From the NCBI GenBank assembly GCA_045533905.1, contig JAZSIR010000021.1, forward strand, positions 32,001 through 96,000: DNA of 64,000 nucleotides, given 5' to 3'. This document shows positions 1-64,000 of the stretch, one piece after another. The translations under genes were made by a program, and so were the position numbers. Source of the DNA: Clostridia bacterium. Its GTDB lineage: Bacteria > Bacillota > Clostridia > UMGS1883 > UMGS1540. The notes beneath the pieces were generated by a model that ran no database searches, had not been told where the DNA came from, and was given only the letters and a program-made list of their open reading frames with translations. The first letter of the stretch is position 1, and each line of letters opens with the position of its first letter.

Positions 1-171
1 TCTTCCTTTCGTGTAGGGTTTTGGCGCGCAAAGTCATTTGGATATAGTATACCATATATTCCGCGGAATTTCAAGCTTTTTTAAAAGAAACCGGACAAAG
101 AAAAACCCCGCAAAGAAGCCTATAAAGACCACCATGCAGGGTTTTTCTTTTCTCTTTTTCTCTCTTGTATA

Positions 172-843
172 TTACATTGGTAAATGCGTGAAGAATCCGT
201 CGCCCGTTTCGGTATTATGAATGCCGTAGCAGGAGAGCGTTTCGTACGTTTTATCCATATCGTACCGCCCGGGCCACCAGCTTAAAAATTCCTCCGAAAG
301 GGCGGAAAGCGGCGTCGAGGGCGTGTACAGAATGAAGTTTTTGCCGTCTGCAAGACCGTAGGGGTCACTGGCAATACGGAGAACGCCGTCCTCTATCCAT
401 TCGGTGCCCACCTCTTTTTCAAGCGTGATTTCGCCCATCTGCATGGCGTATGCATAATCGTCCACCTTTTCGATATTTGTGAAGTGGCCCGAAAAATCGC
501 AGAAATAGTATCTGCCGCCCGGGTACCCTTCACCAACTTCGCCCATATTGGAATCGTGGAAATGCCCTTCGAAGGAGCCGTCCTTCTCCACCTTCATCCA
601 TGTGCCCCATGCGCCTGCGCCGCTTGTGAAGGTAAACTCCATCGGGAAGTCTTCAGGAAGCACGCTTTCGGGCGTGGGAGCGGGTGTGGCAGTAGCCGGT
701 GCCGTCTCTCTAGGGTTCGGCGTTTCTTTTCCAATTCCATTTTCCGGTACCTTTCTTGGCACCATAGCCGTAAACAAGGTGCAACCGGACAAAAGGGATA
801 CGGTCAAAAGACAAATAAGCGCAGAGAGCCAAAACTTTTTCAT
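172..843 (-). CDS. Hypothetical lipoprotein
   Basis: MKK plus hydrophobic stretch plus lipobox LSG-C, then a Pro/Thr/Ala-rich linker and a globular domain. Confidence 0.75.
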   Translation of the reverse strand: MKKFWLSALICLLTVSLLSGCTLFTAMVPRKVPENGIGKETPNPRETAPATATPAPTPESVLPEDFPMEFTFTSGAGAWGTWMKVEKDGSFEGHFHDSNMGEVGEGYPGGRYYFCDFSGHFTNIEKVDDYAYAMQMGEITLEKEVGTEWIEDGVLRIASDPYGLADGKNFILYTPSTPLSALSEEFLSWWPGRYDMDKTYETLSCYGIHNTETGDGFFTHLPM

Positions 844-854
844 ATTTTTCTCCT

Positions 855-1679
855 TTATTTTTCGTAAATGTATCTTTCGCCGGGCATAAAGATGTGGTAC
901 TTCTGCGCGGGGTTTATCTTCCCTTGCATATCCACAAAATGCGCGGGGTTTACACAGTTTACATCGTAAAGGTCAAAATGCGTGGGGATTAAAAGGTCTG
1001 CCCCTACTTCTTTTGCCATCGTGAGTGCCTCGCCGCTGTCAAAACAGCCGATAATGTCGAGCACATTCGTTCTGTAGTAGTCGCGTCCGTTTATCGGCAA
1101 AATTAAAATATCGGCACCGGAAAGCTTTTCAGAAAGCCCATCATACGGGCAACCGTCCCCGCCGTGGAAGAGGGAAATGTCGCCGAACGCGAAACGATAG
1201 CCCATTTCTTCATACTCCCCGTCCGCGTTTTGGTGGAACACTTCGTGCGCGGCGCGGTGCGCTGTGGCCGAAATATCTTCGCAAAGCGCTGCGGTTTCGC
1301 CGTCAGAAAGACCGAAAATTCTTTCTTTTTCAATGCCGTAGGATGCGACAGGAGCGCAGATGGCGCGCGGCGCGAAAAATTTTGCCTTTTTATTGACGCG
1401 CGCGAGAGGCGCGAGCGTATCGGGGTCGGCATGGTCGTAGTGCGCGTGGGTGCAGAAGACAAAGTCAATAAAATCAAGTTCTTCCGGTTTTATCGGCGGT
1501 GCGTAGCGGCGCACCCATTTTACGGCTTCGCTGCAGCAGTTTCTGTCCACATAATCGGAAAGATAGCCGTCCACAAGCACATATTTTTCTCTGTATTTGA
1601 GGATATACCCTACCTGCCCGAGGTAGAAAATGCCGAGCTGATTCGGCAGAAGTTTTGTGTCTAAAATATAGTCTCGCAT
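855..1679 (-). CDS. Metallo-beta-lactamase-fold hydrolase, UlaG (L-ascorbate-6-P lactonase)-like
   Basis: THAHYDHAD (HxHxDH) motif; LGQVGY N-terminus; FHGGD, ILPING and IPTHFD motifs. Confidence 0.8.
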   Translation of the reverse strand: MRDYILDTKLLPNQLGIFYLGQVGYILKYREKYVLVDGYLSDYVDRNCCSEAVKWVRRYAPPIKPEELDFIDFVFCTHAHYDHADPDTLAPLARVNKKAKFFAPRAICAPVASYGIEKERIFGLSDGETAALCEDISATAHRAAHEVFHQNADGEYEEMGYRFAFGDISLFHGGDGCPYDGLSEKLSGADILILPINGRDYYRTNVLDIIGCFDSGEALTMAKEVGADLLIPTHFDLYDVNCVNPAHFVDMQGKINPAQKYHIFMPGERYIYEK

Positions 1680-1710
1680 CTATAACCCCTCCACAATTTT
1701 GTATTTTCTA

Positions 1711-1745
1711 TTGACAATTATATCACGCGGTGATATAATTGTCAA
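1711..1745. promoter_or_regulatory. Perfectly palindromic bidirectional sigma-A promoter
   Basis: TTGACAATTATATCAC-gcg-GTGATATAATTGTCAA gives TTGACA-N17-TATAAT on both strands, between divergent genes. Confidence 0.8.
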
Positions 1746-1747
1746 GA

Positions 1748-2881
1748 ATGGAGATGTATATTTTGAAAAAATATATCAACCAAGCCGATATGCGAAATGC
1801 AAATGCGGCAGATGTATTTGCTTTAATACGAAAAGAAGGCGGTATGACCCGAAAAGAGCTTGCAGAAAAAACGGGGCTTAGCTGGGGTGCCGTTTCTACG
1901 ATTTCCACAGAGCTTCTTGAAAACCACTTTATTCGGGAGTTTAAATGTGAGAAAACGGCGGGCGCAGGGCGCACCCCTTCCCGCCTTGAGGTGAACAGTG
2001 ACGGGTATTTTGTGCTCGGTCTTGATATTAACGCCTCCGGTTTTCGGGCCGTACTTCTCAACCTTAAAAACGAAGTTACTTTGTCCCTCGCCGCCTCCCC
2101 CGTCTATACGGATCGCGCTTCTCTTCTCTCGGAAATTATTTCTTTTATAAAGAAGGCGCTTTGCGCGGCGGAGGATAAAACGGTGCTTGGCATCGGCATC
2201 GCCATGCAGGGACCTGTGGATGCCAAAAGCGGCGTTTCCGTAAGCCTCACCCACGTGCGCGACTGGGCGAATGTGCCTCTTGCCAAAATCCTCCGCGCAG
2301 AGTTTTCTCTGCCCGTTTTTGTAGCGCATGACCCTGACTGTATTTTGTACGCCGTTTCGGCGGAAAAAGTCTATAAAGATGCCATCCTTCTCCGTGTGGA
2401 CGAAGGTATCGGTATGTCGGTCCTTCTCGGTGGCAAAATTTTCGACCGCCCCGGGATGTTCGAAATCGGGCATACGGTAGCGGTGCCGGATGGCGCAGTC
2501 TGTGCCTGCGGCAAGCGCGGGTGCCTTGAGGGGTACGCCTCGCGGCGCGGGCTCTCTACGCGAAGCGGCAAGCCTTTTTCGGACCTTGTAGCCGCCACCG
2601 AAAGAGGCGATGCAAAAAGCCTTTCGCTTTTTACCGAGATGGCTTCGCTTCTCGCTATTTCCGTTTCGAACTTTGCCTTTATGTTGCAAATTCAAAACGT
2701 GGTCCTTTGCGGCGACATGTGGAACTATCGAGAATTCTTTTGGGATACGTTTTCAAAAAGCGCGCCACCCTCGCTTTCGTTTTCCTTCAGCAGCGTAGAA
2801 AACGCGGCTACGGGCGCAGCGCTTATTGCGATAGAAAGACTTATAAGTGAACTTGATTTCAGAAAGGAAGATACAGAATGA
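1748..2881 (+). CDS. ROK family transcriptional regulator
   Basis: N-terminal HTH (TRKELAEKTGLSWGAVS), GRTP, EIGH and CACGKRGCLE zinc motif; start uncertain (1748, 1754 or 1763). Confidence 0.9.
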   Translation: MEMYILKKYINQADMRNANAADVFALIRKEGGMTRKELAEKTGLSWGAVSTISTELLENHFIREFKCEKTAGAGRTPSRLEVNSDGYFVLGLDINASGFRAVLLNLKNEVTLSLAASPVYTDRASLLSEIISFIKKALCAAEDKTVLGIGIAMQGPVDAKSGVSVSLTHVRDWANVPLAKILRAEFSLPVFVAHDPDCILYAVSAEKVYKDAILLRVDEGIGMSVLLGGKIFDRPGMFEIGHTVAVPDGAVCACGKRGCLEGYASRRGLSTRSGKPFSDLVAATERGDAKSLSLFTEMASLLAISVSNFAFMLQIQNVVLCGDMWNYREFFWDTFSKSAPPSLSFSFSSVENAATGAALIAIERLISELDFRKEDTE

Positions 2882-3894
2882 AAGCAGTAGTAGTAAAGAA
2901 GCCGCACGAGCTTTCCCTTATGGATTTGCCCGTGCCCGAGCCGCCCGCGGGATTTGCGCGCATCCGCGTAAAAGCCGCCGCCATTTGTGCGACGGACCTC
3001 GAAATTATTGAGGGCAACATTGCCGCAAATTATCCCATCACGCCGGGGCATGAATGGAGCGGCGTTGTAGACGCTGTGGGAAGCGAAGAAGATAGCGCTT
3101 GGGTCGGCAAAAACGTAATCGGCAGTAGTGACGTTGTTTGTCTTTCCTGCGAGGCTTGCAGAAGCGGCAACTGGCGCTACTGCGAAAGCTTTGAGGAAAT
3201 CGGCTTCAAGCGTAACGGTGCGTATGCCGAATACATGCTCGCCCCCGTATACGGTCTCATTGAAAAGCCGGATTCCGTGCCTTTTGCGGAAGCTACGCTT
3301 TGCGAACCCTTAGGCGTTGCACTTGGCACCCTCAAAAAGATGCACGCGAAAGCAGGGCAAACGGCACTTATCTACGGCGCAGGCTCGATTGGCCTTTGCA
3401 TGCTTGCCGCGGCGAAAACGTTAGGTCTTCGTAAAATTGTGGTAGCGGCACGCTCTTCTAAAGGTCTCGCGATTGCCGAACAACTTGGTGCCTACAAAAC
3501 AGTAGCCACAAGCGAAGTAAATCTCGAAGAAGAAATAAAGCGCCTTCACCCCGAAGGCACCGACCTTGTCATTGACACCACGGGGGCTGAGGGCTGCATG
3601 CAGGAAGCCTTGCGCATTTTAAAGCGCGGCGGAAAGCTCGGCCTTGCAGGCTACGGAAAAGGCAAGGTTATGTCCATCCGTATGGACGATATTCATATTA
3701 AAAACCTCAAAGTCGTGGGTGCGGGCAACAACTGGGATATGCACAGACGCGCACTCGCTTTAATGGAAGAAGGCGCTGTGGACCTTTCCTCGTGTGTGAC
3801 CGAAAAAATCCGTCTTGAAGACTATGCCCTCGGTCTCGAACACGCCAAAACGCGCCCCCAAGGCTTTGTGAAGGCGGTATTTATAAATGAGTAA
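2878..3894 (+). CDS. Zn-dependent medium-chain (polyol/sugar) dehydrogenase
   Basis: ICATD, GHEWSG, structural Zn CxxCxxCxxxxxxxC, GAGSIG nucleotide-binding motif. Confidence 0.9.
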   Translation: MKAVVVKKPHELSLMDLPVPEPPAGFARIRVKAAAICATDLEIIEGNIAANYPITPGHEWSGVVDAVGSEEDSAWVGKNVIGSSDVVCLSCEACRSGNWRYCESFEEIGFKRNGAYAEYMLAPVYGLIEKPDSVPFAEATLCEPLGVALGTLKKMHAKAGQTALIYGAGSIGLCMLAAAKTLGLRKIVVAARSSKGLAIAEQLGAYKTVATSEVNLEEEIKRLHPEGTDLVIDTTGAEGCMQEALRILKRGGKLGLAGYGKGKVMSIRMDDIHIKNLKVVGAGNNWDMHRRALALMEEGAVDLSSCVTEKIRLEDYALGLEHAKTRPQGFVKAVFINE

Positions 3895-5272
3895 GCACGC
3901 ACTCGGGATTGACCTTGGTACCTCGGCCGTAAAGCTTCTTTTATGGAAGGGCGAAGGCAATGTGGAAAAAGCGCGTGCCGCCTACTCTGAAATTTCCCCG
4001 AAAGGGTGGCTCGCGGCAATCGGCGAAGCCGCCGCTATGCTTGACCTTTCGTGCGTTTCCGCCATTGGTCTATCCTCGCAGGTAGGCACCTATGTGGTAA
4101 ACGGGCAAGAGGTTATCAGCTGGAACGAGGGTGCAGGGGCGGAAGAACTCGCGTTTTTAAAGGAGAAGTACTCGAAAGAAACCTTTATCCGCGAAATCGC
4201 CATGCCGCATCCCGACATTGTTTCCTATCCCCTCCCGCGGCTTTTGTACATTAAAAAGAATTTTCCCGCAATCGAAAGCGTATGCCAGCCGAAGGACCTT
4301 CTTTGCAAGGCGCTTTGCGGAAGACTCGTGAGCGAAAAGTACTCGTGGCGCGGCCTTGCCCATACGAAAGACGGCGGGTACAGTGCGTATTTCCTCCGCG
4401 AAATCGGGATAGACGAAAATATTTTGCCGCCGCTTATTCCCTTTGATGCCGAAGCTGGGAAAACGACGGCAGAATGCGAAGCGAAGCTCCATATTCCAAA
4501 GGGCATTCCCGTATATACGGGCCTTAACGACTTTTTCGCTTCTCTTCTCGGCATGGGAATAGAGAAAAGCGGCGATATGTTTGACATTACGGGCACAAGC
4601 GAGCATCTGGGGCTTTTATCGGACACCCTCGCGCCCGATACGAAAATGGTTTCCGGTGTGTACTTCGATACATACATTCACTACGGCGTAACGGGTTCAA
4701 GCGGCGCTTCTTCCGATTTTGCCATTCGGGAGTTTGGGCGTGACAGCCTCGAAATTCTATCGCGTATAGAGCACAATCCCCCGATTTTCACGCCGTATGT
4801 AAAAGGTGAGCGTGCGCCTATCTTTGATAGCGCGGCGCGCGGCGTGTTCTTTGGGGTGAACGCGGAAACGACGCGCGAGGATATGCTCTACGCCGTGATG
4901 GAAGGCATCGCGTTTAGCCTCTATCATATCTATGAGAGCATGGGCACGCCCCCCGCTACGGCGATCCGCATCTCAGGCGGCGCGGCAAAAAGCGCGGCGT
5001 TAAATCTTCTTAAAGCCGAGCTTTTCGGGAAAGAGGTTTGCACCCTTTCCGAAAACGATACCTCCGCACTCGGTGCGGCCGCGGTGGCGGCACGGGGAGC
5101 GGGGATTGCCCCCGAGGGGACGGTGTTCAACCGCATCCGCGAAACGGTTTCCCCGAAAGGCGATATGCATGATATGCTTTTGGCGCGGTACGCCATTTAT
5201 AAAGAGCTGTATCCTTCTCTTTCGGAGCAGTTTACGGCATTTACAAAATTAGAAAGGAACGAAGAAAAATGA
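3887..5272 (+). CDS. FGGY-family carbohydrate kinase (xylulokinase-like)
   Basis: GIDLGTSAVK, GTS, GERAP, AVMEGIAF, SGGAAKS and SALGAA motifs. Confidence 0.88.
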   Translation: MSKHALGIDLGTSAVKLLLWKGEGNVEKARAAYSEISPKGWLAAIGEAAAMLDLSCVSAIGLSSQVGTYVVNGQEVISWNEGAGAEELAFLKEKYSKETFIREIAMPHPDIVSYPLPRLLYIKKNFPAIESVCQPKDLLCKALCGRLVSEKYSWRGLAHTKDGGYSAYFLREIGIDENILPPLIPFDAEAGKTTAECEAKLHIPKGIPVYTGLNDFFASLLGMGIEKSGDMFDITGTSEHLGLLSDTLAPDTKMVSGVYFDTYIHYGVTGSSGASSDFAIREFGRDSLEILSRIEHNPPIFTPYVKGERAPIFDSAARGVFFGVNAETTREDMLYAVMEGIAFSLYHIYESMGTPPATAIRISGGAAKSAALNLLKAELFGKEVCTLSENDTSALGAAAVAARGAGIAPEGTVFNRIRETVSPKGDMHDMLLARYAIYKELYPSLSEQFTAFTKLERNEEK

Positions 5273-6441
5273 GTTGTGTAATCTTTGGTGCAGGTAAAAT
5301 TGCAAGAGGGTTTATCGGCCATCTCCTCTATCTCAGCGACATTGATTTTACGTTCGTAGAGAAGTTTGACGGGCTTGTAGACCTTATCAACGAAAGAAAA
5401 GAGTATACGGTAAACATTCTCGGCAATCCCGAGAAAAACTGTGTTGTGAAAAACGCAAAGGCGCTCGGCTTTGGCGATAAAGAAGCTATCGCAGAAGCCA
5501 TTGCAAATGCCGATGCCGTTTTCAACGCCGTTGGCGGCAAAAACCTCGGCGAAATTGTGCCGTTTTTAGCCGCAGGTATTGAAAAGAAGGCCGGGCGCGG
5601 CGGTCACCTCAATTTCGTAACATGCGAAAACTGGAAGCAGCCGGCAAACATCCTTCGCGAAGGCATTGAAGCGATTCTCGCACCCGAGGCAAGAGAATAC
5701 TTCGATAACAACGTAGGCATTACAGAAGCCGTTATTATGCGAAGCGCGATTGAATCGGACGCGGAGCTTCTGAAAAAAGACCCGCTTATCGTAAACGTAC
5801 AGGATTTCTGGGAACTTCCCGTAGACGCTTCCCGTATTTCCGGAAGCCTTCCGAATATTTTAGGGCTGAAGCTTGTTCCTGAATTTACAGGCTTCCTCGA
5901 AAGAAAGTTCTACACCTACAACGCCGCAAACGGCACCACCTCCTACCTCGGCGCCCTCTTCGGCTACGAGAAAATTGCAGATGCCGCACATGACGAGCGC
6001 ATCTTAAAAATCCTTGACGGTGTATATCAGGAAACGGCACAGGCACTTTCCAAAAAGCACAATTTCCCGCTTGAGGAACAGCTCGCCTTCACCCTTACCT
6101 CAAAGAGAAAACTGCAAGACTACACGATTGTGGACTTTATTGAAAGAAACGCCCGCGATCCCCTCCGTAAGCTTGGTCCTGATGACCGTCTTGTAGGCTC
6201 TGCCCGTCTTGTAGACTCTTTCGGCATCCGTCCCGAAAACCTCTGCACCGCCATCGCCGCGGCGATCTTCTATACGAGCGAGGGTGACCCGTTTGCAGAA
6301 GAGCTCCGCGCTATGCGCGAAGAAAAGGGCGTAGACTACGTTCTCGAAAACGTATGTAAGCTCGATGTAAATGGTACAATTGCCACAATTGTAAAAGAAA
6401 AGATTGAACTTTTAAAGAAAGAAGGCTATATAAATGCGTAA
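5269..6441 (+). CDS. Mannitol-1-phosphate 5-dehydrogenase (MtlD) family polyol-phosphate dehydrogenase, copy 1
   Basis: FGAGKIARGFIG, TCEN, ERKFYTYN and RNARDPLRKLGPDDRL motifs. Confidence 0.85.
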   Translation: MSCVIFGAGKIARGFIGHLLYLSDIDFTFVEKFDGLVDLINERKEYTVNILGNPEKNCVVKNAKALGFGDKEAIAEAIANADAVFNAVGGKNLGEIVPFLAAGIEKKAGRGGHLNFVTCENWKQPANILREGIEAILAPEAREYFDNNVGITEAVIMRSAIESDAELLKKDPLIVNVQDFWELPVDASRISGSLPNILGLKLVPEFTGFLERKFYTYNAANGTTSYLGALFGYEKIADAAHDERILKILDGVYQETAQALSKKHNFPLEEQLAFTLTSKRKLQDYTIVDFIERNARDPLRKLGPDDRLVGSARLVDSFGIRPENLCTAIAAAIFYTSEGDPFAEELRAMREEKGVDYVLENVCKLDVNGTIATIVKEKIELLKKEGYINA

Positions 6442-7507
6442 AATTACGATTATCGGCGCCGGCAAAACGGGCCGCGGCTTTATCGGCCGCCTCGCCGCAG
6501 AACAGGATGCCGTCATCACATTTGTAGATAAGGATGCCGCACTTGTGGAAACCTTAAATGCACAAAAAAGCTTTACCGTAAGCTTTTTCGGCGGCGTTCG
6601 CGAAGATATGCAGGTGGCAAACTACACCGCACACACTTGGGATACGGCAGATTTTTCCGATGCCGAGCTCATTTTGGTCGCCGTTGGCGGCTCGAACCTT
6701 CGCGATGTGGGCGAAGCACTCCGTACACGCCTTTCCGCTGACAAGAAGTACTACATCATCACAGCAGAAAACAGCTCCCGCCCCTCTAAAGTTTTAGGCG
6801 AAGCGATTGGGCTTTCGGGCATCGCCGTCAGCGAAGCGACAGTATTTTGCACCACCATCGAAAAGACGGGGATTGATATTTCTTCCGAAAACTACCCCTA
6901 CCTCCAGTGTGATGCAGACCTTCTCGAAGGCTACGTGCCGGAAATTACGGGCATCAAGCCTGTGCCGGAGTTTGGGAACTTCCTCACAAGAAAGCTTTTC
7001 ACCTATAACGCCGCAAGCTGCGTAATTGCATACCTCGGCTATCTCAAAGGCTACACAAATTACGCCGATGCCGCAAATGACCCCGAGGTTCTCGAGCTTC
7101 TCGACTATAACTACGCCGTTACAAACCGCGTTCTTTGCAAGGAATTCGGCTATGACGAAGCCGATCAGGCAGAATTTGCGATGCTTTCCCGAAACAAATT
7201 CTTAAGCCGCACCATTGCCGACACGGTGCAGAGAAATGCACGCGAGCCGCAGAGAAAGCTTGCAAAAGTTGAGCGCATCATTGGCCCCATGCTTTTAATC
7301 CGTAAGTACGGCGAAGACGCTTCCGTTTTAGAAAAAACAGCCGCCGCCATGCTTTTGTATGACGGTGAGGGCGAAGCCGAATGGGATGCCATCAAGGCTA
7401 AAAAGACACCCGCTGAAATTCTCATGTCCATCTGCGGACTTGAAGAAAGCATGCCGTCCTTTGAAGCTATTTTAGGCTACTATGCGGAATTTAAGAAGGA
7501 CAGATAA
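6434..7507 (+). CDS. MtlD family polyol-phosphate dehydrogenase, copy 2
   Basis: IGAGKTGRGFIG, TAEN, RKLFTYN and RNAREPQRKL motifs. Confidence 0.82.
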   Translation: MRKITIIGAGKTGRGFIGRLAAEQDAVITFVDKDAALVETLNAQKSFTVSFFGGVREDMQVANYTAHTWDTADFSDAELILVAVGGSNLRDVGEALRTRLSADKKYYIITAENSSRPSKVLGEAIGLSGIAVSEATVFCTTIEKTGIDISSENYPYLQCDADLLEGYVPEITGIKPVPEFGNFLTRKLFTYNAASCVIAYLGYLKGYTNYADAANDPEVLELLDYNYAVTNRVLCKEFGYDEADQAEFAMLSRNKFLSRTIADTVQRNAREPQRKLAKVERIIGPMLLIRKYGEDASVLEKTAAAMLLYDGEGEAEWDAIKAKKTPAEILMSICGLEESMPSFEAILGYYAEFKKDR

Positions 7508-7519
7508 AACCAAATGGGA

Positions 7520-7548
7520 AAAAGGCAAGCACTTTGTGCTTGCCTTTT
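7520..7548. terminator. Bidirectional intrinsic terminator
   Basis: AAAAGGCAAGCAC-ttt-GTGCTTGCCTTTT between convergent genes. Confidence 0.8.
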
Positions 7549-7549
7549 G

Positions 7550-8983
7550 TTATGCCCTTTTATAAAGCGCATTAAAATGTTTGAACTTTTCTTTATCAAT
7601 GCTTTGCAGCTGCTCGCGTGTAATGCGGAACTGCCAATTCCCGTCTGGCTTTCCGGGGATATTGATGCGCGTGTCGGACCCGTAGCCGAGTAAATCCTGA
7701 ATCGGCAAAATCACGATGCCTGCACAGGAAGAGAATACCGAGCGCACAATGCTGTCAAACCCCTGCTCCCAGTTTTCGGCGTGGTAATTGCAATAGTCGA
7801 GCATCCTTCTTTTGTTGCCCTCGTCCAGCTCCCAGAGGTAGCCGAGAAGCGTATTATTATCGTGCGTGCCCGTGTATGCCACCACATTATTTGTATAATT
7901 ATGCGGCATGTGGGGGTTATCATAGTCGCCAAGGAAGCCGAACTGGAAAACGCGGATGCCGGGGAAGCCGCTCTCACGAACAAGCGCTTCCACCGCAGGC
8001 GTAATTTCGCCAAGGTCCTCCGCAATCATAAGCTTTCCGTCTGCGGCTTTTTGTATAACTTCGACAAGCTCCATACCGGGGCCTTTTATCCATTTGCCGC
8101 CTCTGGCGGTCTTATCGCCGTACGGCACTGCCCAGAAAGATTCGATGGCGCGGAAATGGTCAATCCGCACGCCGTCAAACATACGCGTCATATGCCGGAT
8201 GCGGTCAGACCACCACCTGTATCCGTTTTTCCGCATCGCATCCCAGTTATATAAGGGGTTGCCCCATAATTGCCCGTCCGCACAGAAATAATCCGGCGGC
8301 ACGCCCGCCACGGCGGTGGGCAGGTTTTCCGCATCCAGCATAAACTCTTCGCGGTTTGCCCATACATCGGCACTTTCAAGCGACACGTAAATCGGCATAT
8401 CGCCGATAATTTTGATGCCGCGCTCGTTTGCATACTTTTTAATCTCCGCCCACTGGGTGAAGAAGGCATATTCTGTAAACTGCCACGCAAAGAGCGTTTC
8501 GCTGTCATACGTGTCCACCGTCCACGCGCGCCACGGGCGGTTCTCATTCGCCTCTTTCAGCGCCATAAAGCGGCAAAACTCTTCGATGTACGGATTTTCG
8601 CGGATGAAGTTTTCTACTGCATCGCGATTTTCCACTCTCTTCGACACCTCTTTCAAAAACGCAAGGCGCGTATGGAAAAGGCGCACGTATTCGGCACTAT
8701 ACGGCTGCTCCTGTTTTTGCGACCGGAGCTCTTCCGCCGTTATAAGCCCCTCTTCGAAAAAAGCTTCCAAATCTACAAAATACGGATTGCCCGCGAAGGT
8801 GGAATAGGACTGGTACGGGGAATTGCAATCATCCGCCATACAAAACGGCAAAACCTGCCAATAGGAAAACCTGCACTCTGCCAGAAAATCTATGAATTCT
8901 TTGGCCGCACGGCCAAAACTGCCGATGGAATACTCCCCGAAAAGGGAGGAAATGTGCATCAGCACGCCACTTTTTCGTTCCAT
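7550..8983 (-). CDS. malQ: 4-alpha-glucanotransferase (GH77)
   Basis: SGVLMHISSL, GVPPDYF, GQLWGNPLY, RIDHFR, AEDLG and YTGTHDN motifs. Confidence 0.95.
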   Translation of the reverse strand: MERKSGVLMHISSLFGEYSIGSFGRAAKEFIDFLAECRFSYWQVLPFCMADDCNSPYQSYSTFAGNPYFVDLEAFFEEGLITAEELRSQKQEQPYSAEYVRLFHTRLAFLKEVSKRVENRDAVENFIRENPYIEEFCRFMALKEANENRPWRAWTVDTYDSETLFAWQFTEYAFFTQWAEIKKYANERGIKIIGDMPIYVSLESADVWANREEFMLDAENLPTAVAGVPPDYFCADGQLWGNPLYNWDAMRKNGYRWWSDRIRHMTRMFDGVRIDHFRAIESFWAVPYGDKTARGGKWIKGPGMELVEVIQKAADGKLMIAEDLGEITPAVEALVRESGFPGIRVFQFGFLGDYDNPHMPHNYTNNVVAYTGTHDNNTLLGYLWELDEGNKRRMLDYCNYHAENWEQGFDSIVRSVFSSCAGIVILPIQDLLGYGSDTRINIPGKPDGNWQFRITREQLQSIDKEKFKHFNALYKRA

Positions 8984-8993
8984 AGCTCCCTCT

Positions 8994-11402
8994 CTATTTT
9001 ACCGGCTTTGTGTGCCAGATATTTTCGGCATATTCCGTGACGCTTCTGTCCGCCGCAAAAAGACCTGCACCGGCGATATTGCGAAGCGACATTTTCGTGA
9101 ACGCATCGCGGTCGGCATATACCGCGTCAATTTTATCGTGAATATCGCAGTAAGAAGCAAAATCGGCAAGGCACATGAAGGGGTCGCGACTTATGAGGCT
9201 ATCATAAATTGTATCAAAATTCTTGCCGCCAACGCCGCCGTGTTTGATAAATTCCAGAACGTCGCGGATGGCGCCGTTTTCATCATAATACTTTCTCGGG
9301 CTGTAGCCGCTTTGATATAAGGCATTTACCTCGGGCGTGGAAAGACCGAAAATGAAGATATTCTCTGCCCCTACGGATTCGAAAATTTCGACGTTTGCGC
9401 CGTCCATCGTGCCGCATGTTACGGCACCGTTTATCATAAGCTTCATATTGCCCGTGCCCGAAGCTTCTTTACCTGCCTGCGAAATCTGTTCGCTGATATC
9501 GGCGGCCGGAATGATAATTTCGGCAAGGGAAACGCGGTAGTCGGCAATGAACACAACCTTAATATATTCGCGCACCTCGGGGTCTCTTTCAATCATATCG
9601 GAAAGGGCCGAGATAAGGCGGATGATTTCCTTTGCCATATAGTAGCCCTTTGAGGCTTTTGCGGCAAAGATAAAGGTTTTCGGCTCGGGACGAAGGCCTT
9701 CAAACTTAATTTTTCTGTACATATACAGAATGTGCAGAACATTTAAAAGCTGCCGCTTATATTCATGAAGACGCTTTACCTGCACATCAAAAATGGAGTT
9801 CGGGTCAAGCGTGATGCCGTTGACTCTTGCCACATAGCCTGCAAGGCGCTTTTTATTGTCAAGCTTGATTTCGCGAAGGCGCGAGAGCACCTCGGCATCG
9901 TCCGCATACTCTCTAAAACGTGCAATATCCCAAAGGTTCTTTTCGAAGCCTCTGCCGATTTTTTCCGTCAGAAGTTCCGCGAGCCCCGGGTTTGCCTGGC
10001 AAAGCCATCTTCTGTGGGCAATGCCGTTTGTAACATTCGTAAGTTTTTCGGGGAACACGGCGTGAAATGCACGGAACGTATCTTCTTTGAGAATTTCCGA
10101 GTGGAGCTTCGATACACCGTTTACGCTGTAGCACGAAGCCATACAGAGGTTTGCCATTTTCACCATACCATCGGAGAGAATGGACATTTCGTTAAGGCTT
10201 CCCGAAAATGCAGTATGCTTTTCGAAAATCTCCGCGCAAAAACGGCGGTTAATTTCTTCAATAATCGTATAAATACGCGGCAGGATGGGACGGAAAAGGT
10301 CCACGGGCCACTTTTCAAGCGCTTCGCTCATAACGGTGTGGTTTGTGTAGGCGAGCGTTTTCGTGGTGATTTCCCAAGCTCTGTCCCACAGATAGCCGTA
10401 ATCGTCCATCAAAATGCGCATAAGCTCCGGCACACAAAGGGACGGATGCGTATCATTGATGTGAATGACAACCTTATCCGCGAGATTATCAAATGTGTTA
10501 TATTTTGTAAAATGCTTCCGCGTAATTTCCTGCAGCGATGCCGATACAAAGAAATACTGCTGGCGGATGCGGAGGGATTTGCCGTTATAATTATCGTCGG
10601 CAGGATACAAAACCTTCGAAATGGAGCTTGCAATCGCTTCTTTTTCGGAGGCCTTGCCGTGTTCGCCCTGCGCAAACAGATCCATATCAAAGCCGTGGCG
10701 CGTTTTGGCGCCCCAGAGGCGAAGGGTGTTGACAGCTTCGGTGTCATACCCAGAAATTAAAAGGTCGTGCGGTACGGCCGTAATCGGCACATAGTTTGTG
10801 TGCTCGGTGGTAAGGCCCTTTTCCGTCCAGTTTTCGTGCACATCGCCGTAAAAGCGGACTTCAACCGCTTCATCATTTCGCGGCACAAGCCACTGGCCGC
10901 CCATTTCGAGCCAGTCATCGGGGAACTCCGTCTGCCAGCCATCCACGATAACCTGCTTGAAAATACCGAAATCGTATTTGATGGAGTAGCCGGTGGCGGG
11001 ATAGGAAAGACTTGTCAGGGCATCCATATAGCAGGAAGCAAGACGACCGAGGCCGCCGTTACCGAGCCCTGCGTCAGGTTCCATTTCGTAAAGCTCTTCG
11101 ATATCGACGCCTGCCTCGGAAAGCATTGCGGCGACATCCTCTTCGATGCCGAGGTTCCACAGGTTATTACGAAGCGAGGTGCCCACCAGAAATTCCATAG
11201 ACATATAGTACACTTTTTTGGCCTCCGCCTCGCGCACCTTTTTGGAAAAGGCGTATTTCTTTTCGGCCAACACTTCGTTTGTAGCATGCAGCACCGCTTC
11301 ATACATCTGGCGGCGACTTGCCGTTTCCATATCGCTGCCGAAATGAATTTTCAAATATTCCGAAACTTTATCTTTAAATGTTTCCGAAGAAATGTTTGTC
11401 AT
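8994..11402 (-). CDS. glgP: Glycogen/maltodextrin phosphorylase
   Basis: GLGNGGLGRLA, INDTHP, KRLHEYKRQ and EASGTGNMK motifs. Confidence 0.97.
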   Translation of the reverse strand: MTNISSETFKDKVSEYLKIHFGSDMETASRRQMYEAVLHATNEVLAEKKYAFSKKVREAEAKKVYYMSMEFLVGTSLRNNLWNLGIEEDVAAMLSEAGVDIEELYEMEPDAGLGNGGLGRLASCYMDALTSLSYPATGYSIKYDFGIFKQVIVDGWQTEFPDDWLEMGGQWLVPRNDEAVEVRFYGDVHENWTEKGLTTEHTNYVPITAVPHDLLISGYDTEAVNTLRLWGAKTRHGFDMDLFAQGEHGKASEKEAIASSISKVLYPADDNYNGKSLRIRQQYFFVSASLQEITRKHFTKYNTFDNLADKVVIHINDTHPSLCVPELMRILMDDYGYLWDRAWEITTKTLAYTNHTVMSEALEKWPVDLFRPILPRIYTIIEEINRRFCAEIFEKHTAFSGSLNEMSILSDGMVKMANLCMASCYSVNGVSKLHSEILKEDTFRAFHAVFPEKLTNVTNGIAHRRWLCQANPGLAELLTEKIGRGFEKNLWDIARFREYADDAEVLSRLREIKLDNKKRLAGYVARVNGITLDPNSIFDVQVKRLHEYKRQLLNVLHILYMYRKIKFEGLRPEPKTFIFAAKASKGYYMAKEIIRLISALSDMIERDPEVREYIKVVFIADYRVSLAEIIIPAADISEQISQAGKEASGTGNMKLMINGAVTCGTMDGANVEIFESVGAENIFIFGLSTPEVNALYQSGYSPRKYYDENGAIRDVLEFIKHGGVGGKNFDTIYDSLISRDPFMCLADFASYCDIHDKIDAVYADRDAFTKMSLRNIAGAGLFAADRSVTEYAENIWHTKPVK

Positions 11403-11419
11403 ATTTTTCTTCCTCCCCC

Positions 11420-12841
11420 TTACAGTAATTCCCTATACATCGAAATATATGCATCGGCAGCGCCTCGCCAGCTCACATCCCGCGCCATGGCATTTTTGCG
11501 AAGCTTTGTAAAGTGCGGTTTGTTATGGTAAAGCGAAATGGCGCGGCGAACCGCATCCAGCATATCATACGCGTTGTAGCTCTGGAAGGTGATACCGTTC
11601 CCTTCTCCCGTCTCGGGGTTATACGCTTCTACCGTATCGCGAAGGCCGCCCACGGTGTGCACAATCGGCACGGTGCCGTAGCGCATCGCAATCATCTGCG
11701 AAAGGCCACACGGCTCGGATTTTGAAGGCATCAGGAAAAGATCTGCACCTGCATAAATCTTGGAGGCGAGTGCTTTGGAGAATTTCACAACGCCGCGCAC
11801 CTTGTCGTGGCATCTTCCTTCCCACTCGCGCATCATCGTCTCATATTCCCAGCTTCCGGTGCCGAGCACGATAAGCTGCATCGGAAGGGCGGAAAATTCG
11901 TCCATAATCTCATAGAAAAGGTCGAGCCCCTTCTGCTTTGTAAGGCGGGTGACCATACCGATAAGCGGCACATTTTCTTCCGTGGAAAGCGCCATCTCTT
12001 TCTGGAGCGCGATTTTATTATGCCGCTTATTCTGAAGGGTTGCGGCAGAATAGCGCGTTTTGATTTCGGGGTCTGTACCGGGGTCAAACACTTCTGTATC
12101 GAGCCCGTTTACAATGCCGCGGAGTTTATGGCGGCGCGCCCCTAAAATATGATGCAGACCGAAGGAATGCTCGGGCGCAAGGATTTCCTCCGCATAGCTT
12201 TGGCTTACGGTGGAAACGAGGTCCGCCGATTCAATGCCGCCCTTTAAGACATTGACGTCCCCATCATAAAGCATAACGGATTTCTGCGCTTCCGAAAGGC
12301 CGAAAAGCTCGCCTAAAATATACGGGTCAAACTTGCCCTGAAACTCGATATTATGAATAGAAAGCACCGTTTTGATATTCTGATACTCTTCGCGGTGGCG
12401 GTAAAAAGCATTGAGATACACGGGGACCATCGCCGTATGCCAGTCATTGGCATGGATAATGTCGGGCATAAAGTCAATTATGGGAAGCACTTCCAAAACG
12501 GTTCTTGAGAAGAAGGCGAAAATCTCGCCGTCATCATACGCGCCGTACACACTGTCCCGCTTAAAGTATTGCTCATTATCGATAAAATAATAGGTTACGC
12601 CGCCCTCTATGGCGCGGAAAATGCCGCAATAGCTTTTGCGCCAGCTGTTTTCGACGGTGATATTCGTTATATATTCCATCTTCTCGCGCATTTCGGGAGA
12701 GATGGCAGAATAGAGCGGCAAAATCACGCGGGCATCCACGCCCATACGGACAAGTTCTTTCGGAAGGCCGCCCATAACATCTCCAAGCCCGCCGACTTTA
12801 ATAAACGGAGAAGCCTCTGCGGCTGCAAATAAAATCTTCAT
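11420..12841 (-). CDS. glgA: Glycogen synthase
   Basis: KVGGLGDV, HANDWHT and EPCGLSQ motifs. Confidence 0.96.
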   Translation of the reverse strand: MKILFAAAEASPFIKVGGLGDVMGGLPKELVRMGVDARVILPLYSAISPEMREKMEYITNITVENSWRKSYCGIFRAIEGGVTYYFIDNEQYFKRDSVYGAYDDGEIFAFFSRTVLEVLPIIDFMPDIIHANDWHTAMVPVYLNAFYRHREEYQNIKTVLSIHNIEFQGKFDPYILGELFGLSEAQKSVMLYDGDVNVLKGGIESADLVSTVSQSYAEEILAPEHSFGLHHILGARRHKLRGIVNGLDTEVFDPGTDPEIKTRYSAATLQNKRHNKIALQKEMALSTEENVPLIGMVTRLTKQKGLDLFYEIMDEFSALPMQLIVLGTGSWEYETMMREWEGRCHDKVRGVVKFSKALASKIYAGADLFLMPSKSEPCGLSQMIAMRYGTVPIVHTVGGLRDTVEAYNPETGEGNGITFQSYNAYDMLDAVRRAISLYHNKPHFTKLRKNAMARDVSWRGAADAYISMYRELL

Positions 12842-12860
12842 TTCTGACCCCTCATTTACG

Positions 12861-12921
12861 AAATAGCCATTGGATATTCCAATGGCTATTTCAGTATATC
12901 ACATATTTTGCTTTTTGCCAA
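12861..12921 (-). promoter_or_regulatory. Internal sigma-A-like promoter for glgA-glgP-malQ, with a 14-bp inverted repeat over the predicted start site
   Basis: TTGGCA(12921-12916)-N17-TATACT(12898-12893); AAATAGCCATTGGA-tat-TCCAATGGCTATTT at 12861-12891. Confidence 0.55.
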
Positions 12922-12929
12922 GACCTAGT

Positions 12930-14039
12930 TTACACCGTTTTCCCCTTTTTTATAATAAACGGGCAACTTTCCGTACCGAAAAGACGGCGACCGGCACCGA
13001 CGACAACATCCTTGTCCGTAATCACGCTCTCAAGCTCGGTCCCTTCTTCAATCACAGTACCCTGCATAATGATGGAATTTCGGATACGCGCGCCCTTTTT
13101 AATGACCACATCGCGGAAGATGATGCAGTTTTCCACCGTGCCGTCGATAACGGAGCCGTCCGCAACGAGTGAATCGCAGATTTTGGCTTCCTCGCCGTAC
13201 ATCGTGGGCACAGAGTCCTTAATCCGTGTTAAAATCTGGTTCTTGCCGTGGAAAAGCTCGAGGCGCACATCTTTTTTGAGAAGCTCCATATTCGTTTTGT
13301 AGAAGGTTTCCACGCTGTCAATCACCGAGATGTAGCCGTCTACACGGTAGCCGTAAATGCGATATTCCGAAAAGCCGTGCGCGATGACATCCTTCTTGAA
13401 GGAATACCACCCGTAGGTGATACCCTTTTCGATAAGCGAAATGAGAAGCTCCTTCTTCAGAATCATAAGCTCCAGCTGGGTGTTCTTCTCCTCCTCGTGC
13501 GGATACTGGTGAAACATCGTATCCACCACGCGGCCGTCTCCGTCCAGCATAATCTCAAGATTTCGCGTTTTGGTGTTCCGGCACGCATACGCCACGGTAA
13601 TATCGGCATTTTTCTCTTTATGATATTCCATAAACTTTTTAAGGTCTATGTTCATAACGATGTTAGAGTCGCACAGAATGCAATATTCAGGCAGTGCGCT
13701 TTTAATAAAATCCATCACGCTGTTTAAGGCTTCGATTTTATTGCCGAAAAAGGCCGTGTCCGCATCGTGGAGGAACGGCGTCAGGAATTTGATGCCGCCG
13801 TTTTTGCGGTTTAAGTCCCAGTCCTTGCCCCAGCCGACGTGGTCCATAAGAGAGCCGTACTTATTTCGCGTGACAAGCCCTATCGTATGCACATTGGCCC
13901 CTACGAGTGAGGAAAGCGCAAAGTCCACAATTCTGTACCGTGCACCAAACGGAATGGAAGCGAGCGTGCGGCCATCCGCAAGCTCTGAAAGGTCCAGCTT
14001 TTCATAGCTGTCTGCAAAAAGTATACAAAATGCGTTCAT
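12930..14039 (-). CDS. glgD: ADP-glucose pyrophosphorylase subunit GlgD
   Basis: IPFGARYRIVDF, GKDWDLNRKNGG, C-terminal hexapeptide repeats; follows glgC. Confidence 0.92.
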   Translation of the reverse strand: MNAFCILFADSYEKLDLSELADGRTLASIPFGARYRIVDFALSSLVGANVHTIGLVTRNKYGSLMDHVGWGKDWDLNRKNGGIKFLTPFLHDADTAFFGNKIEALNSVMDFIKSALPEYCILCDSNIVMNIDLKKFMEYHKEKNADITVAYACRNTKTRNLEIMLDGDGRVVDTMFHQYPHEEEKNTQLELMILKKELLISLIEKGITYGWYSFKKDVIAHGFSEYRIYGYRVDGYISVIDSVETFYKTNMELLKKDVRLELFHGKNQILTRIKDSVPTMYGEEAKICDSLVADGSVIDGTVENCIIFRDVVIKKGARIRNSIIMQGTVIEEGTELESVITDKDVVVGAGRRLFGTESCPFIIKKGKTV

Positions 14040-14050
14040 TTCGCTCCCCC

Positions 14051-15262
14051 CTATTCTCTTCCATAGCCGGGCTCAATCATTTCTCCCGCGCGCACAATCT
14101 GTCCCTTTTTTACCACGGCGCCCTGCCCCACAACGGCAATGCCCCATTTTTCCCCTTCCGAAAGGCTTTCGGGCGCGGCACCGACCACGGCGCCTTCTTC
14201 AATCACGGCATCGTCCGCTACAATAGCGTAGCGCACCTTCGCGCCTTCCGCGATGCGCGTATTGCGCATCGCAACGGAGTATTCCACCTCAGCACCCGCC
14301 TCCACCGAAACATTCGAAAACAAAATAGAGTAATTCAGTTTCCCGTTTACGAAGCAATCCTCCGTAACCATAGAATTGATAATTTCCGCATTACTGCTTA
14401 TGTAATGCGGCGTGGTTACATCGTGGCGGCAGTAAATGCGCCACAGGGGATCCCAGATATTAATGGCGATGCTCGGATTCAGAAGGTCCATATTGGCTTC
14501 CCAGAGATTTTCGATGGTTCCTACGTCCTTCCAGTACCCGTCAAAGGGATAGGCAAACATCCGCTCGCCCGCTTCGAGCATGGCGGGGATGACGTTTTTG
14601 CCGAAGTCATTGGCACTCGCCTCGCCCTTCTCTTCATCTTCAATCAGATACTGGCGAAGCTTTTTCCAGTTAAATATGTAAATCCCCATCGAAGCCTTTG
14701 TGGATTTCGGTTCTTTCGGCTTTTCCTCAAATTCGAAGATAGAAAGGTCCTCGCGCGTGTTCATAATGCCGTAGCTCGAGGCCTCGTCAATCGGCACATC
14801 CATAACGGCAATCGTCGCATCCGCATTTTTCTCCTTGTGGAAGCGGAGCATCCTGGCATAGTCCATTTTATAGACGTGGTCGCCGGATAGCACGAGAACA
14901 TACTCGGGATCATACTGCTCAATGAAGTTCATATTCTGGTACACAGCGTTTGCCGTGCCCTTATACCACGAGGCAGAGGAGCCCGTGTAGGGCGGCAGAA
15001 TATATACACCGCCGTGCATTCTGTCTAAATCCCACGGCTGTCCGTTTCCGATATAGGAATTGAGCTCCAGAGGTCTGTACTGCGTTAAAACACCGACGGT
15101 GTCAATCCCCGAATTGGTGCAGTTCGACAGCGTAAAATCAATAATTCTGTACTTGCCGCCAAACGGGACCGCAGGCTTTGCGCGCTGATTCGTAAGTACA
15201 TATAAGCGATTTCCCTGCCCGCCCGCAAGGAGCATGGCAATCATTTCTTTTTTCTTCGCCAC
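14051..15262 (-). CDS. glgC: Glucose-1-phosphate adenylyltransferase
   Basis: [30 protein letters not shown] and YWKDVGT motifs. Confidence 0.96.
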
Positions 15263-15285
15263 CTTGGGTTTCCCTCCAAACTATT

Positions 15286-17178
15286 TTACTTTTCGCCCTT
15301 CTTTGCTGCTTTTTTATAAAAATACATCGTGGAAAATGCGGGAAGCGAGAGCGCCACTGTATACGGCCGCCCGTGCATTTCTCCCTTTTCCGCGCGCACC
15401 TTTCCGTTTATAAGGCCGCTGCCGCCGTATTCTGCGGCATCTGTGGAAAACACTTCCTCATATACGCCGCGGCGTGGCACACCGATTTTATAGTTCTCCT
15501 GCACTTTGCCGGAGAAGTTGCTGACCGCGAGCAGGAGATTGCCCTTCTTATCCTTCCGGAAGAACGAAATGATGTTATTCGAATCATCGTCAAGCGCCGC
15601 CCAGTCGAATCCCTCCCACGAGGTGTCCTCCTCCCATAACGGCGCATACTTCTGATAGGTGCGGTTCATAGCCGCCACAAATTTCTTATGCTTTTCGTGC
15701 GCTTCGAACGAAAGAAGGTTCCAGTCGAGCTCCCGTTCCTCGTTCCACTCGATAAACTGCCCGATCTCCGTGCCCATAAAGAGAAGCTTTTTGCCGGGAT
15801 GCGCAAACATATAGCCGAGATAGGCGCGCACATTTGCGAATTTATCCTCGTATCCGCCCGGCATTTTCGATAAAATCGAAGCTTTGCCGTGCACCACCTC
15901 ATCGTGTGAGAGGGGCAGAATAAAGTTTTCGGAAAAGGCATATGTTAAAGAAAATGTCAGGTTATTATGGACGCCGCGCCGAAAAAACGGGTCGCTTTGC
16001 ATATAGCGGAGGGAATCGTTCATCCATCCCATATTCCACTTGTAGTTAAAGCCAAGCCCGCCCTCACTTACGGGGTGAGTGATAAGAGGCCACGCCGTCG
16101 ATTCCTCCGCAATCATCATAATGCCGGGGAACTCTGCGAACACGCGGGTATTGAGCGCCTGCAAAAAGCTTTTGGCTTCGAGATTGCCGTTGCCGCCGTA
16201 TTCGTTCGGGCGCCACTCGCCATCCTTCTTGCCGTAATCGAGGTAAAGCATCGAGGCGACCGCGTCCACACGGAGGCCGTCCACGTGGTATTTGTCAAAC
16301 CAGAAGGCGGCATTCGAAATTAAAAAGCAGCGGACCTCGTTTCTGCCATAATCAAAAATGCGCGTGCCCCAGTCGGGATGTTCTCTTTTCAAGGGGTCCG
16401 CATATTCATAAAGGCAGGTGCCGTCAAATTCATAAAGGCCGTGCGCATCCTTCGGGAAGTGGGCGGGCACCCAGTCGAGAATAACGCCGATGCCGTTTTG
16501 GTGGCACAAATCCACAAAATGCATAAAATCCTTCGGGGTGCCGTATCGTGCGGTGGGGGCGTAGTACCCCGTCACCTGATAGCCCCAGGATTTATCGTAG
16601 GGATATTCGGAAACGGGCATCACCTCGATATGTGTAAAGCCCATTTCTTTTACATACGGAATCAGCTCCTCTGCAAGCTTTTCATAACTGAAGGCGTTGC
16701 CGTCGGCATACTTTCGCCACGAGCCGAGGTGCATTTCATATATACTGACAGGCGCGTGGTACGGCGCCTTCCGCGCTTCCATCCACTTCTTGTCCTGCCA
16801 TCTGTAGCCGGCAAGCGTATAGACCTTAGAGGCCGTGCCCGGCTTTTCCTCCGCGTGGAAGGCATAGGGGTCGGCCTTCAGAAATTCGCGGCCGTCGGCT
16901 AAAACAATTCTGTATTTATAACTGTCAAATTCCTTTACGCCTTCGACAACACACTCGAAAACGCCGCCGCCTGTGATGCGCCACGCGCGGTTTCTGTAAG
17001 AATCCCAATCATTAAAAGAGCCGACAACATACACCTCTGCCGCGTTTGGACACCAGACGCGGAAGGTACACGTGTCGCCCTCCATATGCGCACCGAGATA
17101 CGAATAGGCGGTATAATTCGTTCCTTCATGGAATAAATATTCCGCTAAAGCCGTCTCTTCTCTCCCTTTGCTCTCCAT
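15286..17178 (-). CDS. glgB: 1,4-alpha-glucan branching enzyme
   Basis: YEMHLGSW, SWGYQ, DGLRVDAVASM, AEEST and LSHDEVVHGK motifs. Confidence 0.96.
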   Translation of the reverse strand: MESKGREETALAEYLFHEGTNYTAYSYLGAHMEGDTCTFRVWCPNAAEVYVVGSFNDWDSYRNRAWRITGGGVFECVVEGVKEFDSYKYRIVLADGREFLKADPYAFHAEEKPGTASKVYTLAGYRWQDKKWMEARKAPYHAPVSIYEMHLGSWRKYADGNAFSYEKLAEELIPYVKEMGFTHIEVMPVSEYPYDKSWGYQVTGYYAPTARYGTPKDFMHFVDLCHQNGIGVILDWVPAHFPKDAHGLYEFDGTCLYEYADPLKREHPDWGTRIFDYGRNEVRCFLISNAAFWFDKYHVDGLRVDAVASMLYLDYGKKDGEWRPNEYGGNGNLEAKSFLQALNTRVFAEFPGIMMIAEESTAWPLITHPVSEGGLGFNYKWNMGWMNDSLRYMQSDPFFRRGVHNNLTFSLTYAFSENFILPLSHDEVVHGKASILSKMPGGYEDKFANVRAYLGYMFAHPGKKLLFMGTEIGQFIEWNEERELDWNLLSFEAHEKHKKFVAAMNRTYQKYAPLWEEDTSWEGFDWAALDDDSNNIISFFRKDKKGNLLLAVSNFSGKVQENYKIGVPRRGVYEEVFSTDAAEYGGSGLINGKVRAEKGEMHGRPYTVALSLPAFSTMYFYKKAAKKGEK

Positions 17179-17386
17179 TTTGTCACCTGCCTATATATGT
17201 CTTTGTATATATTGTATCATATCCGCTTATGTTTGTACAGAACTTTTATAAAAAGTTACCATTTTTGTGCAAATTTTATAGACTTCCCGCGTGTTTTTCG
17301 TGCTTTTTATGCCCCGGATGTATTGACAAACCGACGTGGGGAGAGTATTCTAAATACAAGCCTTACTGTCGGAGGGCACATTTTAT

Positions 17387-19228
17387 ATGCTGCAAGTTTT
17401 TTATGATTCGAAAAACGAAATATGCAAAAAACCGTTCGGCGCCGTGAAAACGGACGAAGCTGTCCGGTTTTCTTTGTATGTCTCGGGGGACGATTTGCCA
17501 AAAGGCGCTGCCTTCATCTATCGGGCGGACGCGTCACCGGATTCCATATATATCCCCATGACGCGCACGGAAGAACGGGAAGGTGGCGCCGTTTTTACGG
17601 CCGAGGTCTCTTTTCCCTGTGCGGATTTATATTTTTACCGCTTTGAACTGCAACGGCGCGAGGATGTTTTCTTTGTGGGCCTTTCGGGCGGCGTGGCCGC
17701 CATCGGCGACTGGCTCGGCGAGTGGCAGCTCACGGTGTACGATGCCGGTTTCCGGACGCCGCATTGGGCACGCGGCGGCATTCTATATCAAATTTTCCCC
17801 GACCGGTTCCGGAAAAGCGACGATTTTTCGCCGCTCCCTTCCAAAAACGAGCGAAAAATGCACGACGACTGGTATGATATACCCGAATTTATCTATGACA
17901 CGCCCGACTATCGCGCGAACGATTATTTCGGCGGCAACATTTTGGGTATTATAGGAAAAATTCCGTATCTGCAGACGCTGGGCGTGACGGCCATATACCT
18001 AAACCCCGTTTTTGAAAGCCCGGAATATCACCGCTACAGTACGGGTGATTACAAAAATATTGACCCCTATTTCGGCACAAACGAACAGTTTGAGGCGCTT
18101 TGCACCGCGTGCCGCAAGGCAGGAATCCGCGTAGTACTCGACGGCGTTTTCAGCCACACGGGCGCAGACAGCGTATATTTTAATAAGTATGGGCATTACG
18201 AGAGCGTAGGTGCGGCAAATTCCAAAGACTCTCCTTATTATAACTGGTACTCCTTTATAAAATACCCCGAAACGTACGAAAGCTGGTGGGGTTTTGAAAA
18301 TTTACCGAATGTCCGCGAAACACGCCCTGATTATATGGAATTTATTACAGGAGAAGGCGGCGTTCTCTCCTTCTGGCAGGAGAAAGGCGCCGGTGGCTGG
18401 CGGCTTGATGTGGCGGATGAGCTTCCCGATGCTTTCCTCGACAGTCTCTATGCCCGCGTGAAAAAAGAGGACCCCGAAGCGCTCGTTATCGGCGAAGTGT
18501 GGGAGGATGCGACGAATAAATTCGCCTATGGTATCCGCCGCCGCTATCTACTCGGCCGGCAGATGGACAGCGTGATGAACTATCCGTGGCGCACCGCCAT
18601 TTTGGAGTTTGTAAAGGACGGCGATGCCGCGCTTTTCGAAAGCCGTCTCCTTTCTATCCTCGAAAACTATCCCGAGCCTGCACTGCACACGCTTATGAAC
18701 TCCCTTTCGACGCATGACACCGTGCGCGCCATAACGTTTTTTGGCGTGGAGCACGACGTGCCCGACGAAGAGAAGGGCAACTATAAAATGACAGAGGAAG
18801 AATATCAAAACGGACGCGAAAAGCTCATGCGCGCCGCGTTTTTACAGTTTACGCTTCCCGGTATTCCTTGCATCTATTACGGGGATGAGGTTGGGCTTTC
18901 CGGCTTCCGCGATCCGTATTGCCGCATGGCGTACCCGTGGGGGCGCGAGGACGCGGCACTCTTTACGTTCTTCAAAAGCCTTGCCGCAGTACGCTCGGCG
19001 CACAGGGAGGACTTTTCTTCTCCTTTTAAGCCATATGCAAGAGAAGACGGACTCTACGCCTTTCTTCGCGGCGGTCTCCTCTGCGCGATAAACGAAGGAA
19101 AAGAGGCGGCGCCGCTTCTTTTCCAAGACCGCGAGTGCATATTCTCCCACGGAAAAGTGGAATTTCAAGATGATGGCGCACGCCTTTCGCCGGGTGCTTT
19201 TGTGCTACTTAAAAAGACTGCAAACTGA
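17387..19228 (+). CDS. GH13 neopullulanase/amylopullulanase-like glycosidase
   Basis: YQIFPDRF, DGVFSH, GWRLDVADE, GEVWED, STHD and YYGDEVG motifs. Confidence 0.9.
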   Translation: MLQVFYDSKNEICKKPFGAVKTDEAVRFSLYVSGDDLPKGAAFIYRADASPDSIYIPMTRTEEREGGAVFTAEVSFPCADLYFYRFELQRREDVFFVGLSGGVAAIGDWLGEWQLTVYDAGFRTPHWARGGILYQIFPDRFRKSDDFSPLPSKNERKMHDDWYDIPEFIYDTPDYRANDYFGGNILGIIGKIPYLQTLGVTAIYLNPVFESPEYHRYSTGDYKNIDPYFGTNEQFEALCTACRKAGIRVVLDGVFSHTGADSVYFNKYGHYESVGAANSKDSPYYNWYSFIKYPETYESWWGFENLPNVRETRPDYMEFITGEGGVLSFWQEKGAGGWRLDVADELPDAFLDSLYARVKKEDPEALVIGEVWEDATNKFAYGIRRRYLLGRQMDSVMNYPWRTAILEFVKDGDAALFESRLLSILENYPEPALHTLMNSLSTHDTVRAITFFGVEHDVPDEEKGNYKMTEEEYQNGREKLMRAAFLQFTLPGIPCIYYGDEVGLSGFRDPYCRMAYPWGREDAALFTFFKSLAAVRSAHREDFSSPFKPYAREDGLYAFLRGGLLCAINEGKEAAPLLFQDRECIFSHGKVEFQDDGARLSPGAFVLLKKTAN

Positions 19229-19243
19229 TGTTTGCAGTCTTTT
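19212..19243. terminator. Bidirectional intrinsic terminator
   Basis: AAAAGACTGCAAAC-tgat-GTTTGCAGTCTTTT between convergent genes. Confidence 0.8.
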
Positions 19244-19245
19244 GT

Positions 19246-20181
19246 TTATATATGGTTTTCGTATCGTTCGGCCGTGATTTTCCCGTCTTCTATTATCAAA
19301 CGGCAAATTCGGGCGGTTCGTTTCTCTTCGTATTCTTGGCCGTATTTAGCGCCGCCCGCAAGGTCACGCGGCTCTCTGCCGTGATAAAATGCATACCACT
19401 CGCCATTATGGAAAAGTACGCTATGGTGCCCCGTGCCTTCCTCAAATTCGTTTTTAATGATAACGGGGGCAAACTCCCCGTTTTCCGTATGCTTTGTAAA
19501 TTCCACTTTCGTAAGGTCTGCCTCCGTAGTCTTGGCCGTGGCGTAGCCGATGTGGTACGTATCGTCCTGATAGCAGCCGCCGCTGTACATAAGGTACTGC
19601 CACTCCCCTTTTTGAAACCAGAATGCACCCTCAATCGTGTGCCACGGATTTTTCACGGGGTCATAGTCGGGCGTGAAAATTTCTTCGTCGAAATCTGCCG
19701 CAAGCTTTTCCACGGGCTTATGCTCGGGGGTGTAGGGGTCAAGAAGGCGGTCTACGAAAATACGCGTGCCGATTCTTTCGCCGTCCCATCTGTTTTCCGA
19801 GTGCCACAGGAAAAGACCGGCTTCGGTTTCTACTGCGTGCGAATCAATGGAAAACTCGGTATACAGCTGCTTTTCGTCCCTAAAAGGTCCAAGCGGTGCG
19901 TCGGATTTTGCCACGTGCATATATTCCTGAAATGTGCCTTCGTCATTGCAGGAAACGTAGATATAATACATGCCCTCATATCGGATAACGGACGGCGCCC
20001 AGTAATCGGTTTTTCCTTCGAATTTTGCCACAATGCCGCAGTATTCCCACTTGCCGAAAATATCGGCGGCTTCATACGCTTCGACGCCCTCCTCCCCCGT
20101 TACATAGAGATAAAAGACATCGCCATCTTTAAAAATAAACGGGTCCGGCTGTGTTCTTTCGTTTGTTATGCGAAGCTTCAT
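19246..20181 (-). CDS. GH43 family glycoside hydrolase
   Basis: PDPF, WAPS, IDSH, IEGA and GTGHHS beta-propeller motifs; start moved to the ATG after GGAGG. Confidence 0.85.
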   Translation of the reverse strand: MKLRITNERTQPDPFIFKDGDVFYLYVTGEEGVEAYEAADIFGKWEYCGIVAKFEGKTDYWAPSVIRYEGMYYIYVSCNDEGTFQEYMHVAKSDAPLGPFRDEKQLYTEFSIDSHAVETEAGLFLWHSENRWDGERIGTRIFVDRLLDPYTPEHKPVEKLAADFDEEIFTPDYDPVKNPWHTIEGAFWFQKGEWQYLMYSGGCYQDDTYHIGYATAKTTEADLTKVEFTKHTENGEFAPVIIKNEFEEGTGHHSVLFHNGEWYAFYHGREPRDLAGGAKYGQEYEEKRTARICRLIIEDGKITAERYENHI

Positions 20182-20324
20182 CTCTTCTCCTCCTTGGTAT
20201 GTACTACCGAAAGTATAGCACACCCGAGAGCCTCTTGGCAAGAGATTTATTTGTCTATTTTAACATTTTTGTAGCACAATATCGCTAAAATGAATATATC
20301 CTATATTTATTTTGGAGTGATTGT

Positions 20325-20372
20325 ATGTCTTTGAAAAGTGTATCCATACGCATCGAAAAAGAAATGCTCGAA
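20325..20372 (+). pseudogene. Truncated ribbon-helix-helix (Arc-like) regulator remnant
   Basis: GGAGTG RBS, then MSLKSVSIRIEKEMLE (RHH beta-strand plus start of helix), running into a hairpin and the opposite-strand gene end. Confidence 0.45.
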
Positions 20373-20385
20373 AGGCGAGCACTTT

Positions 20386-20426
20386 TTATTCTGTTTTCTC
20401 CGCTTCCGAGAATATATTCTCAATAA
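20386..20426 (-). repeat. Truncated spoIVB 3' tail remnant (copy 5)
   Basis: 20396-20426 matches 33667-33697 at 27/31 nt; followed by hairpin 20365-20381. Confidence 0.7.
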
Positions 20427-21705
20427 TTCCCAAATCCCAACAAAGTCTTGATAAAACATATTTATCTCTTATATCCTTTGTGGCTTTAAAGGTTATTGGC
20501 AAAAGTTCTTCATCGAGTCCTATTTCCGCCATTGTTTTCGGAAGACTGGCCTTGTCAAAAAGATTTTCGAGTTCCGAAAACGCAGGCAGCTCCTCCTCGA
20601 TAATTTGCAAAATTGCATCCCACTTGGAAAGCAGTGTCCCAAGTCTTTTTCTGTGACTTTCCAAATTATATTTCTGTTCTTTCTCTTCGAGCGCAATCAT
20701 CGCTTCTGCACCTTTGCCGAGAAATTTTCTCAATGTTTCACTCCACGCCGCAAAATCAAACGCTTCCGCATACGCCAAAGCTTTTTGCCTTTCAGGCGTA
20801 CAGTTTTTTATTTTCTCATAAAGTTTAACGGCTATCAAAGTACCAACCGCACATTGAATGCCGTGAAATTCTACCGCCTCTCCGAATTCTACGCCACGCA
20901 TATCCCAAATATGAGAAAAATAATGCTCAACGCCGGAAGCAGGACGGGACATTCCCGCAAATTTCATAGCAGCTCCGCATATAACCAATCCCTCAAATAC
21001 TGCCTTGACCGCATTTTCATCCCGCTGCAAAAGCCCCTCGGCATTATCAACACACTTCTTTAAAGAACTTCTTACAAGCTCTGCTACCTTCTCGCAATAA
21101 TATTCGCCGTTTATAAGATGCGAGATGCGCCATTCACAAATGGAAACATACTTTGCAAGCATATCACCAAGTCCCGAAAGCATCATTTTTATGGGGGCAT
21201 TACACAAAATGTCCGTATCGCCAAAAATCACATCGGCACATTTACTGTCGAGAGAGGTTTTGAGGCCATCCATTGTCATAGAGGATGTTGCAGAGGCATA
21301 CCCGTCCATAGAGGGCGCTGTTGCCACTATGATATAGAGCCTTCCGGTAACGTTTGCAACAATTTTGCCAATATCGTTGATTACACCCGAGCCGACTGCC
21401 AAAATTAAATCACAATCTTTTTTGTAGTGCATAATGGCACTGCCGGTACTTGTTTCGTCCGGATGTAAAATTTCATCCCTGTAAATGTGGGAAAGTATCT
21501 TCGTTCCGGAAGAGGCAAGAATTTTACAAACCGCATCGCCTGCCGCGGTGAATGTGTTTTCATCCGCAATCAAAAACACTTTTTCCGCATGCAGTTTTTG
21601 TAACACCTGCGGCAATTGATGGATTACCCCTTTGCCGACTATCACTTCCGATTCGAATGTGTGTGCTTTTCCGCATGTACACTGTTTTGTATGTATCAAA
21701 TTCAT
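20386..21705 (-). CDS. sn-glycerol-1-phosphate dehydrogenase (AraM/EgsA family), C-terminus apparently derived from a spoIVB tail
   Basis: VGSGVINDIGK, TAPSMDGYAS, GDMLAKY, RPASGVEH and HGIQC motifs; ends IENIFSEAEKTE. Confidence 0.85.
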   Translation of the reverse strand: MNLIHTKQCTCGKAHTFESEVIVGKGVIHQLPQVLQKLHAEKVFLIADENTFTAAGDAVCKILASSGTKILSHIYRDEILHPDETSTGSAIMHYKKDCDLILAVGSGVINDIGKIVANVTGRLYIIVATAPSMDGYASATSSMTMDGLKTSLDSKCADVIFGDTDILCNAPIKMMLSGLGDMLAKYVSICEWRISHLINGEYYCEKVAELVRSSLKKCVDNAEGLLQRDENAVKAVFEGLVICGAAMKFAGMSRPASGVEHYFSHIWDMRGVEFGEAVEFHGIQCAVGTLIAVKLYEKIKNCTPERQKALAYAEAFDFAAWSETLRKFLGKGAEAMIALEEKEQKYNLESHRKRLGTLLSKWDAILQIIEEELPAFSELENLFDKASLPKTMAEIGLDEELLPITFKATKDIRDKYVLSRLCWDLGIIENIFSEAEKTE

Positions 21706-21816
21706 ATCATCACCAATTTAATTTTACCAAATATAGAGAGAATAATCAATACTTGAATATTATCTTGACAAAACAATCATCAATTGATTATAATAGTGAT
21801 TAAATAATAGAAACGG

Positions 21817-22524
21817 GTGATTATTTTGTCGATACATACTAGAGAAGAACTGTATATCAAACTCTTGGCGGAAAGAGAGCATACAGTTCGGGACCTGGCA
21901 AATAAACTTTTTGTGAGCGAACCTACGGTGCGGCGTGATATACTTGTTTTGGAAAAGAAGGATATTATCACACGCAAAAGAGGTAGGGTAAATCTCAAAA
22001 TAAATTCTGCTGATAAACGCATTCCGTTATTTATTCGCGATATGGAAAACAACCCATCTAAAAGGCAAATAGCGCTTAAGGCTTTATCTTACATTAAAGA
22101 TGGCGATACGATTATACTGGATGCCTCCACCACGGCCTACTGCCTGTTGCCGCATCTTGTAAATTTCAAAGAACTTTTCGTAATAACGAACGGCGCAAAA
22201 ACAGCTATTGACCTAGCGGCAATGGGGATCAAAACCATATGCACGGGCGGGGAGCTTACCGAAGAATCCTTTTCGTATGTCGGAACGGATGCCGAGAGCG
22301 TTTTAAGTCGCTATAATGCGGATGTAGCTTTTTTCTCCTGCAGAGGGATAACAGAGGATGGTTTTGTTACAGATAACTCTATTTTAGAAAATTCTATGCG
22401 AAAAATTATGATAAGGAATGCAAGAAAGAGTTACCTTCTTTGTGATAAAAGTAAGCTTGGAAAAACCTATCTGAATACACTTTGCCACAAAAATGAACTG
22501 GATGGCGTTATAACGGATACGTAA
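21817..22524 (+). CDS. DeoR/GlpR family transcriptional regulator
   Basis: LFVSEPTVRRD HTH, LDASTT, ITNG and LCDKSK motifs. Confidence 0.92.
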   Translation: MIILSIHTREELYIKLLAEREHTVRDLANKLFVSEPTVRRDILVLEKKDIITRKRGRVNLKINSADKRIPLFIRDMENNPSKRQIALKALSYIKDGDTIILDASTTAYCLLPHLVNFKELFVITNGAKTAIDLAAMGIKTICTGGELTEESFSYVGTDAESVLSRYNADVAFFSCRGITEDGFVTDNSILENSMRKIMIRNARKSYLLCDKSKLGKTYLNTLCHKNELDGVITDT

Positions 22525-22529
22525 TATAT

Positions 22530-22561
22530 AGGGCGTGCCTCACTATATTGAGGCACGCCCT
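22530..22561. terminator. Terminator after spoIVB tail copy 4 and convergent deoR-like gene
   Basis: AGGGCGTGCCTCA...TGAGGCACGCCCT followed by a T-run. Confidence 0.8.
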
Positions 22562-22562
22562 T

Positions 22563-22697
22563 TTACTTATTTGTTTTTCCCACTTCCGAGAGCATATTTT
22601 CAATAAAAATCCCATACCCGCGCGTGGGGTCATTGACGAAAACGTGTGTTACAGCTCCAATGAGTTTGCCATTCTGAACGATTGGGGAGCCGCTCAT
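22563..22697 (-). repeat. spoIVB 3' tail, copy 4
   Basis: Translates [44 protein letters not shown]. Confidence 0.95.
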
Positions 22698-22700
22698 GAC

Positions 22701-22721
22701 TGTTGTCAATGGGGGACAACA
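22701..22721. repeat. Cassette-end palindrome
   Basis: TGTTGTC-AATGGGG-GACAACA, 3 nt from the tail start. Confidence 0.92.
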
Positions 22722-22767
22722 AATTTTGAGGAATTTTCAAATCCAAGTTATGTTATATGTACTTTTA

Positions 22768-23976
22768 TCAATCAACTACACAACCATTGGCATCCACCCA
22801 TTTTTTACTGTCTACGTCAACACAAATCAACAACTTATTTAAATCAGTATCGAAAATCTGCTGTCCAAAAGACGGATAATAGCTGAGTCTTTCTGCAGTG
22901 CTGCAAACAGTTTTGTGGGTCATATTGATTGTGCGAAAGCCTTTACCTGAGCCATTTTCAAAAAGTTTAAAATTGGTTTCGTTTGTATGATTCCAGTCAG
23001 GCTGAAGTGTATATTCAATTCTTCCGCAAAAAGCTCCCGGGTGAATTTCACGCATAACATCCCCGAGTTTTCCTCCGGGGGTTTGGGTAGCCAAACGTTC
23101 GATGTTAAAGCTTATCATAGAAACTTCCTGACCGCCGATTAGAATATTACCATCACGGCCATGGTCACCACATTGATTAAACAATGGTAAGTTCACATTT
23201 CTTTCGTCGCAACAGTTAATCATGGTGATAGGATGATTGTATCCACAATTAAAATCGTAGTTACCAAAAGTATAGCCATAAACATTATGTGCTGCCGCAC
23301 AATTTAACATAACAACATGTTCTCCGCCCACCTGAATTCCTTCATAGAAACCACCTGATGTAACATTGTCATAGCGAACAATAAAGTTATTGCTACCATC
23401 GGTCATTGTAAGTCCGATGCAGCCTTCTTTTGCCATATCTGTTACACCCAAATATGTATTATCACGCTTTCCGCGAAGTCTGACATTTTTCATCTGAACG
23501 CGGTCGCAACGACGCAAATCTATGCAGCGAACAGCTTTCTGATTATGCGCCAATGTCATAGTAATATTTTCGAGATTCAGAACCGCTCCGCTATATAAAC
23601 CTCTGTTTTTCCATTCGGTACGAAAAACAGAATATTCACCTTCTTCTATTTTAGAAAGTGCTTCCTCAGAAACATCAATCTGTACGCCCTCACGATTTTG
23701 TTCGAAGCTGAACGATTGTCCGATAATTGCAATTTCCTTATATAAAGCAGGTATCCTAATAGCTGCCATGGGTCCGCCATCTTCAAAATCATAAAAATCA
23801 TCTACACAGTAAACACCGTTCAAAAGATAAACATTCTTTCCTTCTTCTGCGGCAGTCTTAATAGCTTTGTTTATCACAAGTTCATCATTTTTCCCTGAAC
23901 AAACAAAATCAATGCCATCCTTTTCATTAAATTTTGAATTCGATGCAGCAACAGTTATAAAAGGTGAAAAACTCAT
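22768..23976 (-). CDS. Hypothetical protein, probable pectin-lyase-like beta-helix
   Basis: DELVINKAI..VYLLNGVY N-terminal pattern and Asn/Gly-rich repeats; fold is an inference. Confidence 0.55.
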   Translation of the reverse strand: MSFSPFITVAASNSKFNEKDGIDFVCSGKNDELVINKAIKTAAEEGKNVYLLNGVYCVDDFYDFEDGGPMAAIRIPALYKEIAIIGQSFSFEQNREGVQIDVSEEALSKIEEGEYSVFRTEWKNRGLYSGAVLNLENITMTLAHNQKAVRCIDLRRCDRVQMKNVRLRGKRDNTYLGVTDMAKEGCIGLTMTDGSNNFIVRYDNVTSGGFYEGIQVGGEHVVMLNCAAAHNVYGYTFGNYDFNCGYNHPITMINCCDERNVNLPLFNQCGDHGRDGNILIGGQEVSMISFNIERLATQTPGGKLGDVMREIHPGAFCGRIEYTLQPDWNHTNETNFKLFENGSGKGFRTINMTHKTVCSTAERLSYYPSFGQQIFDTDLNKLLICVDVDSKKWVDANGCVVD

Positions 23977-24015
23977 AAAATCTACTCCTTTTTAATTTTT
24001 ATTCGGGTTAATACC

Positions 24016-24864
24016 TTAAATATTTAAAAATACTATGGATGCAAGTCCTGTTAAGAAACCTGCAAACTGTATTTTTGTCAGTTTTTCTTTATAAAATACT
24101 TTTGAAACAACATATGTAACAATAATTCCCCCTGCCGAAATCAGCGGAAACATAACGGATACAGCCATTGTTCCCGATAACACCATAACAAGCAAATTAA
24201 CAATACCATTCATAGCACCGGAAGCAACAGTAATAAACCGAGCATGATAAAAATTGCTTTTGAAATTATCTTTATTTGTTACCAAAGTGGCTACTGCAAA
24301 AATCAAAAACACAATTGCGAGAGAAATTATCATAAATTCATTTTTGTATTCACCGTCGAATTTAATTTGTTGCATTTTCTGAACGGTTGTACAAAGACCA
24401 TTGCCGGCAAACGAAAGAAAAACAAATAAAAGCCATTTTGGTGTAATAGGACACTTGTCATTATTCTTGTTCACAAGGAAAAGCGAAATCGCAAGCAATC
24501 CAAGACCAATTATAAAATATATGCTTATTGGTTCCCTGAGAAAAGCAATTCCGTAAAAGGTTGGAATCATAAGTGAATATGAAATCATAAGTGACGAAAG
24601 TGACAAAGAACCATTTGCAATAGCAAGCATACCAGATAGTGAAGCGGTTGAAAATGATAAGGCAAAGGCTATCGAATATGGAACAATCCCGGGATTCCAG
24701 CTAATATTCTTTGAAGTAACAAGAAAGAACATCATTGAAAAAAGCGCTGTAAGGGATAAAAAAAGATATGTACCATTTGTACCTGTCTTTTCTGTATAGA
24801 ATTTTTTAGCAATGCTCTGACCGGAAACGCCGGCTATTATAATTATCAAATATATAATGTTCAT
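24016..24864 (-). CDS. EamA/DMT family transporter
   Basis: About 10 hydrophobic segments in two repeats (FLREPI, FYKEKL). Confidence 0.8.
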   Translation of the reverse strand: MNIIYLIIIIAGVSGQSIAKKFYTEKTGTNGTYLFLSLTALFSMMFFLVTSKNISWNPGIVPYSIAFALSFSTASLSGMLAIANGSLSLSSLMISYSLMIPTFYGIAFLREPISIYFIIGLGLLAISLFLVNKNNDKCPITPKWLLFVFLSFAGNGLCTTVQKMQQIKFDGEYKNEFMIISLAIVFLIFAVATLVTNKDNFKSNFYHARFITVASGAMNGIVNLLVMVLSGTMAVSVMFPLISAGGIIVTYVVSKVFYKEKLTKIQFAGFLTGLASIVFLNI

Positions 24865-25021
24865 ACGTTATGGCTCTATTTTCATCTGATACTACAAACA
24901 ATCCCCATCAACTATATAAATTGTACCACTACATATTAATTTTTGTAAATAAATTATATTCTTTAAATATTGCAATATCTTCCCAACTATTATATAATAT
25001 TGTTTAGAGGAGGCGTTAAAA

Positions 25022-25828
25022 ATGATTATAAAATACAATACAGAAAAGTTGCGACGTATTATAACCGATATAACCACCTTGACTGGAATAAGCGTAGCCG
25101 TATTAGATACAGACTATAGCACCATAATAAGAGGACCACAGAGTAAAGAGTATTGCTCATTGCTGCAAACAATAGAAATTAAAAAAAAGCATTGCAAACA
25201 GTGTGATACAAGAATCTTAAACCGATGCCGTTCCTCTAAAAATTTGGAAAGTCACATATGCAGTGCGGGTCTTTATGATTCTGCAATGCCCATTATAAAA
25301 GACGATAACATCGTCGGATATGTCATAATGGGGCAGGTACGTTCTATGGACTCTCCTGCTCTGCCTAAATATTTACCTGATACAGATCCTCAAACACTTA
25401 AAAAGTTAAATAAAATCTATGAACAAACTCCATTTATTTCAAAAAATCAATTGGAAGCACTGTATGATCTTCTGCCTCATATTCTATTTGATAGTGCGAT
25501 TGAGTTTGTGTACGATCCTGTTGCAATTGATATACTTAAGTTTATTGATGCAAATTTGCAAGCGGATTTAAGTATAAAACAGCTATGTGAAAGATTTTAT
25601 ATATCAAAAAACCGATTATATGAAGTTTTTCGGAACAATCTAGGATGCACCGTTACAGGATATATTAACGAACAACGCATCAAGCAAGCAAAAGAATTAC
25701 TTAAACAATCAGACGATTCTATCTGTAATATTGCCGAAAAGGTAGGTATTTACAATTATACATATTTCTGTAAACTATTTAAAAAGCTCAGTGGAGTCAC
25801 ACCCACTGAATACAGAAAAAAGCCATAA
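25022..25828 (+). CDS. PocR-sensor AraC family regulator
   Basis: N-terminal YC..CKQCD..HICSAGL..GQV PocR pattern; C-terminal YFCKLFKKLSGVTPTEYR. Confidence 0.88.
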   Translation: MIIKYNTEKLRRIITDITTLTGISVAVLDTDYSTIIRGPQSKEYCSLLQTIEIKKKHCKQCDTRILNRCRSSKNLESHICSAGLYDSAMPIIKDDNIVGYVIMGQVRSMDSPALPKYLPDTDPQTLKKLNKIYEQTPFISKNQLEALYDLLPHILFDSAIEFVYDPVAIDILKFIDANLQADLSIKQLCERFYISKNRLYEVFRNNLGCTVTGYINEQRIKQAKELLKQSDDSICNIAEKVGIYNYTYFCKLFKKLSGVTPTEYRKKP

Positions 25829-25842
25829 AAGGTTTACGTAAA

Positions 25843-25873
25843 AATGCTCACTTATGAAATATAAGTGAGCATT
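25843..25873. terminator. Terminator after spoIVB tail copy 3
   Basis: AATGCTCACTTAT-gaaat-ATAAGTGAGCATT. Confidence 0.75.
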
Positions 25874-25877
25874 AATG

Positions 25878-26009
25878 TTATTTAATTTTCTCCGCTTCAG
25901 CCAGCATATTCTCTATAAATATCCCATATCCACGTGTCGGGTCATTTACAAAAACGTGTGTCACAGCTCCAATGAGTTTGCCATTCTGAACGATTGGGGA
26001 GCCGCTCAA
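25878..26009 (-). repeat. spoIVB 3' tail, copy 3
   Basis: Translates (TTG)[42 protein letters not shown]. Confidence 0.95.
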
Positions 26010-26012
26010 GAC

Positions 26013-26033
26013 TGTTGTCAATAGGGGACAACA
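26013..26033. repeat. Cassette-end palindrome
   Basis: TGTTGTC-AATAGGG-GACAACA. Confidence 0.92.
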
Positions 26034-26035
26034 AA

Positions 26036-28231
26036 TCAGATAAGTTTTTCTAACTCTGCCAGAATTCTATCGGCAATATTCTTCATCCCAATATCTCCGG
26101 GATGGTTTGCAACACCCTCGTGGCTAAATAATCCTATTGCTTTCATTTCATTAAGTTCACCCAGGTCTCCAAGTTCAATACAGGTCAAATTATTTTCTTT
26201 TGCATATTCTAAAATGATTTTATCACCGGGATGTTTCCAAAATCCTGTTGTTAATATAACTTTGGCCTTTAATGATTTGTTTAAATAGTCAAGCAGTTCT
26301 CCCAGTTCACGTTTGAATATTTCACAGTCAAATTCATTTTGCGGACAATTTTCAATAAAACGCATCACGATAATATCAGCATCAAAGCTGCGGGCTTCTT
26401 CAAAGAGATAATGTTTGGTTGAGCCATTTTTATATTCCATTTCCCATTCCGCAACCTGACAGATGCAAAACGCCGCATCGGCTGATTTTTCCGAAACCGC
26501 AGACATCACACGATGAACATAGTCGTTTTCGGGACAGGAAGCCGCCATTCCGCATTCGTTGTACCAGCCTATCTGCGGGCGGAAGCCGTGGAGTGTCATC
26601 GAATTTCCCACAAACATCACTCGTTTACCTTTGCCATTCAAATTAAAAAATCGAATATGCCCACTATTATTGAGTTGATGACCGGCACAAACCGTATTTT
26701 TCTGAAGTTGTTGGTATTCAGATGTTTTATAACAGATATTCTGCGTAAACTCTCCTGTAACGAATTGGTTCTCGTCAAAGTTTTTAAGAAGTTCTTGGTT
26801 CCAATACAAATTCTCAATCAATATATCTTTGGTTTGGTGGGTATCATCATAACCTTTGAAATATAGCGTTGGCTTTTGGCGACCAAAGAGGTGAATGTTA
26901 CTGAACAACATATTTCGATTGATGCCTCTGCGTGTGCCACCAGCAGAATACTCATGATGGAAACTGCTGACAATATGTATAAGATCAGGTGCATAATCTA
27001 AATTGGTGTTTTGATATGTTTCTGAATCTTTATTTTGAATAACACCTATTGGAATCACATCATCGTACTCTATATTTATATTTTTATACACCACATCATG
27101 CACATCGGCATAATCCACGTTGGAGCAGTCAAGTACATGACCGGTAACGTGTATGATGTTGCAGTTCTTAAAAACAATATTGCTTATTTCTTCCGCCCTT
27201 GTTTCTGCCCCGATTTCAAGACTTTTTCCCCAGTCGTTCCATATGGTGCAATTTTTTATAACTGTGTTCTTAAAAACATCGTAAGCTTTTCCTTTACGAT
27301 ACATTGCCTCTTTTACCGCTTTTTCAACATCATCTTCATGATAGCAATCAAAGCCTTTTACACAGATTGAATCATCAAAGGTTCGTAAAAAGCAATTATC
27401 TATAACAACATCTTCGCAATTGTGCATATCAATACCGTCTGAATTGTAACGCCAGCAACCAATAATTTTAACATTTGAAATATGCATATTTTTGCAACCG
27501 ATTGGTCTTATATTATAAACCAATGAATCGCGGATGGTGATGCCTTCAATTTTAATATTGTTACAATATTCAAGTTGAACTGTGTGCTCTCGTTTTGCAT
27601 TATTGACTGCCGAAATATTATTTTCTGCATTATACTCAAAAAGTATTTTCTCAGTGTTTTTACTGTTGTCAAGAATACCTCTGCCCAAAATTTTTATGTT
27701 TTCGGAATCTATTGATTTTACACAGGCATAAACCACCGCACCTTCGTCAATAAACAATGTCTGATTGCTTTTTAATACAATTTCTCCGGCATAGTGTTCA
27801 CCTTTGCCGAAATATATAACATTAGTATTGTTATAATCAATGTCATAGCAAGGTGTGGGATCAGAAAAAATATGAAGTGCATTATTTCTGCCATACGGCT
27901 CAACGGTAAAATAAGCAGGCTTTTCAAGAGTAAATGTGATTTTTCCGTCTTTGATTTCCGGTGTTATACCCAATGACAACGGGCGTATAATAACTTCCTC
28001 AAAGGGATTTTGAGGAATTATTTCAAAAGACACCGATTCATCTGAAGAAAGTGAAAGGAAATTAACAAGTTCGGTTTGAGCTTTACTACGCTGATGCCCC
28101 GGCCAGCGACGGTTAAAAGGGAATGCAGACACACGGGCAGTATCAAGTGTTACCGGTTGTCCGTTCACTTTAACCTTATAATTTTCTATGTGGTCTTTGG
28201 TTTGTGTTACAGGATAAATATTTATCGACAT
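26036..28231 (-). CDS. GH28-like beta-helix glycosidase fused to a C-terminal SGNH hydrolase domain
   Basis: NSDGID and FDDSICVKG (GH28-like); GNSMTLHG and NHPGDIGM (SGNH blocks I and V). Confidence 0.75.
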
Positions 28232-28383
28232 ATCTTTGACTCCTTGTATTTTAGAATTACTATGACAATTATAATATTAAAGCAAGTAGAAAAATAGGTA
28301 ATTTTTTAATATTAAAGGTATATATTTATTGACATTTTTGAGGATGCAATATATAATAGTCGTTATAAAAACCCCAAAGGAGT

Positions 28384-29286
28384 TTGATATGTGTGTATGT
28401 TTATAAAATCAAAATAAATTGTTTGCCAAAACTAATATGGGCTTGCGAAGTTACTGTTGAAAACTATGAATGGAGAAATCGCAATAGCAAAGATGTGTTG
28501 GAAATTTCGTATTCAAAATTTGACACAAAATCTGTTACCCTTAATAACAATAACTTTCTACTGAAAAACAACACTCTATCCTGCATAGTGGCTGATGAAA
28601 ACCGTACAGCCTCCTGCAAATCGGGAAAGCCAATAACAATTGTATCAGTTGCTGTTAGTTTAAGTGATTTTAAATACCAACCATGCGAACTTGTTGAAGC
28701 TGACTTGAGTGATGAAACAGTTCTTATATTGCCTTTTTATTTGGAAGAGTTGCCAATTAATTATGAACTTGAAATAATAAAGAAACTTCATGAAATCATT
28801 AAACTATCTTCCGCTGATTCGGAAAACAGAAAGATTGCTTTAGCATCTGCATTCTTTAACCTGATATGTGAGATTGATAAAATAACACGAAATAATATCT
28901 GCAGCCAAAACAACAGCGTCAATTATTATGTAAAAAAAATTGATTACATTATCGAATCCAGATATAATGAGAAAATCACTCTCCAGTCAGTTGCATCAGA
29001 GTTGAATATATCACCGGTTTACCTGTCAACCATTTATAAAAGCATAACCGGTATAAATTTTTCGGAGCAACTTCTTATTGTGCGGATGAAACACGCAGAA
29101 AATTTATTGTTTGATCAAAATATTTCCACAACAAAGGTTGCAGAACTTTGCGGATTTTGCGATGAAAATTATTTCAGGAAAAGATTCAAACGTTTTTTTG
29201 GTATGAATGTAAGCGAGTGCAGAAAAATCAAAAACGGATTAACGCTCTACCACGAAAAACCTCAAAGAAAAAATGACAGCTGCTAA
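28384..29286 (+). CDS. AraC family regulator
   Basis: C-terminal double HTH (ISPVYLSTIYK; CGFCDENYFRKRFK); start uncertain. Confidence 0.88.
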   Translation: MICVYVYKIKINCLPKLIWACEVTVENYEWRNRNSKDVLEISYSKFDTKSVTLNNNNFLLKNNTLSCIVADENRTASCKSGKPITIVSVAVSLSDFKYQPCELVEADLSDETVLILPFYLEELPINYELEIIKKLHEIIKLSSADSENRKIALASAFFNLICEIDKITRNNICSQNNSVNYYVKKIDYIIESRYNEKITLQSVASELNISPVYLSTIYKSITGINFSEQLLIVRMKHAENLLFDQNISTTKVAELCGFCDENYFRKRFKRFFGMNVSECRKIKNGLTLYHEKPQRKNDSC

Positions 29287-29305
29287 ATTTAGCGGCTGTC
29301 ATTTT
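29270..29305. terminator. Terminator after spoIVB tail copy 2, overlapping the AraC stop
   Basis: AAAATGACAGCtGCTAAA/TTTAGCgGCTGTCATTTT. Confidence 0.7.
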
Positions 29306-29308
29306 AAA

Positions 29309-29461
29309 TTAAAAATTTTCTGAATTCTTTTCTTCAATGCTTCGTGCAGCCGCTAACATATTTTCAATAAATATCCCATAACCTCTTGTTGGATCATTTA
29401 CAAATACGTGTGTCACAGCTCCCACAATTCGGCCATTTTGCAGGATGGGTGAACCAGACAC
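29309..29461 (-). repeat. spoIVB 3' tail, copy 2
   Basis: Translates (GTG)[49 protein letters not shown]. Confidence 0.95.
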
Positions 29462-29464
29462 GAG

Positions 29465-29485
29465 TGTTGTCAATATGGGACAACA
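29465..29485. repeat. Cassette-end palindrome
   Basis: TGTTGTC-AATATGG-GACAACA. Confidence 0.92.
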
Positions 29486-29499
29486 ATTTTTTATATTTT

Positions 29500-30309
29500 T
29501 TATAATTTACGCATTTTTCCGGGTGTTATTTTATAAACATTTTTAAAAGTGTTCGACATATGAGACTGTGAATAGAATCCGCATAGGTGTGAGATTTCGG
29601 AAATTGAAATATCCGTTGTGAGTAACATTTCTCGTACTCTTATCAATCTTTGTTTTGTAATATATTTATGTAGCGTTATCCCTTCGTTTTTTACAAAAAC
29701 TTCATTAAGATAATATGGATGATAGTGCAATTTATCTGAGATTTCCTTTATATTTACAGATATGTTATTTTCAACGATTTCTTTAATTTTTTCACATAGA
29801 GGTACTTTGTGTTGATTGTTTTCTTTGTTTCTCGACAACTTTAACAAAATTATATTCAAATACAAATTTTCTATATCTTGTTTTTTTGTGCTTTTTTTAC
29901 TTTCATTGTAAATGCTTTCTATATCGTTCCCTATTTCTTTTGCATTATTTACATATATTACATCAGAAAAAATATCTGGAATTTCAGCATTATACCGAAA
30001 TATAGTGTCATAATTAAACTCACCCGCTTTTTCCGGTACCATTACTCCTATATGCGAAAACTCTTGCGTAAAATCAAAGTTAACTGTATAAAATATTATG
30101 GTTTCATTTGAATGAATATGATAGGGAAACCCTGAAGGATAATAAATTAGAGTATTTTTACAAAGAGGGTATGTTTTATTGTTACATTCAAAAACACCAT
30201 TACCACTCAAAATATAAATCATACGGCAATCCCTCGCAATTACCATGTTATCTATAAAATATTTTGTTTTTGCAATATATCTTACAAAAGGCTCATAATA
30301 CAAAGGCAT
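29500..30309 (-). CDS. AraC family regulator with cupin sensor
   Basis: IYILSGNG cupin; [25 protein letters not shown]. Confidence 0.88.
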
Positions 30310-30409
30310 ACAACCAACTCATTTCTTTGTTTTTTGATAAAATAACTTCGTTATATGCATTGATTATAACATAATTAAATATTATAATCAAGAAAAATAA
30401 TAAAAGAAG

Positions 30410-32713
30410 GTGCTTTTTGTGAAAAATCCATTAATTACAATGTCAGCCGTTACAGGAAGGCCATCATTGAGTTTTGTCCAAAATTATATGAAATCTCTTA
30501 AGGAAAATGGTATTGAACAAGTTATGATTTACCCGAGGTCAGGATGTGAGCTTGAATATTTAAGCAACGACTGGTTTAAGACGGTAGAATACTTTTTAAA
30601 GTGTGCAAAGCGGTTGGATATGAACATATGGTTATATGATGATTTTAATTGGCCGTCAGGGGATGCGGGCGGAATGGTTTCAAAAAAATATATGTTGAAA
30701 TCAATTACAACAGTAGGGAAAAATATAGGTGAAATCAGTACATATTCAGAGCATAATGGTAAGATTTTCGGAATAAAATCTTTTCCCGATTTGCTGTCTT
30801 TTGATGCTGTTGATTACTTTATAAACATCACTCACGAGCAATATTATAGACATTTTAAAGAATATTTTGGAAACACAATAAAAGGTATTTTCACCGACGA
30901 GCCAAGCATTGGATATTGCTGCAACAATTCATCTGTGCCATATTATGAACAGCTCCCCGATGATTATAAAAGCTTGTGCGGAGATGACTTTTATGATGAT
31001 ATGGAGCTTGGCAGAGACAAGTTTTACGAAACCGTTATGCTTGCAGTGGCAAACAGGTTTAAAGCATGCTATGTTGATAAAATACGCAATTGGTGCGAGG
31101 AACACTCAATAGATATGTGTGGTCATATGATATATGATCACGAGCCTTGCGCTGCAACCCGAAATAACGGCAATTTATTGACAATGCTTTCGTCATTCTC
31201 TATTGCGGGAGTAGATGAAATTAACACCAATCTAAATGATTCCACTCTCCTTTCTCTTTTCGGTGCTGCCCAATATGCAAGAAAGGGTAATTATGCTATG
31301 GCAGAATTATTTGCATTAGGACCGTGTGATATGTCATATACATTAAGAAAAAGTATGATTTTTTATTCTGCCTGCTTCAAAATAAACCTTTACTTTCTGG
31401 CAGTTTCTCATATGGATATGAGAGGAAATACCGCAATACTTGATTATTTTAATGATTTCTCAATTTCTCAGCCGGATTTTTCAGGAATGAAGCTTTTGGC
31501 ACAAGAGGCACAGTTAGCGGCTGAATATGCAGATAAGGATTTTACACCCGATGTATATATTGAATATCCTTCAGAATTATGTGCCGGTAACTTGATGAAT
31601 AAAAATTTTAATACCAATATTTTTATAGCTCTTTTAAAACGACTTACCTACTATCAGATACAGTGGAAATTTATCGATAAAGGTGATGATACAAACAATA
31701 TTGAAGTAATCAGACTTACAAAGGATAATACCTTAAAATACGCACATATCACAACAACCGATATAGATGAAATATGCAAAGCCCTTGCACAAAAACCGCT
31801 TGTTATCAATATTAACGGTGAACTGTGTGAAAATATTTTTGTGCGAAAATTTGATGATGGCAGCTTTGTTGTAATTAATCTTGATGCCGCACCGTCAAAA
31901 TATATTATAAACCGCATTGATAAAGAGATTGACGGTTTTGGTGTAGTAACTGACAAGGATGTAATTCCTACCGAGTATAAAAAAGTAAAAGCTGAAATTC
32001 ATGATTTTAATGTAAATTACTGCAATAAAAATATTATTCGTTGTATGTATGTTAATTCACAAGATTCAGCAATCATTAAAAGCAACTCAAATCAAACAGT
32101 TGAATTTGTTTTGAGAAACGATGCAAAAGCATATATTGACAATGAAATCATTACTGCACAAAAATTTTGCACCGACATTCCGTTTGGAATGCAATGTCTT
32201 TACAAATCATCAGAATCCATAACACTTTGTAATGGCAGCTTTGTTGTAACATCAAGCAGCGATTATAAATATATGCCAAGTGTTCTTATAAAGGGCGACT
32301 TTGACGCAGAAAGTATAAGCGGAGATGTTTGTCAAATCAATCTTTCTCCACGAAAAAACACACTTTGTATCGGTGATTATATAAGCAGTTTTGGGAAAAT
32401 TGAACTTTCTCAAAAAGTGTTTGTTCCGAAGGAAGCAAAATTTTTAGAGTTAAAAGGAACAACGCTTTATACCTGTGTATCAATAAACGAAAAACCGGTA
32501 GGCGAGAGAATATGCTCTCCGTATATTTATAAAATTGACAGTAAATATTGCGATAGATTTGTGGATTTAAAAATAGTACAATATTCAAGCATTGCACCTA
32601 TTTTTGGTGATGTGGAATATTGGGACAAGCATTCCAAAAATGTGTCGTGGAAAGGCATTAAATCACCACAAAAAACCAATTTCGGAGTAGCAGGAGCAGA
32701 GTGGTTGGTATGA
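30410..32713 (+). CDS. GH106-like (alpha-L-rhamnosidase-like) glycoside hydrolase
   Basis: IYPRSG..YLSNDWF, WLYDDFNWPSG and GIFTDEP motifs. Confidence 0.65.
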   Translation: MLFVKNPLITMSAVTGRPSLSFVQNYMKSLKENGIEQVMIYPRSGCELEYLSNDWFKTVEYFLKCAKRLDMNIWLYDDFNWPSGDAGGMVSKKYMLKSITTVGKNIGEISTYSEHNGKIFGIKSFPDLLSFDAVDYFINITHEQYYRHFKEYFGNTIKGIFTDEPSIGYCCNNSSVPYYEQLPDDYKSLCGDDFYDDMELGRDKFYETVMLAVANRFKACYVDKIRNWCEEHSIDMCGHMIYDHEPCAATRNNGNLLTMLSSFSIAGVDEINTNLNDSTLLSLFGAAQYARKGNYAMAELFALGPCDMSYTLRKSMIFYSACFKINLYFLAVSHMDMRGNTAILDYFNDFSISQPDFSGMKLLAQEAQLAAEYADKDFTPDVYIEYPSELCAGNLMNKNFNTNIFIALLKRLTYYQIQWKFIDKGDDTNNIEVIRLTKDNTLKYAHITTTDIDEICKALAQKPLVININGELCENIFVRKFDDGSFVVINLDAAPSKYIINRIDKEIDGFGVVTDKDVIPTEYKKVKAEIHDFNVNYCNKNIIRCMYVNSQDSAIIKSNSNQTVEFVLRNDAKAYIDNEIITAQKFCTDIPFGMQCLYKSSESITLCNGSFVVTSSSDYKYMPSVLIKGDFDAESISGDVCQINLSPRKNTLCIGDYISSFGKIELSQKVFVPKEAKFLELKGTTLYTCVSINEKPVGERICSPYIYKIDSKYCDRFVDLKIVQYSSIAPIFGDVEYWDKHSKNVSWKGIKSPQKTNFGVAGAEWLV

Positions 32714-33216
32714 ATATTTTTGCATGGACAAGTGGTATTCTCGGAATAACTGCAAATGTGATAATCTATCAGCAAGAAAGCGGTAAACGAGTTTTGATAT
32801 ACAAGCTTATTTCTGATTTTATATGGGTTTTTCACTATTATACACTTAACGCATATTCGGGGATGGCGGTAGCAATGGTAGGTATTTTAAGAGAAATTGT
32901 TTTCTTAACCCAACAAAAAACGGAAATATCAAAAATCTGGCTGATAATTTTCATGGGCGTTGCGATGGTATGTGCATCCTTCACATGGAAAGGTGTAATA
33001 AGCTTTCTGCCCGCCACAGCTTCTGTTTTGTCGGTTATAAGCTTTTGGAAAGCAAATCCGGTATTTACAAGAATAATTGCCTATCCTATTTCTATTTGTA
33101 TGTTAACATACGATATTGTATATAAATCATATACAGGAATTACTAACGAAGTATTAACTTTTATTTCATCTACAATAGGTATAATACGAATGCGTAAAAA
33201 GGTAAATTTAATATAA
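32701..33216 (+). CDS. YgjV-like inner membrane protein
   Basis: Hydrophobic protein of ~170 aa with QQ..K, HY..L.AYSG and YD...SYTG patterns. Confidence 0.65.
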   Translation: MVGMNIFAWTSGILGITANVIIYQQESGKRVLIYKLISDFIWVFHYYTLNAYSGMAVAMVGILREIVFLTQQKTEISKIWLIIFMGVAMVCASFTWKGVISFLPATASVLSVISFWKANPVFTRIIAYPISICMLTYDIVYKSYTGITNEVLTFISSTIGIIRMRKKVNLI

Positions 33217-33229
33217 AGGGGTAATAACA

Positions 33230-33594
33230 ATGAGCGAATTAAGAATGGGTGTAATTAATTAGGAAAGAACTTTAATACGCTATTGATGCCGGGATTATGA
33301 AAAAAATGGCCTAACAGATTTTCCTGAAGATACCGGTATCAGGGTTATACAAAGACAGAGTGTATCCCCGGTCCAACAAATCAGGAGTTAAAAGATGGTG
33401 CTGATATGTTTTGCAGATGGATGGAAGAAAATATAAGCTATATGAAAAGGATGCATATCCTGACATTTGCATGGAATGAATTCGAAGAAGGAGCATGGCT
33501 GTGCCCCACATGTATTGATGACTCAAGTATAGACGATAGCCGTATTAAAGCATTTTAAAATATTGTAAAAATGTGGAAGTCAAAGCTTGGGTAA
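33230..33594 (+). pseudogene. Decayed glycoside hydrolase gene (GH99-like/WbsX-like)
   Basis: RBS and MSELRMGVIN*, fragment YAIDAGI, and ILTFAWNEFEEGAWLCPT with in-frame stops, frameshifts and apparent internal deletion. Confidence 0.6.
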
Positions 33595-33622
33595 GCTTTT
33601 ATATAAATATTAATATGTGATA

Positions 33623-33655
33623 AATATGCTCGCCTTTAATAAAGACGAGCATATT
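33623..33655. terminator. Terminator after spoIVB tail copy 1
   Basis: AATATGCTCG...CGAGCATATT. Confidence 0.7.
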
Positions 33656-33656
33656 A

Positions 33657-33788
33657 CTATTTAATCTTCTCAGCTTCGGAGAGCATATTCTCAATAAATA
33701 TCCCATACCCACGGGTTGGGTCATTTATAAAAACATGAGTTACTGCACCAACTAACTTGCCATTTTGCAGGATGGGTGAACCCGACAC
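33657..33788 (-). repeat. spoIVB 3' tail, copy 1
   Basis: Translates (GTG)[42 protein letters not shown]. Confidence 0.95.
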
Positions 33789-33791
33789 GAC

Positions 33792-33812
33792 TGTTGTCAA
33801 TAGGGGACAACA
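33792..33812. repeat. Cassette-end palindrome
   Basis: TGTTGTC-AATAGGG-GACAACA; contains the stop codon of the activase gene. Confidence 0.92.
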
Positions 33813-34678
33813 TTTTTCACACCGATGGCTTTGATTTTTTCTGCAACCAATGCAATTTCATCCTTTGTAGGTAATGGAACCATTGACAAAGGATAACCAA
33901 GCTCCATACACTCATATTTTCTTTCCGCATAGTTGTGATAAGGCAGTATCCGCAGTACTTTTACGGATTTTAAATCTTTAACAAAGGCTGCAATTTTCTC
34001 CGCTTCACCGTCATTCATTGTTGGTATGTATGGATATCTTATTTCTATAGGGATACGCAGAGAATCGATATATTTTATGTTTTCAAGTATCTGTTTATTT
34101 GATACTCCTGTGCATTTTGTGTGAATATCCTCATTGATAGCCTTTATATCAAAGAGAAATGTGTCGGTATAGGGGATGATTTTATCAAAAGCCACTCTGT
34201 TTACAAATCCGCTGGTGTCCACGGCAATATTTATATCGTGTTCTTTCAGAAGCTTTGCAATTTCTACGCAAAAGTCCGCCTGCATAAGCGGTTCACCACC
34301 GGAAAAGGTTACACCTCCGCCACTGCCTTTCATAAATATTTCGTCTTTAAGAACTTCTTTTGCTATTTCCTCTGCAGAAGATGTTTTACCTGAAATTTCG
34401 AATGCATTATTGGGACAGATATCTTCACATTTCCCGCATAACGTACATTTTTCTTTGATAAACATATGCTTTTCGTCTTTGATTACATTTGCCTCACATA
34501 TTTTGGTGCATCGCATACAATTACCGCAAGCAGTTTTGTCAAAAAGTATTTCTTTTTCAAAGGAAAATGATTCCGGATTGTGACACCATTTACATCGGAG
34601 GGGACACCCCTTGAAAAATACAGTTGTTCTTATGCCATCGCCGTCGTGAATTTCAAAAGGCTTTATAGCAAAAATCAT
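33797..34678 (-). CDS. Glycyl-radical enzyme activase (radical SAM) with ferredoxin-like insert
   Basis: [26 protein letters not shown], extra CxxCxxC clusters, [10 protein letters not shown]. Confidence 0.93.
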
Positions 34679-36876
34679 TAGCCCGACACCTCACATTGCT
34701 TTATAAACATATCTTGTTTTACTTTGCTGAGCTTTACAAAATATTCATTCCAGCCACATACCCTTACCTGAAGAGTTGAATATTTTTCAGGATATTTCTG
34801 AGCTTCAATCAAAGTCTCTCTTTTTACTATATTTCCCTGCATTGCAAATCCGCCATTATCGAGGAAGATTTTGATAAGAGAAATAAAGTCCTCAAGACCT
34901 TTTTCGCCTTCAACGGCAGAAGGATGTAATATAAAATCAAACGGTACTCCGTCTACAAAAGATGCTGAGTCAATTTTCAATACAGATTGCATATATGCGG
35001 TAATACCGCCCCTGTCCATTCCGTCGGATGCACACAGATTTTTGGAAATCGGTTTTTTTGCATTTCTTCCGTCAGATGTAGCAGATGTTTTTTCTCCGTG
35101 TTTTATACAATGATATACCGAATCAAGTCCAAGACGCACCTTGCCGCCTCTTTCGAGATTCTTGTTGCAATAACGATTGGCAAGATTTTCTAAAATGTCG
35201 GTCATTATCTTATCGGGAATGGTCATATTATTTCCATACTTTTCTTTGTCGTTGATAATTCTCTTTTGCAAATCTTCAAACCCTTTCCAGTCTGACAAAA
35301 GAGCTCTTCTCATATCGTCAAGTGAAATTTCCTTAAGGTCAAATACATATTTTTTTATTGCAACAAGAGAATCCACCGTAGTTGCAAGACCGTGATGCTT
35401 TAAAGATAAATTATTATACTTCAAAGGATATTCGTGCACATCCATACCTTTTTCAATACATTCTGAAAAACTACTCGAATATATAGGCGAAGGATTAATA
35501 AGTGTACTGTATTCTCCTTGCTTTTCAATGAAATCCAACGCAAAGTCGGTGCAGTAATTCAGTTGTTTTAAGTAGATGTCAAAAAACTCCTCAAAACTTT
35601 TAATATCTGTTTTACTTTCATATCCAACCTGAGAATCTGTCATAATATCTCTACCGCCATTTATAGCAAATTCAACACATTTTACCGTATTAAAACGAAG
35701 TGCCGAAATTTCACCTTCTTCCAATCCCATAATAATAGGCTCATAACAACCAAGTATAACATAGTTCTGTGAATCTTCTTTAGGTATGCCGATTTTTTCG
35801 TATGCATCAAATACCGCTTCGTCATTAATAAGACATATACTGCTGTGTCCGCCTCTTATCATTAAAGCGGCTTTTCTTATGATTTTTTCGTCTATGTTTT
35901 TATGACATCTTATGTGAATTTTGGGGTCATAAATGCCCATTTCATCATATACGTTTAAAATAAGATGACTGAGCTCATTAGTGTAATCATTTCCGTCCTT
36001 GTCAGAACCGCACATGGTAAATGGTTGTTCAGCAAATCTTTTTGCCGCTGTGAAATGAATGAAATAATACCTGAAGAGCTCTTTAATTTCTTCTTCTGTT
36101 TTTCCTGTTGCCTTGTCTTTTTCAAAATATGGAAAATACATTCTGTCAATGGGCCCGAGTGTTCTGGCTTTTTCGACTCCGATTTCCTCAAAATAAAGAT
36201 AGAGTATGGAAAATTGCATTACCTCATACAAATTTTCGGGTGGCTTTGTCATAAGATTTTTTATGCACCTTGAAAACTCCGGCACATTGAATTTAAGTGA
36301 ATATGTGTATATTCTGTCAAGAAGTCTTAAAATTGCATTATAGCATATTAATACAGAGTCAAGAAAAACAATTTGTTTATCCAGATAGTTTCCGCTTGCT
36401 ATAAGCTTTTCTTTTGAATTTTTAACGTTTTTAATAATTCCTGCAAAACCATTTTCCAATAGATATGACCAGTTGGGAACAGTATGAATAAAATCAACCA
36501 TCATCCAATCAAGACCAACATCTGCAAATTTTTTAAATTTTTCATATTCTTCAGGGAGCTTTTTTTTGCGAATTTTTTCTGTTTGCGAATAAAAAGCTTT
36601 ACAAAAAACAGTATCTGTAGCAAAATAAGAATAGTCAATTCCAAGGTTTAGTTTTACCGAAAATGGTGTATGCTCATTGATTTCCAGTTGCAGATTATCC
36701 AAAAGATACGAATATGCATTTGCGCACACAATTTCCCTGGGTAATTCTGTTTCGTAATTTTGAAATTCCTGTAGCTTTGATAATAAGATTTTGGGTGAAA
36801 GTCCTGTGGATTCATCCCAGATTGCTTGTTCAAATCCATTTTGTATGAAGTCTCTGTTTTCTTTGAATTTTTGCAT
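34678..36876 (-). CDS. Glycyl-radical enzyme (PFL-like family, not classical PflB)
   Basis: Single-Cys loop GCYEP; C-terminal LQVRVCGW glycyl loop; adjacent activase. Confidence 0.88.
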   Translation of the reverse strand: MQKFKENRDFIQNGFEQAIWDESTGLSPKILLSKLQEFQNYETELPREIVCANAYSYLLDNLQLEINEHTPFSVKLNLGIDYSYFATDTVFCKAFYSQTEKIRKKKLPEEYEKFKKFADVGLDWMMVDFIHTVPNWSYLLENGFAGIIKNVKNSKEKLIASGNYLDKQIVFLDSVLICYNAILRLLDRIYTYSLKFNVPEFSRCIKNLMTKPPENLYEVMQFSILYLYFEEIGVEKARTLGPIDRMYFPYFEKDKATGKTEEEIKELFRYYFIHFTAAKRFAEQPFTMCGSDKDGNDYTNELSHLILNVYDEMGIYDPKIHIRCHKNIDEKIIRKAALMIRGGHSSICLINDEAVFDAYEKIGIPKEDSQNYVILGCYEPIIMGLEEGEISALRFNTVKCVEFAINGGRDIMTDSQVGYESKTDIKSFEEFFDIYLKQLNYCTDFALDFIEKQGEYSTLINPSPIYSSSFSECIEKGMDVHEYPLKYNNLSLKHHGLATTVDSLVAIKKYVFDLKEISLDDMRRALLSDWKGFEDLQKRIINDKEKYGNNMTIPDKIMTDILENLANRYCNKNLERGGKVRLGLDSVYHCIKHGEKTSATSDGRNAKKPISKNLCASDGMDRGGITAYMQSVLKIDSASFVDGVPFDFILHPSAVEGEKGLEDFISLIKIFLDNGGFAMQGNIVKRETLIEAQKYPEKYSTLQVRVCGWNEYFVKLSKVKQDMFIKQCEVSG

Positions 36877-37010
36877 AATTTAATCACCTCTTGCAATGTA
36901 TTATACCTTTGCTTTAACGCGAAGTAAATGCATTATAGAGTCAAATAGATGTAAAAATCCGTCATTGACATTTATGGATATTTATTGTATAGTTTAATTG
37001 GTGATGATTT

Positions 37011-37781
37011 ATGAATGATATATGTATCAAAGAAATAGTCAATGTTTACCACAGGAATAAAATCATGTGGAGAAGAAATTCTTTTGCTCCACGTGCTTTC
37101 GATGCTGTTGTTTTATTTACACACGGAGAAATAGAATATAAATTTTCTGACAAAACCTTTGTTGCAAAAAAAGGTGATTTTCTATTGTTGCCGTGCGATA
37201 TTGCATATTCAGGAAAAATGCATACTGATAATGCTTCTTATTATGTAGTAGACTTTAGGTGTTTATGTGCTGACGAATTTAAAAATTATATAGCACCGGG
37301 TGTTTTTAAAACAGAAAATTTTGGTTTGTTTGTTTCTAAATTTGAAAATGCAGTGAAATCATGGGATGTTCACACACTCAATGCAAATCTCAAAATCAAA
37401 TCATTACTTTATTCTGTGCTTGCAGAATTCCAAAAACAGAAAGAAATGAATTTTAAAACAACAAGTATTTATGATATTATAGAATACATATCTGATCATA
37501 TTGGTGATTCAAATCTTAATGTAACAGAGTTATGCAGACTGTTTCATATATCGGATTCTCAACTCAGAAGAAATATTTTAAAAAATACCGGCTTATCTCC
37601 AAACGAATATATATTTACAATAAGAGTGAACAAAGCAAAAAACGAACTCTCGTACACCGATAAACCGATTCAAATGATTTCTTACGAATGCGGCTTTTCA
37701 TCACCATATTATTTCTCAAGATGTTTTTCCAAAAGTACAGGAATGTCCCCCTCAAAATACAGAACACTCACCCGTACATGA
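37011..37781 (+). CDS. AraC family regulator
   Basis: CGFSSPYYFSRCFSKSTGMSPSKYR. Confidence 0.9.
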   Translation: MNDICIKEIVNVYHRNKIMWRRNSFAPRAFDAVVLFTHGEIEYKFSDKTFVAKKGDFLLLPCDIAYSGKMHTDNASYYVVDFRCLCADEFKNYIAPGVFKTENFGLFVSKFENAVKSWDVHTLNANLKIKSLLYSVLAEFQKQKEMNFKTTSIYDIIEYISDHIGDSNLNVTELCRLFHISDSQLRRNILKNTGLSPNEYIFTIRVNKAKNELSYTDKPIQMISYECGFSSPYYFSRCFSKSTGMSPSKYRTLTRT

Positions 37782-37794
37782 GCAGGTGAGTGTT
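37763..37794. terminator. Terminator after spoIVB, overlapping the AraC stop
   Basis: AACACTCACC...GGTGAGTGTT. Confidence 0.7.
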
Positions 37795-37804
37795 TTCGAT
37801 TCTG

Positions 37805-39004
37805 TTATTTAATTTTCTCCACTTCCGCTAGCATGTTTTCAATAAATATCCCATAACCTCTTGTTGGATCATTCACAAAAACGTGAGTTATTGCACCAAC
37901 GAGTTTGCCGTTTTGGATTATAGGCGAACCCGACATACCTTGCACGATGCCGCCGGTGAGCCGCAAAAGGCGCTCGTCCGTGATTTTCAGGACCATACTT
38001 TTTCCGTTTCCGCTGCGGCGCGAAAGTTTTTCGATTTCGACGGTGTACGCCTTTTTCTCGCCGTCAATACTGCTGAAGATGACGGCATCGCCTTTTTGTA
38101 CCTGTGTGCTCGCAGCAATGGGGACGGAGATGCCGTCCTTTCCCATTTCGCTTTTGCCGAAGAGGCCGACGGCCTCATTTTTCAAAATGGTGCCCACATC
38201 CGCTCCGAACACGCCGCGCACCGCGCCGGGAACGCCGTTCTCCCCTTTATCGATCTGTACGATTTCGCACGCGGTGATGCTGCCGTGCGCAGGCGGCACG
38301 GCTTCTTCGGTATCGGGGTCGAGAATCGCGTGGCCGAGGGCCGCGTAGGTGCCGTCCTCGGGAATGTAGAAGGTGACGGTGCCGATACCGGCTGTGCTCT
38401 CGCGCACCCAAAGGCCGAGCTTGTAGGCGCCGCCATCGGCGTACCAGACGGGTGTGATTTCCGCATCCCACTGCTTTTCCCTGCGGCAGACCGTGAGCGT
38501 CATCGCTTTGCCGCCGCTTTTTACAACGGCCTCCTCGAGCATATCGCTCCCCGAAAGGCGTGCGCCGTTCACGGCCACGATTCTGTCGCCCGCACGGATG
38601 CCGGCTTCCTTCCCCGGGGCGCGGCCTGTTTGGGGAATTTCGGAAAGGCCGATGACGAGAACACCGTCCATATACAGCTTAATGCCGACTGCCTCGCCCC
38701 CTAACGTGACGTTTCTGCCCTCCACCACGCTTACGGCGGCCGTCCGCCGCCAAAGGCCGAAGGCGGAAAGGTCCATCGTATACGCGCCGGCCTTTTCGGG
38801 CGTTACCAGAAAGCGGTTGTCTTCTTTTGTAAAATGAAAATCGCCTTCGGAAGCGATGGGCGCAACGAAGGCGGGCAGGGCGTGCTTTTCCCCGCGGAGC
38901 ATCACAAACTCCGAAGGCAGAAGCGTGCCGTAAAAATAACAAAAAATCAAGGAAACAGAAAGCGCGCCGACAGCGAGACGGCGCGCGTATTTTTGCCTCT
39001 TCAT
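37805..39004 (-). CDS. spoIVB: SpoIVB serine peptidase (S55)
   Basis: N-terminal membrane anchor, PDZ domain, GLWVRES.AGIGTVTF, ALGH and [26 protein letters not shown] motifs. Confidence 0.95.
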   Translation of the reverse strand: MKRQKYARRLAVGALSVSLIFCYFYGTLLPSEFVMLRGEKHALPAFVAPIASEGDFHFTKEDNRFLVTPEKAGAYTMDLSAFGLWRRTAAVSVVEGRNVTLGGEAVGIKLYMDGVLVIGLSEIPQTGRAPGKEAGIRAGDRIVAVNGARLSGSDMLEEAVVKSGGKAMTLTVCRREKQWDAEITPVWYADGGAYKLGLWVRESTAGIGTVTFYIPEDGTYAALGHAILDPDTEEAVPPAHGSITACEIVQIDKGENGVPGAVRGVFGADVGTILKNEAVGLFGKSEMGKDGISVPIAASTQVQKGDAVIFSSIDGEKKAYTVEIEKLSRRSGNGKSMVLKITDERLLRLTGGIVQGMSGSPIIQNGKLVGAITHVFVNDPTRGYGIFIENMLAEVEKIK

Positions 39005-39020
39005 TTTCTCACCTCGGCTT

Positions 39021-39049
39021 TAGTTTTGCCGAATGTGGCGAGGATATAA
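39021..39049 (-). promoter_or_regulatory. Possible sigma-F/G-type forespore promoter of spoIVB
   Basis: GGCAAAACTA fits the sigma-F -10 pattern GGnnAnAhT; the -35 (TTATA) is weak. Confidence 0.3.
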
Positions 39050-39062
39050 GAATCAATTTTTG

Positions 39063-40427
39063 TTAATTTAAATGCGCGTATTTTGCATATACTTTTTTAC
39101 GGACAATGCGGTAACAAATGAAATGTGCCGTGCCTGTTAAAATCCAGCTGATGGGATAGGAAATGAAAAGCCACCCGATCGTGTGATGGTGCTGAAACAC
39201 CGTAAGCACCCAAAGTACGCGGAATGCACACGCGCCAAGAAGCGAAACGCACATCGGCAAAATGGAATAGCCAAGGCCGCGCACGGTGCCCATTGTCGTT
39301 TCCATAAGGCCCACAAGAAAATACGGCATAGCAATATACAAAAACCGCTGACAGCCGTAACGGATAACCTCGGGTTCCGTAGAATAGATAGAGAGTAGCG
39401 CTTCGTCAAAAAGCACCACGATACCGCCGAGGGCAGCGCCGATGACGGCAGCTGTGAGCGCGGCTACGCGAAGACCCTTATCAATACGGTCAAACTGCCG
39501 CGCGCCGAGGTTTTGCCCCGTTAAGGTCAGCATCGTCTGGTAAATGGCGTTCATGGCCACGTATACAAAGCCTTCGATATTGGCCGCAGCGGCGTTGCCG
39601 GCCACAATGGCCGTGGAACCAAAGGAATTGATAGAAGACTGGATGAGCATATTGGAAATTGAGAAGAGCGAACTCTGGATACCTGCCGGAAGCCCGATTT
39701 TGACCATCGTAATTGCTTCTTCCTTGCAAAGGCGCACGCGGCTCGGCACAAGGCGCACTTCGCTTTCCTCATGGATAAGACAAAGAAAGACAAGCGCGGC
39801 GGAAATGAACTGTGCCGCGGCGGTAGCAATGCCGACACCGACAGCGCCGAGATGAAAGCCAATAACGAGGATAAGGTTTAAAACGACATTGACAATACCT
39901 GCAATGATAAGGATATATAAGGGACGCATCGTGTCGCCCTTGGCGCGGAGAATGGCTGTGCCGAAGTTATAGATAATGCTTGCAGGGATACCAACCGCAT
40001 AGGCGCGAAGATAAGAAACGGCGCTATTCAGAATCGCATCGGGCGTATCCAGAAGACTTAAAAGACCTTCCGCCAAAAAGAACATAGCCACGCCGGCGAG
40101 TAAACCCGATACAATGGAGATGAAGACAGCAGTATGTACCGCGCGTTCAATCCCGGCGCGGTCACGCGCGCCGATATATCTTGCGACGAGGACGTTTGCA
40201 CCAATCGAAAGACCAATGCAAAGGTTTACGATGAGGTTTATCGCAGCGCCATTGGAGCCTACGGCCGCAAGCTCCGTCTCCCCCGCAAAACGGCCAACGA
40301 CAATGACGTCTGCCGCATTAAAGAGAAGCTGCAGGATGCTGCTTATAATAATTGGTACAGAAAACAGGAGAATATTCTTTAAAAACGGGCCTTCGAGAAG
40401 GTTTCCGTTTGGTATTCTCGCTCGCAT
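39063..40427 (-). CDS. MATE family efflux transporter
   Basis: LFNAADVIVVG, LRAKGDTMRP and GQNLGA motifs; about 12 TM segments. Confidence 0.92.
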   Translation of the reverse strand: MRARIPNGNLLEGPFLKNILLFSVPIIISSILQLLFNAADVIVVGRFAGETELAAVGSNGAAINLIVNLCIGLSIGANVLVARYIGARDRAGIERAVHTAVFISIVSGLLAGVAMFFLAEGLLSLLDTPDAILNSAVSYLRAYAVGIPASIIYNFGTAILRAKGDTMRPLYILIIAGIVNVVLNLILVIGFHLGAVGVGIATAAAQFISAALVFLCLIHEESEVRLVPSRVRLCKEEAITMVKIGLPAGIQSSLFSISNMLIQSSINSFGSTAIVAGNAAAANIEGFVYVAMNAIYQTMLTLTGQNLGARQFDRIDKGLRVAALTAAVIGAALGGIVVLFDEALLSIYSTEPEVIRYGCQRFLYIAMPYFLVGLMETTMGTVRGLGYSILPMCVSLLGACAFRVLWVLTVFQHHHTIGWLFISYPISWILTGTAHFICYRIVRKKVYAKYAHLN

Positions 40428-40564
40428 ACGCTCGCCCCCAAAGGAAGATTTTCTAAAAAATACTGTACCACAGCACCCCTTTTTTGTCAATAGGCACTTT
40501 GGAAAAAATATTTTGACTTTTCCTACAATATATAGTATAATGTTATAATAGGATGGTGATATTT

Positions 40565-42526
40565 ATGGCCGAATACGGAAACGAGAGCATTTCCTCATTA
40601 AAAGGCGCGGACAGGGTGCGAAAGCGCCCCGGTGTTATCTTCGGGTCAGACGGGCTCGAGGGTTGTGAACATGCCGTTTTTGAGATTGTTTCAAACTCCA
40701 TAGACGAAGCACGCGAAGGCTACGGCAAGGTCATTGAGGTTACCCGTTTTCGCGACAAGTCCATTGAAGTGCGCGATATGGGCCGCGGCATTCCTATGGA
40801 CTATAACCCGAAGGAGGAGCGGTATAACTGGGAGCTCGTCTTTTGTGAAATGTACGCAGGCGGCAAGTATGATAACAATTCCGGCCAGAATTATGAATAT
40901 AGCTTAGGTCTCAACGGTCTCGGCAGCTGCGCCACGCAGTACGCTTCCGAATATATGGAAGTTACCGTACAGCGTGACGGATACCGTTACCAGCTCTTTT
41001 TTGAAAAGGGCGAAAATCAGGGCGGTTTATATAAAGAACAGGTACGCTATCGCCACACGGGAACGACGATTAAATGGCGACCGGACCTTGAGGTATTTAC
41101 GGACATTGATATCCCCCTCTCCTATTTTCAGGAAATGCTCCGCAAGCAGGCCGTTGTAAACGCCGGCATCACGTTTAAGCTTAAGAACGAAACGCCGGAG
41201 GGTATGGAGGAATTTACCTACTTTTACGAAAACGGCATTACAGATTATCTCAAGGAATGCTGCGGTGCCGAAGCTTTTACGGGTATTGCCCGCTATGAGG
41301 CGGAGTGCATGGGGCGTGACCGCGAGGATATGCCGGACTATAAGCTCCGTATGCAGGTTGTTTTCTGCTTTAACAATACACACACGCTTCTCGAATATTA
41401 CCACAATTCCAGCTTTCTCGAGCACGGCGGCTCGCCCGACAAGGCGGTGAAAAGCGCCTTCGTTTCGGCGCTGGATGCCTACATCCGCGCACAGAACAAA
41501 TACCAGAAGGGTGAATCGAAAATCACCTTTGTGGATGTGCAGGACAGTCTTTGCCTTGTTATGAACTCGTTCTCGACGATGACGAGCTACGAAAACCAGA
41601 CGAAAAAATCGATTACGAACAAGTTTATTGCTTCGGCTATGACGGATTTTCTCCGCGAAAAGCTCGAAATATACTTTATTGAAAACAGAATTGAAGCGGA
41701 AAAGATTGCCGAGCAGGTGCTTCTCAATAAGCGCAGCCGCGAACGCGCGGAAAAAACGCGTGTGGACCTTAAGAAGAAGCTTGCAAAGAATATTGACGTG
41801 ACGAACCGCGTGCAAAAGTTTGTAGACTGCCGCACGCGCGACACGGAAAGACGCGAGCTGTACATCGTGGAAGGTGACTCGGCTCTCGGTTCTGTAAAGC
41901 TTGCACGAAACGCAGAATTTCAGGCGATTATGCCGGTACGCGGCAAGATTTTGAATTGCCTTAAAAGTGACCTTACCAAAATTTTCAAAAGCGATATTAT
42001 AATGGACCTTATGCGCGTGCTCGGGTGCGGCATTGAGGTGAAAACGAAGGATTTCAATGCCTTTGAACTTGAAAATCTTCGTTGGGACAAGATTATTATC
42101 TGTACCGACGCGGATGTTGACGGCTACCAGATCCGCACGCTGATTCTGGCAATGATTTACCGCCTCACGCCGACGCTTATCCGCGAAGGGCGCGTGTATA
42201 TCGCCGAATCGCCGCTTTTTGAAATTACCACAAAGAATGACACGTATTTTGCCTATACCGAACGCGAAAAGGCACAGATTCTTGCAGAGCTCGGGAATAC
42301 GAAATGCACCATTCAGCGCTCGAAAGGTCTTGGTGAAAACAACCCCGATATGATGAGTAAAACCACGATGAACCCCGAATCGCGCAGACTTATCCGCGTA
42401 CTTCCCGAGGAGGCGGAAAAGACGGCGGCGGTGTTTGACCTTCTTCTCGGGGATAATCTCCAGGGGAGAAAGGATCATATTGCCGAATGCGGGGCGCAGT
42501 ATATTGACCTCGCAGACGTTATGTAG
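40565..42526 (+). CDS. Type IIA topoisomerase B subunit (divergent GyrB/ParE-like)
   Basis: VRKRPG, EIVSNSIDE, DMGRGIP, VEGDSA, PVRGKILN, TDADVDG and RSKGLGE motifs. Confidence 0.92.
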   Translation: MAEYGNESISSLKGADRVRKRPGVIFGSDGLEGCEHAVFEIVSNSIDEAREGYGKVIEVTRFRDKSIEVRDMGRGIPMDYNPKEERYNWELVFCEMYAGGKYDNNSGQNYEYSLGLNGLGSCATQYASEYMEVTVQRDGYRYQLFFEKGENQGGLYKEQVRYRHTGTTIKWRPDLEVFTDIDIPLSYFQEMLRKQAVVNAGITFKLKNETPEGMEEFTYFYENGITDYLKECCGAEAFTGIARYEAECMGRDREDMPDYKLRMQVVFCFNNTHTLLEYYHNSSFLEHGGSPDKAVKSAFVSALDAYIRAQNKYQKGESKITFVDVQDSLCLVMNSFSTMTSYENQTKKSITNKFIASAMTDFLREKLEIYFIENRIEAEKIAEQVLLNKRSRERAEKTRVDLKKKLAKNIDVTNRVQKFVDCRTRDTERRELYIVEGDSALGSVKLARNAEFQAIMPVRGKILNCLKSDLTKIFKSDIIMDLMRVLGCGIEVKTKDFNAFELENLRWDKIIICTDADVDGYQIRTLILAMIYRLTPTLIREGRVYIAESPLFEITTKNDTYFAYTEREKAQILAELGNTKCTIQRSKGLGENNPDMMSKTTMNPESRRLIRVLPEEAEKTAAVFDLLLGDNLQGRKDHIAECGAQYIDLADVM

Positions 42527-42543
42527 AGGGGAATGTAAAAAAA

Positions 42544-43065
42544 GCGCAGACCGCAAAAAGGAAAACTAAATATTGACGAAGTATTTTTGTTTATCTGTCG
42601 TAACTTCGTACGGGTAGGGACTCTCAAATCTTGAGAGTCCCTTTGTTCTTGTTCCTTTTTGCTACACCAAAACTCCACCGCTTGCGGTACGCATGTACAG
42701 CTGCGGGTGGAGTTTTGGCGTTCTGCATCTTTTTTTCCGATTCCCCTCCGCAGCTTTGCAAAAGAAAAATAAGTAACCGAAGGGCACAGACCGCAAAAGG
42801 CAGGGGAAAATATATCTTAGTCCGTGTGCTGACAAAAGACAGTACAAATGGGCAGGGACTCTCAGGCGTGAGAGTCCCTTTGTTTTCATGCCTTTTTGCT
42901 ATGCGAAAACTTTGCCCATTATACGGGGCCCCCGAAAGGCGTAAGCGCCTTTTGGGGAAGAGGAGAAGCAAGGAAGCAGAGCTACGTTTTCGCCGATGCG
43001 GCGAAAACAGGGTGGGCGGACTTTGCTTTGACGAGTTCTGCATCTTTTTTCCGATCCCCCTCCGC
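42544..43065. repeat. Two imperfect tandem copies of a hairpin-rich intergenic repeat
   Basis: Shared blocks GCRCAGACCGCAAAA, AGGGACTCTCA..TGAGAGTCCCTTTGTT (42616, 42854) and GTTCTGCATCT-Tn-CCGATYCCCTCCGC. Confidence 0.75.
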
Positions 43066-43185
43066 TTCAGGAAAAACCCCACACTTTACCGGCTGCGCAC
43101 AAGTGCGCTTTTTATCGGCCTGCCAGGCTCGCATCTGTTCCTTTATTGAACCGCGCGACTGTCGCGTGGTTTTCGTTATACAACA

Positions 43186-43220
43186 AGAAAGAGCTCCGGG
43201 AAATTCCCGGAGCTCTTTTC
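43186..43220 (-). terminator. Terminator of the S-layer gene
   Basis: AAAGAGCTCCGGG-aaatt-CCCGGAGCTCTTT. Confidence 0.8.
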
Positions 43221-43231
43221 AAAAGCTATTC

Positions 43232-46200
43232 TTATCTGTTGCGGCCGTCAGTATATTTGATAGTCATCTGCGTCTTAAGGTCGCCATTTACGAGGAGGAG
43301 AATTACATCATCCACTTCGAGATCGCCTACAGATATCGTATCAAACTTCTTCGTTCTGGTGTTCCATTCAACACATACGCCACCGCCTACACTGTAGATA
43401 CCCGTATTGGCTGCAGAACCCGGATCTGCCGGCAGGAAGCCTGTCTTGCTCTTACCGATTACAGTTTCAATCGTGTAACCGCTGCTACCGAGTCTCTGAA
43501 CAGTACCGAAGAGCATAGACGGGTCAGAGGTATAGAGCGCTTCCTTAGTAAGTGCATCAATATAGTCACCATACTGTGTGGTTCTGAAGCCCATTCTATA
43601 AATAACTTCTTCTTCACCTTCCATTACGACATATTCCGAATAGTTGACACGGAAGTCAACTCTACCTACAGTAAGCTCACCCTTGCCGTTGGACTTGTAG
43701 CTGATAACGTCACCGGCATCAAGGTCCTGCGGATCCAGATACATCGTCGGACGCTGTGTGCTTCTTGCATTGAAGATAGAATCGCGATCGTCGCCTTCAA
43801 TTCTTTCACCGTTTCCTGCAAGGCCGTACCAATCCGGGTCAGAGAGAGCGTCCGCATTTGCCTTGTGGTAGAAGAGCTGGGAATCTTCTGTAACGATAAT
43901 GCTCTTTTCACCGTCTGTGCTGAACACCTTAATTACATCATAAACTTCGCCTTCTTCATCACGCATAGAGCCAATACCTGTAACGAGCGCGAAGAAGCCG
44001 GTATCTACCGGTGCCTTCGTTGTAACGCCGCCGCCATCTTTTTGACCGAGAAGGTCACGACGCCATACAACGGCACCTGTCTGGAAGTCTTCGTTTACAT
44101 CGTAGAAGGAGAGACATGCCTTTTCACGGAGTTCATCAACATTTTTGATGCCGCTTGTAGCCTTCATTACTTCGTAGCCCTTTTCATCAGAAAGGTCTTC
44201 CGGAACGACAAACATAATTGCTTCGGAGATATATACACGGCCGAATACGGTGCCGCCCATATACTGGGTAATACCACTTGCACCTGTACCTGTGTGTGTA
44301 CCTGTGAATGTGGAAACCTGACCGGAAGATTTTGCGCTATTCGCACTGTTAATATACCAGTCCATACTGAAGTTGGAGCTGTCAGTTCTGATTTCGTCGC
44401 TAAGGTTGTTGGCGGTAAGGTTTTCAGCCGTCTTGATTTCGGTGATGAAGCCTTCCTTGCCTTCCTTATACACAATAAGCTGCGGAACGATTTCGCCTGC
44501 ACGGTTTACGAGAGTCGGCTTGTTGCCTACGCCCCAAAGATCAGATTCTGCATTTGCAGCATCCATAATGTCTTCAGCCAATGTCGCTGTGTTGCTGTTG
44601 AACTTAACCTTTTCGTCCAGCTTGAGGGTGACCCATTCGCCGTCAGAATTAAAGATTTCCATATAGTATGTGGTTCTTGTACCCTTTACTTCCGGAACGA
44701 AATCCTTCAGCCAGCCGTAGGTGAGGTCGCCAATTTCAGCGCCGCCTGCAACAACTTCGTTGAGTGTTGCCTTTGTGGCTACGATAGCGCCTGTGCAGTC
44801 GAGGTAGAATTCGCCTGTGGCGCCGGTAGCTACTGTGCCGCTCAGAACGGTGTCAGCTACTGCATATTCTTTGTCATCGATTGTAGCAAAGCCATCGCGG
44901 GTTTCGCGAACGGTGCCTTCGATGATTTCGGTGGAAACGCGAACGCGGATAACGTTGCCGTCAGCACTGCTTGCAATGGAGAGAACGTTCCATTCTTCCA
45001 GATCGCCAAGCTCTACTGCTTCGCCTTCAGCGTCTGTGATAACAATTGCCTTTGTCTTGTCCTCAACGTCAAGTGTGAGGCCTGTACCGTCTTCAAAAAC
45101 AACTCTGTTGGTTCTTTCGTTAACGGTCTTGACAAGCTGATTTACATATTCTTCAACGATGATATACTGATATGCCTTGCCTGTGTTGCGGATAAGGCGG
45201 ACAGCGCCGATTGCCGGGAGGATGTCAGCATCCGTGGGAGCTGCAATCTTGCGGCCGTTCTTTACAACAACAGCGCCTGTGATATCTTCTTCCACAACCT
45301 TGCCGTCTTCGTTTTCATATGCGAATACGCCTTCGGCGAGGGAAACTTCAGCGGCTTCGATAGCCTGTGCAGTTACATCGAGAACATCGGTGGTTGCACG
45401 CGGAACAATAGCGAGAACAACCGGTTTGCCGGTAAGTTCATCTTCGCGGGCATAGATTTCTACGCGCTGGCCGAGGAATTCCTGTGCATTGGATTCGCCT
45501 GCCATCATAACAGTAGTGCCTGCAACGAGCTCGTCACTCCTAAGGGACGGTGCTGCAGCGATTACGCAGCCCATGGGAGTTGCATTGATCACTTCTGTGT
45601 AGTGCTGTGCCTTGAGGTAATAGGTGAGAAGTGTAACATCTTCATCTTCACTGAACTCAAGCTTTGCATCGCCGTAGCTGGACTGGATGGAAAGCTGTGT
45701 GTTCAGCGCGTTGTAAAGGAGAATAGCCATGTCGCCACGGTTCATTTCGCCTTCAACCTTGATGTTCTTCAGAATGTCAAGCTGTGCAGCCTTGGAAAGG
45801 TAACCGGACGGATAACCGCCGGCAGCTTCTGCCTGTACGCCGTAGCCGAGAGCGGCTACAACCATTTTAACAGCCTGTTCATCCGTAACCGGTGCATCGG
45901 GTGCAAAGATTGTTGCGCTCATACCGTTGATAATACCAAGCTGGTATGCTGCTGCAACGTTTGCATATGCCCAGTGGGATGCAGGAACGTCTTCAAAAAT
46001 TGCCTGACCCTGTGCGCCTTCTTCCATATTCATAGCACGAAGGATAATAGTGGCCATTTCTGCTCTTGTTAAAGAACCGTTCGGCTCATACTTGCCTTCT
46101 TCACGTCCTTCAACGATACCGAGACCAGCCAGAACATTTACGGCAGCCTCGCACTTTTCGCCAACTACGTCGGTTAAAACCGGAGTAGCGGCACTGGCTG

Positions 46201-46258
46201 TTACTACTGTCGTAAGAAGCATTACTAAGGTGAGTAACAGGGTGATGGATCTTTTCAT
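43232..46258 (-). CDS. SLH-domain S-layer/cell-surface protein
   Basis: Signal peptide; SLH motifs (LTRAEMA, FEDVPASHWA, MNRGDMA); acidic; codon usage typical of high expression. Confidence 0.88.
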   Translation of the reverse strand: MKRSITLLLTLVMLLTTVVTASAATPVLTDVVGEKCEAAVNVLAGLGIVEGREEGKYEPNGSLTRAEMATIILRAMNMEEGAQGQAIFEDVPASHWAYANVAAAYQLGIINGMSATIFAPDAPVTDEQAVKMVVAALGYGVQAEAAGGYPSGYLSKAAQLDILKNIKVEGEMNRGDMAILLYNALNTQLSIQSSYGDAKLEFSEDEDVTLLTYYLKAQHYTEVINATPMGCVIAAAPSLRSDELVAGTTVMMAGESNAQEFLGQRVEIYAREDELTGKPVVLAIVPRATTDVLDVTAQAIEAAEVSLAEGVFAYENEDGKVVEEDITGAVVVKNGRKIAAPTDADILPAIGAVRLIRNTGKAYQYIIVEEYVNQLVKTVNERTNRVVFEDGTGLTLDVEDKTKAIVITDAEGEAVELGDLEEWNVLSIASSADGNVIRVRVSTEIIEGTVRETRDGFATIDDKEYAVADTVLSGTVATGATGEFYLDCTGAIVATKATLNEVVAGGAEIGDLTYGWLKDFVPEVKGTRTTYYMEIFNSDGEWVTLKLDEKVKFNSNTATLAEDIMDAANAESDLWGVGNKPTLVNRAGEIVPQLIVYKEGKEGFITEIKTAENLTANNLSDEIRTDSSNFSMDWYINSANSAKSSGQVSTFTGTHTGTGASGITQYMGGTVFGRVYISEAIMFVVPEDLSDEKGYEVMKATSGIKNVDELREKACLSFYDVNEDFQTGAVVWRRDLLGQKDGGGVTTKAPVDTGFFALVTGIGSMRDEEGEVYDVIKVFSTDGEKSIIVTEDSQLFYHKANADALSDPDWYGLAGNGERIEGDDRDSIFNARSTQRPTMYLDPQDLDAGDVISYKSNGKGELTVGRVDFRVNYSEYVVMEGEEEVIYRMGFRTTQYGDYIDALTKEALYTSDPSMLFGTVQRLGSSGYTIETVIGKSKTGFLPADPGSAANTGIYSVGGGVCVEWNTRTKKFDTISVGDLEVDDVILLLVNGDLKTQMTIKYTDGRNR

Positions 46259-46427
46259 CTCGCATTCTCCATTCTTTGAGTAAATTTATACAGGTACTTT
46301 ATAGAAGAGAACACTCTCCTATGATACCTATATCTCTATTATTCTAACACACATACTTTTCTCTGTCTATATAAAAAAGTGCTCTATTTTTTGTAAAAAA
46401 GTGCGAATTTACAGTCCCGCAAATAAG

Positions 46428-46457
46428 AATGTGCAGAAGCTGGTGCTTCTGCACATT
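46428..46457 (-). terminator. Terminator after alaS-HIT
   Basis: AATGTGCAGAAGC-tggt-GCTTCTGCACATT. Confidence 0.7.
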
Positions 46458-46469
46458 TTGAACCTTATA

Positions 46470-46811
46470 TCAACCGGGAGGCCACGCCAGTGCACGCCCG
46501 CCGAGAAGGTGGAAATGCAGGTGTCCGACCGTCTGCCCGCCGTCCTCACCGCAATTATTTACAACGCGGTAGCCCTTCTCCGCAAAACCGAGCTCGCGAG
46601 CGAGCTTTGCTGCCACCGCGAAGATATGCCCGACCACATCGGCATTTTCCGCCGAAAGCTCGTTTGCGGAAGCGATGTGCGCCTTCGGCACAATCAGAAT
46701 GTGCACGGGCGCGGCGGGTGCGATATCGTGGAAGGCGTAGACCTTTTCGTCCTCATACACTTTATTGGAAGGAATTTCTCCCTTTATAATTTTACAGAAA
46801 AGACAATTCAT
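46470..46811 (-). CDS. hinT: Histidine triad nucleotide-binding protein
   Basis: CLFCKI, GQTVGHLHFHLLGGR and WPPG motifs. Confidence 0.93.
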   Translation of the reverse strand: MNCLFCKIIKGEIPSNKVYEDEKVYAFHDIAPAAPVHILIVPKAHIASANELSAENADVVGHIFAVAAKLARELGFAEKGYRVVNNCGEDGGQTVGHLHFHLLGGRALAWPPG

Positions 46812-46825
46812 TTTTGTCCTCCTTA

Positions 46826-49474
46826 TTATTTGAGCTGTGCGGCTACCACACTTGCGACTGCCGAAAGGGCTTCCTCCGCCTTTTCGGGCTGCTTGCCGCC
46901 GGCCTGTGCGCTATCGGGCTTACCGCCACCACCGCCGCCTGCGATTTTCGCAACCTCGCGGACAAGGTTTCCGGCGTGTACGCCGCGGGAGACGGCTTCC
47001 TTTGTAGCCATTGCTACGAAGGTGACCTTGCCTTCTGCGGTGCCTGCGATGACGAGAACGCCCTCGCCCATCTTCGATTTTACATTGTCGCCGATGGCGC
47101 GGAGTGCATCTGCATCCATACCGTCGAAAAGCCCTGTTATAACCTTTACGCCGCCGACCTCGGAAGCGTTTTTGAGAAGCGCATCAATCTGGCTGCCTGC
47201 GCTTTTCAGTTTGACTTCTTCAAGTGTGCGCTGGAGGTTTTTCACTTCTTCCATCACAGCGCCGCCCTTTACCGCGATATCGGCAGGGCTTGTTTTGAGT
47301 GCCGCGGCCGTCTCTGCGATAAGCGCATCGCGTTCTGCGAGAAGAGAAAGGATTCTTGTGCCCGTTACGGCTTCGATGCGGCGTGTGCCGGAAGCGACGG
47401 AGCTTTCCGATACGATTTTGAAAAGACCAATCTCGCTTGTATTATCTACGTGTGTACCGCCGCAAAGCTCGATGCTGTAGTCGCCCATCTTGACAACGCG
47501 GACTACATCGCCGTACTTTTCGCCGAAAAGTGCCATAGCGCCGAGTGCCTTGGCTTCTGCCTGCGGCATTTCGCGCTTATCTACGGAAAGTGCTGCCACA
47601 ATCGCGGCGTTTACTTTCTTTTCTACCTCTGCAAGCTCCTCGGGCTTTACAGCTTCAAAGTGCTGGAAGTCAAAGCGGAGTCTCTCGGGGTTTACGAATG
47701 AACCTGCCTGGGTAACGTGGTCACCCACAACCTCGCGAAGTGCTTTCTGCAGAAGGTGTGTGGCGGAGTGGTTCTGCGCCGTGGCACGGCGGCTTTCCTT
47801 GCAGTATGCCGAGGTGAACACATCGCCTGTGCCGATTGCGCCGCTTTCTACCTTAATAAAATGTACAATCTTGCCGTCGGCAAGTTTCTTTGCATCGGTT
47901 ACGATAGCTTTTGCCGTTTTACCGGAAAGCGTGCCGCGGTCACCCGTCTGGCCGCCGCTTTCGCCATAGATAACGGTTTTATCGAGGATTACGGCGCCTT
48001 CTTCGCCTTCGCCGATGGCCTCTGCAATTTCGCCGCCGGAAATGACTGCCAAAACGCGGCCTTCTGCCGTTTCTTCGGTGTAACCTGCAAATTCTGTTTT
48101 AATGGATTTATCGAGTTTTGTATATACGTCTTCACTCCAGCCTGCGCCCTCGCCTTCTTTTCTGGCATCACGTGCGCGGGTTTTCTGTGCTTCCATTTCG
48201 GCGCGGAAGCCTTCTTCGTCAACAGAAAGACCGCGCTCGCCTAAAATTTCAATCGTTAAATCAATCGGGAATCCGAAGGTATCGTAAAGCTTGAACGCAT
48301 TTTCACCCGAAAGCACGGTTTCGCCGCTCTTTTCGAGTGCTTCGATATGCGTATTCAAAATAGCAAGACCCTGATCGACCGTTTCGTCAAACCGTTCTTC
48401 CTCGATACGGATCATCTTGCAGATATAGTCCTTCTTCTCGATGAGTGCCGGATACGCCTCGCCGGATTCGCGAATAACCGTTTCGGCTATTTTATAAAGG
48501 AAGGGTTTTTTAATGCCGAGGAGTTTGCCGTGGCGTGCCGCGCGACGGAGAAGTCTGCGCACAACGTAGCCGCGGCCTTCGTTCGAGGGCACGATAGAGT
48601 CGCTAATCATAAACGTGGTGGAACGGATATGGTCGGTAATAACACGAAGGGAAATGTCCGACTTTTCGTTCTCGCCGTATTTTACACCGGCCACATCGCT
48701 GATGGCAAGCATAATATTGCGCACGGTGTCTACCTCAAAGAGGTTATTTACGCCCTGCATAATTGCCGCGAGGCGTTCAAGACCCATACCTGTATCAATA
48801 TTCGGATGTGCGAGGCGGTTGTAGTTGCCTTCTTCATCCTTATCAAACTGCGTGAAAACAAGGTTCCAGAATTCCACGAAGCGGTCACAATCACAGCCGA
48901 GCTTGCAGTCGGGGCTGCCGCAACCGGCTGCCTCGCCGCGGTCAAAGTAAATTTCCGAGCAGGGGCCGCAGGGACCTGTGCCGATTTCCCAGAAGTTATC
49001 TTCCTTGCCCATACGAACTACGCGGTCGGGTGCAACGCCGATTTCCTTCGTCCAGATATCAAACGCTTCATCGTCATCAAGATATACCGTAACCCAAAGC
49101 TTGTCCACCGGCATTTCCATAACCTTCGTTACAAATTCCCATGCCCAGGAAATGGCTTCACGCTTGAAGTAATCCCCAAACGAGAAGTTGCCGAGCATTT
49201 CGAAGAATGTGCCGTGGCGTGCCGTTTTACCAACGCGCTCAATATCGGGCGTGCGGATACATTTCTGGCATGTGGTTACGCGCTTTCTCGGCGGCACCTC
49301 CTTACCCGTAAAATACGGCTTTAAGGGGGCCATACCGGCGTTAATCAAAAGAAGGCTGGCATCGTTTTGCGGCACGAGCGAAAAGCTCGGCAGGCGCAGA
49401 TGCTCCTTCGTTTCGTAAAACTGTAAAAATTTCTCGCGGATTTCATTTAAACCTAATTTTTTCACGAAAACCAT
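46826..49474 (-). CDS. alaS: Alanine--tRNA ligase
   Basis: NAGMAP, HGTFFEMLGNFSFGDYFK, GPCGPCSE, NHSATHLL and ELCGGTH motifs. Confidence 0.98.
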   Translation of the reverse strand: MVFVKKLGLNEIREKFLQFYETKEHLRLPSFSLVPQNDASLLLINAGMAPLKPYFTGKEVPPRKRVTTCQKCIRTPDIERVGKTARHGTFFEMLGNFSFGDYFKREAISWAWEFVTKVMEMPVDKLWVTVYLDDDEAFDIWTKEIGVAPDRVVRMGKEDNFWEIGTGPCGPCSEIYFDRGEAAGCGSPDCKLGCDCDRFVEFWNLVFTQFDKDEEGNYNRLAHPNIDTGMGLERLAAIMQGVNNLFEVDTVRNIMLAISDVAGVKYGENEKSDISLRVITDHIRSTTFMISDSIVPSNEGRGYVVRRLLRRAARHGKLLGIKKPFLYKIAETVIRESGEAYPALIEKKDYICKMIRIEEERFDETVDQGLAILNTHIEALEKSGETVLSGENAFKLYDTFGFPIDLTIEILGERGLSVDEEGFRAEMEAQKTRARDARKEGEGAGWSEDVYTKLDKSIKTEFAGYTEETAEGRVLAVISGGEIAEAIGEGEEGAVILDKTVIYGESGGQTGDRGTLSGKTAKAIVTDAKKLADGKIVHFIKVESGAIGTGDVFTSAYCKESRRATAQNHSATHLLQKALREVVGDHVTQAGSFVNPERLRFDFQHFEAVKPEELAEVEKKVNAAIVAALSVDKREMPQAEAKALGAMALFGEKYGDVVRVVKMGDYSIELCGGTHVDNTSEIGLFKIVSESSVASGTRRIEAVTGTRILSLLAERDALIAETAAALKTSPADIAVKGGAVMEEVKNLQRTLEEVKLKSAGSQIDALLKNASEVGGVKVITGLFDGMDADALRAIGDNVKSKMGEGVLVIAGTAEGKVTFVAMATKEAVSRGVHAGNLVREVAKIAGGGGGGKPDSAQAGGKQPEKAEEALSAVASVVAAQLK

Positions 49475-49498
49475 CCTTTATATATAAACTTACCCTTT

Positions 49499-49527
49499 AT
49501 TATACCCGTTTTGGTGTATCTTGTCAA
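49499..49527 (-). promoter_or_regulatory. Consensus sigma-A promoter of alaS
   Basis: TTGACA-N17-TATAAT. Confidence 0.8.
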
Positions 49528-49612
49528 GAGATTTTGCGCGTTCCAAATGCAAAAGAGGACCGCGTACGGCCCCCTTCTGAAAAAGAGATATGCAAAATGA
49601 AGTAATTTTTCT

Positions 49613-50062
49613 TTATTTTGTGCCCGTGGACCCAAAGCCGCCTGCGCCGCGCGCGGTGTCTTCGAGTGTATCCGCCTCGCAAAATGCGGCTTTCAGATAC
49701 GGGGCAATCACGATTTGGGCAATGCGCTCGCCGTTTTCCACGGTCTGCACCTCGGGAGACTGGTTATAAAGTGCCACCATCACCTCGCCGCGATAGTCGC
49801 TGTCAATTACGCCCACTTTATTGGCAGGGGCAAGGCCGCGCTTTACACTTATCCCGCTTCGCGCATAGATAAGCCCTACAAACCCCTCGGGGATTGCAAA
49901 GAAAAGACCTGTGGAGATAAGCTTCGTTTCACCGGGCGAAAGCGTGACGGCACCCTCGGGAAGAAAGGCGTGTAAATCCGCGCCCGCGGCGTGTTCTGAG
50001 CCGTAGTGCGGAAGAAGCGCTTCGGGATGCAGTTTTCGAACAAGTACCTCTGCTTTTTCCAT
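49613..50062 (-). CDS. dut: dUTP diphosphatase
   Basis: AAGADL, RSG, GVIDSDYRGE and RGAGGFGSTG motifs; start moved to MEKAE. Confidence 0.95.
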   Translation of the reverse strand: MEKAEVLVRKLHPEALLPHYGSEHAAGADLHAFLPEGAVTLSPGETKLISTGLFFAIPEGFVGLIYARSGISVKRGLAPANKVGVIDSDYRGEVMVALYNQSPEVQTVENGERIAQIVIAPYLKAAFCEADTLEDTARGAGGFGSTGTK

Positions 50063-50210
50063 TTTCCCCTCCCCTTTCCTTTTTAGTATACCAATATATT
50101 GTACATTTGTCAAGAGGCAAAACGATATATGGGCCGAAAACAAAACACTTGCAATCTTTTGGAAACTATGGTACAATGATAGAAACTTATCCTGAAAGGA
50201 AGAACGTACA

Positions 50211-51428
50211 ATGGAAAATGTTTTTGATACCCTCTCGGCGCGTGGTCTCATCGCGCAGGTAACCCACGAGGAAGAAATTCGAAATCTCCTTGGGAATGAG
50301 AAGGTTTCCTTTTATATTGGCTTTGACCCGACTGCGGACAGTCTCCACGTAGGGCACTTTTTGCAGATGGTGGTTATGCGCCACATGCAAAACGCAGGGC
50401 ACCGTCCCATCGCCCTCGTCGGCGGCGGCACGGGTATGGTAGGTGACCCGTCCGGCAGAACGGACATGCGAAAGATGATGACACCGGAAACCATTCGCCA
50501 CAATTGCGACTGCTTCCGCCGTCAGCTCGCTTCCGTGATTGACTTTTCGGACGACCGCGCTATTATGGTGGACAACGGCGACTGGCTTTTAGGCCTTAAC
50601 TACATCGAGTTCCTCCGCGAGGTGGGCAGCTGCTTCTCCGTAAACAAGATGCTGACAGCTGAGTGCTTTAAAACACGTCTTGAAAAAGGCCTTTCCTTTA
50701 TTGAATTCAACTATATGCTCATGCAGAGCTATGACTTTTTACAGCTTTACAAGAACTACGGCTGCAAGCTCGAGCTTGGCGGTGACGACCAGTGGAGCAA
50801 CATCCTCGGCGGTATTGACCTTGTCCGCCGCAAGGAAAATGCACAGGTCTACGGTATGACCTTCACGCTCCTTACAAACAGTGAAGGCAAGAAGATGGGC
50901 AAAACCGCAAACGGTGCGCTCTGGCTTGACCCTGAAAAGGTTTCGCCGTACGATTTCTACCAGTACTGGAGAAACGTGGATGATCAGGACGTTTGCCGCT
51001 TCTTAAAACTCCTCACCTTCCTGCCGCTTCCTGAAATTGCGGAATACGAAAAACTTGAAGGGCAGGCCATTAACGAAGCAAAAACACGCCTTGCCTTTGA
51101 AGTTACAAAGCTTGTACACGGTGAAGAAGAAGCCACAAAGGCAAACGAAGCGGCGAAGACGGTATTCGCGGCAGGCGGCATTTCCGCCAATATGCCGACG
51201 GCGGAAGTTACCGCGGAAGACGCCGCAGAAGGACTTCTTTCGATGCTCGTGAAAATCGGCTTCATTCCGTCAAAATCCGAAGGCAGACGTCTTCTCCAGC
51301 AGGGCGGCCTTACGGTAAACGGCGAAAAGGTGACGGCGGACGGGCCCGTCGAGAAAGAATCTTTCGGCGAAGAAGGTTTAATCGTAAAACGCGGCAAGAA
51401 AGCTATCATCAAAATTACACTCGCATAA
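50211..51428 (+). CDS. tyrS: Tyrosine--tRNA ligase
   Basis: [24 protein letters not shown] and a C-terminal S4 domain. Confidence 0.97.
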
Positions 51429-51485
51429 AACATCGGGCGCGGGGAGGTTTCTCCCGCGCCCGTACTTACAAAAGGAGTTTTTCAT

Positions 51486-52166
51486 ATGATTGGAATTATC
51501 GTAGCCATGGAAAAAGAGATGCAGGCGCTCGCGATTGAAAATGCAAAAAAAGAGATGCACGGCGGCATCACGTTTACACGCGGGCTCGTCGGCGGCAAAG
51601 AAATCGTGGCGGCCGTGTGCGGCATCGGCAAGGTATTTGCCGCCATCTGCACGCAGACGATGCTTCTCGTCTACGCCCCCGAGCTACTCATAAACTGCGG
51701 TGTTGCCGGCTCTCTTTCTGAAAAATTACACGTATTTGATATTGCCGTAGGTACGGGCGCGGTGCAGTATGATATGGACACGACGCCGCTTGGCGACCCG
51801 CGCGGTCTCATTTCGGGCCTTGACATTGTGGAGATGCCGACAGATGCGGCCCTTTCGGAAAAACTTCTCGCCGCGGCCGAAAGACTTGGTCTTTCTGCGC
51901 ACGCGGGCCTTATCGCCACGGGGGACCGTTTTTGTGCCTCCGCCGCAGATAAAGATGCCATTTTAAAGGACTTTCCCGCCATTGCCTGCGAGATGGAGGG
52001 CGGCGCGGTGGCGCAGGTATGCACAGCCGCAGGCGTTCCCTTTTGCCTCTTCCGCGCAATTTCGGACGCGGCGGACGGCGAAGCGCCTGTCTCATACGAC
52101 ACCTTCGTGATAGAAGCGGCAGAAAACGCAGGAAAGCTGATGACCGCGTTTTTAGAAAATCTTTAA
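51486..52166 (+). CDS. mtnN: 5'-methylthioadenosine/S-adenosylhomocysteine nucleosidase
   Basis: GIIVAM..E, GIGKV, TGDRF, EMEG and RAISD motifs. Confidence 0.92.
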   Translation: MIGIIVAMEKEMQALAIENAKKEMHGGITFTRGLVGGKEIVAAVCGIGKVFAAICTQTMLLVYAPELLINCGVAGSLSEKLHVFDIAVGTGAVQYDMDTTPLGDPRGLISGLDIVEMPTDAALSEKLLAAAERLGLSAHAGLIATGDRFCASAADKDAILKDFPAIACEMEGGAVAQVCTAAGVPFCLFRAISDAADGEAPVSYDTFVIEAAENAGKLMTAFLENL

Positions 52167-52173
52167 AGATACA

Positions 52174-52206
52174 AAAACGGCAGAAACATTTCGTTTCTGC
52201 CGTTTT
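52174..52206. terminator. Bidirectional intrinsic terminator
   Basis: AAAACGGCAGAAAC-atttc-GTTTCTGCCGTTTT. Confidence 0.8.
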
Positions 52207-52207
52207 A

Positions 52208-52678
52208 TTATACAGTTAAGGATGCGACCGTGGCTCTCACAAATTCCGCTAAATCCCCGGGCGGCATAATAAGCTGCCCGCCGCGAACGCCTGCGGAAAA
52301 TGCAATTTTCTCTTGCGACATGGCGCTTTCGTCTAAAAACGTGGGGTACTGCTTTTTCATGCCTATGGGACTGCAGCCGCCGCGGATGTATCCTGTCAGC
52401 GGCAAAAGGTCTTTTACCGCTATCATTTCGAGCTTTTTGTTCCCCGAAGCCTTTGCCGCCTTTTTAAGGTCCAGCTCCAAATGAACGGGAATACAAAGGA
52501 CGATGATGCCCGTCCTATCGCCGCGCGCCACAAGCGTTTTAAAAACGCTCTCGTACGGCATACCTACCGCATCGGCCACATGGGTGCCCGAAAGGTCGTT
52601 TTCGTCCACGGGGTATTCCGCCGTTTTGTATGCGATTTTTGCTTTATCGAGAATCCGCATTGCATTTGTTTTTTGCAT
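52208..52678 (-). CDS. ybaK: Cys-tRNA(Pro) deacylase
   Basis: KTNAMR, VFKTLV, TGYIRGGCSPIG and SAGVRG motifs. Confidence 0.92.
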   Translation of the reverse strand: MQKTNAMRILDKAKIAYKTAEYPVDENDLSGTHVADAVGMPYESVFKTLVARGDRTGIIVLCIPVHLELDLKKAAKASGNKKLEMIAVKDLLPLTGYIRGGCSPIGMKKQYPTFLDESAMSQEKIAFSAGVRGGQLIMPPGDLAEFVRATVASLTV

Positions 52679-52687
52679 AGCTTTCTC

Positions 52688-54766
52688 CTATTCAAAAAGC
52701 ATATCGGCATAGGTCGGGAACGGCCAATGTGTCGCCGCCGTCATCTTTTCACCTTCGTCTGCCGCTTTTCTCACTTCGTCCATCGCGCGGCATACAAAGT
52801 CCTTATAAAATACGGCCGCTTTCTGCCCTGCGCCCATTTTTTCGGCTTCCGCGACAAGCTCCGCAAGGTCCTCAGTTTTTGCATAGAGCGTGTCGACGAT
52901 GCCGTAATACTTTGTAAGCTGTGCACGTCTTGCACCGCCGCCCTTTGCGATTTTCTCGCGGGTCAAAACGCTATCGGCCAAGGTTTTGGCATACGTATCC
53001 ATCGCAGGCAAAATCGCACGGCGGGACATTTCAAGCATTGTGAGTGCCTCAATGTGAAGCGTGTTGCAGTATTCCTCCGTCTGAATTTCATAGCGGGAAC
53101 GAAGCTCGTCCTCCGTGAAAATGCCGTGACGGCCAAAAAGGGCAAGGTTTTTGTCGCTTACGAGGTACGGAAGTGCCTCGGGCGTGGTGCGAAGGTTGAG
53201 TAGTCCGCGTACGGCCGCCTCGTTCTCCCATTCCTTTGCGTAGTTATCGCCGTTAAACACAATGCGGCGGTGCGCACGGTATGTTCTGCGGATAAGGCGC
53301 TGTACATCCTCTTCAAAGTCGGTAGACTTTTCGAGAATATCGGCAAATTCCGAAAGGGCATCTGCCACAGCGGTATTCATAATAATATTCGCTTCCGCAA
53401 TCGACGCCGAGGAGCCGAGCATACGGAATTCGAACTTGTTTCCTGTGAAAGCGAGCGGCGAGGTGCGGTTACGGTCGGTCGTGTCGCGCGTCAGCGTCGG
53501 CAGAACGCTTACGCCTACCTCCATCGTTTCCTTCTCGCGCGCATCGATGGCTTCCTTCTTCTCCATGGCATCGAGTATCCCTGTAAGCTCATCGCCGAGG
53601 AAAATCGAAAGGATTGCAGGCGGCGCTTCCGCGGCGCCGAGGCGGTGGTCGTTCCCCGCGGTGGCTACGGAAATGCGAAGGAGATCCTGATACGTATCTA
53701 CTGCTTTTATAACAGCGGCGAGGAACAGAAGGAAACGGGGATTATCCTGCGGTGCCTTGCCGGGGTTTAAGAGGTTTTCGCCGGCAGCTGTGGAAAGCGA
53801 CCAGTTATTGTGCTTGCCGCTTCCGTTTACGCCGCGAAACGGCTTTTCGTGAAGAAGGCATACCATACCGTGCTTTTCGGCAACCTTTTTCATCATCTCC
53901 ATCGTGAGCTGGTTATGGTCGGTTGCGGTATTGACAGAGGTGAACACCGGCGCAAGCTCGTGCTGCGAGGGTGCCGCCTCATTATGTTCGGTTTTAGCAA
54001 GTACGCCAAGTTTCCAGAGCTCCGCGTCAAGGTCTTTCATAAACGCCAGTACGCGCGGCTTGATGGTGCCGAAATAATGGTCATCCATCTCCTGCCCTTT
54101 CGGCGCGGACGCGCCGAAGAGCGTGCGGCCTGTAAAGACGAGGTCGCGCCGTTTTTCGTACATTTTCTTATCAATTAAAAAGTATTCCTGCTCGGCACCT
54201 ACTGTGGGCGTAACGCGCCCGGTTTCCGTATCGCCGAAAAGACGGAGAATGCGACGAGCCTCACGGCTTATCGCTTCCATAGAGCGGAGAAGCGGCGTCT
54301 TTTTATCAAGGCACTCGCCGTGATAGCCGTAAAATGCCGTGGGAATACAAAGGGTATTGTCTTTAATAAAAGCATAGGAAGTGGGGTCCCACGCCGTGTA
54401 GCCGCGCGCTTCAAACGTGGTGCGAAGCCCGCCCGACGGGAAGGAAGAAGCATCGGATTCGCCCTTTAAAAGCTCTTTCCCCGAAAACTCCATAATGACA
54501 CCATCACCCTCGGGGGAGAGGAAGCTATCGTGCTTTTCGGCGGTGATGCCCGTCATCGGCTGGAACCAGTGTGTATAATGGGTGGCGCCGCGCTCCACTG
54601 CCCAGTCGCGCATAGCGGCGGCTACCTCTTTGGCAATGCCCGGGTCGAGTGCCTTGCCTTCCTCCACCGTTTCGCGAACTGCGCGGTAGACATCGGCAGA
54701 GAGGCGTTCCTCCATAACTTTATCGTTAAAAACACAGCTTCCGAAAATTTCTGCTATTTTCGTCAT
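52688..54766 (-). CDS. glnA: Glutamine synthetase type III
   Basis: HWFQPMTG, DASSFPSGGLR, HEKPF.GVNGSGKH and DRNRTSP motifs. Confidence 0.93.
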   Translation of the reverse strand: MTKIAEIFGSCVFNDKVMEERLSADVYRAVRETVEEGKALDPGIAKEVAAAMRDWAVERGATHYTHWFQPMTGITAEKHDSFLSPEGDGVIMEFSGKELLKGESDASSFPSGGLRTTFEARGYTAWDPTSYAFIKDNTLCIPTAFYGYHGECLDKKTPLLRSMEAISREARRILRLFGDTETGRVTPTVGAEQEYFLIDKKMYEKRRDLVFTGRTLFGASAPKGQEMDDHYFGTIKPRVLAFMKDLDAELWKLGVLAKTEHNEAAPSQHELAPVFTSVNTATDHNQLTMEMMKKVAEKHGMVCLLHEKPFRGVNGSGKHNNWSLSTAAGENLLNPGKAPQDNPRFLLFLAAVIKAVDTYQDLLRISVATAGNDHRLGAAEAPPAILSIFLGDELTGILDAMEKKEAIDAREKETMEVGVSVLPTLTRDTTDRNRTSPLAFTGNKFEFRMLGSSASIAEANIIMNTAVADALSEFADILEKSTDFEEDVQRLIRRTYRAHRRIVFNGDNYAKEWENEAAVRGLLNLRTTPEALPYLVSDKNLALFGRHGIFTEDELRSRYEIQTEEYCNTLHIEALTMLEMSRRAILPAMDTYAKTLADSVLTREKIAKGGGARRAQLTKYYGIVDTLYAKTEDLAELVAEAEKMGAGQKAAVFYKDFVCRAMDEVRKAADEGEKMTAATHWPFPTYADMLFE

Positions 54767-54775
54767 ATCCGTTTC

Positions 54776-55306
54776 CTACCTCGCTTCTTCGTTTTTCTTT
54801 CTGTCATGTAAAAGCATACCTGCCACTGTAAAGACCAAAAGGATTACGTGGGTAATAAGGGGACCGTGTGCCGGGCGGAGAAGGTCATACGTGCACCAAA
54901 GCACCATGTTAATAACCGTCCAGCTGCGGTATCTTGCGCCCGTCTTTTGCCCGACGCACATAATAAAGGTGAGCGATGCGATGATGGCAATGACATCGAC
55001 CGGCACCTGGAATACAAGAAGATTTGCTACGATGAAAGCCGCGGCATATGCCGTGATGAGCCACTTCGGAAGCGGTTTTCCCTTTGCATCATAAAAGGAA
55101 TTGATAATCGCCTGCGCGGCGCCGATGAAGCAGGAAACCGCACCTGCGCCCTGCCCGTCGATTAAATAACTCGTTGCCACGAGGAAGTTACCGAGGAAAA
55201 CAAAAAGCAGGATTTTTTTTATATTTTTGCCTTTTAAGAGGGACGAAACAATCATAGAAATAAGGCCTAAAATGCTCAGCGTATACGCCAAGGCGAACAC
55301 CTCCAA
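54776..55306 (-). CDS. YgjV-like membrane protein
   Basis: Hydrophobic 176-aa protein with WCTYD pattern. Confidence 0.55.
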   Translation of the reverse strand: MEVFALAYTLSILGLISMIVSSLLKGKNIKKILLFVFLGNFLVATSYLIDGQGAGAVSCFIGAAQAIINSFYDAKGKPLPKWLITAYAAAFIVANLLVFQVPVDVIAIIASLTFIMCVGQKTGARYRSWTVINMVLWCTYDLLRPAHGPLITHVILLVFTVAGMLLHDRKKNEEAR

Positions 55307-55482
55307 AGCTTAAAATCTTTACAAACAGAAAGTATATCATAAAATGGCGGATTTTGCAAGGATTTCTTTCCAAAAAACCGCCGTGCGGCACTTCGGAACG
55401 AAACAAAAAGAGTGCTTTACTTTCCTCTTTATATGTGATATAATATAGTTTTGAACAAATGCTTTATACGGGAGAGGATACT

Positions 55483-57300
55483 GTGGACAGACAAAATATA
55501 CGAAATATCGCCATCATCGCACACGTTGACCACGGCAAAACCACGCTTGTGGATGCTATGCTTCGCCAAAGCGGCACATTCCGCGAAAACGAGCAGGTTG
55601 CCGAGCGCGTTATGGACTCGGATGCCATTGAACGTGAGCGCGGTATTACCATTTTAGCGAAAAACACCGCCCTTTTCTATAAGGACGTTAAAATCAATAT
55701 TATCGACACACCGGGGCACGCCGATTTCGGCGGCGAGGTGGAGCGCGGCCTTAAAATGGCCGACGGTGTTCTGCTTTTAGTCGATGCCTTTGAAGGCTGC
55801 ATGCCGCAGACGCGGTTTGTACTGAAAAAAGCGCTGGGTCTTGACCTTCGCCCCATTGTTGTTATCAATAAGGCCGACCGCCCGAATGCAAGACCCGAGG
55901 CGGTAGCCGATGAAGTTCTTGACCTTCTTATCGACCTCGGTGCCGATGACGAACAGCTCGAAGCACCGTTTATCTACGCTTCGGGGCGTGACGGCTGGGC
56001 CAGTACCGACCCGCACACAAAAGGCGAAAACCTCGGCGTTTTATTTGACCTTATTTTGGATACCATCCCCGCGCCGAGCGGCGAAGAGGATGCCCCCTTA
56101 CAGATGCTCATCTCGAATATTGATTACGATACATACACAGGGCGCATTGCCATCGGCAAGGTGCAGCGCGGGCAAGTGCGCGTAGGCGCAGCCGTAAGTG
56201 TTTCTTGCCTCGGGCAGGATGGCGTTCGAAATGCAAGAGTCAACACGCTTTACACCTATGCGGGACTTGGAAAGGCGGATGCCGAAGTCGTTTCGGCGGG
56301 TGACATTGCCGCGATTTCCGGCATTACCGACATTAACATCGGTGAAACCGTTTGCGCGCCGGAAGCTGTGGAACCCCTTCCGTTTGTGGAAATTGACCGC
56401 CCTGTTTTATCTATGACATTCTCGGTAAATGACAGTCCCTTTGCAGGTAAAGAAGGGAAATTTGTTACAAGCCGCCATCTTCGCGCAAGACTTTATAAGG
56501 AGCTTGAATCGAACATCAGCCTTACGGTGGAAGACACCGATACAACGGAAGCCTTCATCGTATCAGGAAGAGGCGAACTCCATCTTTCCGTTTTAATTGA
56601 AAACATGCGTCGCGAAGGATATGAATTCCAGGTTTCGGGGCCGAAGGTTATTACCAAAACGATAGACGGCGTTCTTTGCGAGCCGATTGAATACCTCATG
56701 GTGGACGTGCCTGACGAATATACCGGCGCCGTTATGGAAAGTGCCGGTCTTCGAAAGGGAACGCTTGTGAATATGGCACCGGGCGCTACGGGATATTCCC
56801 GTCTTGAATTTCGCATTCCGGCGCGCGGCCTTTTAGGCTACCGCAGCCAGCTTCTCACGGAAACGCGCGGCACGTGTGTTATAAACCACGTTTTTGATTC
56901 GTTTGAGCCCTTTAAAGGCGCGCTTCCTACGCGTACGCGCGGCTCGCTCGTCGCGTTTGAAACGGGCGAAGCAATCTCCTACGGTCTTTTTAACGCCCAG
57001 GACCGCGGCACAATGTTCATTTCCCCCGGCGACAAGGTGTATGAAGGCATGGTCGTTGGCGAAAACAGCCGCGCCGATGATATTGTAGTAAACGTATGCA
57101 AGCGCAAGCACGTAACGAATATGCGCGCCGCAGGCAGCGACGAAGCGCTTCGCCTTGTGCCGCCGCGGAATTTAAGCCTTGAACAGCATATCGAATTTTT
57201 GGCGGACGATGAGCTTCTCGAAATCACCCCCTCTACGCTTCGCATCCGTAAACGTATTCTCGATAACAGCCTTCGCGCCAAGAAAAACGCAAATAAATAA
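55483..57300 (+). CDS. typA: Translational GTPase TypA/BipA
   Basis: [26 protein letters not shown] and GRGELHL motifs; GTG start after GGAGAGG. Confidence 0.96.
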
Positions 57301-57381
57301 ACTTTTCTGTATTTTTCTATTGACTTTATCGTATTACTGTGCTATCATACTAAAGTGATAAAGCGAAAAGGAGAGAATTCT

Positions 57382-58497
57382 ATGCAAATCAGCGGTGCTA
57401 TTTTGCGAAATGATGAAAAGGCCATCTTTGGTCTTCGCGCGCTGTACCAAAAATACGGGTACTCGCAGTATAAAATGAGTAAGTTTGAGCCGTACGACCT
57501 GTATGTGCGAAATAAAGACTTTCTCATTTCCGAAAATGTAATTACCTTTACGGATCTTGACGGAAAGCTTCTGGCACTAAAGCCGGACGTTACGCTTTCC
57601 ATTATAAAGAATAGTCCCGATGCGGCGGAATTTACGCAAAAGGTCTATTATAATGAAAATGTATACCGCGCCGAAAAGGGCGGCAGCGGCTACCGCGAGA
57701 TTATGCAGCTGGGGCTCGAATGCATCGGCAAAACCGATACATACGCGATGGCAGAGGTTATGATGCTTGCGGCAGAAAGCCTTGACTTTATCGCATCTGA
57801 CTTTGTGCTTGACATTTCGCATATGGGCATCATCTCCCCCATTTTGGATAGCCTCGGCGCTTCGCATACCACGCGCCAAGAAATTCTCAAATGCCTTGGC
57901 GAGAAAAATGCACACGGCATCACGCGTGCATGCCGCGCGGAAAATATTTCCGCCGACATGCTCACCGCGCTCGTTTCTTTATACGGGCCGGCGGCAGAGG
58001 TGCTTCCGAAGCTTTCGGAAGTCACAATCCCCGAAAACGAAGCGGCCATTTCTGCCCTTTGCGATGTGGCACGTATTTTGGAAGGCTGTGGCTTTGGCGA
58101 TAAAATCCGCATCGATTTTTCTGTAATCAATGACATGAATTATTATAACGGCTTCGTATTCACCGGCTTTATAAAGGGGCTCTCTTCGGGCATCTTATCG
58201 GGTGGTCAGTACGACAGACTTATGGAAAAAATGGGCAAAAAGGCAGGTGCCATCGGCTTTGCCATTTATCTCGACATGCTCTCGTCGCTTCCCTCGGATG
58301 AAGCCGAATACGATGTAGATACTGTTCTTTTATACGATGAAAACGCCGACATGCGCGCCCTTTGCGAGGCGGTGGGTCTTTTAACCGCAAACGGAAAGAG
58401 CGTTTCCGCGCAGCGCAGTGTGCCGGAAAAAATCAAATACAAACAGCTTTTGAAATTACAGGAGAGAGGGGTTGAAATCATTGAAAACCATGCTTAA
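57382..58497 (+). CDS. hisZ: ATP phosphoribosyltransferase regulatory subunit
   Basis: LKPDVT, QLGLE, YYNG and GGQYD motifs; precedes short hisG. Confidence 0.9.
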   Translation: MQISGAILRNDEKAIFGLRALYQKYGYSQYKMSKFEPYDLYVRNKDFLISENVITFTDLDGKLLALKPDVTLSIIKNSPDAAEFTQKVYYNENVYRAEKGGSGYREIMQLGLECIGKTDTYAMAEVMMLAAESLDFIASDFVLDISHMGIISPILDSLGASHTTRQEILKCLGEKNAHGITRACRAENISADMLTALVSLYGPAAEVLPKLSEVTIPENEAAISALCDVARILEGCGFGDKIRIDFSVINDMNYYNGFVFTGFIKGLSSGILSGGQYDRLMEKMGKKAGAIGFAIYLDMLSSLPSDEAEYDVDTVLLYDENADMRALCEAVGLLTANGKSVSAQRSVPEKIKYKQLLKLQERGVEIIENHA

Positions 58498-59119
58498 TGT
58501 GGCGCTTCCTAAGGGAAGACTCGGCGAGAAGGTATACGCCATGTTTGAAAAAGCCGGCTTTCCGTGTCCCTCCATTTATGAAAATAACCGAAAACTCATT
58601 TTCGAAAACCCCGAAAAGGGCGTACGCTACTTCTGGGTAAAGCCTTCCGACGTTGCCATTTACGTAGAACGCGGCGCGGCGGATATCGGCGTTGCCGGAA
58701 AAGATATTCTTCTTGAATACGAGCCGGACGTGTATGAGCTTTTAGACCTTGACATCGGCAAGTGCCGCATGGCCGTGGCCGCCCAAAAAGGCTGGCGCGA
58801 TAACCCGCAGAAAACACTTCGCGTGGCCACCAAATTTTCGAACATTACGAAAAATTATTACGCCGGCAAAGGGCGCGACATTGATATTATTCATTTAAAC
58901 GGCTCCATCGAAATTGCGCCGATTCTCGGCCTTTCCGATGTAATTGCCGACATTGTGGAAACGGGCACCACCTTAAAGGAAAATAACCTCGAAGTCATTG
59001 AAACCATCGTGCCTATAAGTGCACGCCTTATTGCAAACAAGGCAGGGTTTAAGTTCAAATCCGCCCAGATCGAAACGCTGGTAGCGGCGCTCGCCGCAGA
59101 CGGAGGCAAAAATGATTAA
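58490..59119 (+). CDS. hisG: ATP phosphoribosyltransferase, short form
   Basis: ALPKGRL, VATKF, GSIEIAP and DIVETGTTL motifs. Confidence 0.95.
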   Translation: MLNVALPKGRLGEKVYAMFEKAGFPCPSIYENNRKLIFENPEKGVRYFWVKPSDVAIYVERGAADIGVAGKDILLEYEPDVYELLDLDIGKCRMAVAAQKGWRDNPQKTLRVATKFSNITKNYYAGKGRDIDIIHLNGSIEIAPILGLSDVIADIVETGTTLKENNLEVIETIVPISARLIANKAGFKFKSAQIETLVAALAADGGKND

Positions 59120-60392
59120 GATTTTAGAATACGGCAAAGTGAAAACGGAAGAAATTTTCTCGCGCGTAGTGCCGAAAACCGACGTTATGGGCATTGTCGA
59201 GGGCATTATTGCCGCCGTACGAAGTGAAGGCGATGCCGCCCTTATCCGCTACGCAAAGGAATTTGACGGCGCCGCGCTTTCTTCCCTTCGCGTCACGAGC
59301 GAGGAAATCGAAGCGGCGGTAGAAAAGGTGGAGCCGCGCTTTCTCGAAATTCTCGAAAAAGCGGCGAAAAACATTCGCAAATTTCACGAAAAACAGGTAC
59401 GCACCGGTTTTATTTTAAATGATGAAAGCGGCATTGTGATGGGGCAGAAGATTATCCCCGTGGACCGCGCAGGTCTCTATGTGCCGGGCGGTACTGCCGC
59501 CTACCCCTCCACCGTTTTGATGGACGCGATCCCCGCTAAAATCGCAGGCTGCCCTGAGGTTGTTATGGTAACGCCACCGCAAGCGGACGGCACGATAAAC
59601 CCCGTAATCCTCGCGGCGGCAAAGGTGGCAGGCGTTGATAAAATCTTTAAAATCGGCGGTGCAGGTGCTGTGGCCGCACTCGCATACGGTACAGAATCTG
59701 TGCCGAAGGTAGATAAAATCGTAGGCCCCGGTAACGCCTTTGTGGCGGAAGCCAAGCGGCAGGTGTTCGGCGAGGTTTCCATTGATATGATTGCAGGCCC
59801 GAGCGAAATTTTAATTATCGCAGATGAAACGGGTGACGCCTCCATCATCGCGGCGGACCTTCTCTCCCAAGCCGAGCACGACCGCCTTGCAAGTGCCGTT
59901 TTAATTACCACTTCTTCGAAACTTGCCGAAGAAGTGCAGTCTGCACTCGAAGAGCAGATTCCGCGCCTTCCGCGCGCCGAGATTGCCCGCACTTCGATTG
60001 ACGAAAACGGCAAAATCATAGTTGTACCCTCGCTTTCAGAAGCAATTGCAATTTCAAACGAGCTTGCCCCCGAGCATCTCGAGCTTTTTGTAGATAACCC
60101 CTTTGACTATCTCGATGCCATCCGCCATGCAGGCAGTATCTTCCTTGGCAAAAACTGCCCCGAAGCACTTGGCGACTATATGGCAGGCCCGAACCACACC
60201 CTGCCCACAAGCGGCACGGCCAAATTTGCAAGTCCCCTTTCTGTGGATGATTTCATAAAGAAAACACAGTACACGTATTTTACGCGTGAGGCACTTTCGC
60301 GCTACGCGGGTGATGTGGCATTCTTTGCAGAAAAAGAAGGCCTTACGGCACATGCCGAGAGCGCACGGTGCCGAACGGAGGAGAAAAAATGA
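59112..60392 (+). CDS. hisD: Histidinol dehydrogenase
   Basis: YVPGG, IDMIAGPSE, SQAEHD, APEHLE and GPNHTLPT motifs. Confidence 0.97.
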   Translation: MIKILEYGKVKTEEIFSRVVPKTDVMGIVEGIIAAVRSEGDAALIRYAKEFDGAALSSLRVTSEEIEAAVEKVEPRFLEILEKAAKNIRKFHEKQVRTGFILNDESGIVMGQKIIPVDRAGLYVPGGTAAYPSTVLMDAIPAKIAGCPEVVMVTPPQADGTINPVILAAAKVAGVDKIFKIGGAGAVAALAYGTESVPKVDKIVGPGNAFVAEAKRQVFGEVSIDMIAGPSEILIIADETGDASIIAADLLSQAEHDRLASAVLITTSSKLAEEVQSALEEQIPRLPRAEIARTSIDENGKIIVVPSLSEAIAISNELAPEHLELFVDNPFDYLDAIRHAGSIFLGKNCPEALGDYMAGPNHTLPTSGTAKFASPLSVDDFIKKTQYTYFTREALSRYAGDVAFFAEKEGLTAHAESARCRTEEKK

Positions 60393-61450
60393 GCCGATTT
60401 TTTTCCGATAAATTCGCGCTTCTTTCCCCCTACACCCCGGGCGAGCAGCCGAAAACAAGAAAATTTATAAAACTCAATACAAACGAATCGCCATTTCCGC
60501 CATCTGCGCGCGCGATAGAAGCGGCGACGGAGGCGGCGAAAAGCCTCGAACTTTATTCTGACCCCGAGTGCCGCGCCCTTACTGAGAAAATGGCCGAGAC
60601 GCTTGGTGTAGCCTATGAAGAAGTTTTGATGACCAACGGGTCGGACGAGATCCTCAATTTCGCCTTTATGGCGTTTTGCGATGCGGCGCATCCCGCAGTG
60701 TTTCCCGACATCACCTACGGGTTCTACCCCGTTTTTGCAAATCTTTCGGGCATTCCGTACGAGGAAATTCCTTTAAAAGACGATTTTTCCGTGGATGTAG
60801 ATGCCTTTTGCGGTATACATAAAACGATTTTCATTGCAAACCCGAACGCGCCGACGGGTCTTCTCCTGCCGCTTTCGGATATCGAGAAAATTGTGGCCTC
60901 GAACCCCGACAATGTGGTAGTCATTGACGAAGCGTACATTGATTTTGGGGGCGAGAGTGCCGTACCGCTTATAAAGAAATACGATAACCTCTTAGTTACA
61001 CAAACTTTCTCGAAATCGCGTTCGATGGCAGGCGCGCGCCTTGGGTTTGGCGTGGGCAATGCCGCACTCATCCGTGACCTTAACACCATCAAGTATTCCA
61101 CAAACCCTTATAATGTAAACGCCATGACGATGGCGGCAGGCCTTGGCACGCTTTCCGATGCCGCATACACCGAGAGAAACTGCCGCACCATCTCGGAAAA
61201 CCGCGCGTATACGGCCGAAGCGCTGAAGAAACTCGGCTTTACGCTGACCGACAGCCGCGCAAACTTCCTGTTTGCAAAGCATCCGCGTCTTTCGGGCGAA
61301 GAACTCTATGCGGCGCTTCGCGAAAAAGGCATCCTCGTACGGCATTTTAAGAAAGACCGCATTTCTGACTTTTGCCGCATCACGGTAGGAAGCCGTGAGG
61401 AAATGGAAACACTTGTAAAAACGATTACTGAAATATCGGAGGGAAAATAA
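60389..61450 (+). CDS. hisC: Histidinol-phosphate aminotransferase
   Basis: KLNTNESP, NPNAPTG, DEAY and TFSKSRSMAGARLG motifs. Confidence 0.95.
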   Translation: MSRFFSDKFALLSPYTPGEQPKTRKFIKLNTNESPFPPSARAIEAATEAAKSLELYSDPECRALTEKMAETLGVAYEEVLMTNGSDEILNFAFMAFCDAAHPAVFPDITYGFYPVFANLSGIPYEEIPLKDDFSVDVDAFCGIHKTIFIANPNAPTGLLLPLSDIEKIVASNPDNVVVIDEAYIDFGGESAVPLIKKYDNLLVTQTFSKSRSMAGARLGFGVGNAALIRDLNTIKYSTNPYNVNAMTMAAGLGTLSDAAYTERNCRTISENRAYTAEALKKLGFTLTDSRANFLFAKHPRLSGEELYAALREKGILVRHFKKDRISDFCRITVGSREEMETLVKTITEISEGK

Positions 61451-62041
61451 ATGAGAACTTCTGAAATCAAAAGAACAACTGCGGAAACCGACATTATGCT
61501 CTCGCTTACGATTGACGGCACAGGGAAAAGTGAAATCAATACAGGCTGTGGCTTTTTAGACCATATGCTGACGCTTTTTGCCCGCCACGGCCGCTTTGAC
61601 CTTACCGTTTCGGCCACGGGCGACACCTATGTGGACGACCACCACACGGTAGAAGACGTGGGCATTTGTCTCGGGCAGGCTTTCCGCGAAGCACTTTCCG
61701 ATAAGCGCGGCATCTGCCGCTACGGAAGCTGCACCCTCCCGATGGACGAGGCGCTTATTTTAGCCGCCACCGATCTTTCCGGCAGAAGCTTTCTCGGCTA
61801 CGCGCTCGACATTCGCACCGAGAAAGTGGGCACGTTTGACACAGAGCTTGTGGAAGAATTCTTCCTCGCTTTCACGCGCGAGGCGGCGTGTAACCTCCAC
61901 CTTCGTTCCCTTGCCGGCCAAAACTCGCACCACATCATCGAAGGGGCGTTTAAGGCCTCGGCCCGCGCACTTCGCGATGCCGTGAAAATTGATCCGGACT
62001 ATAAAGATGAAATCCCCTCTACCAAAGGAGTACTTTCATGA
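61451..62041 (+). CDS. hisB: Imidazoleglycerol-phosphate dehydratase
   Basis: DDHHTVED, PMDEAL and NSHHIIE motifs. Confidence 0.96.
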   Translation: MRTSEIKRTTAETDIMLSLTIDGTGKSEINTGCGFLDHMLTLFARHGRFDLTVSATGDTYVDDHHTVEDVGICLGQAFREALSDKRGICRYGSCTLPMDEALILAATDLSGRSFLGYALDIRTEKVGTFDTELVEEFFLAFTREAACNLHLRSLAGQNSHHIIEGAFKASARALRDAVKIDPDYKDEIPSTKGVLS

Positions 62042-62652
62042 TAGCCATTGTAGACTACGGCGTTGGGAACCTCTTTTCCCTAAAGAGTTCCCTTGCCGCC
62101 ATCGGGGCGGACGCCTTTGTAAGTAAAAATCCAGACGAGATTGCGCGTGCGGAAAAAATCATTCTGCCGGGCGTAGGCGCTTTTCCCGATGCTGCGAAAA
62201 AGCTTTCGGAAGCCGGCATGACCGACATGCTTCGCCGCGCAGCAAACGAAGGAAAGCCGCTTATGGGCATTTGCCTTGGGATGCAGCTTCTCTTTGAAAA
62301 AAGCTATGAATATGGAGAATGTGCGGGGCTCGGGCTTATCCCGGGCGAAATTCGCCCCATTTCTGAAAAAATTCCAAAAGACCTGAAAATTCCGCATATT
62401 GGCTGGAATGCGCTCAATTTCACAAAACCTTCCCGCCTTTTCCGCTATATAAAGGACGGCGATTTTGTATACTTTGTGCACTCGTTTTCGGCTACGGAAA
62501 GCGACGCGGTGATTGCCACCTCGGAATACGGCGCACCGCTTGTGGCGGCGGTTGAGTGCGGCAATGTGTGTGGCTGTCAGTTCCATCCCGAAAAAAGCGG
62601 TGATGTGGGCCTCGCCATTTTGCGTGGCTTTTGTGAGGAGGTGACGGTATGA
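62038..62652 (+). CDS. hisH: Imidazole glycerol phosphate synthase glutaminase subunit
   Basis: LPGVG, GICLGMQ and QFHPEKSG motifs. Confidence 0.96.
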   Translation: MIAIVDYGVGNLFSLKSSLAAIGADAFVSKNPDEIARAEKIILPGVGAFPDAAKKLSEAGMTDMLRRAANEGKPLMGICLGMQLLFEKSYEYGECAGLGLIPGEIRPISEKIPKDLKIPHIGWNALNFTKPSRLFRYIKDGDFVYFVHSFSATESDAVIATSEYGAPLVAAVECGNVCGCQFHPEKSGDVGLAILRGFCEEVTV

Positions 62653-63362
62653 TTCTTTTTCCTGCAATTGACCTTTTTGAGGGCAAAGCCGTACGGCTTC
62701 TTCGCGGCGAATATGATAAAATGACCGTGTATAGCGAAAACCCCGCGGAAATTGCCGCGGATTTTAAAGCGCAGGGTGCCTCGCACATCCACCTTGTGGA
62801 CCTTGAAGGCGCCAAAAGCGGCGACACACCGAACCTTTCTGTGGTGACGCGCATCAAGGAGACCTCGGGTCTTTTCTGCGAGATTGGCGGCGGCGTACGC
62901 CGTATGGAAACGGTGAAAAAATACATCGATGCCGGCATGGACCGCGTAATTTTAGGCACGGCGGCGGTGGAGGACGAAGCGTTTCTCCGCGCGGCGGTAG
63001 AAGGCTACGGCGAGAAAATCGCGGTAGGTGCCGATATTAAAGACGGCTTTGTGGCCACACGCGGCTGGACGGAAAAATCGGCCTTTGCGTGCTTTGATTT
63101 TTGTGAGAAAATGCAAAAAATCGGCGTTAGAACCTTAATTTGCACGGACGTATCAAAAGACGGCGCCATGCAGGGCACAAACCGCGAGCTTTACCGTGAC
63201 CTTTCCGAGAAATTCTCGATGCAGATTGTAGCCTCGGGCGGCGTATCCACGATGGACGATATTCGCCATCTTCGCGCGCTTTCTTTATATGGCGCGATTA
63301 TCGGCAAAGCGTACTATACGGGCGCAATTTCGCTTCGGGAAGCAATTGAGGTGGCCAAATGA
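62649..63362 (+). CDS. hisA: ProFAR isomerase
   Basis: PAIDL, HLVDL, GGGVR and ASGG motifs. Confidence 0.95.
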   Translation: MILFPAIDLFEGKAVRLLRGEYDKMTVYSENPAEIAADFKAQGASHIHLVDLEGAKSGDTPNLSVVTRIKETSGLFCEIGGGVRRMETVKKYIDAGMDRVILGTAAVEDEAFLRAAVEGYGEKIAVGADIKDGFVATRGWTEKSAFACFDFCEKMQKIGVRTLICTDVSKDGAMQGTNRELYRDLSEKFSMQIVASGGVSTMDDIRHLRALSLYGAIIGKAYYTGAISLREAIEVAK

Positions 63363-64000
63363 TTACAAAACGAATTATTCCGTGCCTGGACGTTCGCGAC
63401 GGGCGCGTTGTGAAAGGCGTAAATTTTGAGGGACTTTCCGATGTTTCCTCCCCCATCGAGCTTGGGCGCTACTATAGCCGCGCAGGCGCCGATGAACTTG
63501 TTTTTTATGATATTACCGCATCCGCCGAAGGGCGCGCCCTTTTTACCGACATTTTGTGCGAAGTGGCGCGCACCATTTTCATTCCGCTCACTGTCGGCGG
63601 CGGCATCAATACCTTAGAAGATTTCGACCGCGTTTTAAAATGCGGGGCCGACAAGGTAAGCGTAAACTCGGGCGCGATTAAAAACCCGAACCTCATTTAT
63701 GAGGCGGCCAAGCGCTACGGCGACCAATGCGTCGTTTTATCGGCGGACGTAAAGCGTGTGGACGGCGTATTTCGCGTGTTCGCGAAGGGCGGACGGGAAA
63801 ACACCGGCATGGAAGCCATCGAATGGATAAAAAGATGTGTTTCGATGGGTGCGGGCGAAGTCGTTGTAAATTCCATTGATACGGACGGTGTAAAAAAAGG
63901 CTTCGACCTTCCGATGCTCGAAGCTGTGTGCAACGCCGTTTCGGTGCCCGTAATTGCCTCGGGCGGCGCAGGGTGCAAGGAAGACTTTACCACGCTTTTC
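63359..64000 (+). CDS. hisF: Imidazole glycerol phosphate synthase cyclase subunit (partial, runs off the window)
   Basis: Read directly from sequence: MITKRIIPCLDVRDGRVVKGVNF...GADELVFYDITAS. Confidence 0.95.
   Translation, partial: MITKRIIPCLDVRDGRVVKGVNFEGLSDVSSPIELGRYYSRAGADELVFYDITASAEGRALFTDILCEVARTIFIPLTVGGGINTLEDFDRVLKCGADKVSVNSGAIKNPNLIYEAAKRYGDQCVVLSADVKRVDGVFRVFAKGGRENTGMEAIEWIKRCVSMGAGEVVVNSIDTDGVKKGFDLPMLEAVCNAVSVPVIASGGAGCKEDFTTLF

Follow-up and report, generated by a model that had tools for sequence, protein, structure and literature searches.

Recombinase-less cassettes stacked at the sporulation gene spoIVB, probably delivered by an ICE that splits the gene

Introduction

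Several copies of the 3' end of the sporulation gene spoIVB stand beside the intact gene in a Clostridia genome, and the locus raises the question of how they, and the genes between them, came to be there. We examined it in a window of 64,000 nucleotides, the whole stretch of DNA that was analysed. The initial annotation had proposed an integron-like platform without an integrase, at which small circular cassettes insert repeatedly by means of a recombinase supplied in trans or of homologous recombination through the tail.

Results

The intact spoIVB gene (37805..39004, minus strand; 399 aa) matches PF05580, and TIGR02860 above its cut-off. A 17.5-kb island at its 3' end, with MATE and gyrB/parE-type genes as neighbours, has a GC content of 0.35 (35%) compared to 0.50-0.51 in the flanks. 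Four displaced spoIVB tails and one remnant partition the island into five units. All five tail copies were recovered where the initial annotation placed them, in one orientation (minus strand), with 65-88% identity to the reference copy. The motif TGTTGTC-N7-GACAACA, the "palindrome" of that annotation, occurs four times in the window (shuffle mean 0.16) and nowhere in the rest of the 1.57-Mb assembly with up to one mismatch allowed; each copy stops 3 nt short of a tail, as had been noted. The predicted terminators behind the five full tails were borne out as strong hairpins (z -4.9 to -7.0), and the hairpin behind the remnant is weak (z -1.1). The proposed layout of tail, terminator, cargo and palindrome holds for units 1-4 and fails for unit 5, which has no palindrome. 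A Pfam scan of the 54 window ORFs found no integrase, transposase, relaxase or phage family, in agreement with the initial annotation, and genome-wide searches placed no serine or tyrosine recombinase on the window's contig.

The cargo of the five units consists mostly of sugar- and fermentation-related genes, and each unit begins with a terminator-like hairpin and has its own divergent regulator with promoter-like sites. The units are described here with features on the minus strand unless marked plus; the P arm, in units 1-4, is the palindrome and the 3 nt next to it. Unit 1 (33789..37936, 4148 bp) comprises the tail of the live gene (37805-37936) and its hairpin, a convergent AraC regulator (37011-37781, plus), a glycyl radical enzyme (34678-36876) and an activase (33797-34678) whose final codons lie within the P arm of attR 1 (33789..33812). 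Unit 2 (29462..33788, 4327 bp) has a displaced tail (33657-33788) with hairpin, a YgjV-type membrane protein (32701-33216, plus), a 767-aa protein without a family match (30410-32713, plus), an AraC regulator (29500-30309) and the P arm of attR 2 (29462..29485), which differs at two positions from the ICE arm of genome G122. In unit 3 (26010..29461, 3452 bp), a displaced tail (29309-29461) and hairpin are followed by an AraC regulator (28384-29286, plus) and a GH28-like protein (26036-28231) that stops 2 nt short of the P arm of attR 3 (26010..26033). Unit 4 (22698..26009, 3312 bp) holds a displaced tail (25878-26009) with hairpin, a PocR/AraC regulator (25022-25828, plus), an EamA-like transporter (24016-24864), a 402-aa protein without a family match (22768-23976) and the P arm of attR 4 (22698..22721). 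Unit 5 (20427..22697, 2271 bp) has a displaced tail (22563-22697) and hairpin, a DeoR regulator (21817-22524, plus) and an iron-dependent (glycerol-1-phosphate-type) dehydrogenase (20386-21705), but no P arm. The dehydrogenase gene reads in frame into the remnant (20386..20426), which now forms its final codons and has 65-73% identity to the other tails over 55 nt. Other dehydrogenase homologues diverge from the window at ~20420, and one contig tracks 19451-20424. The remnant is likely the oldest tail, fused to the gene by a deletion that took the fifth P arm.

Rather than a stand-alone hairpin, the palindrome proved to be the left-hand arm (P) of attP in an ICE family that splits spoIVB in other gut Clostridia. 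It has an inverted partner arm (P') in a double-stranded attP, and imperfect palindromes are common among P arms (GACATCA in 65/127 junctions). The left half of the arm, which lay outside the search pattern, was exact in 101 of 127 junctions and had one mismatch in 19, and for 27 nt window P arm 1 has the same sequence as the arm that follows the recombinase triplet of G122. The window holds the P/tail junction (attR) four times, and neither it nor the rest of the genome contains a P' arm; the units have no recombinase. Crossover is predicted within the Met codon of GM/SGSP, at its TG (37934..37935, minus strand), since NTG stands at this position in 124/127 junctions, attL reads ATG and then the P' arm, and a published attB/attP pair agrees (PMC10083194). 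That displaced tails start at this Met was right for the shared TG, but not for the whole codon: their first codons are GTG, GTG, TTG and ATG, so only TG is common with the gene and the first base comes from the element side. In the live gene, GC3 is 0.71 in the 5' part and 0.31 in the tail (p 2e-6); the largest drop among 20 control relatives was 0.16. Intact spoIVB is therefore a chimera of a host 5' part and the unit 1 tail joined at this Met codon, and the join is a regenerated attB, which agrees with the split point of spoIVB in ICE carriers. Each insertion exchanges 43 codons, including the predicted catalytic serine.

The recombinase that had been expected from elsewhere was identified as a triplet of large serine recombinases on ICEs that split spoIVB. 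Three such genes in tandem directly precede P/tail in loci L050 and L051, and PF00239 and PF07508 were found in all three recombinases of L050 and L205. The triplet stands at 16/127 genome-scan junctions (17 counting L157), and the spoIVB tail follows the third recombinase at 72 of 80 metagenome loci. Nine of ten triplet genomes hold the 5' part of spoIVB, ending at residue 357-360, away from the tail; the tenth has the tail alone. In eight of the nine, the 5' end is continued by a P' arm that carries the inverted repeat GGGACAAC, and the ninth matches separately. Both ICE ends lie on one contig in G061, ~72 kb apart, with T4CP, VirB4-like, TrbL, ParAB and RepA_N genes in the interior; 38 proteins were scanned, and none matched a relaxase family. 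The ICE disrupts spoIVB site-specifically at the 2-bp TG and can carry cargo between recombinase and P (L212). Recombinase action is here read from sequence comparison, and the enzyme activity is predicted. Other candidate enzymes were rejected. The serine recombinases of the window's own genome (C8, C11, C7) have at most 34% identity to the triplet and score 278 bits compared to 801 for a true member, with cross-activity possible. An RAYT/IS200-type transposase lies immediately behind spoIVB in L044 and L056, but such fragments are near only 2/127 junctions.

The junction was found in 18/87 genomes of the order and 26/401 of the class; the match in G080 has two mismatches and is doubtful. A match to the attL pattern in G236 proved not to be a split gene, which leaves a count of 2/401, not 3. 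Four hosts (L041, L095, L124, L130) have in common a tail and 1.1-2.2 kb of cargo with 92.8-94.1% identity from the ATG on, and their 750 nt of upstream spoIVB are ~52-54% identical. These alignments indicate that the units are mobile and site-specific at spoIVB, tail and cargo moving together with a breakpoint at the ATG, as the initial annotation had supposed for integrase-less units carrying the gene's 3' end. A search of 60 relatives by protein sequence alone recovered 12 displaced tails that start with Met, and all 12 have the P arm, confirming that it accompanies tails elsewhere; this count is unbiased, whereas that of 64/67 is biased because most of those loci were recruited by the arm pattern. 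The arm is also more conserved than the tails.

ICE and cassette ends occur together in two genomes. The spoIVB genes of G384 and G122 are split, the left ends of their ICEs are 98% identical, and both genomes also have a P/tail junction with non-recombinase cargo before it, on a separate contig. The 930 nt ending at the P arm are 98.6% identical between G384, from another family of the class, and G085, from the window genome's own order; the tails behind differ. The G384 assembly is 75% complete and contains no cognate recombinase, and its cargo may instead be internal to the ICE, placed as in L212 between recombinase and P. A P' arm lies 130-220 bp before a P arm, with an intact gene upstream, in L101 and L111, the same spacing recurs in L137, L149, L156, L164 and L183, and ICEs stand in tandem with mini-elements in L093 and L279. 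We count the L101/L111-type loci and these tandems in support of their being origin intermediates of cassettes.

Among 14 arrays with at least two displaced tails, the distal arm was more decayed in nine and less in two (p 0.03). Together with the low GC3 of the live tail, this gives modest support to the earlier suggestion that the newest unit is nearest the gene. The two tails bounding a unit reached 94% identity or more in 9/54 units when their first 51 nt were compared and in 11/54 units when their last 51 nt were; among 2836 background pairs the proportions were 0.7% and 1.1%. Window tails 3 and 4 are identical in their first 44 nt, and L043 has one longer duplication that takes in upstream codons.

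Sequencing runs and element collections were also searched. No contig from the low-depth runs crosses a whole junction of the window array, and the tail-to-tail joints listed in run contigs are inseparable from the spoIVB of other organisms. Contigs of run X3 cover unit 1 at ~99% identity and hardly cover the 5' gene, a pattern to which we give no weight. One match in a viral collection is an ordinary ICE end and no circle. Five plasmid and ten phage records have a tail, and the six examined are intact chromosomal spoIVB.

Discussion

We infer, with a probability of about 0.6, that the island consists of stacked cassettes without recombinases, delivered hit-and-run by an ICE that splits spoIVB and carries the triplet. 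The ICE would integrate at the attB of a cassette-bearing cell, giving B/P'-ICE-P/tail1-cargo-P/tail2, and would excise from attL to the second attR, carrying the cassette. After conjugation, ICE and cassette would integrate into a new host through an attP x attB reaction. Later, the ICE would leave alone, from attL to the first attR, rejoining spoIVB to the cassette tail and leaving cargo-P ahead of the host's old tail. Because attB would be regenerated, the cycle could repeat and older units would shift outward. Cassettes likely arise when the ICE excises through a secondary site past genes behind spoIVB, with later deletion down to the ends, and RecA-type exchange between tails trims and mixes units. 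Several observations count against this delivery. No second tail was found behind the ICE at 38 metagenome ICE ends with at least 5 kb downstream, nor at those from the genome-scan junctions. The cognate recombinase is absent from this assembly (G000) and present in 2/87 genomes of the order, no whole window unit has a homologue among 58 units, and a displaced tail nearer host GC3 was seen in only 16 of 33 first units, compared to 12.

A less probable alternative is that the units are free-standing cassettes. An attB x attR or attR x attR reaction would release a unit as a circle joined at P/tail, and the circle would enter attB through non-canonical attR x attB recombination, with a visiting ICE's triplet acting in trans; both sites would be regenerated and the gene never broken. 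The locus would be an integron-like, self-renewing platform for gene capture without its own integrase, where a forespore protease receives a new catalytic C-terminus with each insertion; it would have arisen because the mother cell alone cannot repair a broken forespore gene. The final anatomy would be the same, and the lack of a composite among the 38 ICE ends, the well-conserved cassette P arms (left half exact in 101/127) and the rule that units have no P' arm all fit. However, serine integrases normally refuse the attR x attB pairing, and circles need a separate cell-to-cell route; neither a relaxase nor a replication gene was seen in the scanned units. The run contigs gave no evident circle joint, phage, plasmid and viral collections yielded no cassette circle, and the ICE and cassette ends of G384 and G122 co-occur. 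The small circles of the initial annotation, none of which was seen, are also unneeded for the pattern, since co-excision with the ICE uses ordinary attP x attB and attL x attR.

The remaining readings are improbable. Were homologous recombination through the conserved tail, by transformation or Campbell insertion, the main route, the P arm would be an inherited relic. The excess of near-identical left and right tails (9/54 and 11/54 units), the 44 nt shared by window tails 3 and 4 and the L043 duplication indicate that such exchange acts, and this part of the earlier proposal stands for a secondary process only. As the main route it is already weakened, because identity in four divergent hosts begins at the ATG without scatter within the tail, and the P arm is found at all 12 Met-starting tails and is better conserved than the tails. 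We give equally little weight to the idea that each unit is a dead scar, the remainder of an ICE that decayed where it inserted. Decaying distal arms, the lost arm of unit 5 and ICE cargo as in L212 would suit it, but spoIVB would then stay split because ICEs bring a P' arm and no tail; this genome has no P' arm, no recombinase remnants were found ahead of the cassette arms, and near-identical units occur in distant hosts. As the whole story it is largely refuted, though such decay may be the origin of the first units. It is very unlikely that the array is a chimeric assembly of several strains' spoIVB ends. The genome was assembled from a metagenome, and whole junctions of the array are not spanned by any run contig, but the 14 multi-tail arrays come from independent assemblies, the window tails differ pairwise by 14-29%, and strain mixing would not yield the P arm.

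Under the preferred reading, hit-and-run delivery by the ICE, an element that breaks its target gene can give rise to a capture site at which the gene is preserved. The passengers bring a copy of the gene end that mends the target; attB is thereby renewed, and carbohydrate, glycyl-radical and regulatory genes accumulate at one address. This also accounts for the 43-codon "SpoIVB peptidase" fragments that occur as strays in gut genomes. Natural attB, attP, attL and several attR variants are now in hand for the recombinase triplet, which makes the role of each of the three enzymes and the acceptance of attR x attB testable.

Our literature search found no description of spoIVB cassette arrays. 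The recombinase family itself is LSR cluster5844 of Durrant et al. (PMC10083194; supplementary file 3, row 721), with attB at the same spoIVB point and the same attP arms, but as an unannotated table row with target gene "NA"; the main text and the eight supplementary files searched do not mention spoIVB, triplets or cassette arrays. The array is best classed as CIME/SCC-like accretion and not as an integron. An IntI tyrosine integrase beside attI is absent (contig C15 has no PF00589 match), and the palindrome is an often imperfect arm of a double-stranded attP rather than a single-strand hairpin attC. Integron cassettes are promoterless and read from a platform promoter, whereas the window units have a terminator-like hairpin and their own regulator. 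The integron-like mechanism of the initial annotation is therefore not upheld.

CIMEs, in accretion of the ICESt1/ICESt3 type with cis-mobilisation, retain both attL and attR, according to the available portion of PMC5704250. Like them, the window units are stacked at one att site, contain no integration or conjugation genes (Pfam scan of the cargo ORFs) and are predicted to move as a tandem with an ICE. Unlike them, they have only an attR-type end, and host-gene sequence forms their left end. Their target is broken by the helper, which may leave again, and mended by the passenger. SCC composites and ccr-less islands at rlmH (PMC13739063, in part) and Dehalococcoides islands at ssrA (PMC3146451, in part) likewise form large-serine-recombinase tandem arrays at one gene end, newest nearest the gene, with some units lacking a recombinase. 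As far as those portions describe them, their autonomous elements spare the gene and carry a short repeat only. Here the target is spoIVB, not the rlmH of SCC, 43 codons are swapped, and the gene is split by the autonomous form but restored by the passenger form.

Streptococcal ICEs with serine-integrase triplets at mutT, traG and hsdM (excerpts of PMC4701971) resemble the helper in their three tandem large serine recombinases at one ICE end, the site-specific disruption of a gene, a 2-bp class direct repeat and, at times, cargo between triplet and att. The target here is spoIVB, in Clostridia, and gene-restoring passenger arrays are not described in those excerpts. The helper's mode of splitting a gene has further parallels among sporulation genes.

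Known intervening elements of such genes include skin in sigK and SPbeta in spsM. In gerE, the element gin has the three recombinases GirA/B/C (PMC5595907, in part). Each of these elements splits a sporulation gene by means of serine recombinases, and excision of skin and gin in sporulating cells rebuilds it. Their targets act in the mother cell, whereas spoIVB is under the forespore factors sigma-F/sigma-G (PMC3789822, in part). Forespore-expressed spoIVB thus joins the sporulation genes split by serine-recombinase elements, with the difference that the ICE splits it and the window units are non-disrupting derivatives.

Displaced spoIVB ends divide the island into units

The window carries one intact spoIVB on the minus strand (37805-39004), which matched TIGR02860 over its cut-off. 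In line with the initial annotation, which put the repeat at about 44 codons, the last 43 codons of this gene occur again at 33657-33788, 29309-29461, 25878-26009 and 22563-22697; a remnant of a further copy lies at 20386-20426. The palindrome TGTTGTC-N7-GACAACA was found 3 nt upstream of every full displaced copy and, in a pattern search of the whole source genome assembly, nowhere else. Strong hairpins follow all five full tails, in agreement with the proposed terminators. The AT-rich island (35% GC, with flanks of 50-51%) is thereby divided into five units, the expected number, of 4148, 4327, 3452, 3312 and 2271 bp, counted outward from the intact gene. Unit 5 has no palindrome, and its last gene reads through into the tail remnant. 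The displaced tails start with GTG, GTG, TTG and ATG, which leaves TG as the sole match to the gene at this codon.

We take the serine after the Met of GMSGSP, where the copies begin, to be the catalytic serine of SpoIVB. In B. subtilis the catalytic residue is Ser378, the motif itself not being printed in the accessible part of that source (PMC6581720). GC3 of the live gene falls from 0.71 to 0.31 at this Met (p 2e-6), compared with a drop of at most 0.16 in 20 control relatives; the live spoIVB is a chimera joined at the Met. At another locus (L043:7346-7585) the end of spoIVB is duplicated over a greater length, with upstream codons included and the GMSG motif altered; this is another kind of event than the palindrome-bounded units.

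The palindrome is one arm of an ICE attachment site

A protein search of 60 relatives detected displaced tails in several genera. All 12 Met-starting displaced tails carried the motif upstream, and in two of these loci three large serine recombinase genes ended just before it. The query for a scan of the species genomes combined the tail start with the motif's right half alone; it returned at least 124 loci (about 170 estimated) and at least 127 distinct junctions. Among the matches listed, the left half of the motif, which lay outside the query, was exact in 101 of 127 junctions and had one mismatch in 19, and 16 of the 127 lay directly behind the recombinase triplet. In nine of ten genomes with the triplet, the 5' part of spoIVB stopped at the Met, apart from the tail; the tenth had the tail alone. 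A second arm, which is the inverted counterpart of the first, follows the ATG of the split 5' part and ends in GGGACAACA. When joined around TG, the two arms (P, the palindrome, and P') make up a typical serine-integrase attP. One row in the supplement of PMC10083194 lists identical attB and attP sequences, with the target gene given as 'NA'.

In one genome (G061) a single contig holds both ends of the ICE, and the roughly 72 kb between them include conjugation and partition genes. This element (L205-L208) also encodes SIR2, NACHT and deaminase-domain proteins, defence-like in appearance, a ThiF/Prok-E2 module and a sortase-pilus cluster. In metagenomes, the spoIVB tail came next at 72 of 80 third-recombinase loci; two were joined to other sequence and the rest were degenerate or incomplete. 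At L260 and L273 the P arm just after the third recombinase meets non-spoIVB sequence, and these joints are probably secondary integration sites.

The first P arm of the window and that of the ICE in genome G122 agree at every position over 27 nt. Because ICE carriers combine the triplet, the split gene and this attP anatomy, the window junctions are identified as attR sites (P|tail) of the spoIVB-splitting ICE family. The proposal of a recombinase supplied from elsewhere is borne out by the triplet on these ICEs; the cognate triplet is absent from the source genome assembly (95.5% complete). That assembly holds a separate low-GC island with serine recombinase genes at its end (contig C11:365-30680; L001, L002, L004) and a lone large serine recombinase at a contig end (C8:36633-38357; L003). 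Both were considered as helpers of the spoIVB family, and neither is cognate.

Cargo and spread of the units

As the initial annotation stated, no mobility gene was found among the 54 window ORFs, and the window units contain neither a recombinase nor a P' arm. Their cargo comprises regulators and metabolic genes (a glycyl radical enzyme with its activase, a GH28-like protein, a dehydrogenase), membrane proteins of the EamA and YgjV types, and two proteins, at 30410-32713 (767 aa) and 22768-23976 (402 aa), for which neither Pfam nor NCBIfam gave an above-threshold match. The activase ORF of unit 1 (33797-34678) runs into the P arm (palindrome at 33792-33812), where its final codons and stop lie; in units 2-4 a gap of 2-47 bp separates the end of the last gene from the arm. 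The cargo is therefore cut back closely to the arm. A glycyl radical enzyme with activase recurs as cargo at L043, L045, L069, L126 and L138 besides window unit 1, with enzyme identities of only 22-27%, indicating several separate captures.

Among the fetched loci, 58 units ended in P; their median length was 3.5 kb and the range 352-7379 bp. Four loci (L041, L095, L124, L130) have the tail and 1.1-2.2 kb in common at 92.8-94.1% from the ATG, with upstream spoIVB at 52-54%, showing that the tail moves together with the cargo behind it. Genomes G384 and G085, from different families, carry 930 nt ending at the P arm that are 98.6% identical, with unlike tails behind. Host GC3 correlated better with that of the displaced tail (rho 0.43) than of the live tail (0.22), and the displaced tail was nearer the host in a pairwise count by only 16 to 12, kin being non-independent in both comparisons. 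Near-identical tail pairs involved the first halves in 9 and the second halves in 11 of 54 units, against a background of about 1%, which shows that homologous exchange between tails also acts. The claim that the newest unit lies next to the gene received modest support from the GC3 comparisons and from arm decay: the distal arm was more decayed in nine and less decayed in two of 14 arrays.

Two recurrent non-coding modules, both missing from the window units, are located some 150-200 bp ahead of the P arm, one at 15 junctions (L070, L072, L095, L116, L124 and others) and the other at 12 (L066, L074, L078, L097 and others). Promoters, small RNAs or transfer origins are possible identities. In two relatives the gene directly behind spoIVB encodes a Y1 (IS200/RAYT-like) transposase (L044:12370-13200, L056:12271-13023).

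Within the order, 18 of 87 genomes had the junction, one of them doubtfully, and the control gave 3 hits; for the class the figures were 26 of 401 genomes and 1 control hit. Two of the 87 held the cognate recombinase, and two of the 401 a split spoIVB. A full-text literature search, covering mostly open papers and these in part, found none on elements or arrays at spoIVB; the TIGER database or supplements may list the ICEs. The arrangement is real, widespread and apparently undescribed, and the array consists of integrase-less, attR-only cassettes which would repair the gene broken by their likely helper ICE.

Delivery and origin of the units

Units are most likely delivered hit-and-run by a visiting ICE through ordinary reactions. 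The ICE would integrate at attB ahead of a resident unit, excise to the distal attR of that unit and so take it along, conjugate, and integrate with it in a new host. Later it would leave alone by excising to the proximal attR. The gene would then be rejoined to the tail of the unit, the host's own tail pushed behind the cargo, and attB renewed. A plain decayed ICE does not account for a unit, since it would bring P' rather than a tail and keep the gene split. spoIVB is split in genomes G384 and G122, whose ICE left ends are 98% identical, and both genomes also have a P|tail junction behind cargo rather than recombinase. This co-occurrence supports hit-and-run delivery, but the ICE and cassette pieces lie on separate contigs, and the G384 cargo could instead lie inside the ICE, as at L212. 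Also against it, none of 38 contiguous metagenomic ICE ends with at least 5 kb downstream had a second tail behind the ICE, hosts being counted irrespective of cassette frequency. The main rival, that free circles insert directly by attR x attB, would give the same end product and cannot be separated from hit-and-run by sequence alone; we consider it rather unlikely.

A possible origin of the units is visible at L101 and L111, where an intact gene and cargo are followed by a P' arm and, 170-220 bp further on, the P arm. Such an arrangement is expected if a past ICE excised via a secondary site on the far side of the cargo and was subsequently reduced by deletion to its ends. Five more loci have this spacing, and L093 and L279 hold tandems of an ICE and a mini-element. 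The loose search pattern gave 2 matches in the 58 units versus 0.55 in shuffles. Tiny elements in which only 70-200 bp separate a P' arm from a P arm, some of them arranged in tandem (L388:140-270 in genome G236, L279, L093), are possibly MITE-like derivatives of the ICE ends. Since spoIVB is controlled by forespore sigma factors, according to the accessible part of PMC3789822, derivatives that preserve the gene may be favoured.

Comparison with known systems

The comparison with an integron drawn in the initial annotation was not supported, since the array does not pass the integron tests. Judged from the accessible portions of the cited papers, the system probably works like CIME accretion with cis-mobilisation (PMC5704250), but the window units depart from the CIME definition on one point because attL is absent. 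The array resembles SCC composites (PMC13739063) and the ssrA islands of Dehalococcoides (PMC3146451). The helper ICE fits the class of triplet-integrase ICEs (PMC4701971) and finds a parallel in gin, which resides in gerE (PMC5595907).

What the first reader, a model, noticed from the sequence alone, without database searches (positions are those of the whole stretch)
22698..33812. Conserved 7-7-7 palindrome marks four cassette junctions (candidate recombination or processing site)
Seen: TGTTGTC-[AATGGGG, AATAGGG, AATATGG, AATAGGG]-GACAACA at 22701, 26013, 29465 and 33792. The arms are invariant, the asymmetric 7-nt spacer tolerates changes, and the distance to the tail is fixed (GAC or GAG). 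The motif is absent at the equivalent position of intact spoIVB. The Met codon at the junction reads ATG, TTG, GTG, GTG, so homology starts at the TG. Established: tyrosine recombinase core sites are inverted arms around a 6-8 bp asymmetric spacer, and HUH enzymes recognise short terminal hairpins. Inference: this is the cis-acting end signal of the cassettes. It does not match attC or Firmicute dif patterns.
Basis: partly seen in the sequence, partly recalled or inferred. Interest (0 to 1): 0.8.

Follow-up and report, generated by a model that had tools for sequence, protein, structure and literature searches.

The report
Serine-integrase half-site ending spoIVB cassettes
The repeated 21-base "palindrome" is one half of the attachment site of large mobile elements that split the sporulation gene spoIVB in gut Clostridia; here it ends four small recombinase-free gene cassettes stacked behind an intact spoIVB, which were likely delivered by such an element that later left.

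Summary
The motif is real: four copies in the window, none elsewhere in the genome at 0-1 mismatch. It is not a tyrosine-recombinase core or HUH hairpin. Only 44 of 92 homologous sites are perfect palindromes, no change is compensated, and part of the spacer is nearly invariant. It is the 25-bp element-side arm (P) of a large serine recombinase (LSR) site. In nine Clostridia genomes the same arm follows tandem LSR genes, spoIVB is split at the TG of the Met codon before the catalytic Ser, and the far end carries the mirror arm P'. One such element is a 72-kb ICE-like element; a P-TG-P' junction occurs in one metagenome contig. In the window spoIVB is intact and followed by four 3.3-4.3 kb cassettes (tail, terminator, catabolic cargo, P), with no P' and no cognate LSR found. 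One cassette's cargo and P recur at 90% identity in another family with a different tail. Most likely mechanism (inferred): cis-mobilisation by a helper ICE that later excises, plus homologous exchange among tails. I found no paper on spoIVB as a target, but earlier scan notes report this system on other DNA. New variant of a known kind.

The parts
22697..22721 (-). P arm 1 (25-bp element-side half-site; contains the palindrome at 22701-22721)
26009..26033 (-). P arm 2
   Evidence: same cargo-P junction in G473
29461..29485 (-). P arm 3
33788..33812 (-). P arm 4; all 25 bp identical to the arm beside the LSR genes of G093
22563..22696 (-). Displaced spoIVB tail T1, starting at the TG crossover; highest GC3 of the five tails (0.48)
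25878..26008 (-). Displaced tail T2; first 46 nt identical to T1
29309..29460 (-). Displaced tail T3
33657..33787 (-). Displaced tail T4
37805..39004 (-). Intact spoIVB (Peptidase_S55 + PDZ). Inferred attB crossover TG at 37935-37934. Body GC3 0.73, current tail 0.30-0.33
33788..37935 (-). Cassette 4 (4148 bp): tail, terminator-like hairpin, AraC, glycyl-radical (PFL-like) enzyme, radical-SAM activase whose ORF runs into P and stops there
   Evidence: cargo about 99% identical in contigs of runs X3, X4, X7
29461..33787 (-). Cassette 3 (4327 bp): YgjV-like membrane protein, 767-aa ORF without Pfam match, AraC
26009..29460 (-). Cassette 2 (3452 bp): AraC and GH28-like hydrolase
22697..26008 (-). 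Cassette 1 (3312 bp): PocR-AraC, EamA, 402-aa ORF without Pfam match
20386..22696 (-). Truncated distal module: DeoR and Fe-ADH. The Fe-ADH ORF ends in a tail-like sequence (about 20386-20430) and has no P arm
   Evidence: 8 homologues end without this extension

Best explanation
The motif is the element-side half (P arm) of a serine-integrase attachment site whose crossover is the TG of the spoIVB Met codon, and the four cassettes it ends were likely carried in by a helper conjugative element that likely excised afterwards. SHOWN: (1) Autonomous elements with tandem LSR genes sit between spoIVB-5'-A|TG|P' and P|TG|tail, splitting the gene just before the catalytic Ser. (2) P and P' are inverted repeats about the TG. 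(3) The window holds one intact B-tail site and four P-tail sites, with no P' and no cognate LSR found. (4) A cargo and its P arm occur in another family with a different downstream tail. INFERRED: a helper ICE integrates at intact spoIVB (attP x attB), giving B-P'...ICE...P-tail1-cargo-P-tail2. Excision between attL and the distal P-tail makes a circle with ICE plus cassette. After conjugation it integrates at a new host's spoIVB. Excision at the proximal P-tail then removes the ICE and leaves intact spoIVB with a foreign tail, the cargo, P and the old tail. Only canonical LSR pairings are needed. Repetition stacks new cassettes at the spoIVB end. Homologous exchange inside the roughly 160-bp P+tail block then makes the tails mosaic. 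Odds: about 0.9 that the motif is an LSR half-site, about 0.55 for this delivery route.
For: Split spoIVB with the same TG crossover and in-frame halves in 9 genomes; the tail's GC3 follows the host gene body, so these elements bring no tail. A tenth genome, G561, shows a body ending at residue 358 and a separate tail next to an LSR-C orthologue. The tandem ORFs are Resolvase+Recombinase proteins, 7 of 8 tested also with the zinc ribbon. P' mirrors P: GAGTG-like near the centre and GGGACAACA at +17 to +25, close to the 9-bp ZD motif at positions 16-24 of LI integrase attP (PMC3783163). The G066 element is about 72 kb and encodes TrbL, a TraG-type P-loop ATPase, a coupling protein, RepA_N and ParA/ParB. 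A P-TG-P' junction followed by a parA-like ORF was found in 1 metagenome contig. In a class-wide sample the LSR-C orthologue occurred in 1 of 300 genomes, G093, whose spoIVB is split. All 104 non-B tails with an intact 5' end carry a P arm; 12 of the 99 with enough flank have LSR-C adjacent. Cassette 2 is 90% identical over 3409 nt in G473 (another family), keeps the cargo-P junction, and has a different tail (76%). Contigs from runs X4, X7 and X2 fit cargo and/or P and then run on with unlike letters on the tail side. L104 keeps about 100 bp of an L086-type element end but has no LSR. Cis-mobilisation of CIME-ICE tandems is documented in PMC5704250.
Against: I found no genome with the key intermediate (ICE and cassette in tandem on one contig); G093 has a split gene and a second P-tail, but on an unplaced 4.1-kb contig. 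Only G066 has both element ends on one contig; the others are inferred across MAG contigs. The attP contig is single, 1262 bp and low coverage, and could be a tandem junction rather than a circle. Adjacent tails share TG-anchored near-identical runs of 27 nt or more in 10 of 51 pairs against 12 of 3759 cross-locus pairs; a clean TG crossover does not give this, so homologous exchange must be added. A GC3 polarity test over 32 arrays was null (15 versus 15, 2 ties). Some distal P arms and tails are decayed, so many copies may be dead scars. No relaxase was identified by Pfam in the G066 element. How cargo first became joined to P is not explained by any LSR reaction.
Confidence: 0.65

Rival explanations
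1. P is an LSR half-site by origin, but in arrays it is a passive scar. Cassettes spread by RecA-type recombination using the spoIVB body, the tails and the P+tail block as homology anchors.
For: Mosaic tails; adjacent pairs average 83% identity (n=30) versus 73% across loci (n=1390). The same upstream sequence occurs with different P alleles and tails (L021/L063, L044/L120). Decayed distal arms. No cognate LSR in G000. Arrays (up to 20 of 301 genomes) far outnumber split genes (1 clear case in 401).
Against: Junctions crowd against the outer edge of P and rarely remove it: 74 P-bearing versus 4 P-less tail fragments in loci of 5 kb or more (partly ascertained by the motif), and all 14 listed non-B tails of the tail-anchored search carry P (97 matches were not listed). 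Tails of 75-80% identity are poor RecA substrates (general knowledge). In G000, G006 and G008 the first codon after TG is already TCN, whereas G001, G002, G004, G005 and G007 have AGY.
Confidence: 0.18
2. Cassettes move alone as P-tail circles. An LSR triplet supplied in trans recombines P-tail with B-tail (attR x attB), an integron-like, direction-neutral reaction.
For: Fits the array exactly and needs no ICE tandem. CcrAB recombine non-canonical pairs, as stated in PMC5595907 (the primary paper was not read). Three LSR paralogues could in principle serve different half-sites.
Against: Ordinary serine integrases do not recombine other pairings (PMC3783163). No oriT or transfer gene was identified in the cassettes, and no cassette circle was seen.
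Confidence: 0.14
3. One reading: the 7-7-7 palindrome is itself a tyrosine-recombinase core or an HUH hairpin.
For: The four window copies fold as 7-bp hairpins of -4.9 to -5.8 kcal/mol (z -1.2 to -2.5). G000 has 5 tyrosine-recombinase-family genes, all on other contigs.
Against: No compensatory change in 92 sites and only 44 perfect. Spacer ATT is 66/66, 66/66 and 65/66 conserved. The site beside LSR genes in L086 does not fold better than shuffles (z -0.08). Homology switches at TG, 11 bp from the spacer. The mirror arm P' lies at the other element end.
Confidence: 0.03

Closest known systems
Streptococcal ICEs with a triplet of serine integrases (Ambroset et al. 2016, PMC4701971; passages read)
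   Same: Three tandem co-oriented LSR genes at the element end, position-specific paralogues, disruption of the target gene, 2-8 bp direct repeat (here 2 bp, TG), conjugation genes.
   Different: Their targets are mutT, traG and hsdM; spoIVB has 0 mentions. The passages read describe no tail-bearing recombinase-less arrays. I did not compare the sequences.
CIMEs and site-specific tandem accretion with cis-mobilisation (review PMC5704250; passages read)
   Same: Recombinase-less cargo units stacked at one att site and movable with an adjacent ICE.
   Different: A CIME is defined as keeping attL and attR. These cassettes have P but no P', carry about 130 bp of coding tail plus a terminator-like hairpin, and keep the gene whole, whereas the parent element splits it.
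SCC composite islands at rlmH (PMC13739063, passages) and Dehalococcoides ssrA islands (PMC3146451, passages)
   Same: LSR-type systems, tandem cassettes divided by att sites, a conserved motif just upstream of the direct repeat, some islands without a recombinase, older units pushed outward.
   Different: Ccr/Dsi enzymes rather than a triplet; short repeats (20 bp for ssrA) at the gene's 3' end rather than a crossover 43 codons inside the active-site region.
Sporulation gene-intervening elements: skin, SPbeta, gin, yin (PMC5595907 parts 1-4 of 6 read; PMC6957869 and PMC10747680 passages)
   Same: A serine-recombinase element splits a sporulation gene and would have to be excised to restore it.
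   Different: Almost all known cases are in mother-cell genes (PMC6957869), whereas spoIVB is sigmaF/sigmaG (forespore) controlled in B. subtilis and C. difficile (PMC3789822). gin has three LSRs, but girC is apart from girAB and only GirC+GirX are needed. Sporulation-timed excision was not tested here.

Membership tests
LSR attachment half-site (attP/attR P arm) | About 25-bp arms in inverted repeat about a 2-bp crossover shared with the target | tested here: met
   P and P' mirror each other about TG in 9 split loci and one attP contig
LSR attachment half-site (attP/attR P arm) | Conserved distal 9-bp motif at the ZD position | tested here: met
   TGTTGTCCC at 17-25 from the TG versus 16-24 in LI integrase; positional match only, binding untested
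LSR attachment half-site (attP/attR P arm) | Bound and recombined by the cognate LSR | not testable with these tools
   Needs a binding or recombination assay
Triplet-serine-integrase ICE (parent element) | Three tandem LSR genes at the element end | tested here: met
   All three seen in L035, L037, L076, L102, L159 and as three ORFs with the catalytic motif in L188; B and C only, cut by contig ends, in L086 and L307
Triplet-serine-integrase ICE (parent element) | Target gene disrupted with a 2-8 bp direct repeat | tested here: met
Triplet-serine-integrase ICE (parent element) | Complete conjugation module (relaxase, coupling protein, VirB4) | tested here: inconclusive
   G066 has a coupling protein, a TraG-type ATPase and TrbL; no relaxase hit in Pfam
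CIME | No integration or transfer genes | tested here: met
   No such Pfam family among 49 scanned window ORF entries
CIME | Retains both attL and attR | tested here: not met
   No P'-like arm in the window or in G000 at up to 4 mismatches; the left boundary is a B-tail or P-tail site
CIME | Co-excision and transfer with an adjacent ICE | tested here: inconclusive
   Cross-family spread seen; no ICE-cassette tandem found on one contig
Tyrosine-recombinase core site or HUH hairpin | Arm symmetry kept by covariation, with exchange in the spacer or at the hairpin | tested here: not met
Sporulation gene-intervening element (skin/gin type) | Developmentally timed precise excision restores the gene | not testable with these tools
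   The halves are in frame at TG; timing unknown

The most novel reading that the evidence does not exclude
A hit-and-run gene-delivery platform coupled to sporulation. A triplet-LSR ICE splits a forespore-expressed gene at its catalytic codon, so it must leave the spore's own chromosome for the spore to mature. Each visit can drop a tail-bearing, recombinase-less cassette, building an integron-like, ordered array of catabolic modules shared across Clostridia families.
Probability: 0.3. Interest if true: 0.8.

Novelty: new variant of a known kind. Interest (0 to 1): 0.6.

Why it matters
It names the probable enzyme class and the exact crossover for a common gene-acquisition hotspot in uncultured gut Clostridia (motif in 12 of 58 genomes of the order, and 9 of 18 of another family). 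It gives a defined attB/attP/attL/attR set for testing how serine-integrase triplets divide their work; I found no study of that. It would add a forespore gene to the list of sporulation genes split by mobile DNA, which predicts loss of the element from the germ line. A conserved, gene-restoring docking site could also be useful for inserting genes into Clostridia.

Tried and rejected
Tyrosine/HUH reading: rejected on covariation, position and gene context. Genome-wide operator or repeat: rejected, 4 copies only. Cognate LSR in G000: best hits 32%, 28% and 29% to A, B and C, against 44-63% among orthologues; 5 Recombinase-domain loci on other contigs; the assembly is 95.5% complete, so absence is not proven. 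GC3 polarity across arrays: null. Search for an ICE-cassette tandem: none on one contig; the family-wide pattern was too loose and most of its 66 of 351 positive genomes were chance or coding matches. Viral contigs: the P pattern gave 16 loci, 1 with a tail and LSR triplet (L159); the P' pattern gave 1; the LSR-C protein scan gave none. Read laying: runs X3, X4, X7, X10, X13 and X15 had little or no cover over the spoIVB body while covering cassette cargo; a hole proves nothing, so I do not use it. Joints that skip cassettes had sides of about 30 letters or less inside repeats and were discarded. Literature: spoIVB + serine recombinase + integrat, 0 papers; spoIVB + attachment site + recombinase, 1 unrelated review; none of the 20 listed ICE papers mentions spoIVB. 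No complex prediction was run.
Full report
OBSERVATION. The four copies are at the stated places, against 0.11 expected by chance. They are the only matches in G000 at 0-1 mismatch. On the minus strand each reads: cargo end, A/T tract, the palindrome, 3 nt, NTG, a copy of the last 43-50 codons of spoIVB, then a terminator-like hairpin. The copies and the intact spoIVB end are spaced 3312, 3452, 4327 and 4148 bp apart. The region is 31-41% G+C against about 50% around it. The cargo is regulators and catabolic enzymes. No recombinase, transposase or transfer family was hit among the 49 window ORF entries scanned.

SPREAD. The motif occurs in 12 of 58 genomes of the order, with 0 control matches. 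A GTDB scan covering 27 of 64 parts returned 119 loci, and a viral scan 16. The script flagged 55 of 138 matches as followed by a spoIVB tail. Those with an informative taxon label are Clostridia; matches in other phyla have no tail. In a tail-anchored search that left the upstream sequence free, 22 of 301 Clostridia genomes had two or more matches (two of these are double gene bodies). All 14 listed non-gene tails carried the arm; 97 matches were not listed. Over all fetched loci, 104 of 104 non-gene tails with an intact 5' end carry the arm (about half were fetched through the motif).

WHAT THE MOTIF IS. In 12 of the 99 sites with enough flank, the arm follows the last of tandem genes of about 550 aa. 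These are Resolvase+Recombinase LSRs with the Y-x-R-x-S catalytic motif (motif meaning recalled). A, B and C are position-specific: 44-63% to orthologues, about 30% to each other. In those genomes spoIVB is split. The body ends at the Met codon and continues into a second arm, P'; the tail lies at the other end after P. Nine genomes show the same TG crossover, with tail GC3 following the host body, and G561 adds a tenth. G067 showed only the tail end. G070 has an intact spoIVB, with its P arm followed by non-tail DNA. P' is the inverted repeat of P about the TG, with the best-conserved nine bases at positions 17-25; the ZD motif of LI integrase lies at 16-24 (PMC3783163, passages). The Ser right after the crossover lies 15 residues before THV, as S378 does before T393 in B. 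subtilis SpoIVB (PMC12502668, passages), so the split separates the catalytic Ser from the gene body. In G066 both ends are on one contig about 72 kb apart, with conjugation-type genes between them but no identified relaxase. One 1262-bp metagenome contig holds the P-TG-P' junction expected of an excised circle. In class-wide samples the attL pattern hit 2 of 401 genomes (G093 split, G198 unusual) and the LSR-C orthologue 1 of 300 (G093). The P arm of G093 is identical to window arm 4.

WHY NOT A PALINDROME. 44 of 92 standard-register sites are perfect. Pair 3:19 is T:A 46, T:T 45 and T:G 1, with no compensation. Three spacer bases are nearly invariant. The hairpin is weak. The internal symmetry is best read as a by-product of two sub-motifs within one half-site (inference).

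THE CASSETTES. The window has intact spoIVB with a low-GC3 tail (0.30-0.33 against 0.73 for the body), four P-tail sites and no P'. No orthologue of A, B or C was found in G000. Tails differ mostly at synonymous sites (11-20 synonymous versus 1-5 non-synonymous codons of 36), as expected if each was once the working gene end. The unit that travels includes cargo and P but not the tail that follows. G473, from another family, shares 3409 nt at 90%, from the terminator through the cargo-P junction, and then has a different, decayed tail; its spoIVB is on another contig. Animal-gut contigs hold cassette 4 cargo at about 99% (X4 3760 nt with 37 differences; X7 3211 nt with 37; X3 2549 nt with 19), and some run on with unlike letters on the tail side of P (8 of 24 listed runs were laid). 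The last ORF points into P in 70 of 76 sites and ends within 26 nt of it in 41 of 76; that count includes about 11 LSR-adjacent sites and two likely spurious ORFs. The Fe-ADH gene at 20386 ends in a tail-like extension that 8 homologues lack.

MECHANISM. Shown: site anatomy, split genes, attP junction, cross-family cassette. Inferred: a helper ICE lands at the intact gene, co-excises with a cassette through the distal P-tail, transfers, integrates, and leaves through the proximal P-tail. This uses only attP x attB and attL x attR and yields exactly the observed array. CIME-ICE co-transfer is documented (PMC5704250, passages). Results against: no ICE-cassette tandem was found on one contig. TG-anchored shared runs between neighbouring tails (10 of 51 at 27 nt or more, against 12 of 3759) need later homologous exchange. 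The polarity test was null across 32 arrays, although the window itself rises from 0.30 to 0.48 toward the distal end. Distal copies decay. The origin of the first cargo-P join is unexplained; deletion of an element's LSR end is suggested by L104.

COMPARISON AND NOVELTY. The parent is a triplet-serine-integrase element of the kind in PMC4701971 (passages), with a new target. The arrays work like SCC composites, ssrA islands and CIMEs but fail the CIME attL test. Known intervening elements sit almost only in mother-cell genes (PMC6957869, passages), whereas spoIVB is forespore-controlled in the two models (PMC3789822, passages); this is untested in these hosts. Searches found no paper naming spoIVB as such a target. 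Subscription journals are mostly outside the library and I read no supplements, so it may be listed in LSR target tables. Earlier AI notes of this scan describe the same system on this locus and in at least seven other notes; e1-3020241 gives the same half-site reading. I consulted them only after reaching my reading, and they are not independent support.

VERDICT. A real feature with a well-supported identity and a plausible but unproven delivery route. New variant of a known kind; interest 0.6.

Noticed in passing
L086:3130-3227, L069:357-454, L104 near 9804, L310:9411-9461, L309:175-263: Extra P/P'-like arms near element ends or just after spoIVB tails. Some form a roughly 100-120 bp P'...P unit (L086, L069) or a full attP-like dyad (G198). 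They may be miniature elements or accessory sites.
   Followed up: partly
G151:C14, G265:C47, G093:C21 (L241, L245, L246, L244): A second P-arm type, one base different in register, with a longer tail type; possibly a sister LSR clade using the same codon.
   Followed up: partly
L041 near 7667, G550:C9, G581:C7: A third, non-palindromic P allele that recurs in three genomes.
   Followed up: partly
window 33797-34678; L019, L097, L113, L251, L254, L042: Several cargo ORFs, mostly glycyl-radical activases, run into the P arm and use a stop codon inside it (ending ...VVPY), suggesting microhomology joins.
   Followed up: partly
L298 (G151:C14) versus window 20386-26008: Another family has homologues of the 402-aa ORF, DeoR and Fe-ADH (54-65% identity) in the same cassette order; there Fe-ADH continues into a longer catabolic cluster.
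   Followed up: partly
L313/L069 (G070:C83:528): LSR-C end and P arm followed by non-spoIVB sequence while spoIVB is intact elsewhere: a secondary site or an assembly artefact.
   Followed up: partly
L197 (G048:C32): Two gene-side (B) tail junctions in tandem plus a partial tail, so duplications can also include the gene side.
   Followed up: no
L297:6385-9354 (G473): The decayed tail is fused in frame to the start of a 990-aa ORF.
   Followed up: no
G000:C11:26700-30700, C8:36770-38290, C7:2550-3330: Other LSR genes in this genome, including a three-gene group on C11, only distantly related to the spoIVB triplet.
   Followed up: no
window 42896-46069 (+), 30410-32713 (+), 22768-23976 (-): ORFs of 1058, 767 and 402 aa with no Pfam match.
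   Followed up: no
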